Positions 1-64,000 of a DNA stretch of 64,000 nucleotides are shown here, in pieces. Made by a program: the position numbers and the translations under genes. Position 1 is the stretch's first letter. Every line of letters begins with the position of its first letter. Below the pieces are notes generated by a model, which saw nothing but the letters and a program-made list of their open reading frames with translations, was not told where the DNA came from and ran no database searches. The stretch is from NCBI GenBank assembly GCA_015233655.1, contig JADFXI010000002.1, positions 2,903 through 66,902 on the forward strand, in the 5' to 3' direction. Source of the DNA: Nitrospirota bacterium (GTDB lineage: Bacteria; Nitrospirota; Thermodesulfovibrionia; Thermodesulfovibrionales; Dissulfurispiraceae).

Positions 1-72
1 GTTCTTGTTGCCGCTGAAGTTGAATAAGAAATTGCAACCAGCCGCTGAAGAATAAATTGAAAAGGAATTTAA

Positions 73-318
73 TTGGAGGACGGTCTAATGTTTAGTGGAA
101 CAGACGCAACAATTGTTTTAGTAGTGCTTGGAACGCCGATTGTTTTGTGGCTTTACTCTCTTATCGATTTGCTAAAAAACAATTTTAAAGGCGGGAAAGT
201 CATCTGGTTCCTGGTGATTTGTTTCTTACCGCTTCTGGGGCCTCTACTTTACCTGCTCATCGGCAGAAAACAGAAAATAATAACCGACACTCAAACCGGG
301 GGAGACAGCAATGAATGA
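73..318 (+). CDS. small membrane protein, PLD-nuclease N-terminal (PLDc_N-like) domain
   Basis: 81 aa with two hydrophobic helices. The segment KVIWFLVICFLPLLGPLLYLLIGRK resembles the PLDc_N / cardiolipin-synthase N-terminal membrane domain. Confidence 0.55.
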   Translation: MEDGLMFSGTDATIVLVVLGTPIVLWLYSLIDLLKNNFKGGKVIWFLVICFLPLLGPLLYLLIGRKQKIITDTQTGGDSNE

Positions 319-898
319 AAAACAAAAATCAACTCTGTGGAATATGACAAGTCAGGCAGCGGCGATTGTCTTTGCTGCTATTGTTTTGATAGTCGGACAT
401 GCCGGCTATAACATTATAACCAGGCCTGGCACAGGTGACGCGCTGAAAGCGCTTCAACCGGAGGGATCTGAACAGTATAAAAGCAATTTTAAGGTTCTGT
501 CTGTGACAAAATTAGACGGGCAGTCAACTGAGTTAATGGGTCTCAAACACTATTCTATGATAGTACACGCGATCGGGGAAATCACGAAAGATGATGAGGA
601 GCCGACCGGACAAAAACAGTCGAGGTATCAGCGTTACGGCTTTTGGGGAATGCAGACACGCGAAATCGTTACAGCGATAGAATGGAGGCAATGGAAGAAG
701 GGGACGCAATGTGCTTGTGACGGTTCTGTAGAATGGGTGAAGACAGAAAAGAAATGGAATCCGACTGCGAAGTGCTTTTTCAGTCCGGTTAAAGAAATGC
801 CGGTCACGGTTTGGAAGCAGACTGCAGCCGCACAGGAACAAGAACATAAAGAGGCGGACTCAAAGGGCAAGAAGGCGCAGAAGGCGGGCACCCAATAA
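311..898 (+). CDS. hypothetical membrane-anchored protein
   Basis: 195 aa ORF overlapping the upstream stop. It has one N-terminal TM helix (AAAIVFAAIVLIVGHAGY) and a Lys-rich C-terminus. No recognisable motif. Confidence 0.4.
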   Translation: MNEKQKSTLWNMTSQAAAIVFAAIVLIVGHAGYNIITRPGTGDALKALQPEGSEQYKSNFKVLSVTKLDGQSTELMGLKHYSMIVHAIGEITKDDEEPTGQKQSRYQRYGFWGMQTREIVTAIEWRQWKKGTQCACDGSVEWVKTEKKWNPTAKCFFSPVKEMPVTVWKQTAAAQEQEHKEADSKGKKAQKAGTQ

Positions 899-1197
899 AT
901 ATAGTGGAAAAATGGAATGGGGCCGATGGTTAGCAATGCAGGAGTTGTAACAGCCGGTCACCAGAACATGTCGATGGTCCAATAGAAAAACAATTCCTAT
1001 TTCCCTCCGTCCTGTTACTGTCCTTGTACTATACTTATTAATAGACGTACAATATCCTTATTGTTAAAGTAAAGAAGGTGAATTATCCCATACGTGCCGC
1101 GGTACAAAACCACTCCTCACTTACTAACTCTGATCGAGGAGATAACCTTAAAGCTAAAATCGACATGTCTCCTATATCTGTTTCGTGGGTAAAAAAA

Positions 1198-1269
1198 TAA
1201 AAATGGGGTCGCATCTTCATTATTGACAGCCTCTATTTGTAAACATTGAAGATTTTGACACCATGCACG
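1198..1269. repeat. about 72 bp direct repeat, copy A, upstream of the BrnT/BrnA cassette
   Basis: taaaaatggggtcgcatcttcattattgacagcctctatttgtaaacattgaagattttgacaccatgcacg recurs at 2028-2099 with a few substitutions. Confidence 0.85.
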
Positions 1270-1347
1270 CCCCATTACTGATTGTTAGACCGGGAAAATG
1301 AAAAATGATGTTATCTCTGTCTGGATTGGGAATTTTTATATAGCTGT

Positions 1348-1683
1348 TTGACAGAACCACGGAGTCTTGATATTATAAATCATGAATACAAAAGGCATAC
1401 AGTTGTGAAGTTTTTTGACTGGAACAGCGAGAAGAACGAGATACTTAAGAAAGAACGGGGTATATCATTTGAGCAGGTAGAACTGGCTATCGCAGCAGGA
1501 GATTTGCTCGACCGGGTTCGGCATCCCAATCCTGCAAAATATCCTAATCAAAAAGTCTTTATAGTAAAAATTGAAGATTATGTTTATTCCGTGCCATATG
1601 TTGAGGATGACGAAACTATATTTTTGAAAACAATAATACCAAATAGCAAGGCGACAAAGAAATATTTAGGAGGCAATACATGA
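1348..1683 (+). CDS. brnT: BrnT-family (DUF497) toxin
   Basis: FDWNSEKNEILKKERGISFEQV matches the fEWD..K...N..KHG.sFeea signature of BrnT. The C-terminal IIPNSKATKKY resembles IISARKAtk.E. It overlaps the partner gene by 4 nt. The true start may be GTG 1405. Confidence 0.65.
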   Translation: MTEPRSLDIINHEYKRHTVVKFFDWNSEKNEILKKERGISFEQVELAIAAGDLLDRVRHPNPAKYPNQKVFIVKIEDYVYSVPYVEDDETIFLKTIIPNSKATKKYLGGNT

Positions 1684-1955
1684 AAAAGACAAAATATTTG
1701 GATAACGTCGAAATGGAAATGGCCAAATCACTTGAAAAGGAAGAATGGGTTTCCGATCTTACCAAGAAGGAAAAGAAACAGTATGAGGAATATGCCAGAG
1801 ATAGTTTGAGCAAACAAAAGAGGATCAATATCAGAATGACAGTACGAGATTTAAAGAAAATTCAGGCTAAAGCAGTCGAAGAGGGGTTGCCATACCAATC
1901 GCTTATATCAATGCTTATTCATAAGTACAATGAAGGAAAACTAAGGATAAATTGA
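1680..1955 (+). CDS. brnA: BrnA / CopG-like antitoxin
   Basis: 91 aa, translationally coupled to the BrnT-like gene. The C-terminal INIRMTVRDLKKIQAKAVEEGLPYQSLISMLIHKY is the typical BrnA ribbon-helix-helix-like tail. Confidence 0.65.
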   Translation: MKKTKYLDNVEMEMAKSLEKEEWVSDLTKKEKKQYEEYARDSLSKQKRINIRMTVRDLKKIQAKAVEEGLPYQSLISMLIHKYNEGKLRIN

Positions 1956-2027
1956 AAGAGAGCCTAATAGTAGCTCAAGAGAGACGTGGCGATCTAACCC
2001 CGAAAGGTTTTTAGTATTAGAGAAGAG

Positions 2028-2099
2028 TAAAAATGGGGTCGCATCTTCATTATAGATAGCCTCTATTTGTAAACATCGAAGATTTGATAACCATGCACG
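2028..2099. repeat. about 72 bp direct repeat, copy B, downstream of the BrnT/BrnA cassette
   Basis: taaaaatggggtcgcatcttcattatagatagcctctatttgtaaacatcgaagatttgataaccatgcacg is roughly 90 percent identical to 1198-1269 by eye. Confidence 0.85.
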
Positions 2100-2240
2100 G
2101 AAGTTGCAAATAGCTGAGGGGGGAAAGGCATCTAAATTGTAGGTATATAAGATGACTGTTTGCCGGAAAAACAGGCAAATATTGCCAAAATGGCGCCAAT
2201 ATGCTGCTCTAACAATCAGGAAAGAAGGCGTATATTATTT

Positions 2241-2513
2241 ATGAAAATAGAAGATAGAATCCCGGCGAGGATGCCCCACACGGTCTATGAGAAGATTGCC
2301 GAAGCCGCTCAGTCGGTCGGGGCAACGCTTAACCAATTCCTTGTCCAGGCAGCATTGGAAAGGGCAAACGAAATACTTGAACGAGAACGGGTAATAACCT
2401 TGTCCTCTAGTGCCGTAAAAGCCATTTTTGATCTGATGGAAAATCCGCCAAAACCGAAGGAGCAGCTAAAAAGGGCTGTAAAGCGCAGAAAGAATCTCTT
2501 GTGCTGCAGATAG
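2241..2513 (+). CDS. DUF1778 (TacA-like) antitoxin
   Basis: IPARMPHTVYEKIAEAAQSVGATLNQFLVQAALERANEIL is the DUF1778 RHH antitoxin signature. It overlaps the GNAT toxin start. ATG 2241 is preferred over the longer ORF starting at 2160. Confidence 0.7.
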   Translation: MKIEDRIPARMPHTVYEKIAEAAQSVGATLNQFLVQAALERANEILERERVITLSSSAVKAIFDLMENPPKPKEQLKRAVKRRKNLLCCR

Positions 2514-2885
2514 CACCTCAATCCCGCGACCACATTCGCTCTGATTTTGATTGTGGATTACCTGAACTCAACGCAGTTTTCAAGGCCACTGCCCGGCAGC
2601 ACATCGCTAAGGGGATATCCCGCACATGGTCTCGCTGCTGTCAGGCTTGCCCGTCTGGCTGTTTCCAGCAGAAATCAGGTTAAGGGTTATGGCGAACTCA
2701 TGCTTGCTGAAGCGTGCCACCGCACAGTGCTGATTGCGGAACAGGCCGGGGTCATAGGTCTTTTTGTGGATGCGAAAAACTCTCGTGCGCGTGCCTTCTA
2801 CGAGCATTACGGATTTGTTCAAGTTCCTGGAAACGCTTTGCATTTATTTCTTCCCATTAAAACCCTGCGGTCAGTCGCGTCCTGA
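2501..2885 (+). pseudogene. TacT-like GNAT acetyltransferase toxin, frameshifted and internally deleted
   Basis: The N-terminus (GTG 2501: LQIAPQSRDHIRSDFDCGLPELNAVFKATARQHIAKGISRTW) and the C-terminus (RLARLAVSSRNQVKGYGELMLAEA...FYEHYGFV) lie in different frames. They join near 2615-2640, and the central part of the GNAT fold is missing. Confidence 0.6.
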
Positions 2886-3116
2886 CAATAATTGACTGCC
2901 CTCATCCCTGAAAGTCGCATTAAATTACTATCGGCCTCTGGCGTCCGTAATCATGATGTGTGCTTTTTATGCTTACGGACTGAGACCCTGAGCATTTCAT
3001 CTTATGAACGTAAAATATAAAGATGTTCCGCTTTCCTAGGTCTTCAGAACTTTTTTCAAAAGTATTATCTCATAAGAGTCCAACTTAATGCCGCAAAATG
3101 AAAAGGAGGGTGCAAG

Positions 3117-3602
3117 GTGAATAAGGCAGATGGAGTGTTATTGAGACTGAGGAGTTGTCAAAGGGGCTATTCGCTTATAGAGTTTGCAATTACGATGGGG
3201 CTTGTGGCGCTTGTAGCCGGGGGAGTTTTTGCTGCTTACAAGTTCAGGGTTGCACCGGCAGCATGGACAAGCGCAAAGTTCGACATATTCAACAGCGTAC
3301 TAGCCGCAGCGCAGACCGCCCAGGCTGCAAGAGGGAATGCTTATCCTGCCCAGGCTTCTGCGGCAGCTTTAACGTCATCTGCACTAGCAGCATACGTAGG
3401 TTCGACGTCGACTGATATCAGCAACTGGACTTATCAATGCAGCGGTTCCAATTTGACGCTGGTGGTTGTAGTCCCTGACGCCCCAAGTGGCGATTCCGTG
3501 AGCATGCTGAAAGATAGAATTTCGTATTCAGTGCCGAATTCTACGGTCACTAATAGTGCCAATAGTGTCACAGTAGCTATATCGCCGGTTAATTGCCAAT
3601 AG
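3117..3602 (+). CDS. type IV prepilin-like protein
   Basis: GTG start preceded by AAAGGAGGG. The class III signal LRSCQRG|YSLIEFAITMGLVALVAGGVFAAY has Gly at -1 and Glu at +5. The C-terminal domain is Ala/Ser-rich with two Cys. Confidence 0.7.
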   Translation: MNKADGVLLRLRSCQRGYSLIEFAITMGLVALVAGGVFAAYKFRVAPAAWTSAKFDIFNSVLAAAQTAQAARGNAYPAQASAAALTSSALAAYVGSTSTDISNWTYQCSGSNLTLVVVVPDAPSGDSVSMLKDRISYSVPNSTVTNSANSVTVAISPVNCQ

Positions 3603-3621
3603 ATAAAAAAGGATTTAATGT

Positions 3622-4134
3622 ATGCAACTGTTTGTAATTGCGATTTCTGCGCTTATCGTCGGGCTGGCACTTTCGATGACGAGCTTAAATAACCCGGCCA
3701 ACTACGACACTGCTGCAGTGGCCGACAGCCTCGCGCCAGAGCATTCTCTTTACGACGGCGCTGCGAACATCACCGCTGCTGCAAATGTCTCAATGGAACG
3801 CAGCAGACTCACAAGCGTGGAACAATCGCTTGTAGACGTGTGCAGAGCCATATACTGGATGGGGAAAAACAACGGTTGTTCGCCCTTGGATGAGGGTTTT
3901 ACGTGGCAGTTCATGCTTAATCAGGGGACAACCGGCGCTTTAAATAGCGTGCTAAGCGTTCCATCGACGAGCACGTTTTCATGCGGGAGCCCCGGCCAGT
4001 ATGGGGCGTACTTGCTGCGAGGCGTGTATAGTGACCTTGGCGGGTACAAGTATAACCTGAACAATAGCACCGGCACAGGCGTTATAAGCGGGCAGGCCGA
4101 CCCGTGTGCTTATGCGGATATTGTGTATAGGTAA
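3622..4134 (+). CDS. hypothetical membrane-anchored / secreted protein (possible minor pilus component)
   Basis: 170 aa with an N-terminal hydrophobic helix (FVIAISALIVGLALSMTS) and several Cys. It sits directly after the pilin gene and abuts the ATPase gene. No G-1/E+5 motif. Confidence 0.4.
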   Translation: MQLFVIAISALIVGLALSMTSLNNPANYDTAAVADSLAPEHSLYDGAANITAAANVSMERSRLTSVEQSLVDVCRAIYWMGKNNGCSPLDEGFTWQFMLNQGTTGALNSVLSVPSTSTFSCGSPGQYGAYLLRGVYSDLGGYKYNLNNSTGTGVISGQADPCAYADIVYR

Positions 4135-5831
4135 TGGGTAGTAGAGGAGGAAACACCGTGGAATGTCTTGCTGAACAAAGTAAAAACGGTTTTTACAGAC
4201 TTTTCGTCCGGAAAGTTATCGACAGAGTGGGGAGAGATAAATATGTTTTTGCAGTGGGGAAAAAAGAGGATACAAAAGACTCACATATAATTAACACACT
4301 GAACTCTCTCGGCATCCTTGCTTATCGCGAAAGCTTTGAGTTACTCAAGGAATCCCTCAGGGAATTAGGCAACGGAGGCGTGATAATTGACTATGACCCT
4401 AACGATATAACAGTATTTGAGGGAGATGTCTACCTGTGTTCGGACGACGGCAGCCGCATAAAAGTCAAGCCAATCTTCTACCCCCATCAGGACACGGACG
4501 AGATTCAGATACTCCTGAGTTACGACCACTGCCAAAATCTTTCGCTGGAGTCGTCAATACAGAAGACGGAGGAGAGAGGAGATATTATCTGCTTCACGTT
4601 TAAGGACATAGTGAGAAAAGCACTTTTGTTTAATGCGTCTGATATACACATACTGCCTAAAACAGACCACTACAGGGTATTTTTCAGGATAGACGGGAGG
4701 TTCCTGGAAATCCCCGAGTTCCTGATGAATGTGGAGCAGGGGAAGGCTTTTTCGAGAATGATCAGAATAGAGGCGAGCGACCATACGAAAGGCAGTTTTA
4801 ACATAGATGAAACTAAAGTATCGCAGCTCGGCAAAATAGAATACTCAGACCTTGGTGTCGGACTCAGACTTGAGTTTGTCCCGGACGGCAGGACGCTTGA
4901 GCATGTTGACATTACGGCAAGGATAATTTCCAAAGGGTCGCTGGAGATATCGGCCAATATGGAAGGCAATCTAAGAAAGTGCGGCTTTGCCGAAGACGAT
5001 ATTGTTTCATTTGAGTCCATAACCCGCAGGAAAACCGGCCTTGTTGTTGTGAGTGGGGTCGTAAATTCCGGCAAATCCACAACTATATGGAATGTACTGC
5101 CGGCCCTCGACCGGACAAAAAAGATAGGGACTGTGGAGGACCCCGTGGAATGTGTTCTTGACAGGCATAACATAATTCAGCACCAGATATATGAACCTGA
5201 AAAGGAAAGCCTGAAGATGGGGTTTGAGCAATTTATAAAATCATTTAAAAGAGGCGATTACGATGTCGTGTTTATAGGCGAATGGAGGAAGTCAAAAGGA
5301 CTGACCGAAGCTATTGTTGAGCAGGCAAATGCAGGACAGCTGATATTCACCACGCTGCACGTAAAAAGTTCGTTTGAGATATACAGCGCGATCAGCGAGA
5401 TGTTTCACATACAGAAAAATGTATCTGCGAGGCTGGTGCTTATGTCTTTGAATCAGCTTCTTTTACCGAAACTCTGCAAGCACTGCAAAATAGAAACGGA
5501 CATAGGCTTTTCACAAGACGATGTAAGGTACCTGAATACCCTCACGAAGATCGAAAAGGAGAAGTTGCTGTCTTTTTCATCCAAAGGATACAGGAGGAAA
5601 GAGGAAGGGTGCAGCTATTGTTACCATACCGGATATAAGGGCAGGACAGTCATCTATGATTATTTTATTCCAACTCAGGAGTTCATAAGTGAGGTCGTCA
5701 AGAATGACCTTAGCCCTAACGAAATTAAGAACCTGGCGTTGATGTACGGGATAGGCAAGACTAAGCTATCTGTTTTCCTTGATAGGGTGAGGGAAGGCCT
5801 AATAGAAAAATCATGTGTGGAGGAAATCTGA
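4134..5831 (+). CDS. GspE/PilB-type assembly ATPase
   Basis: ASDIHILPKTDHYRVFFRIDGRF; Walker A VSGVVNSGKSTT; Asp box TVEDPVE; Walker B VVFIGEWR; His box FTTLHV. The C-terminal tetracysteine CKHCK...CSYCYHTGYKGR is typical of PilB/GspE. Confidence 0.85.
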   Translation: MGSRGGNTVECLAEQSKNGFYRLFVRKVIDRVGRDKYVFAVGKKEDTKDSHIINTLNSLGILAYRESFELLKESLRELGNGGVIIDYDPNDITVFEGDVYLCSDDGSRIKVKPIFYPHQDTDEIQILLSYDHCQNLSLESSIQKTEERGDIICFTFKDIVRKALLFNASDIHILPKTDHYRVFFRIDGRFLEIPEFLMNVEQGKAFSRMIRIEASDHTKGSFNIDETKVSQLGKIEYSDLGVGLRLEFVPDGRTLEHVDITARIISKGSLEISANMEGNLRKCGFAEDDIVSFESITRRKTGLVVVSGVVNSGKSTTIWNVLPALDRTKKIGTVEDPVECVLDRHNIIQHQIYEPEKESLKMGFEQFIKSFKRGDYDVVFIGEWRKSKGLTEAIVEQANAGQLIFTTLHVKSSFEIYSAISEMFHIQKNVSARLVLMSLNQLLLPKLCKHCKIETDIGFSQDDVRYLNTLTKIEKEKLLSFSSKGYRRKEEGCSYCYHTGYKGRTVIYDYFIPTQEFISEVVKNDLSPNEIKNLALMYGIGKTKLSVFLDRVREGLIEKSCVEEI

Positions 5832-7066
5832 CAAATATGAATGAGCTTAATTACGGGTTTGATCACAGGGAGCCATCAAAGGCCCTGGAAGAACTGAAGA
5901 GCAAGCTGGGGTCAAAAAACGGCTGGTTTGTCCGGTTCATCGCCGAGGTCATGAAAATGAAGCAGCATCAAAACATCACGGACATAGTCATCAAAGAAAA
6001 CCAACTTATCAAAGTTGGGGCCGTTAAATCCTTTATTCCCTTATTGATAAAGCTTGAATTAAACAACAGCATTTTCAAGCCCTCCGGAGACGATATAAAC
6101 TTTCTCACTCATTCCCTGCTGGGGAAGGACCACAGCTACCTCAACAGCATGTCTTCCATTGATTTCTCACTGGCCATATACGGAATAGGGATATTCAGGA
6201 TGAATTACTCCAGAGACATAATGGGCGTCGGGCTGAGCATAAGGTATTTGGACTTTGACATTCCCGAGTTTGATCGACTGCAGTACCCGGCGTATTACAA
6301 GAAATTTTTTGAGACATTGGTAAGAGAAAGGACATTGGTTGACGCGGAAGGCAAACAGCATAGAATAGGATTCATTGGAAGCGGCGGCCTGGTGCTGCAT
6401 ATAGGCCCGACCGGGAGCGGCAAAACAACGGCAATAGCAAGTGAACTGCGGCACATCGCCGACAGAATCAGCGGAACCATTGTTACTTACGAGAATCCGG
6501 TCGAATACCGCTTTGTTCAGTCAAAGGCCATAGTGAGGCAATTTGAGCTGGGCAAACACATTAAAGACCAGGAAAGGCTCTCGACATTTGAAACCCTGAA
6601 GTATCATCTCCTCAGAAACGCTCCATCAGTAGCAATGATTTCAGAAGTCAAGACCGAGCAGGAGATATTTGAGTTGATAGACGTTGCCAACAGGGGGCAC
6701 CTTGTCTTTTCGACCATGCATGCCAAGAACACAATAGAAGCCTTGTCTCTTATGCTGTCGGTGATTAAGAGCGCCAGACATTTACTTGCGACCAGCTTGC
6801 TGGCCATAGTTTCACATTATCTGCATTTGACACTGGATGGCAAGATCGTACCGGTTTATGAAGTATTTATCCCTGATAAAACGGTGAAGAAGAAAATACA
6901 GGACGGGAATCTGGGCGACATACACAGGATGTTTTACCAGGAAAAAGTCCTGGCCCAGTCATCGATGACGTTCCCTGACTGTATATCTGATCTTATGAGC
7001 AGGGGTGTAATATCGGACGAAGAAAAGAAAGAGTTAACTGCGTCCATGATGTCTGCTTTGAACTAA
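5813..7066 (+). CDS. PilT/PilU-like retraction-type ATPase (paralogue 1)
   Basis: Walker A GPTGSGKTT, TYENPVEY, MISEVKTEQE, VFSTMHAKN. No tetracysteine. The start may be ATG 5837. Confidence 0.8.
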   Translation: MCGGNLTNMNELNYGFDHREPSKALEELKSKLGSKNGWFVRFIAEVMKMKQHQNITDIVIKENQLIKVGAVKSFIPLLIKLELNNSIFKPSGDDINFLTHSLLGKDHSYLNSMSSIDFSLAIYGIGIFRMNYSRDIMGVGLSIRYLDFDIPEFDRLQYPAYYKKFFETLVRERTLVDAEGKQHRIGFIGSGGLVLHIGPTGSGKTTAIASELRHIADRISGTIVTYENPVEYRFVQSKAIVRQFELGKHIKDQERLSTFETLKYHLLRNAPSVAMISEVKTEQEIFELIDVANRGHLVFSTMHAKNTIEALSLMLSVIKSARHLLATSLLAIVSHYLHLTLDGKIVPVYEVFIPDKTVKKKIQDGNLGDIHRMFYQEKVLAQSSMTFPDCISDLMSRGVISDEEKKELTASMMSALN

Positions 7067-7096
7067 AAAAAGGCGAATGGCAAAGGAGATTATTGC

Positions 7097-7390
7097 GTGG
7101 AAAACAAATATATCAGGGTGAATTCTGATAAGTTTTTTAACCTGAAGATAGAAATTGGCGAAGTGCTGGGGTGGCTTAAGGCTATTCGTGAGATTTCCGG
7201 AGTGGAAGACCTGTCTGCCGCTTTGGAGATATGTTATTCATATGTGCTCGATAAAGAACAATCGAGGGCAGTTGTGATAGTTACCGAACTGATATATCAG
7301 GAGGCATCAGGGAAAATAATACCGCCTATTAATCTCTACGAGACTTATAGGAATATCGCTATTGGAGATTGCAAGGACTATGCGCCTTGA
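7097..7390 (+). CDS. hypothetical protein
   Basis: 97 aa ORF in the operon gap between the ATPase and the GGDEF gene. No motif recognised. Confidence 0.35.
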   Translation: MENKYIRVNSDKFFNLKIEIGEVLGWLKAIREISGVEDLSAALEICYSYVLDKEQSRAVVIVTELIYQEASGKIIPPINLYETYRNIAIGDCKDYAP

Positions 7391-7412
7391 CTCCCTCAAA
7401 AAAGAAGCGATT

Positions 7413-8312
7413 ATGGTGAAGCCGCTGACTTTGCCGGTTTCAGTGACCGATGCACTCAAGGACTTTATTAAATTTCGAGTTGAGATAATCCCCGTCATGC
7501 ATGGAAATTATCTGAAGGGCCTGTATTTCAGAGATACTGTTGCTTTGGTCACCGATTGCAAAGACGGCAAGGCGTGTTTAGATTTTATAGCACCGGAGGC
7601 GCTCACGGAAATGCCTTATATAGACATATCATCGGGCGACAATGCCCAGATAGACAATTTAAAGACGGCGATCGAAAGCGAGACCTCTGCAGCGCTAATG
7701 ATGAAGGGCATATATCTTGGCATGGTCCCTCATAAAAAAATGGTTGCCTTTGTCCATGAGCAAAAAATAAAGGAAGCGATAATGACCAACCCTCTCACAG
7801 GGCTTCCCGGCAATTATACCATCAGAAAAGAGTTTGAGCGAAAGTCCGAAAACGAAGAAAAATATTATGTGTGCTATCTGGATCTGAACGATTTCAAAGC
7901 TTACAACGATAAGTACGGTGTGGTAAAGGGGGACGAGGTGCTTAAATTCACGTCGTTCCTTCTGCTTCAGCGGTGCGGCGAAAATTTTGTCGGTCATGTT
8001 GGCGGCGATGATTTTATATTTTTTTTACCTGTCGACACAGCCTGTACTATATTGGAAAGTATAGTTTCCGATTTCGACAAGGGGATTTTCGATTTCTACA
8101 GCGAGACTCACCGTAGGCAGGGGGGCATCATTACGTTGGACAGGGAAGGGAGAACGCGCTCCTTCCCCATAATGAGCACAGCAATAGCAGCTGTACTTGT
8201 CGAAGGCAATCACAGCTTTGAACATGTAAACACTTCCCTGGCTGCCCTGAAGAAATCTCTAAAGGAAGAATGCAGAAAAAATAAAGGAGGTTCACTATAT
8301 GCCTATGATTAG
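7413..8312 (+). CDS. CBS-domain / GGDEF-domain protein with GGDDF signature
   Basis: The N-terminal half has CBS-like repeats (PLTLPVSVTDALKDFIKFRVEIIPVMHGNYLKGLYFRD). The C-terminal half has NPLTGLPGN, YLDLNDFKAYNDKYGVVKGDEVL and VGHVGGDDFIFF. ATG 7413 is preferred to the ORF-track start at 7362. Confidence 0.75.
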   Translation: MVKPLTLPVSVTDALKDFIKFRVEIIPVMHGNYLKGLYFRDTVALVTDCKDGKACLDFIAPEALTEMPYIDISSGDNAQIDNLKTAIESETSAALMMKGIYLGMVPHKKMVAFVHEQKIKEAIMTNPLTGLPGNYTIRKEFERKSENEEKYYVCYLDLNDFKAYNDKYGVVKGDEVLKFTSFLLLQRCGENFVGHVGGDDFIFFLPVDTACTILESIVSDFDKGIFDFYSETHRRQGGIITLDREGRTRSFPIMSTAIAAVLVEGNHSFEHVNTSLAALKKSLKEECRKNKGGSLYAYD

Positions 8313-9303
8313 AGAAAACAATTTGCGGTTGCCGGGTATCATTGAGAAGGCATTGGAACTAAATGCCTCTGATATACACATGGTTCCTGGAGACCCGATC
8401 ATGTTTAGAATAGACGGCAGTATCCGCGCTGTGGACGATTATCTTGTCACTGAAGCCGACATCTACGTCCTGCTCGAAAACTATCTGAGCAGCTATACAA
8501 GACAGAAGTATGACGAGAGAAAGTCCTACGACATATCTCTCGGGCTGGACCGTATCAGGGTCAGACTGCATTTCTATGAGTCGCTGCAGGGGGCATGCGT
8601 GAGTTGCAGGCTAGTGCCGCTAATTCCCAGGACTATGGAGGAATTGGCGATCCCTCCGGTGCTGAGGAACTGGATGGATAACAGAGGCATTATCGTCATA
8701 TCCGGTCTCACCAACATGGGGAAGACCACGTCTCTTGCGTCAATGGTGGACTATATCAACGAGCACAGAGAGGAAAAGATTGTTATACTCGAGGACCCTG
8801 TGGAGTATTTGCATAACAAGAAGAAGGGACTCATAGTGCAGCGTGAGGTGGGACTGAACTCCCCGTCTTATGCCGATGCCCTGCGAGACATTGTAAGAGA
8901 GGACGTCGATACCATTGTTGTAGGGGAAGTCAGAAATGCACAGACTATGGACGCAGTGTTCGGGATGGCGGAGAGCGGGCAAAAAGTATTTACTTCGGTC
9001 CATGCATCAAGTGCCGTGGGGACGATCGAGAGAATAGTAAACATGTTTCCGCTGTCCGACTATGAAAGGGTTTGCCGGAGACTGTCATCGACATTGAATG
9101 GTGTACTGAACCAGTGGCTCTTGCCTAAACAGAAGGGCGGCAGGGTGCTGGCTGCCGAAATTTTCACAAACAGCGACGCTACCCGCTGGCTGCTGAAAGA
9201 CGGCCTTATTCATCAGATCCCTGCCTATCTAGAAAGAGGTACCGACGAGCTATGCTCTCTGAAGATATATAGGGAAAGGCTGGAGAGAAATGGTTTGTTT
9301 TGA
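8299..9303 (+). CDS. PilT-like ATPase (paralogue 2)
   Basis: ASDIHMVPGDPIMFRIDG, ISGLTNMGKTTS, LEDPVEY, VVGEVRNAQT, VFTSVHASS. Confidence 0.85.
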   Translation: MPMIRENNLRLPGIIEKALELNASDIHMVPGDPIMFRIDGSIRAVDDYLVTEADIYVLLENYLSSYTRQKYDERKSYDISLGLDRIRVRLHFYESLQGACVSCRLVPLIPRTMEELAIPPVLRNWMDNRGIIVISGLTNMGKTTSLASMVDYINEHREEKIVILEDPVEYLHNKKKGLIVQREVGLNSPSYADALRDIVREDVDTIVVGEVRNAQTMDAVFGMAESGQKVFTSVHASSAVGTIERIVNMFPLSDYERVCRRLSSTLNGVLNQWLLPKQKGGRVLAAEIFTNSDATRWLLKDGLIHQIPAYLERGTDELCSLKIYRERLERNGLF

Positions 9304-9889
9304 CGGGATAAGGGACATTAAGAACATTTTTGCGACTGTACTACTGATGCTATTCGTAGCATCCGCATACGCTCAGACTCCTTCCCCCTATGTGCAGACC
9401 TCTGATACTTTTGCTGAAAAGGCAGGACATGCAAAATGGGAGGTTCAGGGAAGCATAGGCAACAAAGTAGTCATTGTCAATGGCAGAGGGGATACGTCAG
9501 CGGTAGAAGCAGGGAGCGAAATAGACGGGTGCCTTGTAACCGCAGGTAAGGTGTTGTGCGATCTGGCAGAAAAAGAGGCTCTTGGCAAAATTAAAACAGA
9601 AATGAAATCAATAGAGGTAATTCCCAAAAAAGAGGAGGAACTTAATAAAGAGTTGGCCCATCGCCTGTTAGTCTCAATTCTGGAATCCAGGGGGAAAACC
9701 GGCCATTCTCCGGAGTGGGGCCATATTAAATTCGTGGTTTTGGACGGCAAGCTGATGATCCGTGTTATAAAAAGTTATTACGACAAAGCTAAAACCGTAT
9801 TGAAAGACGCCATCCTGGAGGAAGCTCAGGATAACGGATTTGTATATTATGCATTGGACGGGAAGATTGTGCAGATAGAGTATAAATAG
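9290..9889 (+). CDS. hypothetical secreted protein
   Basis: 199 aa with signal-peptide-like LLMLFVASAYAQ. It overlaps the end of the upstream ATPase gene. No motif. Confidence 0.4.
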   Translation: MVCFDGIRDIKNIFATVLLMLFVASAYAQTPSPYVQTSDTFAEKAGHAKWEVQGSIGNKVVIVNGRGDTSAVEAGSEIDGCLVTAGKVLCDLAEKEALGKIKTEMKSIEVIPKKEEELNKELAHRLLVSILESRGKTGHSPEWGHIKFVVLDGKLMIRVIKSYYDKAKTVLKDAILEEAQDNGFVYYALDGKIVQIEYK

Positions 9890-9898
9890 GAGCGGATA

Positions 9899-10738
9899 TT
9901 GAAAAAAATAGTTTTTAATGTTAGTACCTTTTTAATAATGGCATTATGCTCTTCACCGTCTTTTGCCTTGGTTGGCGATGGCGGGACGATTGCCGCCTGT
10001 TATCCTGGAGGGTACAGCCAGATTCTGCTCGGCGTAAAACCATTCGTATTTCAGTGCGCGCAATATACCGTGATCAAGCCGTGTCCTTATGGCGGGAAAC
10101 TGGTCGAATTCTGGCTGCCCACCTATGCGATTGAAGTCACGGGACAGGCCAATACTACGGTTTTTCCGGTGTCTCTCGCCGACGTTTTAAGTCTGGCTTC
10201 TCCTATTGAAGGCGGCATGGTACAAGGCGAAGCCGGCAATGATACTCAAACAAAATACCGTGACGTCCATGTATATCAACTTTCGACTGCTGACGTAACA
10301 GCAATTCTTGCCGGTCATCCCGGTCAGGTATGCATGCTTCTTTATGCTGATAGCATAACTGGAGGCACGGTCTTCAAGAGCGAGTTATTCCCTGGATGGA
10401 GGATCGGCAAAGACCCCACCGGCCTTAACCCTTTCTCATCCCCTGTCGGTTCCTGGGGACCTCTTTATCCACGCACTGGATGGAGCAATCACCCATCCAA
10501 TGTAACTAACAGCCTGCTGCTGTCATACAGGTCACAACAGCTTGGGGCCGAATTTTCAGCTCTATACGGAGGCACGGTATTTGTTGACAAGTATGAAATA
10601 GGCGGCCCTGTGCCGGGAGACTGCTACCAGATAGGGACTCCTACAATGCTGCAGGAGAAGGCTGCAAACAGGTCTTTGTGTGCAGACAGGATAGTCACCA
10701 TTTTCTGGAGGCATATAATAACATGCTGCCCCGTTTAG
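9899..10738 (+). CDS. TraU-like T4SS (F/G-type) periplasmic protein
   Basis: Has a signal peptide. Blocks matching my recollection of F-plasmid TraU: EFWLPTYAIEVT (YWEP..LTDVT), YRDVHVYQ (YHVHWY), SELFPGW (SEIDPTW), GSWGPLYPRTGWSNHPSNVTNSLLLSYR (GSQGSMYPFNGW...SSLLVSER), and a C-terminal WR...C. Confidence 0.7.
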   Translation: MKKIVFNVSTFLIMALCSSPSFALVGDGGTIAACYPGGYSQILLGVKPFVFQCAQYTVIKPCPYGGKLVEFWLPTYAIEVTGQANTTVFPVSLADVLSLASPIEGGMVQGEAGNDTQTKYRDVHVYQLSTADVTAILAGHPGQVCMLLYADSITGGTVFKSELFPGWRIGKDPTGLNPFSSPVGSWGPLYPRTGWSNHPSNVTNSLLLSYRSQQLGAEFSALYGGTVFVDKYEIGGPVPGDCYQIGTPTMLQEKAANRSLCADRIVTIFWRHIITCCPV

Positions 10739-11442
10739 ACCTTATGATGCATGCAGCCTGTAGAACACTGTTTGTTTTTTTCGTATTAACCTGTTCATCA
10801 GGTTATGCCTTGGACAACAATTGCGGAGTTAATTATTTTAACGGTTGGTGCAAGGAAAAGGAGAAGGAAACTCCAGCCGACACCAAAAAGGCTGAAAGCG
10901 ACCCTTATATCTGGCAGCCCAAATTTGCTAATGAACCGCCTCCTCCATTAGTCGATCTATTCAGGGACCCTTCGGCGGAAAACATAGGGCGTTACCAGGA
11001 ATGGTACAAAAAACGCATGGAACGTGTTAACGAAGTCGGTCTGATCATGGCAGGAGGTGTTGCACAGGCGCAGATGTCAAATGAGAAATCCCAGCAGGGA
11101 GCTGTAAGTGAAGTTAAGCCTGTAATATTCGATAAGGCGATATATTTTTTCAGCGAGTCCTGCCCGGCCTGCGCCAAAATGACACCGCTGCTTTCGCAAG
11201 TACAACATTCGAGCAAGCTGGTGGGCATAGGAATAAAATCCACTGACAGCAGCGCCGCTGCATACCTGCAGCGCAATGGTGTGAGGATACTGTCAGGAGG
11301 CGATAATTCCGGGGATATTGCCGCGAATTACAATGTGTCTGCGACCCCGACTCTGATTCTGCTGTCAGAAAGTGGTGATGTCGTGGGCCGATACGAAGGT
11401 GTGATGGACAAGGCGGCTCTCTCGGGGATTTTTGGAAATTAA
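10723..11442 (+). CDS. thioredoxin-fold TrbB/TraF-like thiol-disulfide isomerase
   Basis: Has a signal peptide (FVFFVLTCSSGYA). CxxC in a thioredoxin context (FFSESCPACAKMTP) with a later cis-Pro motif (ATPTLILL). Its position next to traU/traH-like genes matches F-type systems. Confidence 0.55.
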   Translation: MLPRLDLMMHAACRTLFVFFVLTCSSGYALDNNCGVNYFNGWCKEKEKETPADTKKAESDPYIWQPKFANEPPPPLVDLFRDPSAENIGRYQEWYKKRMERVNEVGLIMAGGVAQAQMSNEKSQQGAVSEVKPVIFDKAIYFFSESCPACAKMTPLLSQVQHSSKLVGIGIKSTDSSAAAYLQRNGVRILSGGDNSGDIAANYNVSATPTLILLSESGDVVGRYEGVMDKAALSGIFGN

Positions 11443-11569
11443 CGGTAGCAAAGACATCAGACTTGAACCCATTGCCTTTATCGTAATTAGTTAGGTCATC
11501 AGTTTGTTTTATAAAGAAAGAAAATGGTAAAGTCATAACATTAAAAGGAGTTGTCATAGAGGTGAGAAA

Positions 11570-11773
11570 ATGAGGCCGAATGTACTGGTACACGATATTG
11601 AGAAGTATGAAGGCAAATATGTTGCAATAAGAACGTTTATTGAAAAAAATGTGGTCTGTTTTGGAGATGATCCTGCAATGGTATTTGAAGAAGCCCAGAG
11701 CAGGGGTGCTGATGATCCGGTAATATTTTATGTCCCTAAGAAAGATGTTGTTCACATCTACACATGCCGATAA
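11570..11773 (+). CDS. DUF5678-like small protein
   Basis: 67 aa (KYEGKYVAIRTFIEKNVVCFGDDPAMVFEEAQSRG). It overlaps the downstream aspartic protease gene, a pairing I recall as recurrent. Confidence 0.45.
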   Translation: MRPNVLVHDIEKYEGKYVAIRTFIEKNVVCFGDDPAMVFEEAQSRGADDPVIFYVPKKDVVHIYTCR

Positions 11774-12183
11774 AAGACTGCCCTTTTACAGACTGTGGAA
11801 ATAATATTTACCGCCCTCTTCTGCCGATAAAGGTTATAAATCCTCATACGGGGAAAGGATATAGGACTTTCGGTCTTATTGATACTGGCGCTGATGATTG
11901 TGCAGTGCCGGCATCTTATGCACGTGTTCTAGGACATGATCTTCAGGCAGGACAGTCAAAGGTGATTTCAACCGGCAATGGAGAGACTTTGGCATATGCG
12001 CATACAACAAAGTTTGAAGTTTATCACCCTGAAACGGGCGACCCCCTTTATACGATAGATGAAACACCGATAGACTTTATGCCCAATCTACACGTAATGC
12101 TTTTGGGGGTAAACAGTTTTTTAAGCAGATTTGTACTCATTATCGACTATCCTTCCAAAAGGTTCTCAATAGAATATCCATAA
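11764..12183 (+). CDS. retropepsin-like (clan AA) aspartic protease
   Basis: 139 aa with the catalytic LIDTGADDCAVP motif and a C-terminal LLGVNSFL flap/dimer-like motif. Confidence 0.65.
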   Translation: MPIKDCPFTDCGNNIYRPLLPIKVINPHTGKGYRTFGLIDTGADDCAVPASYARVLGHDLQAGQSKVISTGNGETLAYAHTTKFEVYHPETGDPLYTIDETPIDFMPNLHVMLLGVNSFLSRFVLIIDYPSKRFSIEYP

Positions 12184-12315
12184 CAAACCTGTCACCCAGA
12201 CAACAGAACGACAGGAACATTTTAAAAAAATCCAAGTAATATCTTAAACAGAGTAATCTTTGTTAAAGAGCCGATACTTCCCATTTGGTTATGCAAGAAG
12301 TTTAACGGAGGAGTA

Positions 12316-13602
12316 ATGATGAGACTGACGGTTATAACATCCATGATTGTCGTAATGTCCATTGTGGATGTTTGCCATGCGGTTGATCCGGAGCTGAATG
12401 CGAGACTTGGGATACCGGTGCAGCCGCAAAGCTCCGGAGAAACGTTTAATCAGGGATTGATAGGCAGCATGGGGCTGGGTGGCTGCGGTGATTTGGGGAT
12501 AACCAATCAACTAAACAGTCTTATAAGTCTCGGACAGCAGGCGATCAGCAATCTGGGAAACAACATAGGCACCATCGCTGCGACTGCAGCTATTGCCTAC
12601 TTTATGCCGACAGAATACAGTGTAGTTTCCAATCTTTTGTCTGATGCGCGAAAATATCTAGCCGTATTGGCTGATAAATGCAAGACATATCAGGCTGCAA
12701 GGAATTATATGGAAAAAAGCGATATAGCAGGCATAAGGAAGGCAGCCTTTGCCAGGTGTATGGAACAGAATGGCGGAGATGATTTTTTGTGTTCCAAACC
12801 GGCTAATGCGTGGCAATACCTGTTCGGTACAACAGGCTGTGTATCGGCCCTGGACAAGGCACTTAATGGTGTCACTCTTCCCTCGGGGACCATCAGCAGT
12901 ACCATAAAGTCCTTTTTCGGCGATGTCCAGATATGCCCTGACGGAAGCGGTCGCACACCGGCTACACTGACTGCCGACAAAGTGTATCAGGCAAATATGT
13001 TATTTTACGGTCCTGCTGTAACAAGTGGTGTTTCTACAGCCCAAACGAGGTATCTGGCACAAAGTGATATCCAGTCAATGAACTTGTGCATCGGTCCGGC
13101 CAATAATGGGAACGCAGGCAACGGAGGCGGTAACGCCGGCAGCGGCGGAGTGATCTGCCCTCACGCGGAAACCATCAATATGGTTGCGTCTTTTCCATCT
13201 GATGAACAGGCAGTTTTTACAAATAAACTAGTCGAAAGCCTCTCACTCCTTCAGACTGTATACAATACATATAGTTGGTCGTCAATGCTGAATAAAGCGG
13301 CGGCTGCCTCCAATGCGCCTGTTCCCGACGCGTTAACTACGCCTATCAACCAAATGACCGAGCAGAAGGAAAAAGAACTAAATGACCTTGTCAAGCTGAA
13401 AGTCCAGTCCAGCGGTAATGGCGGAGACCTTTCTCAGTGGGAAAAGCAGGTCATGGAGCGGAACAGCTACTGGCAACAGTTGAAGGCTTCTCAGGGTAAT
13501 GAAACAAATTACGGCAGCCAGATTTTTGGAAGTTCAGATAGTAGCACTAACGATAGCCAGAGCATTATTGACAGCATCAAGAACAGCTATTTAACCCCCT
13601 GA
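12316..13602 (+). CDS. TraH-like T4SS periplasmic protein (tentative)
   Basis: 428 aa with a signal peptide. GGCGDLG...LISLGQQAISNLGNNIG...P resembles the TraH AGCGGID...FV..I.SNA block. The size and its position between traU-like and traG-like genes fit. Contains an Asn/Gly-rich low-complexity insert. Confidence 0.45.
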   Translation: MMRLTVITSMIVVMSIVDVCHAVDPELNARLGIPVQPQSSGETFNQGLIGSMGLGGCGDLGITNQLNSLISLGQQAISNLGNNIGTIAATAAIAYFMPTEYSVVSNLLSDARKYLAVLADKCKTYQAARNYMEKSDIAGIRKAAFARCMEQNGGDDFLCSKPANAWQYLFGTTGCVSALDKALNGVTLPSGTISSTIKSFFGDVQICPDGSGRTPATLTADKVYQANMLFYGPAVTSGVSTAQTRYLAQSDIQSMNLCIGPANNGNAGNGGGNAGSGGVICPHAETINMVASFPSDEQAVFTNKLVESLSLLQTVYNTYSWSSMLNKAAAASNAPVPDALTTPINQMTEQKEKELNDLVKLKVQSSGNGGDLSQWEKQVMERNSYWQQLKASQGNETNYGSQIFGSSDSSTNDSQSIIDSIKNSYLTP

Positions 13603-13613
13603 CTTTTTGGAAC

Positions 13614-15503
13614 ATGGAAACATCGATTCCGGAAATATATAATGGTGTCAATACTGCGCTATCAACAATTACGAATAACAGTCTTTATATAGAGACTCTC
13701 TATGTAGTTGTCGCAATGGCAAGTTTCTTCTGGATATTCATTGAATTCAGGGGAACTAATGCTCTTATTGGAAATCTGAGGAATCACTTTATCACACTCA
13801 TGTTTATATGGCTTTTTTTCGGCAGCGGTGCTATAACATCCGATGTTAACGTAACTCTGAATAAACCGGATGGCACTACGACATATTTGACCTACCAAAT
13901 GGCTCCAGGTTTCAAGTATGTAACCTATGTTATAAATTCCGTTACGGGATGGGCCGGCGGCGCTATAGGGAAAGCATCACTTGACAGCCTTAACATAGAT
14001 GTCAGTAAAATGCCGTTTGCCGCTGAAAAATACGCATTGAAAACTGCAAAAACCGAACAAATGCTCGCCGCAGCGGCAAAAGACCCTGCTTTTGACGATA
14101 AAAACCGTTTTTATGCGAATAATTGTCTTGACACCGCCAAGATCAAGGCAAATCCACCCAAGTTTAGCTTTCAGATTTATATCGCAGCCTATATTCGGGA
14201 CAACCCGCCGCCTAATCCTGAGTGCAATAATAGCGGTTCGTGGCTTTATAACAAGGCTTATGCTGCGGTGCAGGACATAGCCCAAAAAAACAATTTAACG
14301 ACGGATGATGTTGCAAGGATTGCCCCCAAAAGTTGGCTTCTGCGTCAAGTGGACAAAATTAATCCGGCTAACCTTGTTATTGCTTTGGCAGAAGCCATTC
14401 TAAGTGTCTTCTTGAGGGTTGTCTCGGTAGTAACCTATGCTACAGCTTTCATATATGTGAAGGCCCTTCCATTTTTTCTGGGAATTCTTAATCAGATGTA
14501 CGTTGGCGTTTATCCTCTGATCGTTGCCATGGCTATGCTGCCTGGAAGGTGGATGGCTATTGTCACTTATTTTGAAGGCTATCTCTGGCTCGCATTCATG
14601 CCTGTGGTTATTGCGGCAGTCGATGGATTTGGTATGCAGCTAACGGGAATAATAAGTGATTTGTTAAGCCTTCCCGCTACAATGGTTATGTTGGCCAAAA
14701 TCTCAATTGTAATGTCAGTGCCGGCGATAACATCGTTCCTGATTTTCGGGCAGCGGACACATCGTGTCGGGCCATCGGATGTGGCAAGGAACGCCGCCCA
14801 TAGCGCGGCTTCTCTGGTTAGCAGAAGCGTGGGAGGGGCATTTAGTTCTGGCGACAAAGGCGGCCTAGGCGGCCCTGGCGCAGCTCAAGCCGGGCGCATT
14901 CTCGGCGGCGGCGGGGGCTGGGGGGGCGGCAACGTGGTGGCCAGTACCGGTGGAAGAGGGCAACCTCCAGTTGGCACCCCTGTAACTACCGCAGCGAGCA
15001 ATCACGCGATGAAACAAAGTAATGCTGACGCTGTAGGAGATTTATACGCCGGGCTCACCGGCAATTTTGATGGTTCGTCGTACTATAGCGACTCCGTCGT
15101 GTCGGGCCATATTAAGGTCGGCAGTCATGGTGGAGAACTGGGAGGGGCATTGGACAAGATTTCACCTGAAATGAAACAAATGGGCGTGGGCCTTTTGGTA
15201 AAAAACAGCGCCGGACAAACTGCAAGCGTGGACGCTCAGGCAGGCGCAGACGGCAGGATGCGCTTTTCGATGCCCGCAGGCGGCACTGCGGCAGACGCGG
15301 CCATGGCAGAGAGGCTCAACAATCCAGGCAGCGGGGAAATGTTTGCCGCGAGTGCTTTACCCGGCGGTTGGAAATTCAGGAGCGAAGCCGGCGTCAAAGG
15401 GGTCTGGGCAGCAAAATTAAGCTGGGGCAAAGAGTTGAGTTCTCAATTCATGGAAGGCGAAGACCTCTACAAGTTTGCGCAGCAACGTGAAAGGGAGTTG
15501 TAA
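13614..15503 (+). CDS. polytopic membrane protein, TraG_N / VirB6-like (tentative), with Gly-rich C-terminal domain
   Basis: 629 aa with several TM helices in the N-terminal two-thirds, then GGLGGPGAAQAGRILGGGGGWGGG. Its position after the traH-like gene matches F/G-type T4SS. Confidence 0.5.
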   Translation: METSIPEIYNGVNTALSTITNNSLYIETLYVVVAMASFFWIFIEFRGTNALIGNLRNHFITLMFIWLFFGSGAITSDVNVTLNKPDGTTTYLTYQMAPGFKYVTYVINSVTGWAGGAIGKASLDSLNIDVSKMPFAAEKYALKTAKTEQMLAAAAKDPAFDDKNRFYANNCLDTAKIKANPPKFSFQIYIAAYIRDNPPPNPECNNSGSWLYNKAYAAVQDIAQKNNLTTDDVARIAPKSWLLRQVDKINPANLVIALAEAILSVFLRVVSVVTYATAFIYVKALPFFLGILNQMYVGVYPLIVAMAMLPGRWMAIVTYFEGYLWLAFMPVVIAAVDGFGMQLTGIISDLLSLPATMVMLAKISIVMSVPAITSFLIFGQRTHRVGPSDVARNAAHSAASLVSRSVGGAFSSGDKGGLGGPGAAQAGRILGGGGGWGGGNVVASTGGRGQPPVGTPVTTAASNHAMKQSNADAVGDLYAGLTGNFDGSSYYSDSVVSGHIKVGSHGGELGGALDKISPEMKQMGVGLLVKNSAGQTASVDAQAGADGRMRFSMPAGGTAADAAMAERLNNPGSGEMFAASALPGGWKFRSEAGVKGVWAAKLSWGKELSSQFMEGEDLYKFAQQREREL

Positions 15504-15650
15504 CGCCAATCCATCCGAAGAAGAAGTCGAAGTAATTATTTGTCAACCTTGCGGTATTCCTATATAGCAAGGTAATTGCCTTCCGCAAATTTTCTCCGGT
15601 CACAAGTAATATCTCATTATAAAACCAGTTGCAGGCATCTGTAACATTAT

Positions 15651-16181
15651 ATGAGAAAATATCTTTTCCTTCTGCCATTTGCCATTAGTCTTTTACCATT
15701 TGCCTCTGTAGGCGCAGAGCAAAACATCCATGAAATCGTCAGTGATGCCCAGTATAAGGCTGCTGTGCGTTTTCAGGTGCCGGTCGAACTCCTGAACGCC
15801 ATAAAACAGGTGGAGAGTGGGGGACACCCCTGGGCTTTGTGTGTAAATCTCGGAAACGGTAAGAGCATGCCAATCTTTCCGCGAACATACTATGAAGCGG
15901 TCCAATATCTGACGCGGTCAAGCAGTGACAATATTGACATAGGTCCCTGGCAAGTCAATTATCATTACATCGGCAAAAGGCTGGGTGTGACCAAGGTTCA
16001 GATGCTGGACCCTTATATATCTTCACTGCTTGCTGCTTACAAGCTCTCGAGCGAAATAGCGACAAACGGTTATACCTGGCATGCAGTGGGCAATTATCAC
16101 AGCTACAACCTGCCAAGGAAAATAAAATATGTTGCATCAGTCAAGAGGCAGTTGGCAAAAGACGGGTATAAGGTGAACTGA
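15651..16181 (+). CDS. lytic transglycosylase (SLT / VirB1-like)
   Basis: Has a signal peptide. Catalytic block LLNAIKQVESGGHPWAL and downstream DIGPWQVN, typical of the SLT domain. Confidence 0.7.
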   Translation: MRKYLFLLPFAISLLPFASVGAEQNIHEIVSDAQYKAAVRFQVPVELLNAIKQVESGGHPWALCVNLGNGKSMPIFPRTYYEAVQYLTRSSSDNIDIGPWQVNYHYIGKRLGVTKVQMLDPYISSLLAAYKLSSEIATNGYTWHAVGNYHSYNLPRKIKYVASVKRQLAKDGYKVN

Positions 16182-16187
16182 AGGAAA

Positions 16188-17180
16188 ATGGCGGCAATAT
16201 TTGCGAAGACCGAGCAGGGCATTGAGGACATCCTATTAACCGGCGTTGCGCTTGGCGCGAGCGATATACATCTTACTGAGTTGAACCAGCCTGTATTTCG
16301 CGTTGACGGAGACTTGAGGAGAAGCGACCTTCATCCGGTGGACATTTCAGATATGAACAGGTTTCTGGATAATGTGATACCAGCCGGTTTCTCGGGCAAA
16401 GACGGAGATTTTTCATTTACTTTTTCTGAGAGGAGATGGAGGGGAAACTATTTTCATTCTAATGGCAAGAGGCTTTCGATTGCGCTTAGGCTGCTTCCCC
16501 TTCAAATACCTGACATAAGGGATTTAGGTCTGCCGGCAAGTTTCAACCGCATTGCAGAAATGAAGAACGGTATCGTGCTGGTGACCGGTCCTACCGGCAG
16601 CGGCAAGTCTACAACCATTGCAGCCATGATCAAGCGTATGATCGAGACAAAGAGCATGCATCTTATAACGATTGAAAACCCCGTAGAGTATCTATTTGAA
16701 AGCACCAACTATTCAGTGGTAAACCAGCGGGAGATAGGATGCGATACCGACGATATCACTCTTGCCCTCAAGTATGCCTTGAGGCAGGACCCTGATGTGA
16801 TACTGGTTGGAGAAATACGTGATACTGAAACCGCAAGACTTGCGGTCAATGCCGCAGAGACCGGTCACCTTGTTTTCGCCACACTTCATACGATAAATGT
16901 AGTAGAGACGGTCAACCGGCTCTACGGGTTGTTCCCTCCCCAGGAAAGGCATCTTGTTCAGCAGCAAATAGCTGCAACCCTTAACCTGACAGTAGCCCAA
17001 AGGCTAATAAAAAAACCGTCTGGAGGAAGAATGGCCCTTGTCGAGGCTTTATTTCCTAATGAATCAATAAGAGAGCTTATCCGGGAAGGCAGGAGCCATG
17101 AAATTCCGCAGCATATTAATGGGGCTGATTATATAAACACATTTGTCGGATACGCTGACGGGAGATGTCATGTCGCTTGA
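16188..17180 (+). CDS. PilT/VirB11-like ATPase (paralogue 3)
   Basis: ASDIHLTELNQPVFRVDGDL, VTGPTGSGKSTT, IENPVEY, LVGEIRDTET, VFATLHT. It overlaps the traC/virB4-like start. Confidence 0.85.
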   Translation: MAAIFAKTEQGIEDILLTGVALGASDIHLTELNQPVFRVDGDLRRSDLHPVDISDMNRFLDNVIPAGFSGKDGDFSFTFSERRWRGNYFHSNGKRLSIALRLLPLQIPDIRDLGLPASFNRIAEMKNGIVLVTGPTGSGKSTTIAAMIKRMIETKSMHLITIENPVEYLFESTNYSVVNQREIGCDTDDITLALKYALRQDPDVILVGEIRDTETARLAVNAAETGHLVFATLHTINVVETVNRLYGLFPPQERHLVQQQIAATLNLTVAQRLIKKPSGGRMALVEALFPNESIRELIREGRSHEIPQHINGADYINTFVGYADGRCHVA

Positions 17181-19794
17181 AAAGACGTTAGTGGAACTTG
17201 GCTTGGATGGAGTGAGATTTGATTCTGTTAGGGACGTCAACAGGTTATTCACAACGCTGCCGTCTTTTGGCAGTATGCTACCGTATAGGAGCTTCGACGA
17301 AGGGCATAAAGTGTTTATTCTGGGGGATTTCTCCAAAAAAGAGAGATATGTCGGCGCCATGTGGGAATACACTCCATTTGTACATGAGGCAAACAGCCTC
17401 GACGGACAAAAACTCGCAATAGCGAATCTGATGGAAATGGCCCTCCTACAAATACCTGAGGGTTATGCATTTCAATTCATTATTGTGTCGGACCGAAATG
17501 TCAGTTCGTTTCTTCCTCTCCCCTCCAATGCAGTTGGTGACCCTGAGGCAGACGCATCGGAAATGGGAGAGGCCACTGCCATTAACACTTTATATAACGA
17601 GCAGGTGATGTTTTTGCATACCAGTTCCAAGAGCGGGCTATGGGGCGGGAAAAGTGTTTTCCCGCGGACGATGAGGTTTTACATAACGGTCTTTCATGTG
17701 CCGCGAAAAATTACGCTGGGAGAAAGATCAGTAAGCGCCATTGAAAGAGTAGAGCTGGAATCAACTACTATGGACATCAGTAAGAAAATAAATGTCTTCA
17801 GCAGCAATATAACTGTATTTGAGTCCATGATGAAAAACAATGGCTTCGGTTTGCGCAGATGCGAAGCCGGAGACCTCATAGGCTATTTTCACCAACACTT
17901 GCACAAGAATATGTTTAAGGACGGACTGGGTGCACCAGAATACATACCCCAAATAGATTTAAGCCGGCAGCTATTCAGGACATTTTTATATACAGGCGAT
18001 ACTTTTGTATATTCAGATGGGCATTATTACAGGACCAGTGCAGCGACAAATGCACCGCAGTATACCGTGCCGGGTATCATGTATAAGCTTATGGAAGTGC
18101 CTGGAGACATTCAGATATGCCTGACCGGTTTTGTTGAAGTCCAGGACAAAGAAAAGAACGCACTAAAATGGAAAGGGAACTTTGCGTCTTATGGGCTGAT
18201 GAATCCTTTTGGCAGAGAGGACAATGACAATTCAGCCATAGCAGCGGATGTAGACACAATCGAAAAGGACATGCTTGCCGGCAAAAAAGTGTTCCATTTT
18301 TCTTTTTACGTTACTAATGCGGGCGAAACATGCGAGACTGCAAATACGTATGTGCAAAAAGTTAAGGCTAAAATTGCGGATATGGAAATACCTATGCTTG
18401 CGGACAATATTATCGCCCAAAGTCTTTTTAAGAATTCTCTTCCTTTTCATTACGCTGCTCTTGAAAATAGCAGTCATCTATATCGTACATTTAAACTTCC
18501 CTCACACTCTTTTGCTCAAATGGTCCCGGCGACCGGCGCCTGGCTCGGCACGCGAAACCCCGGACTGATCGGGCTATCGCGGACATGCGAACCGGTGTAT
18601 CTCGATTTTTTTGATGGGGCGGTGCCGCATTTTATTATATCCGGAGAAACCGGAACAGGCAAAAGCGCCCTGCTGAATATGCTGGCAATAAGATTTTTGA
18701 AAAGGGGCGACAGGTTTTTTATCATTGACATGATGGGCTCTTACAAGAAACTCTGCTCTCTGGTCGGCGGTGAGTATATATCGTTTAACCTAAATAACCC
18801 TGTATCTTATAATCCATTTGACTGCGCACTCGACAAGGAGCGTATCCTGCTGCTGTCCAACTTCCTTGCGTCGATCATGACGAGGAAGAATGAGGAATTG
18901 GCCCAGTCTGATATAGCGTTGATTGACAAGGCCATTGAATTCACATACGAAAAACTCGGGCACTACAACAGGACACCTGAATTAGAAGATTTCAACAATG
19001 TGCTGAAATCTCATTTTGGCGAAAAAGGGCAGTCTCTTTCAGAGCGACTGGCATTTTACGTCGGTAAAGGAAAATACGCGAACTTCTTCAGGAGGTCTTC
19101 ATTCAATGTGAATAATCATTTCATAGTATTTGATATTGGAGAGCTTAAAGAGTCTCCCGATCTAATGCGGGCAATGCTTTTCAACATCATGCTGGTTATA
19201 GGGGAGCAGGTTAGAAAATTGGTAGGGCGTAAATGGCTTCCAATTGATGAGGCGCATCGAATATTCATTGAATCCGTTGGGGCCGATTTTGTTGACAGTG
19301 CGTTCAGGACGTATCGGCATTACAATACCGCAGTGGGAGTAATGACTCAAAAGGTCTCGGACCTTCTGAAAGCCGGCAAAGTTGGAGAGGTCTGTCTTTC
19401 CCAGGCGAACGTCCAGATCTATTTCAGACAGCCGAGCCTGAGCGTGCTTGATGCTATGGGGTACCTGGGGCTCTCGGAACCTGATGCGTATACGACTGAA
19501 AATTTGAAAAGCATGATGGGGTTTTATAGCGAGGCATTAATTCATATAAAGAGACTGAGAGCAGGAGGCTCGGGTAAAGGCGTAATCAGGTTCATGTCCA
19601 CGCCGCTCAATTATGCCACGTTCACGACCGACCCGCCTGACAAAGAGGCATATGCAGTAATCAGGAAGCAAATACGGGAAAACATGCCTGCGGCAGAGGA
19701 AGCCGATGTCGAAAAGGAAACGACGAGAATCTTTGCCAAGACATACCCTCATGGCGTGTCAGCAGGCTTAATAAACGCAGCCGATATTTGGTAG
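17143..19794 (+). CDS. traC: TraC/VirB4-family T4SS ATPase
   Basis: 883 aa, F-TraC-like in size. Walker A ISGETGTGKSALLN and Walker B WLPIDEAHRIF. An alternative start is ATG 17170. Confidence 0.85.
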   Translation: MSDTLTGDVMSLEKTLVELGLDGVRFDSVRDVNRLFTTLPSFGSMLPYRSFDEGHKVFILGDFSKKERYVGAMWEYTPFVHEANSLDGQKLAIANLMEMALLQIPEGYAFQFIIVSDRNVSSFLPLPSNAVGDPEADASEMGEATAINTLYNEQVMFLHTSSKSGLWGGKSVFPRTMRFYITVFHVPRKITLGERSVSAIERVELESTTMDISKKINVFSSNITVFESMMKNNGFGLRRCEAGDLIGYFHQHLHKNMFKDGLGAPEYIPQIDLSRQLFRTFLYTGDTFVYSDGHYYRTSAATNAPQYTVPGIMYKLMEVPGDIQICLTGFVEVQDKEKNALKWKGNFASYGLMNPFGREDNDNSAIAADVDTIEKDMLAGKKVFHFSFYVTNAGETCETANTYVQKVKAKIADMEIPMLADNIIAQSLFKNSLPFHYAALENSSHLYRTFKLPSHSFAQMVPATGAWLGTRNPGLIGLSRTCEPVYLDFFDGAVPHFIISGETGTGKSALLNMLAIRFLKRGDRFFIIDMMGSYKKLCSLVGGEYISFNLNNPVSYNPFDCALDKERILLLSNFLASIMTRKNEELAQSDIALIDKAIEFTYEKLGHYNRTPELEDFNNVLKSHFGEKGQSLSERLAFYVGKGKYANFFRRSSFNVNNHFIVFDIGELKESPDLMRAMLFNIMLVIGEQVRKLVGRKWLPIDEAHRIFIESVGADFVDSAFRTYRHYNTAVGVMTQKVSDLLKAGKVGEVCLSQANVQIYFRQPSLSVLDAMGYLGLSEPDAYTTENLKSMMGFYSEALIHIKRLRAGGSGKGVIRFMSTPLNYATFTTDPPDKEAYAVIRKQIRENMPAAEEADVEKETTRIFAKTYPHGVSAGLINAADIW

Positions 19795-19805
19795 ATAATC
19801 TATTA

Positions 19806-20156
19806 TTAGAAATCAGGAAACATCTTGAGATGAATGGGTCTTCCATCTCCGGTTGCTGCACGCGCGGTGAGTATGCCTCCTTCGATGTAATTCAAATTAA
19901 AACCGCTGTATCCCCTGGATATAAGGCTCTTCGCGTCTGCAGGACAACCGCTTTCACAGCCTGCTATGCCACGGATCATTTGCAAAATCAATCCGTTTAT
20001 ATCGAGGGACACGATATCGGTTCCCTTTGAAGCAGCCAACTGATCAATTTGGGCAATGATGCCCTTAAGATCAGGTTTAAAGGGTTCTGCAATCGGTATT
20101 GTTATAGAAGCGCCATCAATAACTGTTTCTAAAACCATTAAATCCTCCAGTTTCAA
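19806..20156 (-). CDS. hypothetical protein with GCESGCP cysteine motif
   Basis: 116 aa and the only opposite-strand ORF inside the transfer block. IRGIAGCESGCPADAK suggests a metal or redox site. No family assigned. Confidence 0.4.
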   Translation of the reverse strand: MKLEDLMVLETVIDGASITIPIAEPFKPDLKGIIAQIDQLAASKGTDIVSLDINGLILQMIRGIAGCESGCPADAKSLISRGYSGFNLNYIEGGILTARAATGDGRPIHLKMFPDF

Positions 20157-20253
20157 TAATTATAACATTATGATTATCGCAACATCCATATAGTATAAAT
20201 TACCGAACTGAAAATAAAAATACGAAAGTAATATATATAGAGAGAAGTGACTG

Positions 20254-21765
20254 ATGCGTGACGAAAAGCAATTAAAACGAACAATACTTCAACAGCTTTC
20301 ACCGGCGCTTGTTTTCAGTGATCTATCGCCTTACAAAGATGCCGGGAAATTCGTGTGCATATGTCCCAGGTGCGGCGAATATACGCTTATAGCCGAGTCC
20401 GGTTCAGACCAGGGGAGATGCACCGGGCAAGCATGCACCTATAATACTAATTTTTGGGACTATATAAAAGATAGAGATAAGCTTGATGACAGAGAAACTT
20501 TGGAAAGACTGGCAGAAATAGCCGGGGTCCCTCTAAACGGGCAGAAGACACTGGCGGATGTGTTCATGCTGTTTTTTAAGTCGTCCCAGGCTTTTCTCAT
20601 GAGTGAAGCAGGCCCGGCTGTTTCAGCTAGATTCTTTCTGCATGAAAGGGGCTTTGCCGTTGATGCCATAGCTGAATTTGGGTTTTGCCTGCATCCCGGA
20701 GACTTGTCTTTGAAACAGCTTATGAAAAAACATTATGTTCCTGATATCCTGCTGATAAAGAGCGGTCTCGTGGACATGCCAGAAAGCGAAAACAAGTTGC
20801 TGCTGCCTTTAAAGGATAAAAGCGCCAGAATAGCGGGATTTGTCGTTATCCCCACAAGCAGGGACAAAGAGACCGAACATGATGTGTACCTGCACAACTT
20901 CGGAAGAGGAGGCCATATTTTCAGCGAACACCTGGCGCATAGAGAGATAAATAAGACCCGGATAGCCATAATCGCCGCCAGTGCCATGGAGGTATGTTAT
21001 CTCCACACTAAGGGTTATAAAAACGCATTGTCTATAGATGGAGATACCGTCCAGGACATACATGTTGACTATTTGCTGAAATTCGGTGCAAAGAATGTGC
21101 TGCTGTGCAGAAAAGACCGCGCAAACTGCATTAGAAATTCAGCGATAAATATATTTAAAAGGGGTATTGATGTTTTCAAGGTCCCTCTTCCTGACACCGT
21201 AGGCGCAGCCCTATATGTGGAATTAAGGGGAACGAATGACTTCAACGAAATAATACGGAAGGCCGAACCCGTGTGGAAATGGATAGCTTCAACACTTGTT
21301 GCTGATTTAAGAAAGGAATTTCATCACGTGCATGAAACTGTTTTGATAGATGAGGCAGTGTCCAAAGCTGAAGAGATGGTCAATTTATTGAGAGGATCAC
21401 TGTATCTTAATGACTTCCTCGGAGAATTATCCGATGAACTAAAGATTCCGGTGAGCAGCCTCGCCAAGATATTCAGGTCAGAGCCGCACGAAATAAAATT
21501 TGAGAGCATGAAAGACGATTTGAATGACCTGGTTCACAGTTTTTCGATCGAGGTTGCCGGCTATCTTGAAAATTATAGGATTGACATTGTTCAGGACAGG
21601 GCGTCACAGCTTCTGTACGGCTGCCCTTTGCCCAGAAACACGCAGGGAAGCACGTTTAAAGAATTTCTAAGGGCAATTATAGAGAGATCGAAGAGACTCG
21701 ATTACAGAGGGATAGAGAATCTGCTTAGAAGCAAGACGAATCCCGAAAAAAAATGGGGCCGGTAG
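20254..21765 (+). CDS. zinc-ribbon protein, possible Toprim/primase-like
   Basis: 503 aa with an N-terminal CICPRCGEYT...CTGQAC zinc ribbon. The central IAIIAASAMEVCYLH...SIDGDT is weakly Toprim-like. Its position upstream of the T4CP matches plasmid primases. Confidence 0.35.
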   Translation: MRDEKQLKRTILQQLSPALVFSDLSPYKDAGKFVCICPRCGEYTLIAESGSDQGRCTGQACTYNTNFWDYIKDRDKLDDRETLERLAEIAGVPLNGQKTLADVFMLFFKSSQAFLMSEAGPAVSARFFLHERGFAVDAIAEFGFCLHPGDLSLKQLMKKHYVPDILLIKSGLVDMPESENKLLLPLKDKSARIAGFVVIPTSRDKETEHDVYLHNFGRGGHIFSEHLAHREINKTRIAIIAASAMEVCYLHTKGYKNALSIDGDTVQDIHVDYLLKFGAKNVLLCRKDRANCIRNSAINIFKRGIDVFKVPLPDTVGAALYVELRGTNDFNEIIRKAEPVWKWIASTLVADLRKEFHHVHETVLIDEAVSKAEEMVNLLRGSLYLNDFLGELSDELKIPVSSLAKIFRSEPHEIKFESMKDDLNDLVHSFSIEVAGYLENYRIDIVQDRASQLLYGCPLPRNTQGSTFKEFLRAIIERSKRLDYRGIENLLRSKTNPEKKWGR

Positions 21766-23768
21766 TGGCACTGTCGGATATTGAGCGTGTGATAAACAAA
21801 GGATTCCTTTCAGGCCTGGCTGAATCAATTAAGAGAACGGTCAGCTTGCATGTAAGTCCAAGTCAGGTCCTGGTGCTTATTTTTTTGGTCCTTCTCGTGA
21901 TTGTTTTCATTGTCTTGTTTTTTGTGACAATTTATTCGCGCGGAAGAGTTCGCATAAAAGACAATCCGGCCACTTCAGGCCGCTTTGCCAGTCACCGGGA
22001 AATATTGTCCAGACTCACTATCCCGGGCAAAGCGCGCCTTTATGCCATATTCGGAGCGGGCGGTAGTGTGATTTTTTATGTGTTTGGCATGGTGCCCTAT
22101 TACCTTTTGCATCACCGGATCACGGTATCTCCGGCCATTGCTGTTATGTCTTTTGCAACATCTTTAGGACTCACGCACGTTCTTATTAAAGAATCCCGTA
22201 TTATCGAGAGAAAAACTGGGGATGATAATTTTTTTCAGATTGGCGCTTACAGGGGCAGGCGAATAGGGATAAACAAGAAGAGGAGGCAAGAAGGGATATT
22301 AATTCCAGGGCCTCCAGGTTCAGGAAAAACATCGAGTTTTATGATTACCAATATCATTAATGATTCTCTGAGCGACTGCTCCGTTTTCTGCGTCGACGTC
22401 AAGCCTGACGAGGACATTGTGGATATAGTGGGCAATTCATGGTGGGCGAGGGGAAGAAAGGTTATAAATTTTGATCCCTACAAATGGAAAATGCACTTCA
22501 ACCCTCTAATGATGATCGAAAGTGATTTTTCGAGTCAGAAGACGCATGACGCAGTCAAAGAGATTATCAATGCGCTGTTTGGGAGCTATTTTGCGATGGT
22601 CGGAGAAGTGAAACCTGATACGGACCATTTCATAGGCAGGGAATACCGTTTAATTTGGGCCGTTATAATGGCGGTTCTCAAAATGCCGGCGGAATACAGA
22701 AATCTTAATACAGTGCTCGATGCCGTCAAGCTCCCTCCGGATGAACTGACCAGGTTTATTGCAAGCACTGGAGACAGGAATGTGATTGACGAGTTCAGAT
22801 TTTTTGCCGATACAACTTCGCAAGAGAGAGTCAATGCAATGCAAGGCCTGTATCGAAAGCTTCAGTTTATGGATGGTCCGACCCTGCGGCAGGCACTTAT
22901 ACGGAATGATTTTGATATAGAAATATTCTTTAACGAGCCTTGTCTTTTTGTTGTAAAAGCGGAGATGCACAGGGACGATATGAAGGTCATGGCGAGCATG
23001 ATCGCACGTCTTCTAATGCTGCGTGACTACGAAAAAGCGGCTGAGGCCAATAGGAAGGGGGTAAAGCCCCGCCCTGCATGGTTTTATCTTGACGAATTTG
23101 CTCGCCTGAATTTGCCGAAAGTCGATGAATTCGCAGCGACCGGAAGGTCTTCAGAAGCTGGCCTGACCATCTACGTTCAGGACAAGTCGGACATCGAAGG
23201 TATCATGAAAAAAATGAAATCCGGCAGCGCCCAGTCTTTTATATCATCACTGCGGACAATTATCGTGCTGCCCGGATGCTCCTACGAAATGTGCCAGGAA
23301 ATATCGCTGTGGCTAGGGGAAACATCATTTAATTCTCCCATGAAGAGCAGGGGAGTTTTCGACTTTATTTCTTTCAGATATTATGAAAAAGCAGAGAAGG
23401 CCCCGCTGATAACCGCAGATAATATCCATTATATGGATGAAAACATGTGCCTGGTGCTGACAAAAGGAATCAGGCCTTTTTTTGCCAAACAAATCCCCTA
23501 CTATAAGGACGGGAAATACAAAAACCTGCTGAATAAGCCATTCACATTTTACATGCCGGAGAGCACTAAGGATATTAAAAAAGGTGAGATAGCAGATTTA
23601 TTGAAAGAACGGGCTGCCGATGTGCAGGGATACATGAAGAAGATCGAGAAGGCAGAAAGCAGGACGATAACCGAAGCCGCCCGTGATGAAAGAGCAACGG
23701 CCCAGTCCGAAAGGGCCGCCCAAATAGGTGCTTTGCAGGAAACCGAATTCCCGATGGACAGTCTATGA
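21753..23768 (+). CDS. type IV coupling protein (TraD/VirD4/TraG family)
   Basis: N-terminal TM helices. Walker A LIPGPPGSGKTSS and Walker B FYLDEFARL. 671 aa. Confidence 0.8.
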   Translation: MGPVVALSDIERVINKGFLSGLAESIKRTVSLHVSPSQVLVLIFLVLLVIVFIVLFFVTIYSRGRVRIKDNPATSGRFASHREILSRLTIPGKARLYAIFGAGGSVIFYVFGMVPYYLLHHRITVSPAIAVMSFATSLGLTHVLIKESRIIERKTGDDNFFQIGAYRGRRIGINKKRRQEGILIPGPPGSGKTSSFMITNIINDSLSDCSVFCVDVKPDEDIVDIVGNSWWARGRKVINFDPYKWKMHFNPLMMIESDFSSQKTHDAVKEIINALFGSYFAMVGEVKPDTDHFIGREYRLIWAVIMAVLKMPAEYRNLNTVLDAVKLPPDELTRFIASTGDRNVIDEFRFFADTTSQERVNAMQGLYRKLQFMDGPTLRQALIRNDFDIEIFFNEPCLFVVKAEMHRDDMKVMASMIARLLMLRDYEKAAEANRKGVKPRPAWFYLDEFARLNLPKVDEFAATGRSSEAGLTIYVQDKSDIEGIMKKMKSGSAQSFISSLRTIIVLPGCSYEMCQEISLWLGETSFNSPMKSRGVFDFISFRYYEKAEKAPLITADNIHYMDENMCLVLTKGIRPFFAKQIPYYKDGKYKNLLNKPFTFYMPESTKDIKKGEIADLLKERAADVQGYMKKIEKAESRTITEAARDERATAQSERAAQIGALQETEFPMDSL

Positions 23769-24553
23769 GAATAGAGAAGATAACAGAGCGCGATTATGAA
23801 ATATTGAAGCATCTTTCGTATGGGCCAAGCAATATTCTTTCAATAGGGAAGAAGTTTTTTCTTCGACGGGATGCTTCAAAAGAATTTTCCAAATATACTT
23901 GGCGGCGGCTCTTGCAACTGCAGAACGCCGGACTCATACAGTGCAAGAAAGTCGACAGACATGACAGCCCTATCGTTGTTCTGCAGAAGGCAGGAGCATA
24001 TGAGGTAGCCTTGAGATACGGGCTTGAAATCGAAAATATACGCTGTGTGTTTCCCAAGACGATTGAACTCATGCACGACCTGATGGTTGCATCCACTATG
24101 CGCAAGATGGTCGAAGAGGCCGAGATACATAATCTTTATAAAATAGAATATATCCATACGGAGTATTTCACGCGTAAAGTATTCGGAAGGCAGATAAAGA
24201 AGAAAGGTGAGAAAAAAAACGTTTATTTCCCCGACTTCAGAATTCGGATAGTGCCCTATCAAGGCGAGGCATATACTTTTGATGTCGAAATAGACGCAGC
24301 CAGCATGGGCAGGTCAATGGTATTCGATAAAATATCATCTTTCAGAAATAATGTGCTTCTGGTGGTCCCTAACGGCGAGCGCCTGAGAAGGATATTTCAG
24401 TATTTACAGAACGACATGGGTAGAAAGCAGGCAATCCTTCCACCTGTCTCCTTTGTACTGTGGTCTCACTTTATTTCCAATGGGTGCAGATTCAGCGAAG
24501 TAATACAGTTTCCGTCGGGTGACAGAGGGGTTTTACCGATTTCGATGAAATAG
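23765..24553 (+). CDS. Replic_Relax (replication-relaxation) family protein, candidate non-canonical relaxase
   Basis: N-terminal winged-helix-like ITERDYEILKHL...WRRLLQLQNAGLIQ, then LMHDLMVAST and PDF...DVEID blocks as in PF13814-type proteins. It overlaps the T4CP stop. Confidence 0.5.
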   Translation: MRIEKITERDYEILKHLSYGPSNILSIGKKFFLRRDASKEFSKYTWRRLLQLQNAGLIQCKKVDRHDSPIVVLQKAGAYEVALRYGLEIENIRCVFPKTIELMHDLMVASTMRKMVEEAEIHNLYKIEYIHTEYFTRKVFGRQIKKKGEKKNVYFPDFRIRIVPYQGEAYTFDVEIDAASMGRSMVFDKISSFRNNVLLVVPNGERLRRIFQYLQNDMGRKQAILPPVSFVLWSHFISNGCRFSEVIQFPSGDRGVLPISMK

Positions 24554-24563
24554 ATTCCAAACA

Positions 24564-25481
24564 ATGTCCGGAGGTCATATGTTGAGAAAAATAGCATTGC
24601 TAGTCTTATCAATTATTATTGTATCCGTAGTATGCGTACAAGCTGAAGATGTCAGAGTGAAGGGCCGGGTTAAATCAAAGAATGCCGGAGCCGTCAGCAA
24701 AGATGAGAATGCCGTCGAGGCGCATTCCGACCCGAAGACCCCGGCAGAGTTTCAGGAAATTGACGATCTCGCACGAGACATTAAGCAAACACTCACGATT
24801 CTGCAGAGGGACATCGAAAAAATACTGGCCGGGATGCGGAGCGTCGCTGCGAGAAAAAGCACCCTTGAGTCGGAGAAAACGACAATCGAGATGCTGACAG
24901 TGCAAGGCGATTCCAAAAATCAGAGCATAGCAGTGCTGTCGTCGGAGATAAAAAACCTCGCCGGGCAGATTGATGACTATGGTGCGCTATACAGGCAGAA
25001 AGACGGCGAGTTCAAGGGCCTTTCAGTCAAATTGAATGACCTTGACATAAAGAGAAAGGGGTTAAGCGAACTGCGAGCAGTCACTGGCGCTTTTAAGAAC
25101 GCTGATGCAGATACCGGGGCATTGAAATTGTCTGCGGATGACGAAGCTGTAAAGTCCATCCATAAGAGGATCGACGATGTTCTTTCTGATGCGAAGGCGG
25201 CACAAGGAAAAGCTGTTGGGTCCTTGGTGGGTCTGAACAGTCCAGGTGGTGTGAGCGGGTTAAACAATGTCCCAAAATGGATACTGGAGAAAATCAAGGC
25301 GAAAGGCAGAAAGATGGAGACCTCATACGGAGATATGGTTGTGGCTAAGGACGGCGGCGTTACAGTCATATCGGTAAAGAAGGAAAACGATGCGAGGTTT
25401 AGGAGCGCCTACGAGAAAATGATAAAGGAGAGTTATGAGGCAGATGGTATTGAATATTTTGTTCTAGGCTCAGGGTCTTAA
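24564..25481 (+). CDS. secreted coiled-coil protein
   Basis: Has a signal peptide (LLVLSIIIVSVVCVQA) and a long heptad-like charged region. No motif. Confidence 0.4.
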   Translation: MSGGHMLRKIALLVLSIIIVSVVCVQAEDVRVKGRVKSKNAGAVSKDENAVEAHSDPKTPAEFQEIDDLARDIKQTLTILQRDIEKILAGMRSVAARKSTLESEKTTIEMLTVQGDSKNQSIAVLSSEIKNLAGQIDDYGALYRQKDGEFKGLSVKLNDLDIKRKGLSELRAVTGAFKNADADTGALKLSADDEAVKSIHKRIDDVLSDAKAAQGKAVGSLVGLNSPGGVSGLNNVPKWILEKIKAKGRKMETSYGDMVVAKDGGVTVISVKKENDARFRSAYEKMIKESYEADGIEYFVLGSGS

Positions 25482-25489
25482 AGCCTACG

Positions 25490-26311
25490 TTATTTCAGAT
25501 ACTTGCCGAGGAACTTTAATGTTCTGTCCCAACTGTCATTTGCGACATTTGCATCGTAGGTGCCGGTATTCGCAAATTTGTTTGTGGCTTTGCCCTTTGT
25601 TTCTCTCTCAAAACGATGTTCAGAGCCATCATAAATTTTCAATTCATACGGGGTGTTTTTCTTATCCAGGATCTCAGCCAGTCTCTCCGCCTGCTGCACG
25701 GGAACTGTTGTGTCATTACTTCCGTGCAGAATTAATACCGGCGCACTGTCTTTTGTGAAAATGCTCGTGAGTGGATACTTTAAATCAAGATTTTTGCCTC
25801 CTCCGGAGATCGCCCCGTAGTAGGATACCCCGGCCTGCACAGACCCTTTGGCAGCTAAAACCAGGGCCCAATATCCTCCCATGGAAAATCCCACGGCCCC
25901 GATTTTTTCCGCCCTTATTCGTGGATTTGTCTTCAAATAATTAATCTCACTTGTGAAGTCGTCGAAAGTGTTATCCGCATACTTAGTTGTTGACAGGGCT
26001 CTCGATCCCTCACCTATGCCGTATGCATCAAAATAATAAGGAACCAGGCATGCAAAGCCGTAGTTTGCAAGCTGTTTAGCAAATGCTATATCGGCGCTCT
26101 GGACACTGCCTGACGTGTGCAATACCAACACTGCTGGAAAGGGGCCGTTGCCGTCAGGAAGAATAAGGTCGGCCTTAACATTTTTGCTCGGTCCTAACCC
26201 GCTTATTTCAGTCATCTCCAAAGCAAAGGATTGAGAGACTATCAGCATCAATGCACCTAAAAAAATGAATATTGCTGTGTTGATATGTCTAATAGAAAAC
26301 TTGGTGTTCAT
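25490..26311 (-). CDS. dienelactone hydrolase family alpha/beta hydrolase
   Basis: Has a signal peptide. Nucleophile elbow GAVGFSMGG and a C-terminal LILHGSNDTTVP and GSEHRF. Confidence 0.75.
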   Translation of the reverse strand: MNTKFSIRHINTAIFIFLGALMLIVSQSFALEMTEISGLGPSKNVKADLILPDGNGPFPAVLVLHTSGSVQSADIAFAKQLANYGFACLVPYYFDAYGIGEGSRALSTTKYADNTFDDFTSEINYLKTNPRIRAEKIGAVGFSMGGYWALVLAAKGSVQAGVSYYGAISGGGKNLDLKYPLTSIFTKDSAPVLILHGSNDTTVPVQQAERLAEILDKKNTPYELKIYDGSEHRFERETKGKATNKFANTGTYDANVANDSWDRTLKFLGKYLK

Positions 26312-26370
26312 TTCTTCAATTCTACCTCATTCGGGCTCTGCATTGTAAGGAGAGAGAGTATTAATCATTC

Positions 26371-26832
26371 TTACTTCCACATCCTTGGGTCAAAACTGAA
26401 ATTCTCCGGCTGGCCGATTGTTATTTTGCGGAAGTCGGGGTGGACGGGATTAAGTATAAGGTTGTACTCCGCGGGAATGATAACGGAGGGGACGCGAAGG
26501 ATCGAAGATATACCAGCCCGTACCCAATCATCCCCTACGGTCTTGGTTGATTCAGGGTGTTTTACCGCCCTCCAGTCAAGAGGCAGAGAAGATGGGAAAA
26601 GGGTGAGGATATGAACCTTAGAGGGTATGTCCAGAGGATAAGCGTAAAATGCCTCACCATTTTCCACCCGGGACAGTCCCACAAACATTTCCAGGGCTGC
26701 CAGTGACAAGTGCTCTGCTGCATACACTACAGATGTCCCTCTTGAATTCCATCGGCCTCCAATAATTCTCGGTCCCTCGCCGGCGAACGCTTCAGGCGCA
26801 AAAACTTTCTTGATCAACCGCCACGCCCTCAT
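26371..26832 (-). CDS. RES-domain toxin
   Basis: GGRWNSRGTSVVYAAEHLSLAALE plus downstream E and S positions of the RES domain. It overlaps the Xre-like partner. Confidence 0.8.
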   Translation of the reverse strand: MRAWRLIKKVFAPEAFAGEGPRIIGGRWNSRGTSVVYAAEHLSLAALEMFVGLSRVENGEAFYAYPLDIPSKVHILTLFPSSLPLDWRAVKHPESTKTVGDDWVRAGISSILRVPSVIIPAEYNLILNPVHPDFRKITIGQPENFSFDPRMWK

Positions 26833-27248
26833 ACAGGCATGCCATATTTAATTCTGCCAAGAATATCATCCACCTCTTTGGCCCCTGCATCGGTCTTGAG
26901 CATTTCAAGCGGAGTTTTTCGTTCCAAAGAGAAATGGGGAGTACTTAGCCACTGTCGAGCATTCTCCTCGCTGCCCATCACCTCCACAGCGAAGGAGAAT
27001 ATCCGTGCAAACCTATACAATCTGTCGGAAGCACTTACCGGGAGTCTCCCCTGTTTCCCCTTTTTACGGTGAAATGATCTCTCGCTGATTCCCAAGGCTT
27101 TGGCAAACTCCTTGTCAGTGAGGCGTAACAATTCTTTGAAGAAATTGCCGGCCTCTACGGGAATGCCTTTCAGAATTATCTCATTGTAATCAGATATTAC
27201 ATTCCCTATCTTTTTTTTGCCGCCCAGGGCATTAGTAACATTGTACAT
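26829..27248 (-). CDS. Xre/DUF2384 (MbcA/ParS-like) antitoxin
   Basis: HTH region (FAKALGISERSFHR) followed by ARQWLSTPHFSLERKTPLEML, typical of DUF2384. It lies upstream of and overlaps the RES gene. Confidence 0.75.
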   Translation of the reverse strand: MYNVTNALGGKKKIGNVISDYNEIILKGIPVEAGNFFKELLRLTDKEFAKALGISERSFHRKKGKQGRLPVSASDRLYRFARIFSFAVEVMGSEENARQWLSTPHFSLERKTPLEMLKTDAGAKEVDDILGRIKYGMPV

Positions 27249-27269
27249 ATGATCACCTCCGGACTGTCT

Positions 27270-27307
27270 ATTGGCACTATTCTAACAGACAATTGGCATT
27301 ATTGGCA
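27270..27307. promoter_or_regulatory. three direct ATTGGCA repeats in the divergent xre / rpoC-like intergenic region (candidate operator)
   Basis: ATTGGCA occurs at 27270, 27292 and 27301, immediately upstream of the Xre-like start at 27248. Confidence 0.3.
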
Positions 27308-27360
27308 ACCTCATATTTATTAAAGAAATAGATCAAAATCTTAATAAGGTAATATTTAGC

Positions 27361-30300
27361 ATGGCTTCCAATGATGACAGACCATGCAGGTCAAATGGCG
27401 TTGTTTTTGATTCTATTAGAATCGGTTTGTTAACCTCTAGAGCAACAGGTTTGCTGTCCTACGGCGAGGTTTCTTCCCCGGAAACATTCAATGTTAGGAC
27501 CGGCGAACCGGTCACAAGTGGGCTGTTCTGCGAAAGAATTTTCGGCCCTGTGAGAAAAGGCAAATGTTACTGCGGCGCAGATAACGGCGTAGTGGGGGAC
27601 GGTGCTGTATGCAGGGATTGCAGTGCCGCGCTTTCAGAGCCCGGTGACAGGAGGCGTAGACTCGGCCACATAACTCTTGCAGCACCTGTTGTGCATATAT
27701 GGTATTACAAAGGACAGAAAAGCATAATTGCCAGGCTACTTGGACTGCCGCCAGGACAGGTCCAGAAAATTGTGCGTTATGAACTTTTTGTTGTAATAGA
27801 GCCGGGCGCAAGCGGGCTTAAACATAATCAGATCATATCAATTGAGGAGTCCGGAAAGTACAGGTCTGTGTGTCCCGATTTCCATGCAGGGACGGGTGCG
27901 GACGCAATTAAGGCGCTGCTGAAGAACATCAACCTGAATGACCTTTCAAATAAAATTAAAGAGGATAATTACTTATCCGTAAGAAAAAGAAACAAACTCT
28001 CTTTAGTCGAGAAACTCCTAAAGTCCGGCAACAGTCCGGAATCGATGATTATAGAGGTATTGCCTGTATTGCCGCCTGACTTGCGTCCCGTGATTTTTCT
28101 CGATAATGGGACTATAGTTGCCTCCGATCTTAATATGCTTTACAGCAGGGTTATTTACAAGAACCAGAGCCTGCGGAGGCTGATCCACCTGGGCGCGCCG
28201 GAGATTATACTGCATAATGCAAAAAGGCTTCTTCAGGCTGCCGTGGACAGCCTGCTGGATAATGGCAGAAATGTTACGGCTACCAGCCGGTCTCAAAAAA
28301 AACCGCTTAAATCGCTTTCAGATATGATACGCACCAAGAAGGGAAGATTCAGGGTCAATCTTCTTGCCAAACGGGTCGACTATTCGGGAAGGGCGCAAAT
28401 TACGATAGGGCCTGAACTTAAAATACACCAGGTAGGGATTCCGAAGGCAATGGCACTGGAACTTTTCAAGCCCTTTATATACAGATGGCTTATCAAGAAG
28501 GGTTTTGCACCGGGGCTGAAACAGGCAAGACAAATCTTCGAGGCCGAGAAGCCGGAAGTCTGGGATGCCCTGGACGATTCGATTGCCGAGCATCCTGTGA
28601 TAATTAACAGGGCGCCGACCCTACATAAATTGAGCATGCAGGCCTTTGATCCTGTTTTGGTTGAAGGTGCTGCTCTAAGGCTTCATCCCCTCGTATGTTC
28701 GGGATTTAATGCAGACTTTGACGGAGACACCATGGCAGTGCATGTTCCCCTGTCTTTTGAGGCACAGATAGAGGCCAGAGTACTTTTAATGTCTGTTAAT
28801 AATTTATTTCATCCGGCAAACAGCAGACCCGCATTATTGCCGTCACAGGATATTGTCTTGGGCATTTATTATCTGACGAAAGAGAAGAAAGAAGGCAAAG
28901 GCGGAGGAATGTTCTTCTCTGATGTGGATGAAGTTTCTATTGCCTACGCAAACAACATTCTAGAGGAAAATTCAGGTATATTTGTCAGAATAGGCGGCGC
29001 TCTGGTAAGCACGACAGCGGGCAGAGTGCTGCTTTATTTAATAACTCCACAAGGCATCCCGTTTGCAGCTATTAACAGGCCGCTGAAAAAAAAAGACATT
29101 GCTGATTTGATAGAGCTGTGTTGGGAGAAGTGTGGCGCAAGAGAAACTGCAAGATTTCTGGATGACATAAAAGAGATGGGGTTTAAGCATGCAACGTTAT
29201 CAGGAATTTCCCTTTGTCTTGATGACATGCGGGTGCCTGCCGGCAAGAAAACCATTGTACGTGAGGCGGAAGTTGAAGCAGCCGAAGTGAAAACTCATTA
29301 TGAAGCCGGTCTAATGTCTGATAATGAGAGGCACAGAAAGGTAATTGAAATTTGGAGTAAAGCTGTAGACAGGGTGACGTCGGAAACTATGCTCGCACTG
29401 AAAGAAAGCCAACCTGAGGAAACAAATGTGTTATTTATGATGGCGGATTCGGGAGCGAGAGGGGACATTAATCAAATACGCCAGATAAATGGAATGAGGG
29501 GGCTGATGGCCAAGCCCACGGCGGAGATTGTAGAAGTCCCGATAACGTCAAATTTCGTGGAAGGCTTGAGCACATTCGAGTTCTTTCTTTCGACTCATGG
29601 GGCCAGAAAAGGGCGGGTTGACGGCCCACTTAAGACGCCCCTTGCAGGTTATTTCACAAGGAGACTTGTGAGCGCTGCACGAGATGTTGTTGTCACCACT
29701 CATGACTGCGGCACTATCGAGGGTATTTATCTCGAAACGCTTGTAAGCAACGGAGTTGTGGTGCTATCTCTGGAGGAAAGAATAACGGGCAGGACACTGG
29801 CCGATAATGTATTGGGCCCGAATGGCCGAACTGTTCTGGCATCGTATGGCACCATACTGGACAAAGAGTCCGCGGCAAAAATCTCGGCTGAAGGCATAAA
29901 AAGGGTCAAGGTGCGTTCAGTGCTTACCTGCAAGGCGCAGTCAGGAGTTTGCGCTGTCTGCTATGGATTCAATCTCGGCAGCCGCATGCCTGCGGAAATA
30001 GGAGATGCCGTGGGCGTTATCGCAGCACAGTCAATAGGAGAGCCCGGCACTCAACTCACCTTGAGGACGTTCCATACGGGCGGGGCAGCCGTCGCACCGG
30101 GAGTTAACGCAGTATCTTCAGCCAAAGAAGCAATCAAAACAATGGATATAACCGGAGGGCTTCCAGGAGTCATTGATCTTTTTGAAGCGAGAAATCCTGA
30201 AGATGCAGCAGGGGGAAATTGCCGAGAGCTATTGAAAACATCGGGAGCTGACGCAGTATGGAAATATATAATTGACGAGGCACAGAAGATATACCGTCAA

Positions 30301-30678
30301 CAGGGTGTGGTAATACATGACAAGCATTTTGAAATAATTACGAAGCAGATGACGGGATTCGTTAAAATCACGGAACAAGGGGGATCGGCATTATTGCTGG
30401 GTGAAATAATCCGGAAGAGTGAATTTGCCTCCGCGTCTGACAAAGCCAGGAGCAGGGGTCTAAAGCCTCCTGTTGCCTCCCCTGTGCTGTTGGGGATAAG
30501 TCAGATACCTCAGTATTACAATAGTTTTCTTGCATCGGCTTCGTTCCAGAGGACAACCACTGTATTAGCGGATGCTGCATTTGAAGGTAAAGCAGACCCG
30601 CTGCAAAGTAATGCCGCACGGATAATCACAGGGAAACTAGTGCGGGCCGGCACAGGTCTTTTTGTTAAAGAACACTGA
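27361..30678 (+). CDS. RNA polymerase beta-prime (RpoC) paralogue, compact and orphan
   Basis: Zn finger CYCG...CRDC; LPVLPPDLRP; RVDYSGR; INRAPTLH; catalytic NADFDGDTMAVHVP; SGARG; bridge helix STHGARKG; second Zn site HDCG / CKAQSGVCAVCYG; trigger loop AAQSIGEPGTQLTLRTFHTGG; C-terminal GKLVRAGTG. Only 1105 aa, with no rpoB adjacent. Confidence 0.85.
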   Translation: MASNDDRPCRSNGVVFDSIRIGLLTSRATGLLSYGEVSSPETFNVRTGEPVTSGLFCERIFGPVRKGKCYCGADNGVVGDGAVCRDCSAALSEPGDRRRRLGHITLAAPVVHIWYYKGQKSIIARLLGLPPGQVQKIVRYELFVVIEPGASGLKHNQIISIEESGKYRSVCPDFHAGTGADAIKALLKNINLNDLSNKIKEDNYLSVRKRNKLSLVEKLLKSGNSPESMIIEVLPVLPPDLRPVIFLDNGTIVASDLNMLYSRVIYKNQSLRRLIHLGAPEIILHNAKRLLQAAVDSLLDNGRNVTATSRSQKKPLKSLSDMIRTKKGRFRVNLLAKRVDYSGRAQITIGPELKIHQVGIPKAMALELFKPFIYRWLIKKGFAPGLKQARQIFEAEKPEVWDALDDSIAEHPVIINRAPTLHKLSMQAFDPVLVEGAALRLHPLVCSGFNADFDGDTMAVHVPLSFEAQIEARVLLMSVNNLFHPANSRPALLPSQDIVLGIYYLTKEKKEGKGGGMFFSDVDEVSIAYANNILEENSGIFVRIGGALVSTTAGRVLLYLITPQGIPFAAINRPLKKKDIADLIELCWEKCGARETARFLDDIKEMGFKHATLSGISLCLDDMRVPAGKKTIVREAEVEAAEVKTHYEAGLMSDNERHRKVIEIWSKAVDRVTSETMLALKESQPEETNVLFMMADSGARGDINQIRQINGMRGLMAKPTAEIVEVPITSNFVEGLSTFEFFLSTHGARKGRVDGPLKTPLAGYFTRRLVSAARDVVVTTHDCGTIEGIYLETLVSNGVVVLSLEERITGRTLADNVLGPNGRTVLASYGTILDKESAAKISAEGIKRVKVRSVLTCKAQSGVCAVCYGFNLGSRMPAEIGDAVGVIAAQSIGEPGTQLTLRTFHTGGAAVAPGVNAVSSAKEAIKTMDITGGLPGVIDLFEARNPEDAAGGNCRELLKTSGADAVWKYIIDEAQKIYRQQGVVIHDKHFEIITKQMTGFVKITEQGGSALLLGEIIRKSEFASASDKARSRGLKPPVASPVLLGISQIPQYYNSFLASASFQRTTTVLADAAFEGKADPLQSNAARIITGKLVRAGTGLFVKEH

Positions 30679-30684
30679 CGCAAA

Positions 30685-30713
30685 TTGACACGCGGTAAGT
30701 TTTGTGCTAAATG
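30685..30713 (+). promoter_or_regulatory. candidate sigma-70 promoter for the thioredoxin-fold gene
   Basis: TTGACA (30685-30690), a 17 nt spacer ending in TGc, then TAAATG (30708-30713), an extended -10-like element. Confidence 0.3.
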
Positions 30714-30755
30714 AAAATATAGAGTAAATCGTTGCTCGAAAAGGAGGTATTTTGT

Positions 30756-31343
30756 ATGTCCGCAATAATTTGGGAAACAGACTTTAGTGAGGCGACAAAA
30801 AAGGCAAAACGTGAAGGAAAACCTATCTATCATGATTTTTGGTTTGAGGGTTGAATTGGATGCGCAGCAATGAATACGGGTCCGTATTCGGATGAGAAGA
30901 TACAGATGTATTTGCAGGAAAACTTCATTGCAGTCAAAACCCAGTGTTTCTTTGACAAGCCTGTTGAGCTTATGGAGCAGTTCAACATCAAATGGACACC
31001 AACACTTATTATCCACGATAAGACGGGAAGGGAGCACCATCGGATGGTGGGATATGTCCCTATCAATGACCTGTTTGCTCATCTTGAATTTGGCAGGGCC
31101 AAGGTCTTTTTCGACACAGAGCACTTCAGTAACGCTGTCGAGATTTTCAATAAAATAATAGAGATTTACCCTCAAGCACCTGTCACTCCAGAAGCGATAT
31201 TTTATCTGGGAGTAGCTGAGTACAAGAGGTATCATGATCCGGCCGGCTTGCGAAGGGCTTATGATACATTGAAGGCCAAATATTCCGGAAGTGAATGGTC
31301 ACGTCGCGCAGAGCCGTATTCGGCCATACCGGCTGGTGTGTAA
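30756..31343 (+). CDS. thioredoxin-fold (Thioredoxin_7/DUF255-like) protein with in-frame TGA, candidate selenoprotein (UxxC), plus TPR-like C-terminus
   Basis: ATG 30756 follows AAGGAGG (30741-30747). The same frame as the listed ORF at 30870 is interrupted only by TGA 30852-30854, giving KPIYHDFWFEG-U-IGC-AAMN. The stop falls exactly where the CxxC of this fold sits. Confidence 0.65.
30872..30889 (+). promoter_or_regulatory. SECIS-like hairpin downstream of the in-frame TGA
   Basis: GAATACG-GGTC-CGTATTC: a 7 bp perfect stem and a 4 nt G/U-containing loop starting 17 nt after the TGA. Confidence 0.5.
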
Positions 31344-31438
31344 AGATACAGAGTAAAAGGATTTATTTTATAAGGGGCATATCACTGGGTACGCCCCTTA
31401 TAAATTTAACACAAAACTCACCGCACTGCGGAAGTCAA

Positions 31439-31762
31439 TTACATGAGCATGTCCGAAAGTTCGTCGAGGTTTTTTCTTAATACCTCTTTATCGTGCTCCG
31501 ACAATGGGGTGCTTTCCACCGGCAGCTCTTCAATAATTGCCTGGCGCGACGGTGCCGTGTAATAAGCCCGCGCACTCGCTTCTTTTGCTGATTTTGAGTC
31601 TGCCTGGGCGGACCGTTCCCTGCTGAAATAGGCGTAAAGGATGTCCTTTATGACCCTGGATTTATGTCCCTTCCTTTTCCTCGCAGTGAGACCGGCAATA
31701 ATTAGTGCATCCTCCGGATTGTCAGGATATAGTCTGATGAAGCATACCTCAATCTTGTCCAC
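31439..31762 (-). CDS. hypothetical, ParR-like adaptor by position
   Basis: 107 aa basic protein immediately downstream of the ParM-like gene. Assignment is from synteny only. Confidence 0.35.
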   Translation of the reverse strand: MDKIEVCFIRLYPDNPEDALIIAGLTARKRKGHKSRVIKDILYAYFSRERSAQADSKSAKEASARAYYTAPSRQAIIEELPVESTPLSEHDKEVLRKNLDELSDMLM

Positions 31763-31777
31763 AGATGACTGTCCCTG

Positions 31778-32761
31778 TCAGCGCATCATTCTGCGTTCCA
31801 AGATAACGCTTCTTTTGTAGTAGCCACGCGCATTGGCCATCTGGGGTTCACTTATCAGGAGGTGGGTGTGTGCCATGGCGGATATGTGCTGCTGTAGGAG
31901 TGAGCCCCCGCCACCCGTTAGAAGTACGACGTCAATTTCACCCACGATGCTCCATTTTGATTTAATGACCCCCGCTATTTTCTGCCCCACTTGCGATAGG
32001 ACCCGCTCTACAAGATTGCTCACATCTTTATTCTGGCCTGAGACTTTGAAATGTTTTGTCTTAACGCTCTGTTCGGCTTCATCTGCAGTAACCATATCCC
32101 TGTCGAAGGCGTTTTTTAATTCGCGCGCTACGATATCATAAAGCTCATAGGCTCCTGTGGGAATACTGCCGGATGCTTTTTCGACATAATGTTTTGCGTC
32201 TTCAATAAGTATGTAATCAGTAGTGTGGTAGCCGATATCTACAATTCCAAGCCTTTTGAACAATGGAGCGCTTCCGGCAATGTCGCCGTCGTTATCGTAA
32301 AATATGTCAAAGAATGAGCCGAAAGGCTGAGGGATTACGCTGATGTCTGCTATGTTGATACCTATGCCGTCGCAAGTTTTCCTGATTACTTCTTCGGCTT
32401 TCGGTTTATCTCTCATGTAGTCGACAGGAAGGCCGGTAACTATTGTTACTGCCTCTGGGTCGGTTGTCGCGTGTCTGCCGTTCAATGCCCTCGTTATGGC
32501 TGACGTGAGCAGGGCGCCGTACATTTTGCTTTCGACCCATCCCCTTGTTCTTAAGGTATAAGTAACATCGCTATGCCTGGCCTTGTCTCCGACAAAAAAC
32601 TGCTCTCCTTGATATTCGACAGTTTCTCCACAAACATCTGCACCTTCCTTTAGAGTAAACGATAATTCTCTGGCAGGTCCAACACGGGATGGAAAAAAAA
32701 GCGAAGAATGTTTTGTAACAACCTTTGTATAACCATATCCTACATCAATTCCTATTTTCAT
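31778..32761 (-). CDS. parM: ParM/StbA-like actin-type segregation ATPase
   Basis: Phosphate-1 KIGIDVGYGYTK, phosphate-2 LGIVDIGYHTTDY, adenosine motif VVLLTGGGGSLL. ATG 32761 is preferred to the longer ORF ending at 32833. Confidence 0.75.
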   Translation of the reverse strand: MKIGIDVGYGYTKVVTKHSSLFFPSRVGPARELSFTLKEGADVCGETVEYQGEQFFVGDKARHSDVTYTLRTRGWVESKMYGALLTSAITRALNGRHATTDPEAVTIVTGLPVDYMRDKPKAEEVIRKTCDGIGINIADISVIPQPFGSFFDIFYDNDGDIAGSAPLFKRLGIVDIGYHTTDYILIEDAKHYVEKASGSIPTGAYELYDIVARELKNAFDRDMVTADEAEQSVKTKHFKVSGQNKDVSNLVERVLSQVGQKIAGVIKSKWSIVGEIDVVLLTGGGGSLLQQHISAMAHTHLLISEPQMANARGYYKRSVILERRMMR

Positions 32762-33073
32762 ATGAAACTCCTCTACCGGCTGAAGGCCGCTGGTTTTTTT
32801 CAGTATTCTTTGAAATATTACTTTCGCTATCAATATGCTTTCAGGCAGGCGTTTTGAATGGTCAATGTTAGCTTATGGCTTTCTTAATGATAGCAATCCA
32901 GAGAGCAGGCAGGCCACAGTGCTTCAGCTCATTCTCGCAAGGCACCAGCCTTGCTCCGAGGCTATGTCAGCCTGTTCAGCCATCCCTGGCTTCTTTAGGC
33001 TGACAAAGGCTACTTCAGTACCATGTCCAGCCTGCTCTCGGAATTTTAAAAAAATAGAAATTTTTTTAAGCCT

Positions 33074-33157
33074 GGTGACTGTGATGGTGACTGAAGAGTG
33101 GAAAGACAAGTGACTGGAAGGGTAACTAAGAAATGAACGTGGACATGAGAAGTGATT
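33074..33157. repeat. iteron-like GTGA(C/T)TG direct repeats upstream of parM-like gene (candidate parC/ori iterons)
   Basis: GGTGACTG at 33074 and 33086, AGTGACTG at 33109, and GTGATTG near 33151, interspersed with GGAAAG-type motifs. An AT-rich tract follows at about 33220-33480. Confidence 0.35.
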
Positions 33158-33784
33158 GTTAAGAAAGCGGAAAGAACCGTAGCCATATACTGAAAGCAAA
33201 CATAAGAAACTATGTTGATATAGTGAATGTTCAGTTGCTTTTATTTTTTAAGAGTTGTTTTAAAGAATATCTTTTTGTTTTTAAAGAATGTTTTAAGGTT
33301 TTTTCTGCCGTATTCCGGCAAAGGGGGAACCCTTCGGGTCTACATGCAAATAATGTGTTTTTATTTCAGATGGTTTCAATCAGAGAGTTTTTTTCTTATT
33401 TACACGAACTGCTCTCATCATTATAGTATTTTTAGAAATAATCTTTAAATGAAATCGGATAACATTTTTATAGAGTTTTTTCCTGATTGATTTCCATCAG
33501 GTTTAATAACAACCTTGGATCAATCCAATTCTCCAGCGACATGCCGGAAGCATCTTAAAAAAGAAGAGCAGGGAAATTGTTGTCCTCAAGTTGTTCCATT
33601 GTTACCGAAAAACAATAACTTAAAAAGTTAAATTGCGCTCTTGTGGCATTTCCACTTGATATCACATGGAAAGAGCACAGTTCCCGACCTTTGGAAGGGG
33701 CTGTGCCTTTATTATTTTCTTAAGGAGGGCAAGCATAAAGGATATTAGCGCATTGAAGTAACTTTTGTTGATGACGCAACCGAA

Positions 33785-33833
33785 GGCGGTAGGCGAGTAA
33801 CTCGTATGAGTGAAAAGCCTACCGCCTTTTTTT
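33785..33833 (+). terminator. hairpin plus T-tract module, copy 1
   Basis: GGCGGTAGGC ... GCCTACCGCC (10 bp stem, 22 nt loop containing ACTC-GTAT-GAGT) followed by TTTTTTT, then an RBS and ATG 33854. Confidence 0.5.
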
Positions 33834-33853
33834 GTTTTAAAAGGAGGACAAGG

Positions 33854-34021
33854 ATGAAAACCATCATGGCAGCAGTAATAGCGGCGATCGCAGCAGCGGT
33901 CATTATTCTTTCTGTTGTGTCCGGGGTAAAGGGATTAATCAGCGACGCGCAGAAGGCACAGGCCCAGGCCCAGGCAATAGCAGCTATAGACGGACAGCAG
34001 GCAAAGGGAGGTGCACAATGA
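33854..34021 (+). CDS. small membrane protein
   Basis: 55 aa. AAAGGAGGA RBS, one TM helix (IMAAVIAAIAAAVIILSVV), and a Gln/Ala-rich tail. The ORF-track start at 33806 lies inside the hairpin loop and is not preferred. Confidence 0.4.
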   Translation: MKTIMAAVIAAIAAAVIILSVVSGVKGLISDAQKAQAQAQAIAAIDGQQAKGGAQ

Positions 34022-34188
34022 ACGGCGGCAGGCACGTTGCGAAGGAGCGGGGCATGATCACAGGAATGAACACATATAAAAGGATAGAGGCTCTCATAGA
34101 AGATAAGCCCTGGCTTGTTGTAAAGGCGCTTTCAACACTGCCGGAGGCAGATCGGACAAGACTGCGTTGGGTCTTGGCCAGGGTATAG
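34018..34188 (+). CDS. small hypothetical protein (below ORF-track cutoff)
   Basis: 56 aa ORF (MNGGRHVAKERGMITGMNTYKRIEALIEDKPWLVVKALSTLPEADRTRLRWVLARV) with an ATGA overlap onto the preceding stop. Confidence 0.3.
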   Translation: MNGGRHVAKERGMITGMNTYKRIEALIEDKPWLVVKALSTLPEADRTRLRWVLARV

Positions 34189-34228
34189 TTAAAAAGTCAT
34201 AACCCGTTATAGACAGCGACGAATCAAA

Positions 34229-34277
34229 GGCGGCAGGCAATTAGCTCTTATGAGTGAAAAAGCCTGCCGCCTTTTTT
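34229..34277 (+). terminator. hairpin plus T-tract module, copy 2
   Basis: GGCGGCAGGC ... GCCTGCCGCC followed by TTTTTT, with the same loop core TATGAGTGAAAA. Stem differences from copy 1 are compensatory (T-A becomes C-G). Confidence 0.5.
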
Positions 34278-34296
34278 GTTTGAAAAGGAGAAAAGT

Positions 34297-35325
34297 ATGA
34301 AAAAGATATGGAAAGTTAGCTTCTTTGATGAAACCGGCGAGATCATTAATTCATCGGCATATGCCAGATACAATAAGACGCAAGCCTTCCCTGAGTCTGC
34401 CGGTCGAGGCATTACCCGCCGATGGCTGCATGTTCAGCTTGTTAGTTACACTGCCCGCCAGATAAGCGTGGCGTTGGGTTTTAATGAAAGTCTTGCCGAA
34501 GCCATTGCACTTGCTCACGATCTCGGCCATCCCCCATATGGCCACGAGGGAGAAAAGTATCTCAACGATATCTGCATAGCTTCAGGTTGCGGTTGTTTTG
34601 CACATAATGCACAAAGTGCCAGAGTCCTGACAATCCTTGAGAAGGGAGGAAAAGGCCTGAATGTTTCCTTGCCTGTAGTGGATGGCGTTCTATGCCATAA
34701 CGGTGAGGCCCTTAGCCGGGTGTACGAACGGGACTGCGAAAAAACCGGCAGCAGGCTTCACGCTGAAATTCACAACTGTCTTGAGTTGCCCGGTTATAGC
34801 AAGAACATCAGACCGATGGCTCTCGAAGGCTGTGTGGTAAGGGCCTCAGATGTCATTGCCTATATAGGCAGAGATATTGAGGACGCCATTTCGCTAGGTC
34901 TCATCACAAGGGATGACCTGCCTCAAAGGTCTGTTGAGGTCTTGGGTAACGGAGAGGCGGAAATCCGAAAAGCCCTGATAAATGATCTTATAAGTGAAAG
35001 CCGGGATAGGGCCGCCATCCGCTACTCTGACAGCGTATTCAAGGCACTGGAAGAGTTACTGAAGTTCTGCTATAGGTCGATTTACTCCAAAACAATCCCA
35101 AACGAACTGCGGAAGGAGAGGGAGAGAATGTTCCAAATGCTTTTTCAGGCGTGCTGCGAACAACTTGCCGAATCAGAGGCATCTCCTGCCAGAACCTGGG
35201 CTGAAGGCATCGGCGCAGCCTATGTCAGAACCACCCCGGCTGAGCGAATCGCAGTGGACTACATAGCCTCAATGAGCGACAGCGGCTTTGAGAAGGCTAT
35301 TGCTCAGTTAATAAGCAGCAACTAA
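34297..35325 (+). CDS. HD-domain dGTP triphosphohydrolase-like protein
   Basis: NKTQAFPE...ITRRWLHVQLVS...ALAHDLGHPPYGHEGE matches the dGTPase family blocks (KTQVf, RLTHslEV, HDlGhpPFGH). It is shorter than classical Dgt. Confidence 0.75.
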   Translation: MKKIWKVSFFDETGEIINSSAYARYNKTQAFPESAGRGITRRWLHVQLVSYTARQISVALGFNESLAEAIALAHDLGHPPYGHEGEKYLNDICIASGCGCFAHNAQSARVLTILEKGGKGLNVSLPVVDGVLCHNGEALSRVYERDCEKTGSRLHAEIHNCLELPGYSKNIRPMALEGCVVRASDVIAYIGRDIEDAISLGLITRDDLPQRSVEVLGNGEAEIRKALINDLISESRDRAAIRYSDSVFKALEELLKFCYRSIYSKTIPNELRKERERMFQMLFQACCEQLAESEASPARTWAEGIGAAYVRTTPAERIAVDYIASMSDSGFEKAIAQLISSN

Positions 35326-35542
35326 TACATATAAACCATCAATAAGGCCGGCATTCCGGGCCCTCAGCACGCAGCTTTAGGCGCGTGTCGAGTTTTCGTA
35401 GTCGCCGGCCTTTTTGCGTTCAAAAGCATAACAACCGTTAACCCTCAACACCCGCTAACTGCACCCCAAAAGTCTGTGACTTTTGGGGACCCCTTGCGGC
35501 GTTTGACGCCCGGCGGGTTTTTTATCCCAAAAAGGAGAAAAA

Positions 35543-36652
35543 ATGAAGAAAATCGAATTGATGTTATTGACCGGACAGGATTCAGATGAATCACGGAAAC
35601 AGCAAGCGATGGATGTTGCCAGGAGATTCAGCGAGTTCGTTGGCGCGGCTCGCGAGAGCGTCCACATTGCGATCTACGATTTTCGTCTTGACGAGGGCGA
35701 AGCCGGGATCGTAATAGATGCGCTGAGCAATAAGGCAGCAGATGGAGTGGATGTTAGGGTCGCATATTTCGAGCAAAACAGGAAAAGCAAATCTGCACCC
35801 GGAGGAGACCCGGCTCCTGGAACAGACAGAAATTTCCTGCAACGTCTTCATAAAGATGTAAAGGTGAAGGCGGTAAAGGGAATAAGTGATCTTCCGGCTG
35901 GAGTACAAGCCTTGCCGATCGAAGGCGGAGGCCACTTGATGCACAGCAAGTACATAGTCGCAGACGCGTGTTGTGTATGGATGGGATCGGCCAATTTTAC
36001 CACTGATGCGTGGAGCATTCAGGATAACAATATAGTCATCCTGGAATCAGCCCAAATTGCAAAGTGTTATGAGACCGACTTTGCTGAATTGTGGGAGTCG
36101 GGTCGTATTGCGGGCACAGGCAAGGACGATCACGGCGATGCAGAAATCGACGGCAGCAACGTCGAAGTCGATTTTTCGCCAGGTGATGGCGCAGCGATGG
36201 ATCAAGGTATTGCCGATCTGATTACGTCAGCGAAAAGTGAGATCGCACTTGCCTCGATGGTTATTTCTTCCGGCAACGTTTTGGATGCCCTGGCAGCTGC
36301 AATAAGACGCGGCGTAAAAATATGGGGCATCTATGACGGGCCGCAAATGAACCAGGTTGTACGGGCGTTTGGCAGGGGCAAAAATGGCGACAGCAAAACC
36401 AAGATCGGGCTGTGGGATGTCATAAAGAAAGAATTGGTTGCCAAATATTCCACGCCATATGCAGAAGATGGGCCACACGATTTCATGCATAACAAGCTGG
36501 CCGTGGTTGATGGAAGCATCGTGAAGACCGGGAGCTTCAACTTCTCGGCTAACGCTACTAAAAACGCGGAGAACATCATCACTATTTATGACCAGGAAAT
36601 CGCAGCCCAATACGTTCAGTATGTTCATGGGCTCGTTTCGAAGTACGCGTAG
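35543..36652 (+). CDS. phospholipase D / nuclease superfamily protein with two HKD motifs
   Basis: HLMHSKYIVADACCVWMGSANFT and FMHNKLAVVDGSIVKTGSFNFS. No TM segment. Confidence 0.8.
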   Translation: MKKIELMLLTGQDSDESRKQQAMDVARRFSEFVGAARESVHIAIYDFRLDEGEAGIVIDALSNKAADGVDVRVAYFEQNRKSKSAPGGDPAPGTDRNFLQRLHKDVKVKAVKGISDLPAGVQALPIEGGGHLMHSKYIVADACCVWMGSANFTTDAWSIQDNNIVILESAQIAKCYETDFAELWESGRIAGTGKDDHGDAEIDGSNVEVDFSPGDGAAMDQGIADLITSAKSEIALASMVISSGNVLDALAAAIRRGVKIWGIYDGPQMNQVVRAFGRGKNGDSKTKIGLWDVIKKELVAKYSTPYAEDGPHDFMHNKLAVVDGSIVKTGSFNFSANATKNAENIITIYDQEIAAQYVQYVHGLVSKYA

Positions 36653-36793
36653 CCTTCAGCTTAAATGAAGAGGCCGGCATCCCGCTTTAGAGGTGCCAAC
36701 AGTAGGTGCCTTTTAAGCACTGGGATAGTGTTTAACCTCATGCCCCGCCTTCGACACTTATGGTGTCTGGGCGGGTTTCTTATAGGAGGAGAT

Positions 36794-37105
36794 ATGAAAG
36801 CTGTCGAACGTGTGGTGGAAGAAGTATTAAGTCACCAGGAGGCATTGTCAAACTTTTGCAGACTCGCGGTAGAGGTTTACATTGCGTATATTCTCGAAAG
36901 GGTGATCGAACATTCCCACGCAGCCGTCGGAAGCTGTCTGGTACGCCTTGCGGAGAAAGTGAGCGAGTACCTGGAGCCAGTGACTGAGGAGGTGCTTCCC
37001 CGTATCCTGGACAAAATTAAAGAGGCGTTGGCAGCGCTGCTGCAAAACGCAAAGTCTCTGTGGGAGAAGGCATGTGAATTTATCCACAAGGTTATGCAAA
37101 AATAG
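36794..37105 (+). CDS. hypothetical helical protein
   Basis: 103 aa from ATG 36794 after GGAGGAG. No motif. Confidence 0.35.
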   Translation: MKAVERVVEEVLSHQEALSNFCRLAVEVYIAYILERVIEHSHAAVGSCLVRLAEKVSEYLEPVTEEVLPRILDKIKEALAALLQNAKSLWEKACEFIHKVMQK

Positions 37106-37132
37106 CAGTAAATAAAGAAGTCCCTTATAAAA

Positions 37133-37165
37133 GGCGCTCTGGCGGTAATTGCCGGGGCGCCTTTT
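37133..37165 (+). terminator. rho-independent terminator
   Basis: GGCGCTCTGGC-GGTAATT-GCCGGGGCGCC followed by TTTT. Confidence 0.55.
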
Positions 37166-37367
37166 ATATACAAATTTGCTAAAAAATTTTGCCTTTTTGA
37201 CACCAGCGACAAATAAAGTGCATCACGGCGGAATTGAAGCATCTTTTCTGACAGGGATTATTATCATGCTATTATAATAGTATGGAATTAAAGTATGTTC
37301 TTCTCTTCTTAATCGGTGGTACGGTGATAAGTGCGGTCACGTATTCCTGGAAAGGAGTTAGTTTTCT

Positions 37368-38483
37368 ATGAGTCAACTTTTTACACCCCTGCAATTAGGA
37401 CCATTGGAGCTGACGAACCGCATAGTTGTTTCGCCGATGTGCCAGTATAGCGCTGATGACGGGGTGCCGGGCGATTGGCATATGCATCACCTGATGCAAC
37501 TCGGCTGTTCAGGCGCTGGGCTGGTAATGGTTGAAGCAACTGCTGTCGAGAGGCGTGGCCGCATTACTCACGGCTGTTTAGGACTTTATTCTGATTCAAA
37601 CGAGGCAGCTCTCGGTCGTGTTATGAGTGCGGTTAGGCGTATTGCCGGACAGACGAGGTTTGGCATTCAGCTTGCTCATGCAGGGAGAAAGGCATCGGCG
37701 AATCGCCCCTGGGTGGATGAAGGGAGACCTCTGGCCCCTGGTGAAGACCCGTGGCCGACAGTGGGGCCTTCGTCAAGTCCGTATGTCGAGGGGTGGCCTA
37801 TTCCCGAAGCTCTGGATAAGGATGGAATGCAGAGGATCATTGCAGCGTTCTCCTCTGCTGCGGCCAGGGCAGCTCGAATCGGATTTGAAGTTGTGGAAGT
37901 CCATGCGGCGCATGGCTATCTCCTTCATGAGTTTCTCTCTCCATTTGCTAACATGAGAACGGATTCCTACGGCGGCGACTTTAATAAACGTATGCGGTTT
38001 CCGCTTGAGGTTGTAGGTGCTGTGCGGGCAGCATTGCCGGCGGGGATAGTACTGGGGGTCCGTATTACAGGAACTGATTGGCTTGAAGGCGGCTTGACGC
38101 TCGATGATGCAGTTGTGTTTGCGAACGAACTGAGATCGCTCGGCGTCGGCTACGCCTGCGTTTCATCCGGTGGAATAACTCGGTCGGTCAAAGTGCCTGT
38201 TGGTCCCGGGTACCAGGTGCCGTTGGCGGAACGAGTGAAAAAAGAATCGGGCATCGCTGTCCGGGCCGTAGGCATGATTTTAACTCCTGAACAGGCGGAG
38301 GACATCGTCTCATCCGGAAAGGCTGATATGGTGTGTATGGCACGGGCCTTCCTCGATGATCCACGATGGGTATGGCATGCGGCTGAAAAGCTCGGCGCTT
38401 CGATACAGTATCCGCCCCAATACGAGAGGGCACAGCGTTCTGTTTGGCGGGGAGCAGACGTTATACGGCCTGGCAAGAAATAG
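37368..38483 (+). CDS. NADH:flavin oxidoreductase, Old Yellow Enzyme family
   Basis: LTNRIVVSPMCQYSADDGVPGDWHMHH, VEVHAAHGYLLHEFLSP and GRAFLDDP-type blocks. Confidence 0.85.
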   Translation: MSQLFTPLQLGPLELTNRIVVSPMCQYSADDGVPGDWHMHHLMQLGCSGAGLVMVEATAVERRGRITHGCLGLYSDSNEAALGRVMSAVRRIAGQTRFGIQLAHAGRKASANRPWVDEGRPLAPGEDPWPTVGPSSSPYVEGWPIPEALDKDGMQRIIAAFSSAAARAARIGFEVVEVHAAHGYLLHEFLSPFANMRTDSYGGDFNKRMRFPLEVVGAVRAALPAGIVLGVRITGTDWLEGGLTLDDAVVFANELRSLGVGYACVSSGGITRSVKVPVGPGYQVPLAERVKKESGIAVRAVGMILTPEQAEDIVSSGKADMVCMARAFLDDPRWVWHAAEKLGASIQYPPQYERAQRSVWRGADVIRPGKK

Positions 38484-38486
38484 TAG

Positions 38487-39164
38487 ATGATCCCTTTTAA
38501 AGATGATAACCCGACGTACACATTCCCTTTCGTCACTGTCGGGCTGATTATAGTCAATATAGTTGTTTATCTCTTCGAACTCGTTGCTCCGGACGGGGGA
38601 GAGCAGTTGGCCATTCTTTATGGGGCCATCCCTAATAATCTAGTTACTTTTGAAAGCGGGCAGCCGATCTCTCCCCTGGGTAGTGTGTTCACCTCTATGT
38701 TCCTTCACGGCGGGCTCTTGCATGTCGGTGGGAACATGTTATTTCTATGGATATTTGGTGACAATATTGAGGACATGCTGGGCCATTTCAGGTTTTTGTT
38801 GTTTTACTTGTTTGCAGGGTTTATTGCTGCGTATGGTCATGCGCTTACTGACTCTCAGTCATTGGTCCCCATGATAGGTGCGAGCGGAGCGATATCTGGA
38901 GTGTTGGGCGCTTATATCCTTTTGTTTCCGCGTGCAAGGGTGCATACACTTCTGTTCTTCGGTTTTTTCTGGCAGGTCGTGCGTGTCCCAGCGGTTGTTG
39001 TCATAGGTTTTTGGATAATTCTCCAAGTACTTAGCGGCCTGCTCAATGCGGGGTCACTTCATCAGGGCGGCATAGCGTGGTTCGCCCATGTGGGAGGCTT
39101 TCTGGCCGGACTTCTTACCATAAGATTATGGCTGCCACGTCAAAGAAGGCCCTCCAGGTTTTAA
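38487..39164 (+). CDS. rhomboid family intramembrane serine protease
   Basis: HGGLLHVGGNMLFLWIFG, catalytic GASGAISGVLGAY, and AHVGGFLAG. Confidence 0.85.
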   Translation: MIPFKDDNPTYTFPFVTVGLIIVNIVVYLFELVAPDGGEQLAILYGAIPNNLVTFESGQPISPLGSVFTSMFLHGGLLHVGGNMLFLWIFGDNIEDMLGHFRFLLFYLFAGFIAAYGHALTDSQSLVPMIGASGAISGVLGAYILLFPRARVHTLLFFGFFWQVVRVPAVVVIGFWIILQVLSGLLNAGSLHQGGIAWFAHVGGFLAGLLTIRLWLPRQRRPSRF

Positions 39165-39265
39165 GAGTAAAAAGCTAAAAAAGACTAAAAAACGTGCTTA
39201 TTAGGGCGTAATCGGTAATAATCATCCTTAAGAAGCCTTGCAACGATCCTTCTTTTATAGTTATA

Positions 39266-39292
39266 TTAGCACTCATCATTGATGAGTGCTAA
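39266..39292 (+). promoter_or_regulatory. CIRCE operator (HrcA binding site)
   Basis: TTAGCACTC-ATCATTGAT-GAGTGCTAA is a perfect match to the CIRCE consensus upstream of groES. Confidence 0.9.
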
Positions 39293-39416
39293 TAACGCAC
39301 CGGGGTATCAGAAATAACCCAGCTTTTTCAGCAGCAATAAAATCTGTGCTAATTATCACCTTGAACGGTTTGCCGTTAAGGATCAATCAATAATTTTAAA
39401 AGGAGGTTAGTTCGGT

Positions 39417-39680
39417 ATGAAAATTAGGCCACTTAAGGACAGAGTAGTCGTCAGGTACTCGGAAGAGCAGGAAGAAAAAACAGCAGGCGGACTTTATGTC
39501 CCTGATGTTGCAAAGGAGAAACCCCAGAAGGGCACTGTGGATGCCGTCGGTTCAGAGGTGAAGGAAGTGAAGGCAGGCAACCAGGTGCTTTTCGATAAGT
39601 ATTCGGGTTCGAAAATAAAAATCGACAACGTTGAATACCTGATTGTAAAAGAAGAAGATCTCTTGGGAATAATTGAATAA
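39417..39680 (+). CDS. groES: co-chaperonin GroES
   Basis: MKIRPLKDRVVV...KTAGGLYVPD...GTV.AVG. It lies directly upstream of groEL. Confidence 0.95.
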   Translation: MKIRPLKDRVVVRYSEEQEEKTAGGLYVPDVAKEKPQKGTVDAVGSEVKEVKAGNQVLFDKYSGSKIKIDNVEYLIVKEEDLLGIIE

Positions 39681-39704
39681 GTAAAAAAAGGAGGACTGAA
39701 CATT

Positions 39705-41339
39705 ATGGCAGCAAAGCAACTTTTGTTTGATGAAGCGGCAAGACAGGCGATTTTGCGGGGCGTGACTATTCTTACCGATGCAGTAAAGGCTACCCTCGGC
39801 CCCAGGGGAAGAAATGTAATCATAGACAGGAAGTTTGGTGCGCCGAATATCACTAAGGACGGCGTTACTGTCGCAAAGGAAATCGAGCTTAAAGAGCCTT
39901 ATGAAAATATGGGCGCACAACTCCTGAGAGAGGTTGCCTCCAAGACCTCAGACGTAGCTGGTGACGGTACAACAACAGCGACCGTGCTTGCCTATGCTAT
40001 TTACAAAGAGGGCATGAGGCATGTTACAGCAGGCGCTAATGCAATTGACCTCAAGAGGGGTATTGACAAGGCCGTTGAAGTGGTAGTGGAAGAGTTGAAA
40101 TCAATGAGCAGGCCTGTTGCAGAGAAGAAAGAGATTGCCCAGGTCGGCACGATTTCAGCGAATAACGATCCTTCAATCGGCGAGTTGATTGCAGAGGCAA
40201 TGGACAAGGTCGGCAAAGACGGCGTTATTACTGTTGAAGAAGCCAAAAGCATGGCAACTACCCTGGAAGTAGTAGAGGGAATGCAGTTTGACAGGGGATA
40301 CATTTCTCCATATTTTATAACTGACGCTGACAGGATGGAAAGCGTGCTGGATGACGTTTTTATTCTTATCCACGATAAGAAGATATCGAGCATGAAAGAT
40401 CTCCTTCCTGTACTTGAACAGATCGCAAAAATGGGCAGGCCGTTGGTCATAATTTCTGAGGAAGTCGAGGGCGAGGCGCTTGCAACTCTCGTTGTCAACA
40501 AGCTGCGCGGGACCCTTCAGGTTGCTGCAGTTAAGGCCCCTGGTTTTGGAGACAGGAGAAAAGCGATGCTTGAAGACATTGCCATTCTCACGGGCGGCAC
40601 TGTTATCTCTGAAGACCTCGGACTCAAGCTCGAGAATGTCAAAATAAATGATTTGGGCAGGGCCCGCAAGGTCACCATCGATAAGGAAAACACCACGATT
40701 GTTGAAGGCGCCGGTGATAATGCCCAGATTCAGGGCAGGGTAAAACAGATCAAGGCACAGGTCGAAGAGACGACTTCAGATTACGACAGGGAGAAGCTTC
40801 AGGAAAGGCTTGCCAAACTGGTCGGCGGCGTGGCGGTCATTAATGTCGGGGCCGCAACAGAATCTGAAATGAAGGAAAAGAAGGCGAGAGTTGAAGATGC
40901 CCTTCATGCTACCAGGGCTGCTGTTGAAGAAGGCATTGTGCCTGGCGGCGGCGTCGCACTTCTGAGGACGATTAAGGCGCTGGACAAGCTGAAACTGGAC
41001 CACGACCAGCAGCTCGGAGTGGCTATTGTCAGGAAATCTCTTGAGGAGCCGATTAAGCAGATAATTCAGAATGCAGGCATCGAGAGCGCAATAATCGTTG
41101 AAAAGGTGAGGGCTTCGAAAGAACCGAATCAGGGATACGATGCGTATAAAGAGGAATATACCGATATGCTCAAGGCTGGAATCATCGATCCTACAAAGGT
41201 GACCAGGTCCGCGCTCCAGAACGCATCGTCGGTAGCAGGCTTGATGCTTACTACAGAAGTAATGATCACCGATATTCCGGAAGAGGACAAGAAGATGCCT
41301 CCTATGCCGGGCGGCGGCGGTATGGAAGGGATGTACTAA
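39705..41339 (+). CDS. groEL: chaperonin GroEL
   Basis: [12 protein letters not shown]...GPRGRNV...[10 protein letters not shown]...GGGV, with a C-terminal GGGGMEGMY. Confidence 0.97.
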
Positions 41340-41376
41340 GTCAGAGGACGTAAAAGTTCTTTGGTATTACTACAAA

Positions 41377-41408
41377 GGGGCGGCTGGAATAAGGCCGCCC
41401 CATTTAGT
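41377..41408 (+). terminator. rho-independent terminator after groEL
   Basis: GGGGCGGC-TGGAATAAG-GCCGCCCC followed by a T-rich tract. Confidence 0.6.
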
Positions 41409-41431
41409 TTTATCATGAGTGTCTGTTATTA

Positions 41432-42448
41432 TTGATTAATATGAGTGTTAGACATAATGCAAAATTGTTGTGTGTTGCGTTTCTGGTCCTTCCACTAATA
41501 TACGTAGCATCAGAGCTTTTCGTGCCTTCGGGCATAGGCAATACGAACATGGAAGTTGAAATACCGGAAGGCGCGACATACAAACAAGCCATTAACATAC
41601 TGTACAAGAACAACCTTATAAGAGATAAGAACATCTTTCTTGTGTTAGGTAAGCTGACCGGCCTCGACCGGAGGATACGGTATGGGTTCTATTCATTTTG
41701 GGGCAGAATGAGCCCCTATCAGGTATTCAAGCGACTGAAAGAGGGGAAAATTATAGAATATGAGGTGACTATTGTCGAGGGAGACAGTCTCCTCGAAATA
41801 GGCGACAAGCTTACCTCAAACAAGCTCATGACCAGAGAGGTTTTTAACCGGCTGGTAAAAGACAGCGACTTTCTCAAGAGCCTGAAGGTTGATGCTCCGA
41901 GTCTGGAGGGCTATATTTTCCCTCAAACATACAGAATCCCCAAAGGGATAAGTCCTAAAACGGTGTTTAAAGGCATGGTGGACCTGCTCAGGAAGTCATA
42001 TACTGATGACATGCGGCAGCGGGCCAGGAAATTAGGCTGGGATGAGAACAAAATGCTCATACTTGCATCTATAATAGAAAAAGAGGCAGTGACAGACGAA
42101 GAGAGGCCCGTTATTTCTGCCGTTTATCAAAACAGGATTAATAAGGGCATGCCGCTTCAGGCAGACCCTACCGCTATCTACGGAGTGAAAAGCAGCAAAC
42201 TGAAAATAACGAAGGATGATCTCAAGAACAAGACCGATTACAATACATACGTGATAAAAGGACTGCCTCCAGGACCAATAGCGTCCCCGGGGATAAAATC
42301 GATTGCCGCTGCGTTATATCCGGCAAATGTGCCCTATCTCTATTTTGTTTCGCAAAAAAACGGCACTCACTATTTTTCAAAATCACTGAGCGAGCATAGT
42401 GCCGCAATCAGGCGTATACGGGGCGGTAATAGCAATGATTGGAAATAA
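41432..42448 (+). CDS. mltG: endolytic murein transglycosylase MltG (YceG-like)
   Basis: N-terminal TM helix. Blocks LEGYIFPQTY, ILASIIEKEA, NRINKGMPLQADPT, YNTY...GLPPGPI.SPG. Confidence 0.85.
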   Translation: MINMSVRHNAKLLCVAFLVLPLIYVASELFVPSGIGNTNMEVEIPEGATYKQAINILYKNNLIRDKNIFLVLGKLTGLDRRIRYGFYSFWGRMSPYQVFKRLKEGKIIEYEVTIVEGDSLLEIGDKLTSNKLMTREVFNRLVKDSDFLKSLKVDAPSLEGYIFPQTYRIPKGISPKTVFKGMVDLLRKSYTDDMRQRARKLGWDENKMLILASIIEKEAVTDEERPVISAVYQNRINKGMPLQADPTAIYGVKSSKLKITKDDLKNKTDYNTYVIKGLPPGPIASPGIKSIAAALYPANVPYLYFVSQKNGTHYFSKSLSEHSAAIRRIRGGNSNDWK

Positions 42449-42461
42449 TGATAAAGGATGA

Positions 42462-43535
42462 ATGCCCATGTCGGTAATTAATAGAAAGAAGACCCGCAAG
42501 ATTTATGTCGGCAATGTCGCTGTTGGCGGAGATAGCCCTATTTCCGTTCAGTCAATGACAAAGACAGATACCCGTAATGTGCAGGCCACAGCTGAACAGA
42601 TACGCTATCTTGAGTCGCAGGGCTGTGAAATTATCCGGCTGGCAGTCCCTGATATGGATGCGGCCACTGCGCTGGGGGCCATTAAGAAAGAAGTTGCCAT
42701 ACCTCTTATCGCCGATATCCATTTCGACTGGAGACTGGCCCTTGAAGCGCTGTCACAAGGAGTGGACGGGTTGAGGCTTAATCCCGGCAACATAGGCGCA
42801 ACATGGAAGGTCAAAGAAGTAGTGCTGGCGGCGTCAGAGCGCTCTGTTCCGATAAGGATAGGAGTCAATGCCGGTTCGCTCGACAAGGAACTGCTCGAAA
42901 AACACGGCCATCCGACACCTGAAGCTCTGGTGGAAAGTGCTGAGGCGCATATTCGAATCCTTGAAGACCTGCATTTTGAGAACATCAAGGTATCGCTTAA
43001 GGCATCGAACGTGTTAAAGACTGTTGAGGCTTACCGCCTCTTTTCCGCAAAATACGACTATCCGCTGCATGTCGGCATATCAGAGGCCGGGCCGCCGTTT
43101 AGCGGCATCATCAAGAGTTCGGTCGGCATAGGTATATTGCTCGCCGATGGCATAGGCGATACAATAAGGGTCTCGCTGACCTCGGAATCGGCTGAAGAGA
43201 TCAGAGTGGGCTACGAAATATTAAAATCACTTGGCCTGCGTCGCAGGGGCCCCGAGATTATCTCATGCCCGACCTGCGGCAGGTGCTGCATTGATTTAAA
43301 GCCGCTGGCCCAAAAAGTGGAAGACGCAATAAAAGGCATGAAGGAGCCCATCAGTGTTGCTGTAATGGGATGCATAGTGAATGGGCCTGGAGAGGCAAGG
43401 GAAGCTGATTTCGGTATTGCAGGCGGCAAGGGCATGGGGCTTGTATTTAAAAAAGGAGAAGTGGTTAAACAAGTAAAAGAGGAAGAGTTGCTGGAAGCGC
43501 TGATGAAATTGATTAATGAGAACGCCAACTTATAA
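42462..43535 (+). CDS. ispG: 4-hydroxy-3-methylbut-2-en-1-yl diphosphate synthase IspG
   Basis: VGNVAVGGDSPISVQSMTKTDT, LRLNPGNIG, CPTCGR, MGCIVNGPGE. Confidence 0.9.
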   Translation: MPMSVINRKKTRKIYVGNVAVGGDSPISVQSMTKTDTRNVQATAEQIRYLESQGCEIIRLAVPDMDAATALGAIKKEVAIPLIADIHFDWRLALEALSQGVDGLRLNPGNIGATWKVKEVVLAASERSVPIRIGVNAGSLDKELLEKHGHPTPEALVESAEAHIRILEDLHFENIKVSLKASNVLKTVEAYRLFSAKYDYPLHVGISEAGPPFSGIIKSSVGIGILLADGIGDTIRVSLTSESAEEIRVGYEILKSLGLRRRGPEIISCPTCGRCCIDLKPLAQKVEDAIKGMKEPISVAVMGCIVNGPGEAREADFGIAGGKGMGLVFKKGEVVKQVKEEELLEALMKLINENANL

Positions 43536-43832
43536 TCTGCATCAGTATTTATGTTGACGACATTGGTATACGCAAATTCCAACTATTAATTATCGCAGGA
43601 AATCTTTTGATAGTGTCAAGAGAAGCAGGAACGTGGCTTTCACCGACAAAGCCGCAAAAAAAATAGATGATGCCGATCTCACATCCTCACAGAAGCCGAT
43701 AGTTTCTTTAGATCGAATCTCAATACAGGTTGCTTTTTAAAATTATTGCAGATATATAGGTTGACGTTAAAAGAAAAGTGCAACATTATAGACCTGACCC
43801 CGAGCCCTATAAGCCGGACTGGAAAAGACTTC

Positions 43833-44651
43833 TTAATCCTCGACTATACTTTTTATTTCTTGACGTATATCAGCAATGGCTTTACTGAGGTCAATTTGTC
43901 TCACGCTGCTCTCCGGATTGCCGGTAAAGGATTTCGGATTCGCTATATAAATGACATGCACAACAATCTTGCTGCCATTTCTATACGGATAAGCATCAAC
44001 AATGAGACAAGTCTCTGATTGATCATAGGGCAAAAGGTACGCAAACTTATAATTCTTTCCTGTCACTGGATCAACCCAAGGGTCGGTGCCTAAGGGTCGC
44101 TGTTTAAGTTTTCGCTGAAAATTAGCATAAATAGATTCTGGACTGTAAGGCGAATTAATTTCCTCTTTAAAGCTTACAGAACCAGAACATATAAGATTGA
44201 GAAAATCCTGTTCAGTAAATGGGACCTCGTAAGGAAGCTGCTTCATAAACCCAAGCAATGTTTCTTCTTTCCTGAAAACATAGTCTTTTGAAACTGGGAC
44301 GAAGCTCATCACTGCCTTGCCAAGTTTCCGAGTAATGCTGACCTTTGCACTATATTCTGTATGAAATTCCTGATTACGCATCTCAGCAAAAAAATACGAT
44401 TCTGTTGAGAAAAATATTCTTAAGGAATGATCTTCGAAAGCAATAGTCGGAATTCCATTGCCGCCAACAGTAGCCCGCGGACCACATGCTGAAGGAGTCT
44501 TGTCACCGGTAAAGTTTATGTTTGTATCAAGGGGAAAAATGTATTGCACTTCTTGCTTAATTTTGAACGGAACTTTCGCCTGCTCAAATGCCAAGCATGT
44601 GGATGAAAATATTACGAGGCTCAGCACAAATACGTAAAAGTAGTATCTCAC
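43833..44651 (-). CDS. hypothetical secreted protein
   Basis: 272 aa with an N-terminal signal-like YFYVFVLSLVIFSSTCLA. No motif. Confidence 0.45.
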   Translation of the reverse strand: MRYYFYVFVLSLVIFSSTCLAFEQAKVPFKIKQEVQYIFPLDTNINFTGDKTPSACGPRATVGGNGIPTIAFEDHSLRIFFSTESYFFAEMRNQEFHTEYSAKVSITRKLGKAVMSFVPVSKDYVFRKEETLLGFMKQLPYEVPFTEQDFLNLICSGSVSFKEEINSPYSPESIYANFQRKLKQRPLGTDPWVDPVTGKNYKFAYLLPYDQSETCLIVDAYPYRNGSKIVVHVIYIANPKSFTGNPESSVRQIDLSKAIADIRQEIKSIVED

Positions 44652-44992
44652 ACATTAATCTCCTGTCAGAAAGTTGCTATTACTGCTTCCGAGCGAGTCT
44701 AAATAAACAGCATTTCTTGGACTGAGAAATTATAGAAAGTTGCCAGGTGAAAATGCAACAGCTACATACATGAGATAATGACAGAGACGGTAAAGGGAAC
44801 TTGTCTTCGAAGCATAGCCCCTGGTTCCTGCCGATAGGAAAAAATATGGTTCGGCGATTCCACAGCAATTCTTGTCAGCACCGGGTTACAGTAAGAAGCT
44901 TGCTTTGAAATGCGTTTGCAATCCCTGCATCAAAACTACTCTCCACGGAATTTTATAAATCGGCCCACTTCTATCACAAAAAAAGCGGGGGA

Positions 44993-45292
44993 TTAGCATG
45001 AACGGGCTTCGGCATGCAATTTTAGTCCCAGCGCATTAACTACCTTAAGGATCGTATCAAAGCTTGGACTGCGCTCTCCAGAGAGTGCCTTATACAGGCT
45101 TTCGCGAGAAAGACCTGCATCTTGCGCAACTTGTGTCATACCTTTAGCTCGGGCGATGTCGCCCAGCGCCTTTGCAATAAATGCCGCATCGCCATTGGCC
45201 TCTTCGAGGCAAGCCTCAAAATATGCTGCCATTTCTTCCGGAGTCCTTAGATGTTCAGCAACATCATAACGAGTGGTTTTTGTTTTAGCCAT
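44993..45292 (-). CDS. addiction-module antidote protein (HigA-like HTH)
   Basis: YDVAEHLRTPEEMAAYFEA...IAKALGDIARAKGMTQVAQDAGLSRESLYKALS matches the antidote family that pairs with RelE/HigB-like killer proteins. Confidence 0.75.
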   Translation of the reverse strand: MAKTKTTRYDVAEHLRTPEEMAAYFEACLEEANGDAAFIAKALGDIARAKGMTQVAQDAGLSRESLYKALSGERSPSFDTILKVVNALGLKLHAEARSC

Positions 45293-45301
45293 GATTTCCT
45301 C

Positions 45302-45592
45302 CTACAAATTACGCGCAAGGCGTAAAGCTGTTTTAATATCGGTAGGCTGTGAACGTTTATCGCCTCCGGCGAGCAGGATTATGATTGACTGCTTGCGCAC
45401 TGTGTAATACACCCGATAGCCGGGACCGTAATCGATCCGTAATTCACTGACGCCCTCACCAACCGCTTTGACATCTCCAGCATTTCCACCAGCTAATCTC
45501 TCAACTCTTGACAGTATCCTCGCTCTTGCCTGAATATCTTTAAGACTGTCGAGCCACTGGGCGTAATTGTCAGTTTTACGAATTTCATGCAT
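45302..45592 (-). CDS. addiction-module killer protein (RelE/HigB-like)
   Basis: YAQWLDSLKD..ARARILSRVERLAGGNAGDVKAVGEGVSELRIDYGPGYRVYY is the typical killer-protein signature. It lies upstream of the antidote gene. Confidence 0.75.
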   Translation of the reverse strand: MHEIRKTDNYAQWLDSLKDIQARARILSRVERLAGGNAGDVKAVGEGVSELRIDYGPGYRVYYTVRKQSIIILLAGGDKRSQPTDIKTALRLARNL

Positions 45593-45599
45593 AGTTTAT

Positions 45600-45617
45600 T
45601 GTAGCCGACAGGCTACA
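45600..45617. promoter_or_regulatory. palindromic candidate TA operator
   Basis: TGTAGCC-GACA-GGCTACA lies 8 nt upstream of the killer-gene start codon. Confidence 0.35.
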
Positions 45618-45835
45618 TGTTGTCAATATTAGCAACAAAAAAGGGAAGTATTGATTACCGCTTAAAACGAACAGAATTACTACGTAAGTAATGGCGTGGG
45701 GTGCAGGAAGTAATATTGTTCGCTGGAGGCGACCACGGGACGTTTGTTTTGGGTAGTACTCACAATGAACGATTGCAAAAAGGACGTAAATAATATTAAA
45801 TAAAATAAGGTGAGTTCTTCAATTTTCAGAGAGAT

Positions 45836-46147
45836 ATGAAATTATCAAAGCATGGCAAAAGCATTTCAGCAAGCGTTGAAAATATAACCACCTTTGGCAT
45901 TTGGATTTTTGTGAAAGAAAAGGAGTATTTTCTAAGCTATAAAGAATTTCCTTATTTTAAAGATGAGACTTTAAGTTCCATCCAAAATGTACAATTGCTT
46001 CACGGCTATCATTTATACTGGCCTGATTTGAATGTAGATCTGGAAATTGATAATCTTAAAAATCCTGAAAAATACCCCCTCAGAGCAAAGCTGATAAGGA
46101 AGCACCTGAAAAGAAGCTCAAGTAGACGGGCAGTTACCCCTTGCTGA
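45836..46147 (+). CDS. DUF2442 domain protein
   Basis: FGIWIFVKEKEYFLSYKEFPYFKDETLSSIQNVQLLHGYHLYWPDLNVDLEID fits the DUF2442 pattern. Confidence 0.6.
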   Translation: MKLSKHGKSISASVENITTFGIWIFVKEKEYFLSYKEFPYFKDETLSSIQNVQLLHGYHLYWPDLNVDLEIDNLKNPEKYPLRAKLIRKHLKRSSSRRAVTPC

Positions 46148-46192
46148 TTTCCGACAAAAAATATCAAGAAAGGGAACAGCGAGAAATATTTT

Positions 46193-46663
46193 TCAAATTA
46201 CCATTTCCGGTGTTATCATCCACCGCAGTGCCCAAGCCATATTTTCATCTCGCTTAAGGCAAACTATTCCCGCCATCTCGAAGGCCACAAGATTTTTATC
46301 AGCATCGCCACAAAGCAATAAAGATGCAAGTTTGCCGAGCTGAGGCAGGTGCCCGACAAGCATAATATTATCGGCCATCATCTTTAGACGTTCCGCCCAT
46401 ACAGCAGGATCATCATTAGGCTTCAAGCCGCCAGTTTCCGTAAGACCTTTCGCCGGTTTCAAATAGTCGGCAAGCACCTGTGCTGTCTGTTTTGCTCTTA
46501 ACTTAGGACTATGAAATATTTCATTTATGCCGATGTTCAATCCGGATGCGTAAGAGGCCATCTTTGTAATGTCCGCACGCCCCTTTTCACAAAGTGGTCT
46601 CGTCGGATCCGCTTCTTCGCTTGTTGCTTTTGCATGTTGTACAAGGCAAATGAACATATGCAC
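46193..46663 (-). CDS. sixA: phosphohistidine phosphatase SixA
   Basis: LVQHAKA...RPLCEKGR, HSPKLRAKQTA and LVGHLPQL are histidine-phosphatase motifs of SixA size. Confidence 0.7.
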   Translation of the reverse strand: MHMFICLVQHAKATSEEADPTRPLCEKGRADITKMASYASGLNIGINEIFHSPKLRAKQTAQVLADYLKPAKGLTETGGLKPNDDPAVWAERLKMMADNIMLVGHLPQLGKLASLLLCGDADKNLVAFEMAGIVCLKRDENMAWALRWMITPEMVI

Positions 46664-46718
46664 CTTTACGTTAATTATAGCATTCCGGACCTAAACTGAA
46701 GATAATTCTCTTGAAGAC

Positions 46719-47975
46719 TCATTCCTCGATATAGTTCAGGTCCTTATGAAAGGTTTCTTCAAGCCGGTATAGTGAATAGAAGGCGATTGTAATACAGACC
46801 ATGCCTACAATAGCGCCGCCTGTGAGAATGCCGAAATAATTTGTCGCAATCTTAAAGAAAAAAGTGATTGGTACCACCGTGCCACGGATGAAGTTGGGAG
46901 CGGTCGAAGCAACGGTAGCCCGCAGGTTCGTGCCGAACTGTTCCGCAGCTATGGTCACAAAAATCGCCCAGTAGCCGACAGCAAAGCCCATCGCAAAGCA
47001 GCAGAAATAAAAAATGGATGAGGTCACATTATTGAGCCTGAAATATAGAGCTACTATCAAGGTTGCCAAGAGCAGAAAGGCGAGGACGACTTTCTTCCTG
47101 CTCTTGAGTTGCTGGCTCAGATAGCCGCTCCCGAAATCGCCGAATACAAGCCCAAAATAGCAGGACATGACCGCTTCCCCGGCACTGACTGGGCCTCTGA
47201 CAGAAAGTGCCCGGGCGAATTCAGGTGAAAAAGTGATAAGTATTCCGACGCAGTACCAGATAGGCAAGCCTATTAGGATTGAATGAAGATATTTGAAGAA
47301 CCTTTTTTTATTTGTGAATAGGCTTATGAAATTGCCCCTGCTGATACCTTGTTCTTCAACACTCAGGAACATGCGGGACTCGTAAATGCGAATCCTGAGA
47401 AAAAGAAGCAGCAGTCCAAGCCCGCCGCCTATGAAATAGGCGACGCGCCAGTCAAAATGCTTTGCAACGAAGTTGGCTAGAATAGCTCCGGTGACTCCGA
47501 CGGTGGCGACGACCATGGTGCCGTATCCTCGGAACTCGCGCGGAAGCTCCTCTATCACAAGCGTGACACCTGCCCCGAGTTCGCCGGCAAGCCCGATGCC
47601 CGCGATGAATCGGCACAGTGCGTAAGCGCCGATTGAATTAACAAACCCATTTGCGGTATTGGCCAGAGAGTAAAGAAAAATTGAGCCGAATAGGATCTTC
47701 ACCCTGCCTTTCCTGTCACCAAGAATGCCCCAGATGATGCCGCCCAGGAGCATGCCGGCCATCTGCATATTCAAAAGCAATACGCCTTTGTCGAGGAGTT
47801 CCTGCCCATCCAGCCCAATGGCTTTAAGGCTTTGAACACGGACGATGCTGAACAGAATGAGGTCATAAATGTCGACGAAATAGCCCAGGGCAGCCACTAC
47901 CACGGACACCGAAAAGAGTGCCGCGATGATGGGCGTGCCACGCCGGGAGTCTCGCGCAGGTCTTTGTACTGACAA
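46719..47975 (-). CDS. MFS transporter
   Basis: 418 aa with about 12 TM helices and the GDRKGRVK loop motif between TM2 and TM3. Confidence 0.8.
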   Translation of the reverse strand: MSVQRPARDSRRGTPIIAALFSVSVVVAALGYFVDIYDLILFSIVRVQSLKAIGLDGQELLDKGVLLLNMQMAGMLLGGIIWGILGDRKGRVKILFGSIFLYSLANTANGFVNSIGAYALCRFIAGIGLAGELGAGVTLVIEELPREFRGYGTMVVATVGVTGAILANFVAKHFDWRVAYFIGGGLGLLLLFLRIRIYESRMFLSVEEQGISRGNFISLFTNKKRFFKYLHSILIGLPIWYCVGILITFSPEFARALSVRGPVSAGEAVMSCYFGLVFGDFGSGYLSQQLKSRKKVVLAFLLLATLIVALYFRLNNVTSSIFYFCCFAMGFAVGYWAIFVTIAAEQFGTNLRATVASTAPNFIRGTVVPITFFFKIATNYFGILTGGAIVGMVCITIAFYSLYRLEETFHKDLNYIEE

Positions 47976-48079
47976 ATCCGCCTCCTTAACTCAAAATGTA
48001 AAAGATAGTTTAGCAGTTTGCTTTAAGTTTTATGAACAGTGGCCGCAAAAATACCGTTCAATAACTATGATATAATTTT

Positions 48080-48820
48080 TTGATGACTACGCTTGATTTT
48101 TTGCGAGATATCAAAATTCACCAGAGCAAAAAAGGTTATCGCTTTTCGGTCGATGCGCTGCTGCTTGCGTCTTTTGCGGAGAAAAGAGCTGTAAATAAAA
48201 TCGCAGACCTCGGCGCGGGTTCAGGAATTATCGGGCTTCTTATGGCAAGGAAATACCCTCAAGCAAGAGTTGTTATGATTGAGTTGCAGGAGAGCCTCGC
48301 AGAACTTGCTGAGAGAAACATCGAGCTTAATGGTCTAGAAGGAAGGGTCGAGGCAATCAGAATGGATATTAAAGCCCTCTTGCCGGGTAACGGGTTTCGC
48401 TCAACGAGGCTCGATCCCTTGTCCTTCGATCTTGTTGTCTCGAACCCGCCTTACAGGAAGATAAAAACAGGACAGATCAATCCGCGTGATGAAAAGGCGA
48501 TCGCCAGGCATGAAATATCGCTTTCCCTAAAGGATTTGGCAAAGGCGGGCGCGGCGCTGCTGAAACATCACGGAAGGTTGTGCATCATTCATTTGCCTGA
48601 GCGGTTGGCCGAGATTACAGGTGTAATGCGAGACAACGGGCTGGAAGTAAAACGCCTACGGTGTGTACATTCCAAAGTTTCTGCGGAAGCGAGCATGCTG
48701 CTTATTGAGGCGATCAAGGGAGGCAGGACAGGCATGAAGGTCGAGAGGCCGCTCTTTATTTATAACGAAGACGGCAGCTACACTGATGAGATGCTTGAAT
48801 ACTATGGCCACGATAATTAA
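48080..48820 (+). CDS. SAM-dependent methyltransferase, tRNA (adenine-N6) TrmN6/YfiC-like
   Basis: HQSKKGYRFSVDALLLA, SAM-binding DLGAGSGIIGL, and catalytic VVSNPPY. Confidence 0.7.
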   Translation: MMTTLDFLRDIKIHQSKKGYRFSVDALLLASFAEKRAVNKIADLGAGSGIIGLLMARKYPQARVVMIELQESLAELAERNIELNGLEGRVEAIRMDIKALLPGNGFRSTRLDPLSFDLVVSNPPYRKIKTGQINPRDEKAIARHEISLSLKDLAKAGAALLKHHGRLCIIHLPERLAEITGVMRDNGLEVKRLRCVHSKVSAEASMLLIEAIKGGRTGMKVERPLFIYNEDGSYTDEMLEYYGHDN

Positions 48821-48872
48821 GTATAATAAATAGCAGCTCTAATGAACTGGAGAATAAAGAAGGAACGATAGC

Positions 48873-49850
48873 ATGACGGCTTATATTTTAAGACGCCTTT
48901 TGATGATGGTCCCTCTTATTTTCGGGATTACGCTTATCACTTTTATAGTCATACATCTTGCTCCCGGGGGGCCTGTGGAAGTTGAGACAGAGATGTCCCT
49001 GAAGGCCACTGCCCAGGCAAGAGACAACCTGAAGCGTCTTTACGGGCTCGATAAGCCTCTGCACGTTCAGTACATTGAATGGGTGAAAAGGTTTGTCAAA
49101 CTGGACTTCGGTGTGTCTTTCGTGGACGGCAAGAAAGTTACAGACAAAATAAGAGAAAGTGTCGGGGTAACACTGATTATCAATTTGCTTTCGCTCATGC
49201 TGATAGTCATTATTGCGGTCCCCGTCGGAATACTGTCGGCTGTTAAGCAGTATTCTCTCTTCGACAAGATTGTCACGGTATTTGTATTTATAGGTTTTTC
49301 GACTCCGACTTTCTGGCTTGCTTTAATTATGATGATTTTGTTCGGGGTCACTCTCGGACTTCTGCCTATTTCAGGCATCCAAAGCATTGATGTTTCGGGG
49401 ATGGGTTCACTGGGGAGGCTATGGGACTGGACGCGGCATCTAATCATGCCTGTTGGCTTGAGCGCATTTGGTGGTATCGCCGGGTTCAGCAGGTACAGCC
49501 GATCAAGCGTGCTCGAGGTAATAAGGCAGGATTACATAAGGACTGCCAGGGCAAAAGGCCTTAAAGAGACGGAAGTGATTTTCAGGCATGCGGTGAGAAA
49601 TGCTCTATTGCCGATAGTCACAATTCTGGGTCTTTCCGTGCCTGGTCTTATAGGAGGCGCGGTTATATTCGAAACGATATTTGCCATACCTGGGATGGGT
49701 CGGCTATTTTACTCATCGACCATGTCGCGGGATTATCCCACGATAATGGGCATACTTGTCATAGGCGCTATATTAACGCTGCTCGGTAATCTCATTGCCG
49801 ACATATCGTATGCCTTTGTAGACCCCAGGATAAGGGTGCAACAAAAATAG
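48873..49850 (+). CDS. ABC transporter permease, OppB/DppB-type
   Basis: [23 protein letters not shown], and the EAA-like loop [22 protein letters not shown]. Confidence 0.85.
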
Positions 49851-49874
49851 AAAAGTGTGAGGAAAAGATAACCC

Positions 49875-50717
49875 ATGCTTAAAATAATCTGGAGACGATT
49901 CAGGGAAAATCCTTTGTCGGTTACAGGACTGGCCATTATATTAGTGTTGGCAATGGTGGCCGTATTTGCGCCATTTATTGCTCCGTACAAGCCGACTGCT
50001 ATCAATGTATATAATGTGCTGTCACCCCCGGATACCGCTCATCTTTTCGGGACCGATGATCTGGGCAGGGATGTCTTGTCCAGAATGATTTGGGGAAGCC
50101 GGGCTTCGTTGAAGGTGGGATTTTTTGCGGTTGGCATAGCTATAACAATAGGAATAGTTCTTGGTGCCATAGCAGGATTCTACGGTGGTGTGATAGATGG
50201 GTTGATAATGCGGTTTGTCGACATTATGCTCGCCTTTCCCACATTTTTTCTTATACTTGCCGTTATAGCTATTGTGGAGCCCAGTCTCCCCACTATCATG
50301 GCAATTATTGGGGTAACCAGTTGGATGGATGTTGCGCGTCTTGTCAGGGCTGAATTCCTGTCGCTCAAGGAGCGCGATTTCGTATCTTCGGCCAGGGCTA
50401 TTGGAGCGAGTGATTTTCGCATCATCTTCAAGCACATTATTCCGAATGCCCTGTCGCCTGTGTTTGTTTCTGCCACGTTCGGTATAGCGGGGGCCATACT
50501 GATTGAATCAGGCCTGTCATTTCTCGGTCTTGGCGTGCAGCCTCCGGAGCCGAGTTGGGGAAATATATTGACATCAGGCAAGGACAATATTACCGTTGCA
50601 TGGTGGCTTTCGCTTTTCCCGGGGCTCGCTATTCTCGTCACTGTTCTCAGCTATAACCTTGTCGGCGAGGGCTTGCGCGACGCGCTTGACCCGCGCCTCT
50701 GGCAACATGAGAAATAA
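49875..50717 (+). CDS. ABC transporter permease, OppC/DppC-type
   Basis: HLFGTDDLGRDVLSRMIWG, and the EAA loop FVSSARAIGASDFRIIFKHIIPNAL. Confidence 0.85.
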   Translation: MLKIIWRRFRENPLSVTGLAIILVLAMVAVFAPFIAPYKPTAINVYNVLSPPDTAHLFGTDDLGRDVLSRMIWGSRASLKVGFFAVGIAITIGIVLGAIAGFYGGVIDGLIMRFVDIMLAFPTFFLILAVIAIVEPSLPTIMAIIGVTSWMDVARLVRAEFLSLKERDFVSSARAIGASDFRIIFKHIIPNALSPVFVSATFGIAGAILIESGLSFLGLGVQPPEPSWGNILTSGKDNITVAWWLSLFPGLAILVTVLSYNLVGEGLRDALDPRLWQHEK

Positions 50718-50727
50718 GAAATAAGAA

Positions 50728-53556
50728 GTGAAGAACAGCGACCCTGAATCTCACTTGTCTTTTTGTCCTGATCCTGAACGAGCAAGCAATAATATAAACG
50801 AGTTTCTTTCTCAAAACCCTGCATTTGAGAGAGAACTCAAAAATAATATGCACTATTCAGCCATACTGTTTTCATACAGCCAGTTCTTCGCGAATTACTG
50901 CATCCGTTACCCTGAAGCATTATTCAATGCAATCGCCAATCTGGGGATGTCTTTTGAAAAGGAACATCTCAGGAATGAACTTGAGAGCATCTTCAGCACC
51001 TGCGCGTCAATGGATGCCGGCAAGAGTGCGGTGCGTCATTTCAGGAAGCAGAAACTGCTCGTCATAACACTTAAGGACATCCTAAAGATGGCTGACCTCC
51101 AATCAATTATGCTCGACATGAGCAATCTGGGCGACGCTGTATTGGAGGAGTCCCTGTCATATGTTGAAGCTTTCCAGATAAGGCGATATGGGGCGCCGGC
51201 GATCAAAGCATTAACTGTCATCGGACTGGGTAAGCTCGGGGCACAGGAGCTGAACTACAGTTCAGATGTGGACATCATCTTTGTTTACAGGGAAGAGGGA
51301 GAGACTGCCGGAATCCTTGGTATTCAGGGTAGCGTTATCAATAAAATTACGGCGGCTGAATATTACTCGAAGATCGTCGAAGAGCTTTCTCATTTCCTTT
51401 CCGATAATACCGCCGACGGTTTCGCTTACCGGATAGATTTGAGGCTCAGGCCGCAGGGACAGCGCGGCAGCCTGGCCATGTCACTGAGCGCGCACGAGGA
51501 ATATTACGAGTCGTGGGGTCAGTTATGGGAAAGGGCTGCTCTTCTCAGGGCCCGCGTAGTTGCCGGGGACCAAGTCCTGGGCAAAGAATTTCTGGACATG
51601 TTGGAACCCTTTATTTACAGGAAATACCTGGGGTTTGACGCTATTGATGAAATCAGACGCATGAAATCGCAGGTCGAGCATATTAAGTCCGTGACGTTGA
51701 GCAGGGACATAAAAAGAGGCTACGGCGGCATAAGGGAGATTGAATTTTTTATACAAATATTTCAGCTTATTTACGGCGGGAAAGAGGTGCTGCTAAGAGA
51801 GAAAAGCACTTTTCGTTCCCTTCACCGTCTTTTGCAGAAGGGCCTAATAGGTTATGAAGACTTTTCGCATCTTGCCGACAACTATATTTTCCTGAGGACC
51901 CTGGAACACCGGCTCCAGCAGATGAATGACATTCAGACCCATACCATACCAGCGGGAGGGACTGAACTTGACAGTCTCGGCAGGAGGATGGGTTTCGGCA
52001 GCAGCGCGGATTTCCTGGGTGAACTGACGACCAGGAGGCATAATGTGCGCTCAGTCTATGATTCTCTGCTTTTTGTGGGGAATGCCGCCGGGTCGCCATA
52101 TCTCGGCATTTTGAGCGCTGAATTCTGGGACATGGATGTGCCGCTTGAGCAGCCTCTTTCGGAAACCCTTCTCAAGAGGGGAGTGAGAGACACAAAAAAA
52201 GCTATACATTGTCTGATGAAGATCAGGAACACGGTCAATTATTTCCAGACGATACGGGGAAGAAAGCTGCTTGAAGATATTGTGCCTCAGTTTATCGAAG
52301 GGGCCTTGCAGAGTTCCGACGCTGATATCGCGCTGCTCCAGTTGGTTGATTTCGCGCCGCTCATGTCTGCAAAGGAGTCATACCTGGAGACGATAGCACA
52401 GCGTCCGGAATTGATTTCGATCCTTTCATTTGTATTTTCACACAGCGAGTACCTCTCAAAAATCCTTATGAGTAACACTGCGTACATGGACTCACTTGCA
52501 GAAGGAGAAGTACAACGGAAGCGGCTTGCCGGGATGAAAAAAGAACTCGCCCTGCTGGCCGGAACATGCGGCATATCTACCGCAGTCAGGCTCTTCAGGA
52601 GGATGGAAGAACTCAGGCTTGGGATTTTGCTGCTGGACAAACAGATAGACATTCTTGAGTTGATGAAGGCGCTGAGCAATGTTGCAGAGGCTGTTGTGGC
52701 CCTTTTGATGGGAGAGAGCGGCCCTTCGAAACAGGCTGTCTCCGTTATCTGCTACGGGAAGCTGGGCGGGCGGGAAATTACATTTAATTCCGACCTTGAC
52801 GTAGTATTTTTAACGCGCAGCGGGCCGTCTGTTGATGAAGTGAAAGAAGCAGAGCGTATGCTGAAAACCGCCATGTCTTATACAAAGGACGGCATGGCCT
52901 ACAAAATCGATACGCGGCTGCGACCCGAAGGCAGCAAGGGGCCTCTTGTGAGTTCCCTGGACGGCTTGGCGGATTACTATGCTCAACATGCCCACCTGTG
53001 GGAGCTTCAGGCCCTGCTGAAGGCACGCCCTGTCACCGGCGAAAAAACCCTTAAAGCGGCTTTTATGAAGCTGAGAAGGGACGTATTGCTTGAGAAAGGA
53101 GACAGCATTACGTTATCAGAAGTGAGGAAGATGAGTGAAAGGATCTCCAGGGAACTCTCAAAGGAAGCCCCCGCAGCAGGAGCCTTCGACATAAAACGCG
53201 GCAGTGGAGGGCTTGCGGACCTTGAATTTATAGTTCAGTATTTGCAGATGAAACACTGCAGGGATTGTACTGAACTGTTGGCCCAAAATACACTTGATGC
53301 GATACGCCTCTTACGCAAGGCCGGCATATTGACGGATACCGATGCCGGCAAACTCAGGAATGCATATCTTTTTTACCGGATTATCGAAACTATGCTGCGA
53401 CTGAGAAATGAAGCGGTGTTGAAGGTCAGCGGTGCTTCGATGAAGGGTCTGGCAGATGTCATCGGCATTAGAGACGGGGATGTCCCGGCAGTCCTGCGCC
53501 GGAAAAAAGAGTTTGTCAACAGCATGTGGGACAGTCTTGAATCACGGTATAAATAA
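50728..53556 (+). CDS. glnE: bifunctional glutamine synthetase adenylyltransferase / adenylyl-removing enzyme GlnE
   Basis: Two nucleotidyltransferase halves are present: GLGKLGAQELNYSSDVDIIFVY...YRIDLRLRP and CYGKLGGREITFNSDLDVVFL...YKIDTRLRPEG. 942 aa. Confidence 0.85.
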   Translation: MKNSDPESHLSFCPDPERASNNINEFLSQNPAFERELKNNMHYSAILFSYSQFFANYCIRYPEALFNAIANLGMSFEKEHLRNELESIFSTCASMDAGKSAVRHFRKQKLLVITLKDILKMADLQSIMLDMSNLGDAVLEESLSYVEAFQIRRYGAPAIKALTVIGLGKLGAQELNYSSDVDIIFVYREEGETAGILGIQGSVINKITAAEYYSKIVEELSHFLSDNTADGFAYRIDLRLRPQGQRGSLAMSLSAHEEYYESWGQLWERAALLRARVVAGDQVLGKEFLDMLEPFIYRKYLGFDAIDEIRRMKSQVEHIKSVTLSRDIKRGYGGIREIEFFIQIFQLIYGGKEVLLREKSTFRSLHRLLQKGLIGYEDFSHLADNYIFLRTLEHRLQQMNDIQTHTIPAGGTELDSLGRRMGFGSSADFLGELTTRRHNVRSVYDSLLFVGNAAGSPYLGILSAEFWDMDVPLEQPLSETLLKRGVRDTKKAIHCLMKIRNTVNYFQTIRGRKLLEDIVPQFIEGALQSSDADIALLQLVDFAPLMSAKESYLETIAQRPELISILSFVFSHSEYLSKILMSNTAYMDSLAEGEVQRKRLAGMKKELALLAGTCGISTAVRLFRRMEELRLGILLLDKQIDILELMKALSNVAEAVVALLMGESGPSKQAVSVICYGKLGGREITFNSDLDVVFLTRSGPSVDEVKEAERMLKTAMSYTKDGMAYKIDTRLRPEGSKGPLVSSLDGLADYYAQHAHLWELQALLKARPVTGEKTLKAAFMKLRRDVLLEKGDSITLSEVRKMSERISRELSKEAPAAGAFDIKRGSGGLADLEFIVQYLQMKHCRDCTELLAQNTLDAIRLLRKAGILTDTDAGKLRNAYLFYRIIETMLRLRNEAVLKVSGASMKGLADVIGIRDGDVPAVLRRKKEFVNSMWDSLESRYK

Positions 53557-53669
53557 ACCGCATTTTGGTGTTGTATGCTGTTCATAAGAAAAAAAAGACG
53601 CAATTTTGTATAATTGGAAGCGACAAAAAAGCAAAGCTGAACTCTGAAAATCAGGCAAGGAGGTGCGAT

Positions 53670-54197
53670 ATGAGCTCAATGTTGACTACAAGCGATGCAG
53701 TTCAGGTAGTAAAGACCGCAGCCGGTGATGAACTTCTCCAGCTTGTCACTTTTAATCTCGGCAATGAGGAATATGCCGTGGCTATCCTCAAGGTGCAGGA
53801 GATTAACCGCATGAAGGAGATTACCCGCGTGCCTAATTCTCCGGCTTATGTGGAGGGAGTGATAAATCTCAGGGGCAAGGTCATTCCAGTCGTTAATCTC
53901 AGGGACAAGTTCGGTCTGCCTGCAAAAGAAAATAACGAACAGACCCGGATAATGATTATGGACATACAGGGCATTACAATGGGTCTCGTTGTTGATGCCG
54001 TGTCTGAAGTGTTGAGGATACCATCTTCAACAGTCGAACCGACCCCGCCGATGGCATCAAATATCAGCGCTGAATTCATAAAAGGCATTGCCAAAGTGGA
54101 TGACCGTCTGATTATTTTGCTGGACATGGACAGGCTGCTGGGCAAAGCGGAAGAAGCCTCAATGGCTGAGGTAGCCGCGAAAAGTATTGCGAGCTGA
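53670..54197 (+). CDS. cheW: chemotaxis coupling protein CheW
   Basis: [21 protein letters not shown]...[15 protein letters not shown]...IIL.D.D.LL. ATG 53670 after AGGAGG is preferred. Confidence 0.85.
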
Positions 54198-54235
54198 TAA
54201 TCTGGGAAGGCAATGAAGATGAAGGGGTGCACAAA

Positions 54236-55780
54236 ATGAAAATTGTTACGCAGCTGCGGGTTATTGTTGGTATCCTACTGGTTTTTGCCATTGTAAGTCT
54301 TGGGGCAGTTTTTCTGCAGTTGAGCCGTATGACAGCGGACGGCAATGTTGTTGACTACTCGGGGCGCCAGAGGGCATATTCCCAGCGGATTGCTAAGATG
54401 GTGCTGGCAAAAAACGCCGGTGCTTACAGCGGAGAAAAGATACAGGAGTTTGTTCAGACCCTGGACCGCATTATCAACGGGCTTATTAACGGAGATGCAG
54501 AACTGAAGCTGCCCAAGGCGACTGATGGAAATTTTATCGCCAAAATGCAGGAACTAAAGACGTCATGGGACAAATACAAGGGTTCAATTAACAGGATTGA
54601 AAAAGAAACGGCACTTCTGCCTGAACTATTTCAGAATAGCGAGGATTTTTTAAAGTTGGCCAACGAAGCCACAGCTATTGCCGCGTCTGTGTCAGCGGGA
54701 AAGGTGGCGATGCTGAAAGCATGGGAGGCTGTTTTATTTGTACTGAATCTTTTGATATTGTGTCTTATTTGGTTTATCAGTCAGCAAAAGATATCGGGCC
54801 CGTTGTCTGACTTGAATGAAAAGGTCGAACACATAGCCTCCGGCAACCTGTGCGTTAAAATGGATATCAATAGTGACGATGAGATAGGCATGCTTTCCCG
54901 CAATATGGAGAAGATGGCAGCGTCTTTTTGTTCCATGATAAACGGCATACTTTCCAGTGTTGACGAACTGGCGAGCACTGTTGAAGTGCTCAAGACACGG
55001 GCTGAAAAGACTGCTGAAGGGGCCAAGGAACAATCGGGCCAGGCAAGCCAGATAGCGACCGCGGCAGAGGAGATGAGCCAGACCATTACGGACATTGCCC
55101 GTAATGCGTCAGTGGCGTCGGATACCTCCGCTGATGCGAAAAAAGTGGCTGGAGAGGGCGAGCAAATAGCAGGCAAGGCTGTGGAAACTGTGAACAGGGT
55201 CTATACTGCTACCGTGGAGCTTGCCACAATGGTCGAAAAATTGAACAACAGGGCCGGAGAGATCGGCAATATCGTTACGGTCATTACCGACATTGCCGAC
55301 CAGACCAATTTGCTTGCCCTGAATGCAGCAATAGAGGCAGCGAGGGCCGGCGAGCAGGGCAGGGGGTTTGCTGTTGTTGCAGATGAGGTGAGAAAGCTTG
55401 CGGAGCGAACAATAAAGGCCACTACAGAGATATCCGAAAAAATCGGCGCAGTCCAGTCGGAGTCTGACCAAACTACAAAATCCATGGCTGAGGCATCAAA
55501 CGAGGTGACAAAGGCGACCGAGTTTATAAGGAATGTGGGTAACTCTTTACAGGCCATTCTGGAAGCTGTTCAGAATGTCCGCGACCAGATTACACAGATA
55601 GCTACAGCGGTCGACGAACAGTCCGCGGCTTCTGAAGAAGTTGCCAAAAATATAGAGAAGACATCAAACATTGCTACGGAAATGGAGAAAATGTCCGGGG
55701 ATGTCATGCATCAGGTTACCGTGCTTGTGGACGTATCCAAAAAACTGAAGAATTCCACAGCCGGATTCAGGCTGCATTAA
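54236..55780 (+). CDS. methyl-accepting chemotaxis protein with PilJ/NIT-like sensor and HAMP
   Basis: N-terminal [13 protein letters not shown]-box-like sensor, a second TM helix and HAMP. The signalling hairpin is [40 protein letters not shown]. Confidence 0.85.
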
Positions 55781-55816
55781 CAGCGTTATCACCGCCTGGA
55801 GCTTGCGGACTCAAAA

Positions 55817-55851
55817 TAAAAAAAGGGGACTCGATTGAGTCCCCTTTTTTT
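55817..55851. terminator. bidirectional rho-independent terminator between the MCP gene and glnA
   Basis: AAAAAAAA-GGGGACTC-GATT-GAGTCCCC-TTTTTTT. Confidence 0.7.
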
Positions 55852-55869
55852 GTGTTTTGAAACTGTATT

Positions 55870-57282
55870 TTATATGTCGTAGTACAGGAAGAACTCATAC
55901 GGATGCGGCCTGAGTCTGAGGGCATCCACTTCTTTTGTCCTCTTGTAGCTTATCCACATTTCTAGGGCGTCCTCGGTGAAGACATTGCCTTTCATCAGGT
56001 AATCATGGTCTTCCTCAAGATGGTTGAGGGCCTCATCAAGACTCCCCGGCATGGTCGGCACTGATGCAAGTTCCTCAGGGCCGAGTTCGTAGATGTCTTT
56101 ATCAAGCGGCTCGCCGGGATGGATCTTGTTTTCGATGCCGTCGAGTCCTGCCATCAGCATTGCTGCAAAGGCAAGGTATCCGTTGCACGAAGGGTCAGGG
56201 AACCTGACCTCGGCCCGCTTTGCCTTAGGGCTTGGCGAATATGTAGGTATCCTGACTGATGCGGAACGGTTTCTTGCAGAGTAGGCAAGGTTGACCGGAG
56301 CTTCGAAGCCCGGGGTCAATCTCTTGTACGAGTTGGTTGTCGGATTAGTAAGAGCGGCAAGAGATTTTGCATGCTTGATAATACCGCCTATGTAGTAAAG
56401 AGCCATTTCGCTCAGACCCGCATAGCCATTGCCTGCAAACATGGGCTTGCCGTTTTTCCATATGCTCTGGTGGCAGTGCATGCCTGAACCATTATCGCCG
56501 AATATGGGCTTAGGCATAAACGTTACGGTCTTGCCATGCCTTCTGGCAACATTCTTAATAATGTATTTAAAGAGCATCAGCTTATCTGCCATAGTGACCA
56601 GCGAATCGAAGCGCATGTCGATTTCAGCCTGTCCTGCCGTGGCGACTTCGTGGTGTTCTCTTTCGACATAGATGCCGCATTTCTGCATCTCCAAAACCAT
56701 TTCGGTCCTGAGATTCACTTGGCTGTCTGTCGGCGGTACTGGGAAATAGCCTTCCTTATGCCGTGGCTTATATCCTAGGTTCGGTCTTTCATCACGGCCT
56801 GAATTCCATATTCCCTCAACTGAATCGAGGAAGTAATAACCGCTGTGAGAATTCTGGTCGAACATTATATCGTCAAAAATGAAGAATTCCGCCTCTGGAC
56901 CGAAATAAGCGGTATCTCCTATGCCTGTTGACTTAAGATACGCTTCAGCTTTCTGAGCTATGTATCTGGGGTCCCTTGAGTAAAACTCTTTTGTGATAGG
57001 GTCCACAATATTGCAAATAAGGCTTATGGTCGGGTATTCCATGAAAGGGTCCATAAAAGCTGTGCCTGGATCAGGGATGATCAGCATGTCAGAGGTATTG
57101 ATCGCCTGCCAGCCCCTTATGGAAGAGCCATCGAAACCCAAGCCGGCTTCAAATACTTCTTCAGATAATTCTGCAATAGGCACTGCAAAGTGCTGCCAGA
57201 TCCCCGGAAAGTCAAGGAACTTGAAATTTGCCATTACGGCTTTGTTTTCCTGCGCCATCTTTAGTACATCTTTTGGTGTCAT
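55870..57282 (-). CDS. glnA: glutamine synthetase type I
   Basis: 470 aa with [24 protein letters not shown] and the adenylylation-site-region NLYE-like DIYEL. Confidence 0.95.
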
Positions 57283-57343
57283 ACACCCTCCTTTATAATT
57301 TTAGGCTGAGGTCAAGTCTCCCCCCTTGACCCTGGCCCGTAGT

Positions 57344-57685
<342 letters not shown>

Positions 57686-57786
57686 TCACCTCCTCAAAAA
57701 AATAAAATGCCCAGAAGCCAGTGACCAATGGCCGTGGTGACTATATCTATACCTTATGTTTGAGCCACACGGCGGCCGGCTATCCG

Positions 57787-58488
57787 CTAGTGGCTGCTAT
57801 TGCCAAAGAAAACATCGTAAAACTTGCAGGCCCGGGCTGTGTAAACATCATAGAGGCTTTCTGTTTCGGTCTTCAACTTTTCTATGTCTACAGCCTCGTT
57901 TTTCAACCACTCATAGACCATTATCTTTTGGACCTCGATATGGAACTGAAAAGCATAAGCATTATTGCCGTGCCTGAATGCCTGGTTCGGATAAAGAGCT
58001 GAGCTTGCCAGCCTGACAGCTCCTTGAGGGATGTCGAAAGTCTCGCCGTGCCAATGGAAGACTTTAATATTCCTCCCGATATCGCCTGTATCAGGATGCT
58101 TGGCCAGACACTTGATGCGTTCATCCATCAAACCTTCCTCAGTGATATCTATATCATACCAGCCTATCTCTTTTTGAGCGCCCTTATACACCCTTGACCC
58201 AAGGGCCTTTGCCATTATTTGAGCGCCAAGGCATACACCAAGGACCCGCTTGCCGACTGCGATGAAATCCCTGACAAGTTGTTCTTCCTTTTTAATATAA
58301 GGAAAGATATCGTCCTCATTGACACTCATGGGGCCGCCCATCATGACAAGTGTATCATAATCAGCGGGGTTGGCAATATCTCCTGTCGCCATTTCAACAA
58401 TTGTATAAGCGATATTTTTTGCCTTAAGGAAATCCTCAATGGTGCCGGGTCCTTCGCTCGCTATGTTCTTACAAATCAGGACAGACAT
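57787..58488 (-). CDS. class I glutamine amidotransferase-like protein
   Basis: Catalytic GVCLGAQ cysteine and the FQFHIE His/Glu pair. ATG 58488 is preferred. Confidence 0.75.
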   Translation of the reverse strand: MSVLICKNIASEGPGTIEDFLKAKNIAYTIVEMATGDIANPADYDTLVMMGGPMSVNEDDIFPYIKKEEQLVRDFIAVGKRVLGVCLGAQIMAKALGSRVYKGAQKEIGWYDIDITEEGLMDERIKCLAKHPDTGDIGRNIKVFHWHGETFDIPQGAVRLASSALYPNQAFRHGNNAYAFQFHIEVQKIMVYEWLKNEAVDIEKLKTETESLYDVYTARACKFYDVFFGNSSH

Positions 58489-58643
58489 ACGGGCCTTATG
58501 ATAGCAAGGGATGTACCAGAATTGCAATGGTAAAAAAACAACAAGTTAAGACCAATTTGCATAGGCGATTGCCTGCATAAAAGGCACCTGCTGCTCATAT
58601 TTTAGGCAATAATCATTGCTTCAAAATTTATGAACTGAAGCAC

Positions 58644-59954
58644 TTAAAGTGTGTAACCGGTCTCGCCGTGTTCGGCAATATCTAGACCAAGCGATTCCGA
58701 TTCATCGTCCAGCCTTAATCCCATGACCTTGTCCAGTACCTTTAGCAGCACTATGGTAACGACAAAGGAGTATACCATTGTAACGCCGACAGCGGTGAGC
58801 TGGGTCGTAAAAAAACGCATTCCGGCGGTGCTGCTGAAGAACAATCCATCGGCCCCGGCAGGATTTATAAGCTTCTGGGCGAGAAGACCGGTTGCCAGGG
58901 TGCCGATAATGCCGCCTACGCCATGCACTCCGAAGGCATCCAGAGAGTCATCGTATCCCAAACGGTTTTTCATGTTTAAGGCCATATAGCAAATAGAGCC
59001 GGCACATAGTCCGATAATCAGTGCGGACATTGGGCCGACAAATCCTGATGCCGGGGTGATTGTAGCGAGTCCGGCTATGGAACCTGTTGCAGCCCCGAAC
59101 ATTGTAGGTTTGCCTCTGTGGAGCCATTCAATAACGACCCAGATGACTGTGGCGCCGACTGCCGATATATGGGTAACTGCAAAGGTCATGGCGCTCAAAG
59201 CACCGGAGGACAGGGCGCTGCCTGCATTAAACCCAAACCACCCGAACCATAAGAGTCCGGCGCCGAGCACTGTTAAAGGCAGATTGTGAGGTGTAAAGTC
59301 ATGCGCATGGCCTTTTCGCTTCCCGATGAGCAGCGCGGCGGCAAGGGCGGATATACCGGATGTGATATGGACTACCATTCCACCGGCAAAATCGAGAGCG
59401 CCCATATTCCTGAGCCAGCCGCCGGTACCCCAAATCCAATGGGCTACCGGATCGTAGACTATAGTTGACCACAAAATTGTGAACACCAAAAAAGCGGAAA
59501 ACTTCATGCGCTCTGCAAACGCCCCGGTGATCAGGGCCGGTGTAATGACCGAGAACATGGCCTGGTATATCATGAATGCTATATGCGGTACTGTCGGCGC
59601 ATAATCAGGATTGGGATCAACCCCTACGCCATTCAGCCCCATCCAACTAAGATCGCCTATGATGCCATGCACGTCAGGCCCAAAAGCGAGGCTGTAGCCG
59701 TAGAGTATCCATTGTATGCTGATGACAGCGATTGCAAAGAAGCTTTGCATGAGAGTGCCGAGCACGTTCTTTCTTCTCACCATGCCGCCATAGAAAATCG
59801 CAAGGCCGGGCGTCATAAGCATAACAAGCGCTGCTGAAATAAGAAGAAAAGCTGTATCGCCGCTATCTATTTTGCCTGAAGTCTGGGCGTATAGATTCAG
59901 CGGAATAAGCAAGAAACCTATTGATAAATAGAGGCAAGTCTTGATTCTCTGCAT
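58644..59954 (-). CDS. amt: ammonium transporter Amt (copy 1)
   Basis: DSGDTAF.L.SAALVMLMTPGLA.FYGG, DFAGG.VVH and FGWFGFNAGS signatures. Confidence 0.9.
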   Translation of the reverse strand: MQRIKTCLYLSIGFLLIPLNLYAQTSGKIDSGDTAFLLISAALVMLMTPGLAIFYGGMVRRKNVLGTLMQSFFAIAVISIQWILYGYSLAFGPDVHGIIGDLSWMGLNGVGVDPNPDYAPTVPHIAFMIYQAMFSVITPALITGAFAERMKFSAFLVFTILWSTIVYDPVAHWIWGTGGWLRNMGALDFAGGMVVHITSGISALAAALLIGKRKGHAHDFTPHNLPLTVLGAGLLWFGWFGFNAGSALSSGALSAMTFAVTHISAVGATVIWVVIEWLHRGKPTMFGAATGSIAGLATITPASGFVGPMSALIIGLCAGSICYMALNMKNRLGYDDSLDAFGVHGVGGIIGTLATGLLAQKLINPAGADGLFFSSTAGMRFFTTQLTAVGVTMVYSFVVTIVLLKVLDKVMGLRLDDESESLGLDIAEHGETGYTL

Positions 59955-60006
59955 GGGCCGGCTCCTTTAAGGGAAATGAGTGTGATGATTTAAAACCACT
60001 TATCAT

Positions 60007-60022
60007 AGCCAGTTCCATGCCC
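60007..60022 (-). promoter_or_regulatory. candidate sigma-54 promoter upstream of amt copy 1
   Basis: The minus strand reads GGGCAT-GGAAC-TGGCT, with GG and GC at the canonical -24/-12 spacing, about 53 nt upstream of the start codon. Confidence 0.4.
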
Positions 60023-60064
60023 ACTGCTTAACTGTTTGATATTAAGGGATAATGCTAAAATGGC

Positions 60065-60104
60065 ATCGCCCATAATCATACAATTTTGTAGGATTATGGG
60101 CGAT
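60065..60104. promoter_or_regulatory. 13 bp perfect inverted repeat enclosing an ATACA-ATTT-TGTAG palindrome
   Basis: ATCGCCCATAATC ... GATTATGGGCGAT with a 14 nt spacer, located between glnK and amt copy 1. Confidence 0.3.
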
Positions 60105-60142
60105 GCATATAGTATTTTGCTCATTTTTAACAAAAAGATAGT

Positions 60143-60187
60143 CTAATTCCTACAATAATGTAGCTCATACAAAAATGTAGGAATTAG
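60143..60187 (-). terminator. 12 bp inverted repeat just downstream of glnK (terminator or attenuator candidate)
   Basis: CTAATTCCTACA ... TGTAGGAATTAG with a 21 nt spacer, 12 nt after the glnK stop. It contains CTACA-ATAA-TGTAG. Confidence 0.3.
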
Positions 60188-60198
60188 TGGCAAGATCT

Positions 60199-61919
<1,721 letters not shown>

Positions 61920-61997
61920 TTAGTCCCTCCAACCCCCGGTATTACTATTTTTGCAGACCCAAGTCCGCCTTAAACAAATTTTGTTTATTTTACAAGT

Positions 61998-62013
61998 AGC
62001 TAAAATTATGCCA
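61998..62013 (-). promoter_or_regulatory. candidate sigma-54 promoter upstream of amt copy 2
   Basis: The minus strand reads TGGCAT-AATTT-TAGCT with exact -24 GG / -12 GC spacing, about 80 nt upstream of the start codon. Confidence 0.5.
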
Positions 62014-62180
62014 GGTGTCGAACACTATGATTTTACGACTAAATTGTTGTTTTTTATTGCTACATATTTGTAGCTGTAACAATAATGTTGGAACAATATT
62101 GTAGGGAAAGTTGTTTTGGAGGGTTTCCCGTACAGGGAGTGTGTCACCATGACTTTATCTGCTTATGCCGGTTATAATAA

Positions 62181-62831
62181 ATGGAAATGGAATTCAATAT
62201 CGATATGCACGTTCACTCAAGGGGCAGCGGTGACTCGGAGGCAGACCCCGAGGATATGATTAAGAGGGCCATAGAAGTCGGGCTGAACGGTATTGTATTT
62301 ACGGAGCATTATTCATATGAAGCTTCTCGGCCTGTCGAAAGGCTGATGGAGAAATACCGCGATGCCATCCTTGTATTGAGGGGAGTCGAGTTTTCGGCTG
62401 AAGAAGGCCATTGCCTTGTGTATGGAGTTAATACAGACACGCTGCTCAACAAATATTCTCCAGTATCAGAAATCCTGCACATTGTGAACGAATGTGGAGG
62501 CGTTGTCGTCCCATCGCATCCTTACAGGGGGATAAACAGTCTTGGTGATACTATAAAGAAGATGAAGGGTATATGTGCCATCGAAGGCCACAACGGGTAC
62601 AATATGCAATCCCTTAACAACAAGGCAGTTGAAGCTGCTGCAGCCCTGCGCCTGCCTTACACAGGAGGCTCGGATTCCCATGATTCGAGCGGCGTAGGCT
62701 CATGTTATACGCAATTTATGGACAGAGTAACCCATGATAATTTCATAGAACTTCTCAAAGCAGGCCGATACCTGGGTGTCGATACCAGGAAAATGAGCAG
62801 CGTGTCATTTCCGCTTTCGAGTGGTCATTAG
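62181..62831 (+). CDS. PHP-domain metal-dependent phosphoesterase
   Basis: DMHVHSRGSGDS, FTEH, PSHPYR and GGSDSH are PHP histidine/aspartate motifs. Confidence 0.75.
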   Translation: MEMEFNIDMHVHSRGSGDSEADPEDMIKRAIEVGLNGIVFTEHYSYEASRPVERLMEKYRDAILVLRGVEFSAEEGHCLVYGVNTDTLLNKYSPVSEILHIVNECGGVVVPSHPYRGINSLGDTIKKMKGICAIEGHNGYNMQSLNNKAVEAAAALRLPYTGGSDSHDSSGVGSCYTQFMDRVTHDNFIELLKAGRYLGVDTRKMSSVSFPLSSGH

Positions 62832-62962
62832 CAGGTTATGTTACAATAATTTAATAAGTTGTTCGGGCGTTGAGGAGAATACTCTGTGAGGCCCTCCCCA
62901 AAAATATTTATAACTTTGTTATAGTTAATAGAATAGAATAACCATAGAGGACCTTTAAATCG

Positions 62963-63424
62963 ATGGTTGTTGAGCCTAGAGATATTAAACATAAAGACAG
63001 AAAAGTCAAGAATAAGCGTGAGTTTTTTAGGCTGGTTGAGCGTATAAGTATCGACGTCCAATTACTTAAAGAGCATCCGAGCAATGGGCGTTCAGGTGTT
63101 AAGGAATATGAAAAAGACGGCAAGCCTTCGGAACAAAATACGATGGATATGAGTGCCGGCGGTCTGCAGTTTTTCTCGAATGTTTATTGCAGGGAGAACT
63201 CTTATGTTGATATTACTTTGTACTTTAAAAAGACAGATCCTCCTTTTGACTCTTTGACTGTAAGGGCCAAGGTCATGAGGACTGTGCAGGTTGAAAATTC
63301 ACAGCATTACAATATAGGCGTTCAGTATGTAGATATAAACCAGAAAGCCCGGACGCATATAGAGCGGTACATATTTATAAGGCAAAGAGAAATGATAGCT
63401 GAAAAAAGGATTGGTTTTTTATGA
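62963..63424 (+). CDS. PilZ-domain protein (c-di-GMP receptor candidate)
   Basis: RxxxR (REFFR) and DxSxxG (DMSAGG) motifs at typical spacing. Confidence 0.7.
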   Translation: MVVEPRDIKHKDRKVKNKREFFRLVERISIDVQLLKEHPSNGRSGVKEYEKDGKPSEQNTMDMSAGGLQFFSNVYCRENSYVDITLYFKKTDPPFDSLTVRAKVMRTVQVENSQHYNIGVQYVDINQKARTHIERYIFIRQREMIAEKRIGFL

Positions 63425-63437
63425 TGAGGACAAGAAT

Positions 63438-63815
63438 ATGAAACTTCTATCAAGTGTGTTAGCCAGAGTATGGTGTCTTTTGTTGTTCATGTTTATGCTG
63501 AATGGCTGCGGCGGCGGGGTCGTATTAGTCGACGACCACAGCAAGGAGTGGATAGCCAGGACTTTGCCGGAACTCAAACAGGAAATGAGCAGGCCGGAAT
63601 CTTATGCATCGAAGATTGGATGGAAAGAGACAACCTATCCGCTTGCCAATGGGAATTATGTCTACGTAGAACCGCTCAGAGAGGGTTGTTTTTTTCACTG
63701 GGAAGTAAATTCGAAGGGTACAATTGTCGGCTATGTTGCGAAAGGAAAGGAATGCGATCAGTCGTCTGATACGGATGAAAGGCTCTCCCGGCAAAAAACT
63801 AGGCAAGATTACTAG
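63438..63815 (+). CDS. hypothetical lipoprotein
   Basis: Lipobox LFMFMLNGC after a hydrophobic leader. No other motif. Confidence 0.45.
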   Translation: MKLLSSVLARVWCLLLFMFMLNGCGGGVVLVDDHSKEWIARTLPELKQEMSRPESYASKIGWKETTYPLANGNYVYVEPLREGCFFHWEVNSKGTIVGYVAKGKECDQSSDTDERLSRQKTRQDY

Positions 63816-63840
63816 AGAGTCATCAAGTCGGCTGCCTGAC

Positions 63841-64000
63841 TTATGTTTTCTCCAGCAGCCGCAGTCTTCCCGCCAGCCACCTTGTTGTCGTTGCCTGTAT
63901 GAATAACGTCATGAGTATGGCTATGAAGATGACAGATGCTATCAATCTGCTGCCGGGAGCATTCAGGCCCATAAGCAGCCCCGCCAAAGCAGCAGGTATG
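63841..64000 (-). CDS. C-terminal end of a membrane protein, possibly a cation/proton antiporter (partial, runs off the window)
   Basis: The minus-strand frame reads ...IPAALAGLLMGLNAPGSRLIASVIFIAILMTLFIQATTTRWLAGRLRLLEKT-stop, resembling CPA1-type C-terminal TM segments. Confidence 0.35.
   Translation of the reverse strand, partial: IPAALAGLLMGLNAPGSRLIASVIFIAILMTLFIQATTTRWLAGRLRLLEKT

Follow-up and report, generated by a model that had tools for sequence, protein, structure and literature searches.

Conjugation systems with type IV pili and the Nitrospirota block

A chimeric transfer route that joins a type IV pilus to VirB4 and VirD4 has already been proposed for PAPI-1, and the pilus of R64 is known to be required only in liquid (PMC12857230). 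In the PAPI-1/ICEclc family, genes for TraG_N, a secreted protein of ~450 aa, TraU and a thioredoxin-like protein share a neighbourhood with, farther along, VirB4 (PMC10018362). Contig JADFXI010000002.1, which is chromosomal and comes from the MAG of an uncultured Nitrospirota bacterium (GCA_015233655.1), carries a block in which pilus and transfer genes are interleaved; the whole stretch analysed (64 kb) is called the window below. The block (3117 to 24553) is co-oriented and tightly packed, as the original prediction had it: its genes are all on the + strand, to which coordinates refer unless otherwise stated, most junctions are overlaps or gaps of <35 bp, and every ORF is intact. It includes the trio that marks conjugation, namely VirB4, VirD4 and a MOBC-type relaxase (the latter recognised via its homologues). 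We take the block, with about even confidence, to be the transfer region of an integrated conjugative element whose host is a Nitrospirota (Dissulfurispiraceae-like) bacterium and whose mating apparatus is lineage-specific and mosaic.

PAPI-1, ICEclc and ICEHin1056 (MPF_G ICEs) are likewise integrated elements. The block resembles PAPI-1 (pil2) in combining a type IVb pilus of the PilN/PilP/PilQ/PilR/PilS/PilV kind with VirB4 and VirD4, and has the neighbourhood of TraG_N, secreted protein, TraU, thioredoxin and VirB4 in common with the PAPI-1/ICEclc family. In contrast to that family, the top NCBIfam model for its VirB4 is the F-type TraC (261 bits, below the cut-off of 567) and not the PFL_4706 type (60 bits), no TIGR037xx ICE family is matched, and the block shows a putative MOBC-class relaxase, extra pairs of PilT and GGDEF genes and a single interleaved layout. 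Guglielmini et al. reportedly recognised VirB3/6/8, TraB/K/V and VirB2-like homologues in MPF_G, whereas none is detectable in the block.

The likeness to R64 (IncI1, MPF_I plus thin pilus) lies in the type IVb thin-pilus gene set, in a PilT-like ATPase (TraJ) that forms part of the T4SS and, on weak hints, perhaps in DotF/TraP-like periplasmic proteins. R64, however, has a complete Dot/Icm-like T4SS; the VirB4 of the block differs from the MPF_I TraU type, and its TraU_F-like, TraG_N-like and TrbB-like parts belong to F/G systems. With the F plasmid (MPF_F) the block shares a TraC-type VirB4 with a TraC_F_IV domain, TraU, a TrbB-like thiol-disulfide protein and TraG_N, and it mirrors the order TraU...TrbB...[TraH]-TraG; by contrast, TraA/L/E/K/B/V/W/N/F, TrbC and TraH are undetectable in it, while F has neither a VirB11/PilT ATPase nor a type IV pilin, and its relaxase is of the MOBF class. 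The minimal T4SSs of monoderms (MPF_FA and MPF_FATA) are similarly reduced, to VirB4, a VirB6-like protein, a cell-wall hydrolase and a coupling protein, VirB7/9/10 being absent. The Nitrospirota host, in contrast, would be diderm, TraU and the secretin-based pilus module are diderm features, and the block yielded nothing that resembles VirB8 or VirB3. A further likeness to these systems is that the top NCBIfam model for the VirD4 of the block is the Firmicutes-type conju_CD1115, and that the relaxase family PF13814 is typical of Firmicutes and Actinobacteria (PMC3424549). Judged by its gene content, the block appears to fit no conjugation class so far described. The best reading from the computations is that it resembles the chimeric model for PAPI-1 and represents a new variant; the chimeric idea behind the architecture originally proposed is itself not new.

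Linkage between the pilus and transfer genes is maintained in different Nitrospirota MAGs, although the order of the modules is shuffled. The core order connector, TraU, thioredoxin, 428-aa protein, TraG_N, SLT, PilT, VirB4, VirD4, relaxase is present in relatives L001, L002, L004, L005, L008, L013, L018, L023 and L024. In L014 the arrangement is GGDEF-PilT-secretin-...-pilin-PilB-PilT-...-TraU, in L026 TraG_N adjoins the run from secretin to PilB, and L011 and L002 share a single contig. Purifying selection acts on every gene (dN/dS 0.03-0.37, dS about 1), those for the pilin and PilB included. A second copy is present in the MAG that carries the block.

Transfer genes and the undetected core

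A candidate periplasmic connector, a secreted or bitopic protein of 199 aa, is encoded at 9290..9889. Its AF2 model (pLDDT 70) combines a small beta domain of the DotF/PilP/GspC-HR kind with a coiled coil and, at the C terminus, an alpha/beta domain; the top Foldseek matches, 7muc_AF and 7muc_Af (DotF2 and DotF1; E 0.07, probability 0.99), weakly suggest a DotF/PilP-like connector, and none of its 23 homologues has a Pfam domain. The adjacent gene (9899..10738) encodes a periplasmic protein with eight invariant cysteines that may be TraU. The TraU-like label originally given to it is weakly supported by profile-sequence comparison (hhalign of the family profile with F TraU: E 7e-5 over 200 columns, probability 63%), and the Pfam score of 26.4 bits falls just short of the cut-off (26.5); BLASTP against F TraU gave E 2e-4, and orthologues show faint TraU matches in precomputed Pfam tables. 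The thioredoxin with a CxxC motif that had been expected is confirmed at 10678..11442: this secreted protein (CPAC), analogous to TrbB, TraF and DsbC, matches Thioredoxin_8, Thioredoxin_2 and Thioredoxin above cut-off, the matches to TraF (Pfam) and to TrbB and TraF-like models (NCBIfam) being weak. The position of F TraH is occupied by a secreted, cysteine-rich protein of 428 aa (12316..13602), with eight invariant cysteines and an all-alpha AF2 model (pLDDT 61) with no PDB match; none of its 16 homologues has a Pfam domain. Its predicted identity as TraH found no support, since neither the window protein nor 14 relatives have a Pfam or NCBIfam match and hhalign against F TraH was negative. 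A polytopic inner-membrane protein with five predicted TM helices follows (13614..15503). NF010295 (E 4e-4), BLASTP against F TraG (E 5e-4), hhalign (E 0.02) and faint TraG_N matches of the L008 and L009 orthologues point weakly to a TraG_N/VirB6-like protein; the four matches agree with the earlier label, but all fall on one and the same membrane region. The SLT lytic transglycosylase of the VirB1/IagB/TrbN kind (15651..16181) was recovered as predicted by Pfam and NCBIfam.

The PilT-family ATPase at 16188..17180 (TIGR01420 321 bits, cut-off 319; TraJ 157 bits; DotB 150 bits) overlaps the start of VirB4 by 38 bp. Wherever a relative includes this site, the ATPase gene lies ahead of VirB4; the protein is 83-87% identical in close relatives and 75% identical in L008, and may be a functional counterpart of VirB11, TraJ or DotB. 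VirB4 itself (17143..19794), the expected TraC-like protein of 883 aa, carries TraC_F_IV and P-loop_TraG domains, lacks TM segments, is not fused to VirB3, and is only 21-25% identical to any plasmid TraC. The predicted coupling protein (21753..23768) is indeed a VirD4 with N-terminal TM helices (T4SS-DNA_transf E 1.5e-32; TraG-D_C). Its gene is overlapped by 4 bp (translational coupling) by that of a winged-helix and PD-(D/E)XK protein (23765..24553, dN/dS 0.03-0.05), the N-terminal wHTH of which is supported. The Replic_Relax label given to this protein is supported indirectly, by homologues, 31 of 60 of which match PF13814 (best E 4e-14), and not by the window protein, which has no Pfam match. 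As PF13814 has a PD-(D/E)XK fold (PMC3424549) and corresponds to MOBC (PMC5357655), the gene would, transitively, encode a MOBC-class relaxase. A secreted or bitopic coiled-coil protein of 305 aa (24564..25481), conserved in L001, L003, L004 and L007 (56-61% identity), has no Pfam match and one weak NCBIfam match, to IncI1 TraP (E 0.01).

Scans of the window proteins with NCBIfam and Pfam, and hhalign against F Tra proteins, returned no match to a VirB/Tra core, and precomputed Pfam tables held no detectable VirB2/3/5/7/8/9/10 equivalent in any relative examined. The list of missing parts drawn up earlier holds for the window: the searches turned up neither a secretin, a platform nor a prepilin peptidase, and no gene resembling VirB3/5/7/8/9/10. 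Two ordinary systems might lie side by side as in R64, with a thin pilus that only stabilises mating and a complete T4SS whose VirB2/3/8/9/10 have diverged too far to be seen; we regard this as possible, though the less probable outcome. Conserved secreted or membrane proteins of 170, 97, 199, 428 and 305 aa, and genes beyond the window, are candidates for the hidden parts. Core parts of ICEclc were found by structure prediction only (PMC10018362), orphan profiles may conceal distant homologues (Guglielmini et al.), the 199-aa protein weakly resembles DotF, which is associated with the T4BSS core, and the 305-aa protein has its weak TraP match. However, when the 199-aa and 428-aa proteins, the two that were modelled (at moderate confidence), were checked for the missing core folds by AF2 and by Foldseek against the PDB, neither showed a VirB9/VirB10 beta-barrel, the former having small domains only and the latter being all-alpha; the block has no small two-TM VirB2/VirB3-like ORF, and no relative has even a faint Pfam match to the VirB8/9/10, TraK/B/V or TrbI families. 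Moreover, the element of L002 stops directly after the relaxase and non-transfer genes upstream abut the pilin in L013, and there is therefore little room for extra genes in either.

Pilus genes and copy-specific insertions

The candidate major pilin (3117..3602) is the class III type IV prepilin with QRG|YSLIE that had been predicted, with a 17-residue leader and C-terminal cysteines; it scores above the cut-offs of Pfam N_methyl (23.2 bits against 21.2) and TIGR02532, and has orthologues in L011, L013, L014, L023 and L024 (39-44% identity, dN/dS 0.15-0.25). Between pilin and PilB there is always a conserved protein of 170 aa (3622..4134), which has a hydrophobic helix at its N terminus and no Pfam or NCBIfam family match; it is found beside the pilin in eight relatives (49-82% identity, dN/dS about 0.15). 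The four GspE/PilT-superfamily ATPases noted originally resolve into one PilB-like and three PilT-like proteins. The PilB/GspE-like assembly ATPase (4134..5831; T2SSE E 1e-42; dN/dS 0.05) has PilB and GspE as top NCBIfam models, each below cut-off. It is followed, as are its counterparts in L001, L011, L014, L023, L024 and L025, by a diverged PilT-like ATPase (5813..7066; T2SSE E 9e-21; PilT family 150 bits) with an N-terminal extension of ~190 aa. A 97-aa protein with no family match (7097..7390) corresponds to a domain that in L014 is fused to a GGDEF-like domain in a protein of 258 aa. The GGDEF-like gene at 7362..8312 (Pfam GGDEF E 4e-11, part of the domain; GGDDF replaces GGDEF), which had been overlooked, forms a pair with the PilT-like gene that follows it (8299..9303; T2SSE E 8e-36; PilT family 271 bits, cut-off 319), and the pair is kept in L005, L006, L008 and L014.

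The 64-kb window nowhere encodes a secretin, a platform or PilP, and no prepilin peptidase was found in it or in any relative. Directly upstream of the pilin, relatives carry a PilN-type secretin (TIGR02520 PilN is the best or second-best model, with MshL scoring alongside), PilP (TIGR03021, above cut-off), a T2SSF-like platform and a large, PilV-like minor prepilin. Because relatives add these genes, the pilus half is a type IVb system like those of R64 ("thin pilus") and PAPI-1. Both gene sets had been called incomplete: for the transfer half this stands, the core being undetectable in all relatives examined, but an intrinsically incomplete pilus is contradicted by the genes of the relatives. 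The apparent gap in this copy would reflect the start of the window or contig or a local loss. The window starts only 3.1 kb upstream of the pilin, and none of the proximal pilus genes falls in that interval; since in L024 they lie farther upstream, beyond a BrnT/BrnA-like TA pair that is also present in the window, they may sit outside it here too.

It is unlikely that what we see here is a remnant, defective or domesticated, which lost secretin, platform, minor pilin and self-transfer while gaining insertions. It would account for 64 kb free of secretin, platform and PilP, for ORFs at 73-898 that have no match in relatives, and for the copy-specific insertions; that relative L023 has split genes for the platform and TraG_N also speaks for it. 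The insertions in this copy are TA pairs, a clan-AA aspartic protease (11764..12183) absent from all relatives, and a DnaG-like primase (20254..21765; TIGR01391 E 1e-10) that only in this copy separates VirB4 from VirD4, genes that abut in L001 and L002. Yet every ORF of the block is intact and under the selection described above, the L024 layout leaves a place for the proximal genes beyond the window, and the host, the flank of which encodes a PilJ-type chemoreceptor, probably has type IV pilus parts of its own able to complement. Neither the primase nor the protease featured in the original prediction.

Proposed transfer route and the setting of the element

In the integrated element that we favour, the mating apparatus would consist, on a judgement balanced between yes and no, of two fused modules, a type IVb pilus and a reduced F/G-type transfer set. 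The former would comprise the pilin, its 170-aa partner, PilB and the PilT-like ATPases with their GGDEF-like partners; the latter the DotF/PilP-like connector, TraU, the Dsb-like thioredoxin, the 428-aa protein, the TraG_N/VirB6-like protein and SLT, with PilT, the TraC-like VirB4, VirD4 and the MOBC relaxase as ATPases and DNA-processing proteins. The Replic_Relax relaxase would nick the element, and VirD4 would pass the DNA to an inner-membrane complex of VirB4 and TraG_N, aided by the neighbouring PilT-like ATPase. The pilus, extended by PilB and retracted by the PilT paralogues, would find recipients and pull them in, and the sole candidate for an outer-membrane channel would be a secretin, supplied either by the element itself, as it is in relatives, or by the host. 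Type IV pili with PilT also power DNA uptake. An apparatus for DNA release or uptake, or for contact-dependent protein delivery, jobs that relatives of T4SSs perform (reviewed in PMC12857230), is nevertheless very improbable given a strongly conserved relaxase-family gene coupled to VirD4 by a 4-bp overlap, and primase, ParM and TA genes typical of self-transmissible elements.

The window yielded no integrase, no att site and no oriT. The context of the block is that of an element with ParM, toxin-antitoxin pairs and a primase: the ParM/actin-like segregation ATPase (31439..32833, - strand; ALP_N, MreB-like_C) and its small partner ORF, syntenic in L001, form a maintenance module. The right border lies between the ParM gene and 37368, from where housekeeping genes begin. 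An orphan RNA polymerase beta'-like gene (27361..30678; Pfam) is carried with the element.

Candidate conjugation genes of the block

ORF calling placed the genes between positions 3117 and 25481 in a single co-oriented series whose junctions mostly overlap or are shorter than 35 bp. The observation behind the original prediction was largely right. A self-transmissible element was defined following CONJScan logic, as clustered genes for VirB4, a coupling protein and a relaxase, and MPF and pilus membership was judged from Pfam, NCBIfam and hhalign matches. The assignments of VirB4 (17143-19794) and VirD4 (21753-23768) both held above the Pfam cut-offs: VirB4 matched P-loop_TraG, TraC_F_IV and DUF87, and VirD4, the coupling protein, matched T4SS-DNA_transf (113.5 bits against a cut-off of 20.1) as well as TraG-D_C. 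The best NCBIfam model for VirB4 was TIGR02746 (F-type TraC; 261 bits, curated cut-off 567), while TIGR03744 (PFL_4706 type) gave 59.8 bits (cut-off 520.6). VirB4 has no TM segment, which indicates that it is not fused to VirB3.

The product of 23765-24553, proposed to be a Replic_Relax protein, had no Pfam match of its own. However, an exhaustive phmmer search rendered 94 homologues; PF13814 was matched in 31 of the 60 that were aligned, and the family alignment retains a PD...ExD...K pattern. PF13814 represents MOBC relaxases (PMC5357655), and its fold is of the PD-(D/E)XK type (PMC3424549). Through its homologues, the protein can be considered a putative MOBC-class relaxase.

Among the remaining transfer genes, the SLT transglycosylase (15651-16181) and the CxxC thioredoxin (10678-11442) were recovered by Pfam and NCBIfam; the latter is secreted and has the thioredoxin fold, with the TraF and TrbB models below cut-off. 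The TraU and TraG_N labels received weaker support. The TraU-like protein (9899-10738) was borderline in Pfam (26.4 bits, cut-off 26.5), but BLASTP against F TraU gave an E value of 2e-4 with a GSxGxxYPxxGW motif in common, and its family profile aligned with F TraU over 200 columns (63% probability, E 7e-5). The TraG_N-like protein (13614-15503) showed four weak matches, all coinciding on one transmembrane region. Neither sequence had a match in the PDB. The 428-aa protein (12316-13602), the same sequence as HQL08_00575 on a 68,242-bp contig of a 'Nitrospirae bacterium' MAG, bears a signal peptide and eight invariant cysteines, and its gene directly precedes the TraG_N-like gene, the position of TraH in F. 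The TraH label given to it was nevertheless rejected: Pfam and NCBIfam searches, hhalign against F TraH, scanning 15 members of the family with Pfam at E<1, and an AF2 model compared with the PDB by Foldseek were all negative. Searching plasmids by tblastn with the 428-aa and TraU-like proteins yielded nothing, nor did looking up three proteins of the window by exact sequence.

Three genes had been missed: those for a GGDEF-like protein (GGDDF; 7362-8312), a clan-AA aspartic protease (11764-12183, between the thioredoxin and 428-aa genes) and a DnaG-like primase (20254-21765, between VirB4 and VirD4). The protease and primase are absent from all relatives and are therefore insertions in the window copy.

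Pilus module and gene order in related loci

The predicted prepilin and four GspE/PilT-superfamily ATPases were confirmed by Pfam and NCBIfam. A class-III prepilin (3117-3602) and a PilQ/PilB-type assembly ATPase, as found in type IVb pilus systems, are present in the window; the four T2SSE ATPases are PilB/GspE-like (4134-5831), PilT-like (5813-7066 and 8299-9303) and at the PilT family cut-off (16188-17180). When compared with PDB sequences, the pilin gave marginal matches to Geopilin and TcpA and to no others. A PilN-type secretin, PilP, a PilR-type platform and a PilV-type large minor pilin are absent from the 64-kb window. Related loci supply these upstream of the pilin: a secretin for which the R64 PilN family TIGR02520 is the best or second-best model, below cut-off and with MshL alongside; a bitopic protein of 319-392 aa identified as PilP (TIGR03021, 37.4 bits, cut-off 34.65); a 332-367-aa protein with weak T2SSF and ComGB matches; and a 421-460-aa prepilin (N_methyl). 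Together, these four identify the module as a type IVb 'thin pilus' set; the block qualifies as a type IVb pilus locus only when its relatives are included.

The window starts 3.1 kb upstream of the pilin, and the toxin-antitoxin (TA) pair at 1348-1955 shares 89-92% identity with one lying between the platform gene and the pilin in L024, a locus on the contig of L001 (...322-443-347-TA-368-TA-pilin-175-PilB-PilT-93-242-TA-TraU...; numbers are protein lengths in aa). Hence the missing pilus genes may be situated outside the window or contig, or the window copy may have lost them. In locus L013 they are absent within 8.8 kb; the idea that it is a 'reduced variant' was dropped, since in L024 they are found behind insertions, and such an absence is not proof of reduction. 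No prepilin peptidase (PilU/PilD, peptidase A24) was seen in the window or in the Pfam table of any relative; a host enzyme would be needed. The host flank contains genes for CheW and for a methyl-accepting protein whose N-terminal domain is PilJ (53565-55780, + strand), suggesting a host with its own pilus system and probably with a type IVa pilus chemosensory system.

A search of related genomes for the exact gene order had been proposed in the original prediction. The relatives retain the order of the transfer core, [secreted connector]-TraU-Trx-428-TraG_N-SLT-PilT-VirB4-VirD4-relaxase; the pilus genes, in contrast, are linked to it in variable arrangements. Locus L014 reads GGDEF-PilT-secretin-254-335-435-332-pilin-180-PilB-PilT-258-504-TraU-Trx-442-811, while the pilus set of L011 (secretin-258-324-421-367-261-pilin-173-PilB-PilT-103-283) lies ∼24 kb upstream of the transfer set, L002, on the same 1.7-Mb contig. 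Each extra PilT paralogue is paired with a GGDEF-like partner, which suggests nucleotide-signal control of pilus retraction; a single 258-aa protein at L014:13152-13928 unites the 97-aa domain with a GGDEF-like domain in degenerate form (GTYDF).

Identity in the relatives is 75-88% for the ATPases and relaxase and 31-65% for envelope proteins; the relaxase is still 62% identical in the degraded copy at L007. All block ORFs are intact. Pairwise Nei-Gojobori comparison of the window with eight relatives (dS roughly 0.7 to above 2) gave dN/dS values of 0.03-0.37 for every block gene, among them the relaxase (0.03-0.05), VirB4 (0.05-0.07), PilB (0.05), the pilin (0.15-0.25) and its 170-aa partner (3622-4134; about 0.15). 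Small contigs of the same MAG bear diverged second copies of the 199-aa gene (P0056, HQL08_16415; 77%) and the 428-aa gene (P0005, HQL08_15155; 63%); the MAG probably has at least two such elements. In the closest relative, L023, the platform-like (3033-4033) and TraG_N-like (15345-17274) genes are each split into two ORFs, either because they are decaying or because the long-read assembly contains frameshift errors. At the distant locus L016:202-11620 (GCA_017880035.1), genes for a 757-aa AAA_10 ATPase, an AAA protein and a secretin share one block with a weak T2SSF match and a PilB 35% identical to that of the window. Reading this ATPase as a sign of a widespread hybrid was abandoned, as its similarity to the window VirB4 is confined to the P-loop region.

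The T4SS core and the proposed mating apparatus

The absence of a VirB-type core noted in the original prediction held in the window and in its relatives. No equivalent of VirB2/3/5/7/8/9/10 or TraA/L/E/K/B/V/W/N was detected in Pfam and NCBIfam scans of all block ORFs, in hhalign comparisons of family alignments with every F Tra protein, or in the relatives' precomputed Pfam tables, 'faint' matches included. Both halves had been called incomplete: this stands for the transfer core, undetected in the window and its relatives, but not for the pilus set, which is completed in relatives. Structure prediction for the 199-aa (9290-9889) and 428-aa proteins, using AF2 and Foldseek against the PDB, showed no likeness to VirB9 or VirB10. 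For the 428-aa protein, the model (pLDDT 61) is all-alpha, and nothing in the PDB matched it. The 199-aa model (pLDDT 70) comprises a small beta domain and an alpha/beta domain, and its sole notable matches were the DotF1 and DotF2 domains of the Dot/Icm core (E 0.07, probability 0.99), a fold that the authors of the Dot/Icm structure likened to GspC-HR and PilP. This faint resemblance makes it a candidate periplasmic connector that might dock on an outer-membrane ring. The 170-, 97- (7097-7390) and 305-aa (24564-25481) proteins could conceivably be hidden core homologues, the fold search having covered two modelled ORFs and the PDB.

Assignment to a known class fared poorly. Membership of MPF_C or MPF_B was dropped, the VirB4 scores being of the F type. 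For MPF_F, the core proteins TraL, TraE, TraK, TraB and TraV (VirB3/8/9/10/7) were not found, and in the periplasmic set only TraU was matched, weakly, with TraH negative and no match to TraW, TrbC or TraN; for MPF_G, the other block ORFs gave no TIGR0374x-0375x match at E<0.1. Judged by these profiles, the block belongs to neither class. The nearest known system is that of PAPI-1 and ICEclc (MPF_G). TraU, TraH, TraF and TraW are common to MPF_G and MPF_F (PMC4027160), and the ICEclc neighbourhood includes TraG_N, a secreted 465-aa protein, TraU, a thioredoxin-like protein and VirB4 (PMC10018362). PAPI-1 depends on its type IVb pilus for transfer, for which it has been proposed to use a chimeric VirB4/VirD4-pilus route (PMC12857230). 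Unlike these elements, the block has an F-like VirB4, a putative MOBC relaxase and PilT/GGDEF pairs, lacks the TIGR037xx families and any detectable inner scaffold or core, and has its pilus and transfer modules physically interleaved.

Most likely, the block would be the transfer region of an integrated conjugative element whose mating apparatus is chimeric, a reading in which we infer function throughout. Conjugation in diderms is thought to require a VirB7/9/10-type core and a VirB2 pilus. It is possible, although we consider it rather doubtful, that the block represents an undescribed MPF class in which a type IVb pilus machine replaces both these parts of a conjugative T4SS. The secretin, platform, pilin and PilB/PilT would then work directly with a VirB4/VirD4/TraG_N translocon in the inner membrane, with TraU-type periplasmic factors also taking part. 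If true, this would be a natural compact form of a chimeric route that is as yet no more than a hypothesis for PAPI-1, where VirB4/VirD4 working via a type IV pilus machine has been raised as an open question (PMC12857230). A chimera as such is no new idea, but the Nitrospirota family looks like an undescribed variant. No description of the system was found in the literature, within incomplete coverage. A compact conserved family with the secretin as sole outer-membrane candidate and an undetectable T4SS core would offer a clean test case. These results also suggest that conjugative elements of little-studied phyla may escape standard MPF typing.

Chromosomal setting and neighbouring genes

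All close relatives of the window VirB4 gene are in Nitrospirota/Dissulfurispiraceae MAGs, several on contigs of 0.3-1.7 Mb, and housekeeping genes begin at ∼37.4 kb in the window (old yellow enzyme, rhomboid, GroEL, MltG and IspG; further on GlnE, GlnA and Amt), which together locate the block in the chromosome. Within the 64-kb window no integrase, excision gene, att site, tRNA or Rfam family was found; the left end of the element is outside it. The stretch at 34276-36652 (+ strand), flanked by the ParM module and the housekeeping genes, encodes an HD-domain dGTPase-like protein and a PLD-like nuclease, which may be defence cargo at the right end of the element; neither an integrase nor a tRNA is close by. 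The ParM/actin-like segregation protein and its small upstream partner ORF (31439-32833, - strand), kept with the element in L001, are a plasmid-type maintenance module in a chromosomal element.

An orphan RNA polymerase beta'-like gene (27361-30678, + strand) encodes 1105 aa with all five Rpb1 domains and the NADFDGD motif; the protein is ∼47% identical to canonical rpoC, and no rpoB adjoins it. The gene is syntenic with the transfer block in four related loci (L001, L003, L004 and L007) and has a dN/dS of 0.11. A beta' paralogue borne by a mobile element is unusual. Three TA pairs lie in or beside the block (1348-1955, 2160-2885 and 26371-27248, the third being RES/Xre), and others occupy different block junctions in the relatives.

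Follow-up and report, generated by a model that had tools for sequence, protein, structure and literature searches.

A Nitrospirota gene of the thiol:disulfide interchange protein family with an in-frame UGA that probably encodes selenocysteine

The ‘thiol:disulfide interchange protein’ family of selenoproteins was reportedly first predicted by Kryukov and Gladyshev in 2004. Members have been described in Geobacter metallireducens, G. uraniireducens and Syntrophus aciditrophicus, three organisms among which no Nitrospirota is given (Zhang et al., 2006; PMC1794560). The published sequences, deposited in supplementary file 4 of that paper, read ...LLDFFNPGUIGCKQMDAV(T/A)YP... around the selenocysteine (Sec, U) and SEW.KRA.PY.LL further on, and a 2026 review lists the family under PF13098, with the motif UxxC and accession WP_011366075.1 (PMC13188914, Table 1). 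For the RNA element that accompanies a bacterial Sec codon, the bSECIS model of Zhang and Gladyshev (2005), as summarised in PMC13188914 (Fig. 2), gives a stem of 4–16 bp, a loop of 3–9 nt with G in the first two loop positions and usually then G or U, a distance of 16–37 nt from the UGA, and a minimum free energy (MFE) of at most −7.5 kcal/mol.

The locus described here lies in a 64-kb window, meaning the whole stretch of DNA that was analysed, from a Nitrospirota bacterium of the Dissulfurispiraceae (GCA_015233655.1, contig JADFXI010000002.1, positions 2,903–66,902 of the forward strand). On the plus strand, a coding sequence of 195 codons runs from ATG 30756 to the stop codon TAA at 31341–31343 (30756..31343), as delimited by translation, tblastn and BLASTP, and its codon 33 is an in-frame TGA (30852..30854). 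By BLASTP, the encoded protein aligns with the G. metallireducens member over residues 1–191 (38% identity, E 8e-48) and with the G. uraniireducens member over residues 4–191 (36% identity, E 2e-48), and U33 falls on the U of these two proteins and of the S. aciditrophicus one. Since published members align end to end with U on U, the family is one already known as a predicted selenoprotein; judged by its sequence, the window gene is a Nitrospirota member of that family and not the founder of a new one.

The resemblance extends to general design. Published members have 186–190 aa as compared with 195 aa here, share the thioredoxin fold with a helical tail, match PF13098 and carry U-I-G-C; the C-terminal PEA ... 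SEW.(R/K)RA.PY signature is likewise present in both. In the family alignments (A1, A3), no variation is seen at E146, W181 and P187 and almost none at S179, R184 and A185; the window protein and the published sequences have all six residues. The published proteins, represented among the related loci by L043–L080 with their DFFNPGUIGC motif, are joined to the window gene by a continuum of TGA-containing homologues. The two ends of this continuum differ in detail: the clade of the window protein reads DFWF-x-G-U-x-G-C ... MNTGPYS with a GGUC hairpin loop, whereas published members read DFFNPGU ... MDAVTYP with loops such as GUUA and GUCA. On this sequence evidence, the window protein belongs to a divergent clade, composed mainly of Nitrospirota together with some Desulfobacterota.

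A scan of one genome per species returned 296 loci with a relative of the gene, and the best 80, at 38–77% identity, were analysed. They come from Nitrospirota, Desulfobacterota, NC10 and Deferrimicrobiaceae, and include the cultured Geobacter sp. OR-1, Geobacter sp. AOG1 and Geomobilimonas luticola. In every one of these best 80 of 296 loci (80/80), the codon aligned with 30852–30854 is TGA, and the tblastn alignment covers residues 1 to about 192. A TGA, and not TGC or TGT, shared by 80 independently assembled loci rules out a sequencing error, which the sequence-only reading had named as a way in which its proposal might fail.

That reading had also proposed that Cys-containing homologues should place Cys opposite the TGA, and they do. 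Among 99 homologues retrieved from a collection of 5.8 billion proteins, 98 are short forms of 116–162 aa that begin at, or just ahead of, the Met that follows the motif. The sole full-length match is P0018 (193 aa, 57% identity), which carries Cys at the TGA position (FWFKDCIGCAQM; CIGC), with FWFKD-C-IGC against FWFEG-U-IGC in the window protein. Further Cys forms, including P0101 and P0104, are found, and hundreds of about 186 aa exist; in the DNA of eight Cys-form homologues, TGC or TGT was confirmed at the aligned codon.

Downstream of the TGA lies a stem-loop, GAATACG-GGTC-CGTATTC (30872–30889), which begins 17 nt after the TGA and places its apical loop 24 nt after it. Seven Watson–Crick pairs (30872–30878 with 30883–30889) enclose the loop GGUC (30879–30882), and a flanking U.G pair extends the stem to 8 bp (30871..30890, plus strand), with a folding energy of −7.1 kcal/mol as against −6.2 kcal/mol for the core alone. 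Like the bacterial SECIS consensus, this element sits inside the coding sequence right after the UGA and has an upper stem of 7–8 bp and a 4-nt loop led by G-G-U; unlike the consensus, it has no evident bulged U, and its lower stem is not conserved in the family. The SECIS of E. coli fdhF has a GGUC apical loop too. On the plus strand of the window, 22 perfect Watson–Crick 7-bp hairpins with a G-led loop of 3–9 nt occur, and the chance that one should fall 16–37 nt after a given codon is about 0.008. The surrounding 70-nt region, on the other hand, has an unexceptional folding energy (z = −0.74) and takes as its MFE structure a longer competing pairing instead of the 30872–30889 hairpin, which counts against the Sec reading. 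For these two reasons, the case for the hairpin rests on comparative data and not on thermodynamics. A search of the 64-kb window against Rfam at the gathering threshold gave no match.

The comparative data are extensive. When the window is added to the best 80 of the 296 loci, all 81 sequences hold a stem-loop in the same alignment columns, beginning 17 nt after the UGA. In the ungapped alignment of these sequences, 97.8% of the stem cells are paired, as compared with 16–63% when the 3′ arm is slid out of register. At three of the seven pairs both partners are substituted, and at columns 22/37 an A-U pair is replaced by G-C in 34 of 81 sequences; the observed covariation score was reached by none of 500 shuffles. 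This compensation is visible at the protein level as well, where N → D (AAU → GAU) accompanies S → P (UCx → CCx). The apical loops vary (GGUC, GUUA, GUCA and similar), yet all 81 sequences agree with the bSECIS model on every count, with G in the first two loop positions, loops of 4–6 nt, a spacing of 23–24 nt, and a regional MFE of −7.5 kcal/mol or lower (−8.5 kcal/mol in the window). The hairpin had been described correctly, to the nucleotide, in the sequence-only reading, whose suggestion that it is compatible with a SECIS element is thus strengthened by conservation, covariation and fit to the published model.

The eight Cys-form homologues with confirmed DNA serve as a control. Although their peptide is nearly identical to that of the Sec forms (MDAVTFP versus MDAVTYP), they keep only 3–6 of the seven stem pairs, and the two that keep six are those nearest to the Sec forms. 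When the hairpin is forced, its energy in Cys forms ranges from −5.0 to +4.1 kcal/mol, against a Sec-form median of −6.2 kcal/mol. The decay of the stem in Cys forms implies that it is maintained only where a UGA must be recoded.

The observation of an in-frame UGA followed by a SECIS-type hairpin is therefore confirmed and its interpretation supported, and we put the probability that UGA 30852 encodes Sec at roughly 0.92. Two further results weigh on this estimate. No tRNA-Sec was detected by ARAGORN in the 64-kb window or in 60 related loci, and tblastn with the G. metallireducens SelA, SelB and SelD found no selA, selB or selD in the window, which counts against the Sec reading. We found no report in the literature of selenium incorporation, by 75Se labelling or mass spectrometry, for any family member.

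It is conceivable, and in our judgement very improbable, that the UGA is read through as something other than Sec, be it by reassignment to Trp or Gly, by near-cognate suppression, or through a Sec machinery that, short of selenium, inserts Cys. Insertion of Cys at Sec-UGA codons under selenium limitation is known in other systems, which speaks for the last of these variants. Reassignment can be rejected: with 10 of the window's 39 long ORFs ending in TGA, the codon is a frequent stop and the genetic code is standard. Moreover, a scan of both strands of the 64 kb for an in-frame TGA that has an open frame on either side and a G-led hairpin returned the selenoprotein locus as its sole match, and the downstream element covaries and fits a SelB-type bSECIS model. 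Members of the family come, in addition, from lineages whose use of Sec is documented (PMC1794560, Table 3).

Similarly improbable is the view that the TGA is a true stop. The product would then be the 157-aa protein that begins at ATG 30870 (the gene's own GenBank record, MBF0557266.1), and the 32 codons 5′ of the TGA would represent a leader peptide or what is left of a decayed reading frame. Almost all database entries follow this call, the mechanical ORF list of the window gives 30870..31343 (157 aa), and the Met encoded by ATG 30870 (M39) is invariant in all homologues. This Met, however, belongs to the stretch that encodes the hairpin, and no Shine–Dalgarno sequence precedes ATG 30870. 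In contrast, ATG 30756, in the same frame, follows an AAGGAGG (30741..30747, plus strand) by 8 nt, and the orthologues checked have GAGGAGG, AGGGAGG or AAAGGAG ahead of the aligned ATG. ATG 30756 and its AAGGAGG, proposed earlier, are read directly in the sequence, and translation of 30756–31343 reproduces the proposed read-through peptide exactly, with the TGA as the only stop ahead of the terminal TAA. Among 22 sequences, the 32 codons 5′ of the TGA hold 4093 third-position differences as against 1739 and 1734 at the other two positions, and of all codon differences 41% leave the amino acid unchanged; this excess at third positions indicates that the segment is translated and under purifying selection. 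The N-terminal extension is hence kept across the family, as the sequence-only reading required. A decaying remnant would, furthermore, be expected to vary or to gain other stops rather than to retain TGA in 80/80 of the best 80 of 296 loci. Cys forms are translated straight through, and with only 157 aa the protein would be missing its active-site motif, along with strand 1 and the beginning of helix 1 of the thioredoxin fold.

That the hairpin is chance or a by-product of the peptide M-N-T-G-P-Y-S, and the TGA an assembly error for TGC or TGT, is refuted by the comparative data and its likelihood is close to nil: some nucleotide conservation is expected of any hairpin within a conserved coding sequence, and the local folding z-score is unremarkable, but the same TGA stands in 80 independent assemblies (the best 80 of 296), the amino-acid changes (N → D with S → P) compensate each other pairwise in the RNA, and the MDAVTFP Cys forms use stem-breaking codons that leave 3–5 of the seven pairs.

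Turning to the protein, the first domain (30756..31085, plus strand; residues 1 to about 110) has a thioredoxin fold of the DsbD-gamma type, as indicated by PF13098, by profile matches to the PDB and by Foldseek. With U read as C, the best Pfam match is Thioredoxin_2 (PF13098; 1.7e-13, residues 17–109), which extends across the TGA. The sequence-only reading had pointed to Thioredoxin_7/DUF255-type proteins; of these, DUF255 is borderline (27.2 bits against a threshold of 27) and Thioredoxin_7 stays under its threshold. The redox motif U-I-G-C (30852..30863, plus strand) corresponds to the CxxC of thioredoxin-fold proteins. A profile built from 75 family members matches DsbD gamma in the PDB at E ~1e-12, with (U/C)IGC on CVAC. 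In a W-T-P-T loop (residues 80–83; 30993..31004, plus strand), W80, T81, P82 and T83 are invariant or nearly so in the family alignments (A1, A3); we take this to be the cis-proline loop that faces the active site, from general knowledge of the thioredoxin fold.

The remainder of the protein (31086..31340, plus strand; residues ~111–195) is an all-helical, TPR-like domain that carries the terminal signature SEW.(R/K)RA.PY. Pfam TPR_6 and TPR_2 match it weakly, and the C-terminal 75 residues of the family profile match the TPR domains of CpoB (6g5s, 8e-11) and YbgF (2xev, 4e-08). An AF2 model of the Cys homologue P0018 (pLDDT 97.3, pTM 0.91) places a strand at residues 24–29 and the first Cys (residue 33) right before a helix at 34–41, followed by five to six helices, with the C-terminal helices spanning 103–190. 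Foldseek with this model finds DsbD gamma as the best match (1uc7, 2fwg, 1vrs; TM 0.77–0.81, rmsd 1.9 Å). These models and profiles give the protein a thioredoxin fold like that of DsbD gamma, with a TPR tail resembling those of CpoB and YbgF fused to it. By inspection of the sequence, its 195 residues include no signal peptide, and its N-terminus has no hydrophobic segment; for the latter reason, it is presumably cytoplasmic.

The gamma domain of DsbD, the C-terminal thioredoxin-like part of this electron transporter (1uc7, 2fwe-h, 1vrs), is thus both the closest solved fold and the closest sequence relative in the PDB, a likeness that explains the historical name of the family. Unlike DsbD, which has exported alpha and gamma domains and a membrane domain between them, the window protein stands alone at 195 aa, has no membrane domain, is presumably cytoplasmic and not periplasmic, and has a TPR tail and Sec. 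Membership of DsbD itself was rejected, as the match to NCBIfam PRK00293 reaches 35.1 bits where the cut-off is 330 and is confined to profile positions 465–570. Several other selenoproteins, namely TsoB (NF045694), Trx7/PDZ (NF041199) and VPGUxxT (NF041382/NF041383), resemble the window protein in having a thioredoxin fold with Sec in or near the CxxC position and give weak local matches to its thioredoxin domain, but their architectures and motifs are different. They too were rejected, with scores of 38.9 against 805 bits for TsoB, 18.6 against 300 for Trx7/PDZ and 16.3 against 275 for VPGUxxT. NCBIfam release 20 holds no model for the family, the unrelated TsoB being its best match.

CnoX/YbbN (3qou, 3qdn) offers a different kind of comparison. 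Its structures are the sole solved ones that match both domains, thioredoxin followed by TPR, over 194–207 aligned columns, and it shares with the window protein a cytoplasmic, soluble, two-domain design that combines redox activity and protein binding. The superposition, however, is poor (rmsd 11–12 Å, TM 0.30–0.43 by Foldseek), and CnoX/YbbN is absent from the PDB profile matches at E ≤ 0.01; membership was rejected on these grounds. The likeness is an analogy of architecture, and homology is unsupported by sequence. E. coli CnoX itself has no CxxC motif (SQHC stands in its place), and its TPR region is longer.

These features suggest how the gene may work. Translation would begin at ATG 30756, and the ribosome would pass UGA 30852 without termination. 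If the canonical bacterial mechanism applies, the hairpin at 30871–30890, with its G-led tetraloop, would recruit SelB together with GTP and Sec-tRNA(Sec), and Sec would be inserted. It would occupy the N-terminal, nucleophilic active-site position of U-I-G-C, where cycling between a selenol/thiol and a selenenylsulfide state would allow redox exchange with partner proteins that carry disulfides or sulfenic acids. The docking surface by which these partners are chosen would most likely be the TPR-like helical domain fused to it. The most likely product, then, is a thiol/selenol-disulfide oxidoreductase based on Sec, in which the TPR tail would select the partners, with both chemistry and partners deduced from motif and architecture.

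A bolder hypothesis, which we consider unlikely, is that the protein would be a Sec-dependent cytoplasmic counterpart of the CnoX-type ‘chaperedoxin’, in which the TPR domain would capture specific clients and the selenol resolve their oxidised cysteines, and that in the Nitrospirota clade it might also have a functional tie to the stand-alone RNA polymerase beta-prime-like gene that is always its direct upstream neighbour there. Architecture and a synteny restricted to that clade are the basis of this proposal.

The way in which the family appears in databases deserves attention. Almost every Sec-form member is shortened at the UGA, where gene callers cut the gene. This holds for cultured strains, as in the RefSeq entries WP_223905972.1 and WP_214174094.1 (‘tetratricopeptide repeat protein’, 150 aa) and WP_041971156.1 (155 aa). 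The names given to short forms are ‘tetratricopeptide repeat protein’ and ‘thioredoxin family protein’, and some MAG entries are called ‘BamD’. With a family-specific HMM and a rule that admits Sec as an exception, hundreds of records would be put right, and selenoproteomes of Nitrospirota and Desulfobacterota would be counted more accurately. Through the present locus, a family known since 2004 from Geobacter and Syntrophus gains a Nitrospirota clade, a result that is useful, of moderate curation value and of little surprise. The paired Sec and Cys forms, in which the hairpin is kept in the one and decayed in the other, constitute a natural data set for the gain and loss of SECIS elements inside coding sequences.

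As for transcription, a scan for sigma-70 promoters upstream of the selenoprotein gene found none. At its other end, 24 nt 3′ of the stop codon, lies a stem-loop (31367..31404, plus strand; −20.9 kcal/mol, z = −5.37) that none of 200 shuffles matched in folding. It is followed by a short U run only, and is a probable transcription terminator of a monocistronic unit. The stem-loop stands between the selenoprotein gene and a convergent 107-aa ORF, so that it may possibly terminate transcription on both strands.

The neighbours within about 7 kb were clustered across the 81 loci (the window and the best 80 of 296), and no universally conserved partner, and with it no pointer to a substrate, was found. 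Several apparent clusters of neighbours were rejected as antisense-frame artefacts, and GGDEF proteins are scattered among the neighbours. In the window, the order is a beta-prime-like RNA polymerase gene, the selenoprotein gene, and then genes for a ParM-like actin, an HD hydrolase and a PLD protein, an order common to the related Nitrospirota MAGs L001, L003 and L004. The beta-prime-like gene (27361–30678, plus strand), directly upstream, encodes a protein of 1105 aa that stands alone and comprises Rpb1 (beta-prime) domains 1–5 of RNA polymerase; no rpoB-like gene adjoins it, and a RES-Xre pair lies on its other side. It occupies the same position in L001, L003 and L004 at 67–74% amino-acid identity, while the match in L002 covers the C-terminal end only. 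The RES-Xre pair (26371–27248, minus strand) is typical of its kind, with a RES toxin (26371–26832) and an Xre/MbcA/ParS-type antitoxin (26829–27248) that overlap by 4 nt. Convergent with the selenoprotein gene (31439–32833, minus strand) are the ParM/ALP-like actin (31778–32833; ALP_N and MreB-like_C) and the 107-aa ORF (31439–31762), both conserved in L001–L004. That actins of the plasmid-partition type occur on contigs of over 1 Mb is a hint of an integrated element.

Further upstream, a conjugation/type IV secretion block (4134–25481, plus strand) contains T2SSE/VirB11-like ATPases (4134–5831 and 16188–17180), a TraC/VirB4-like gene (17143–19794) and a TraG/VirD4 coupling protein (21753–23768), all on the plus strand, in addition to several ORFs without a Pfam match. 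Part of this block recurs in L001, namely the end of the coupling-protein gene and two of the unknown ORFs. Housekeeping genes in the window include those for GroEL (39705–41339), MltG (41432–42448) and GlnE (50728–53556), and the block beside them suggests an integrated conjugative element.

Other lineages have other neighbours. In Geobacter sp. AOG1 and Geomobilimonas luticola, the orthologue is followed at a distance of about 5 kb by a selA gene (L067, 15108–16457; L073, 15002–16378; 64–67% identity to SelA of G. metallireducens), which speaks for the Sec reading; in Geobacteraceae, the Sec machinery may thus be loosely linked to the family's selenoprotein gene. In the Geomonas-type Cys forms (L083–L088), the gene stands between rsmB and a PLD/cardiolipin-synthase-like gene (~472 aa), and the window has a PLD-family gene (35543–36652) about 4 kb downstream of the selenoprotein gene; this proximity may be a coincidence or a weak functional association. 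In another clade, composed of Deferrimicrobiaceae and other ‘Deltaproteobacteria’ MAGs (L009, L014, L015, L017–L020, L027, L030, L036, L041 and L044), the gene lies directly downstream of, and on the same strand as, a gene for a 563-aa methylmalonyl-CoA mutase, with carboxyltransferase, GlcD-like and GlcF-like genes further upstream.
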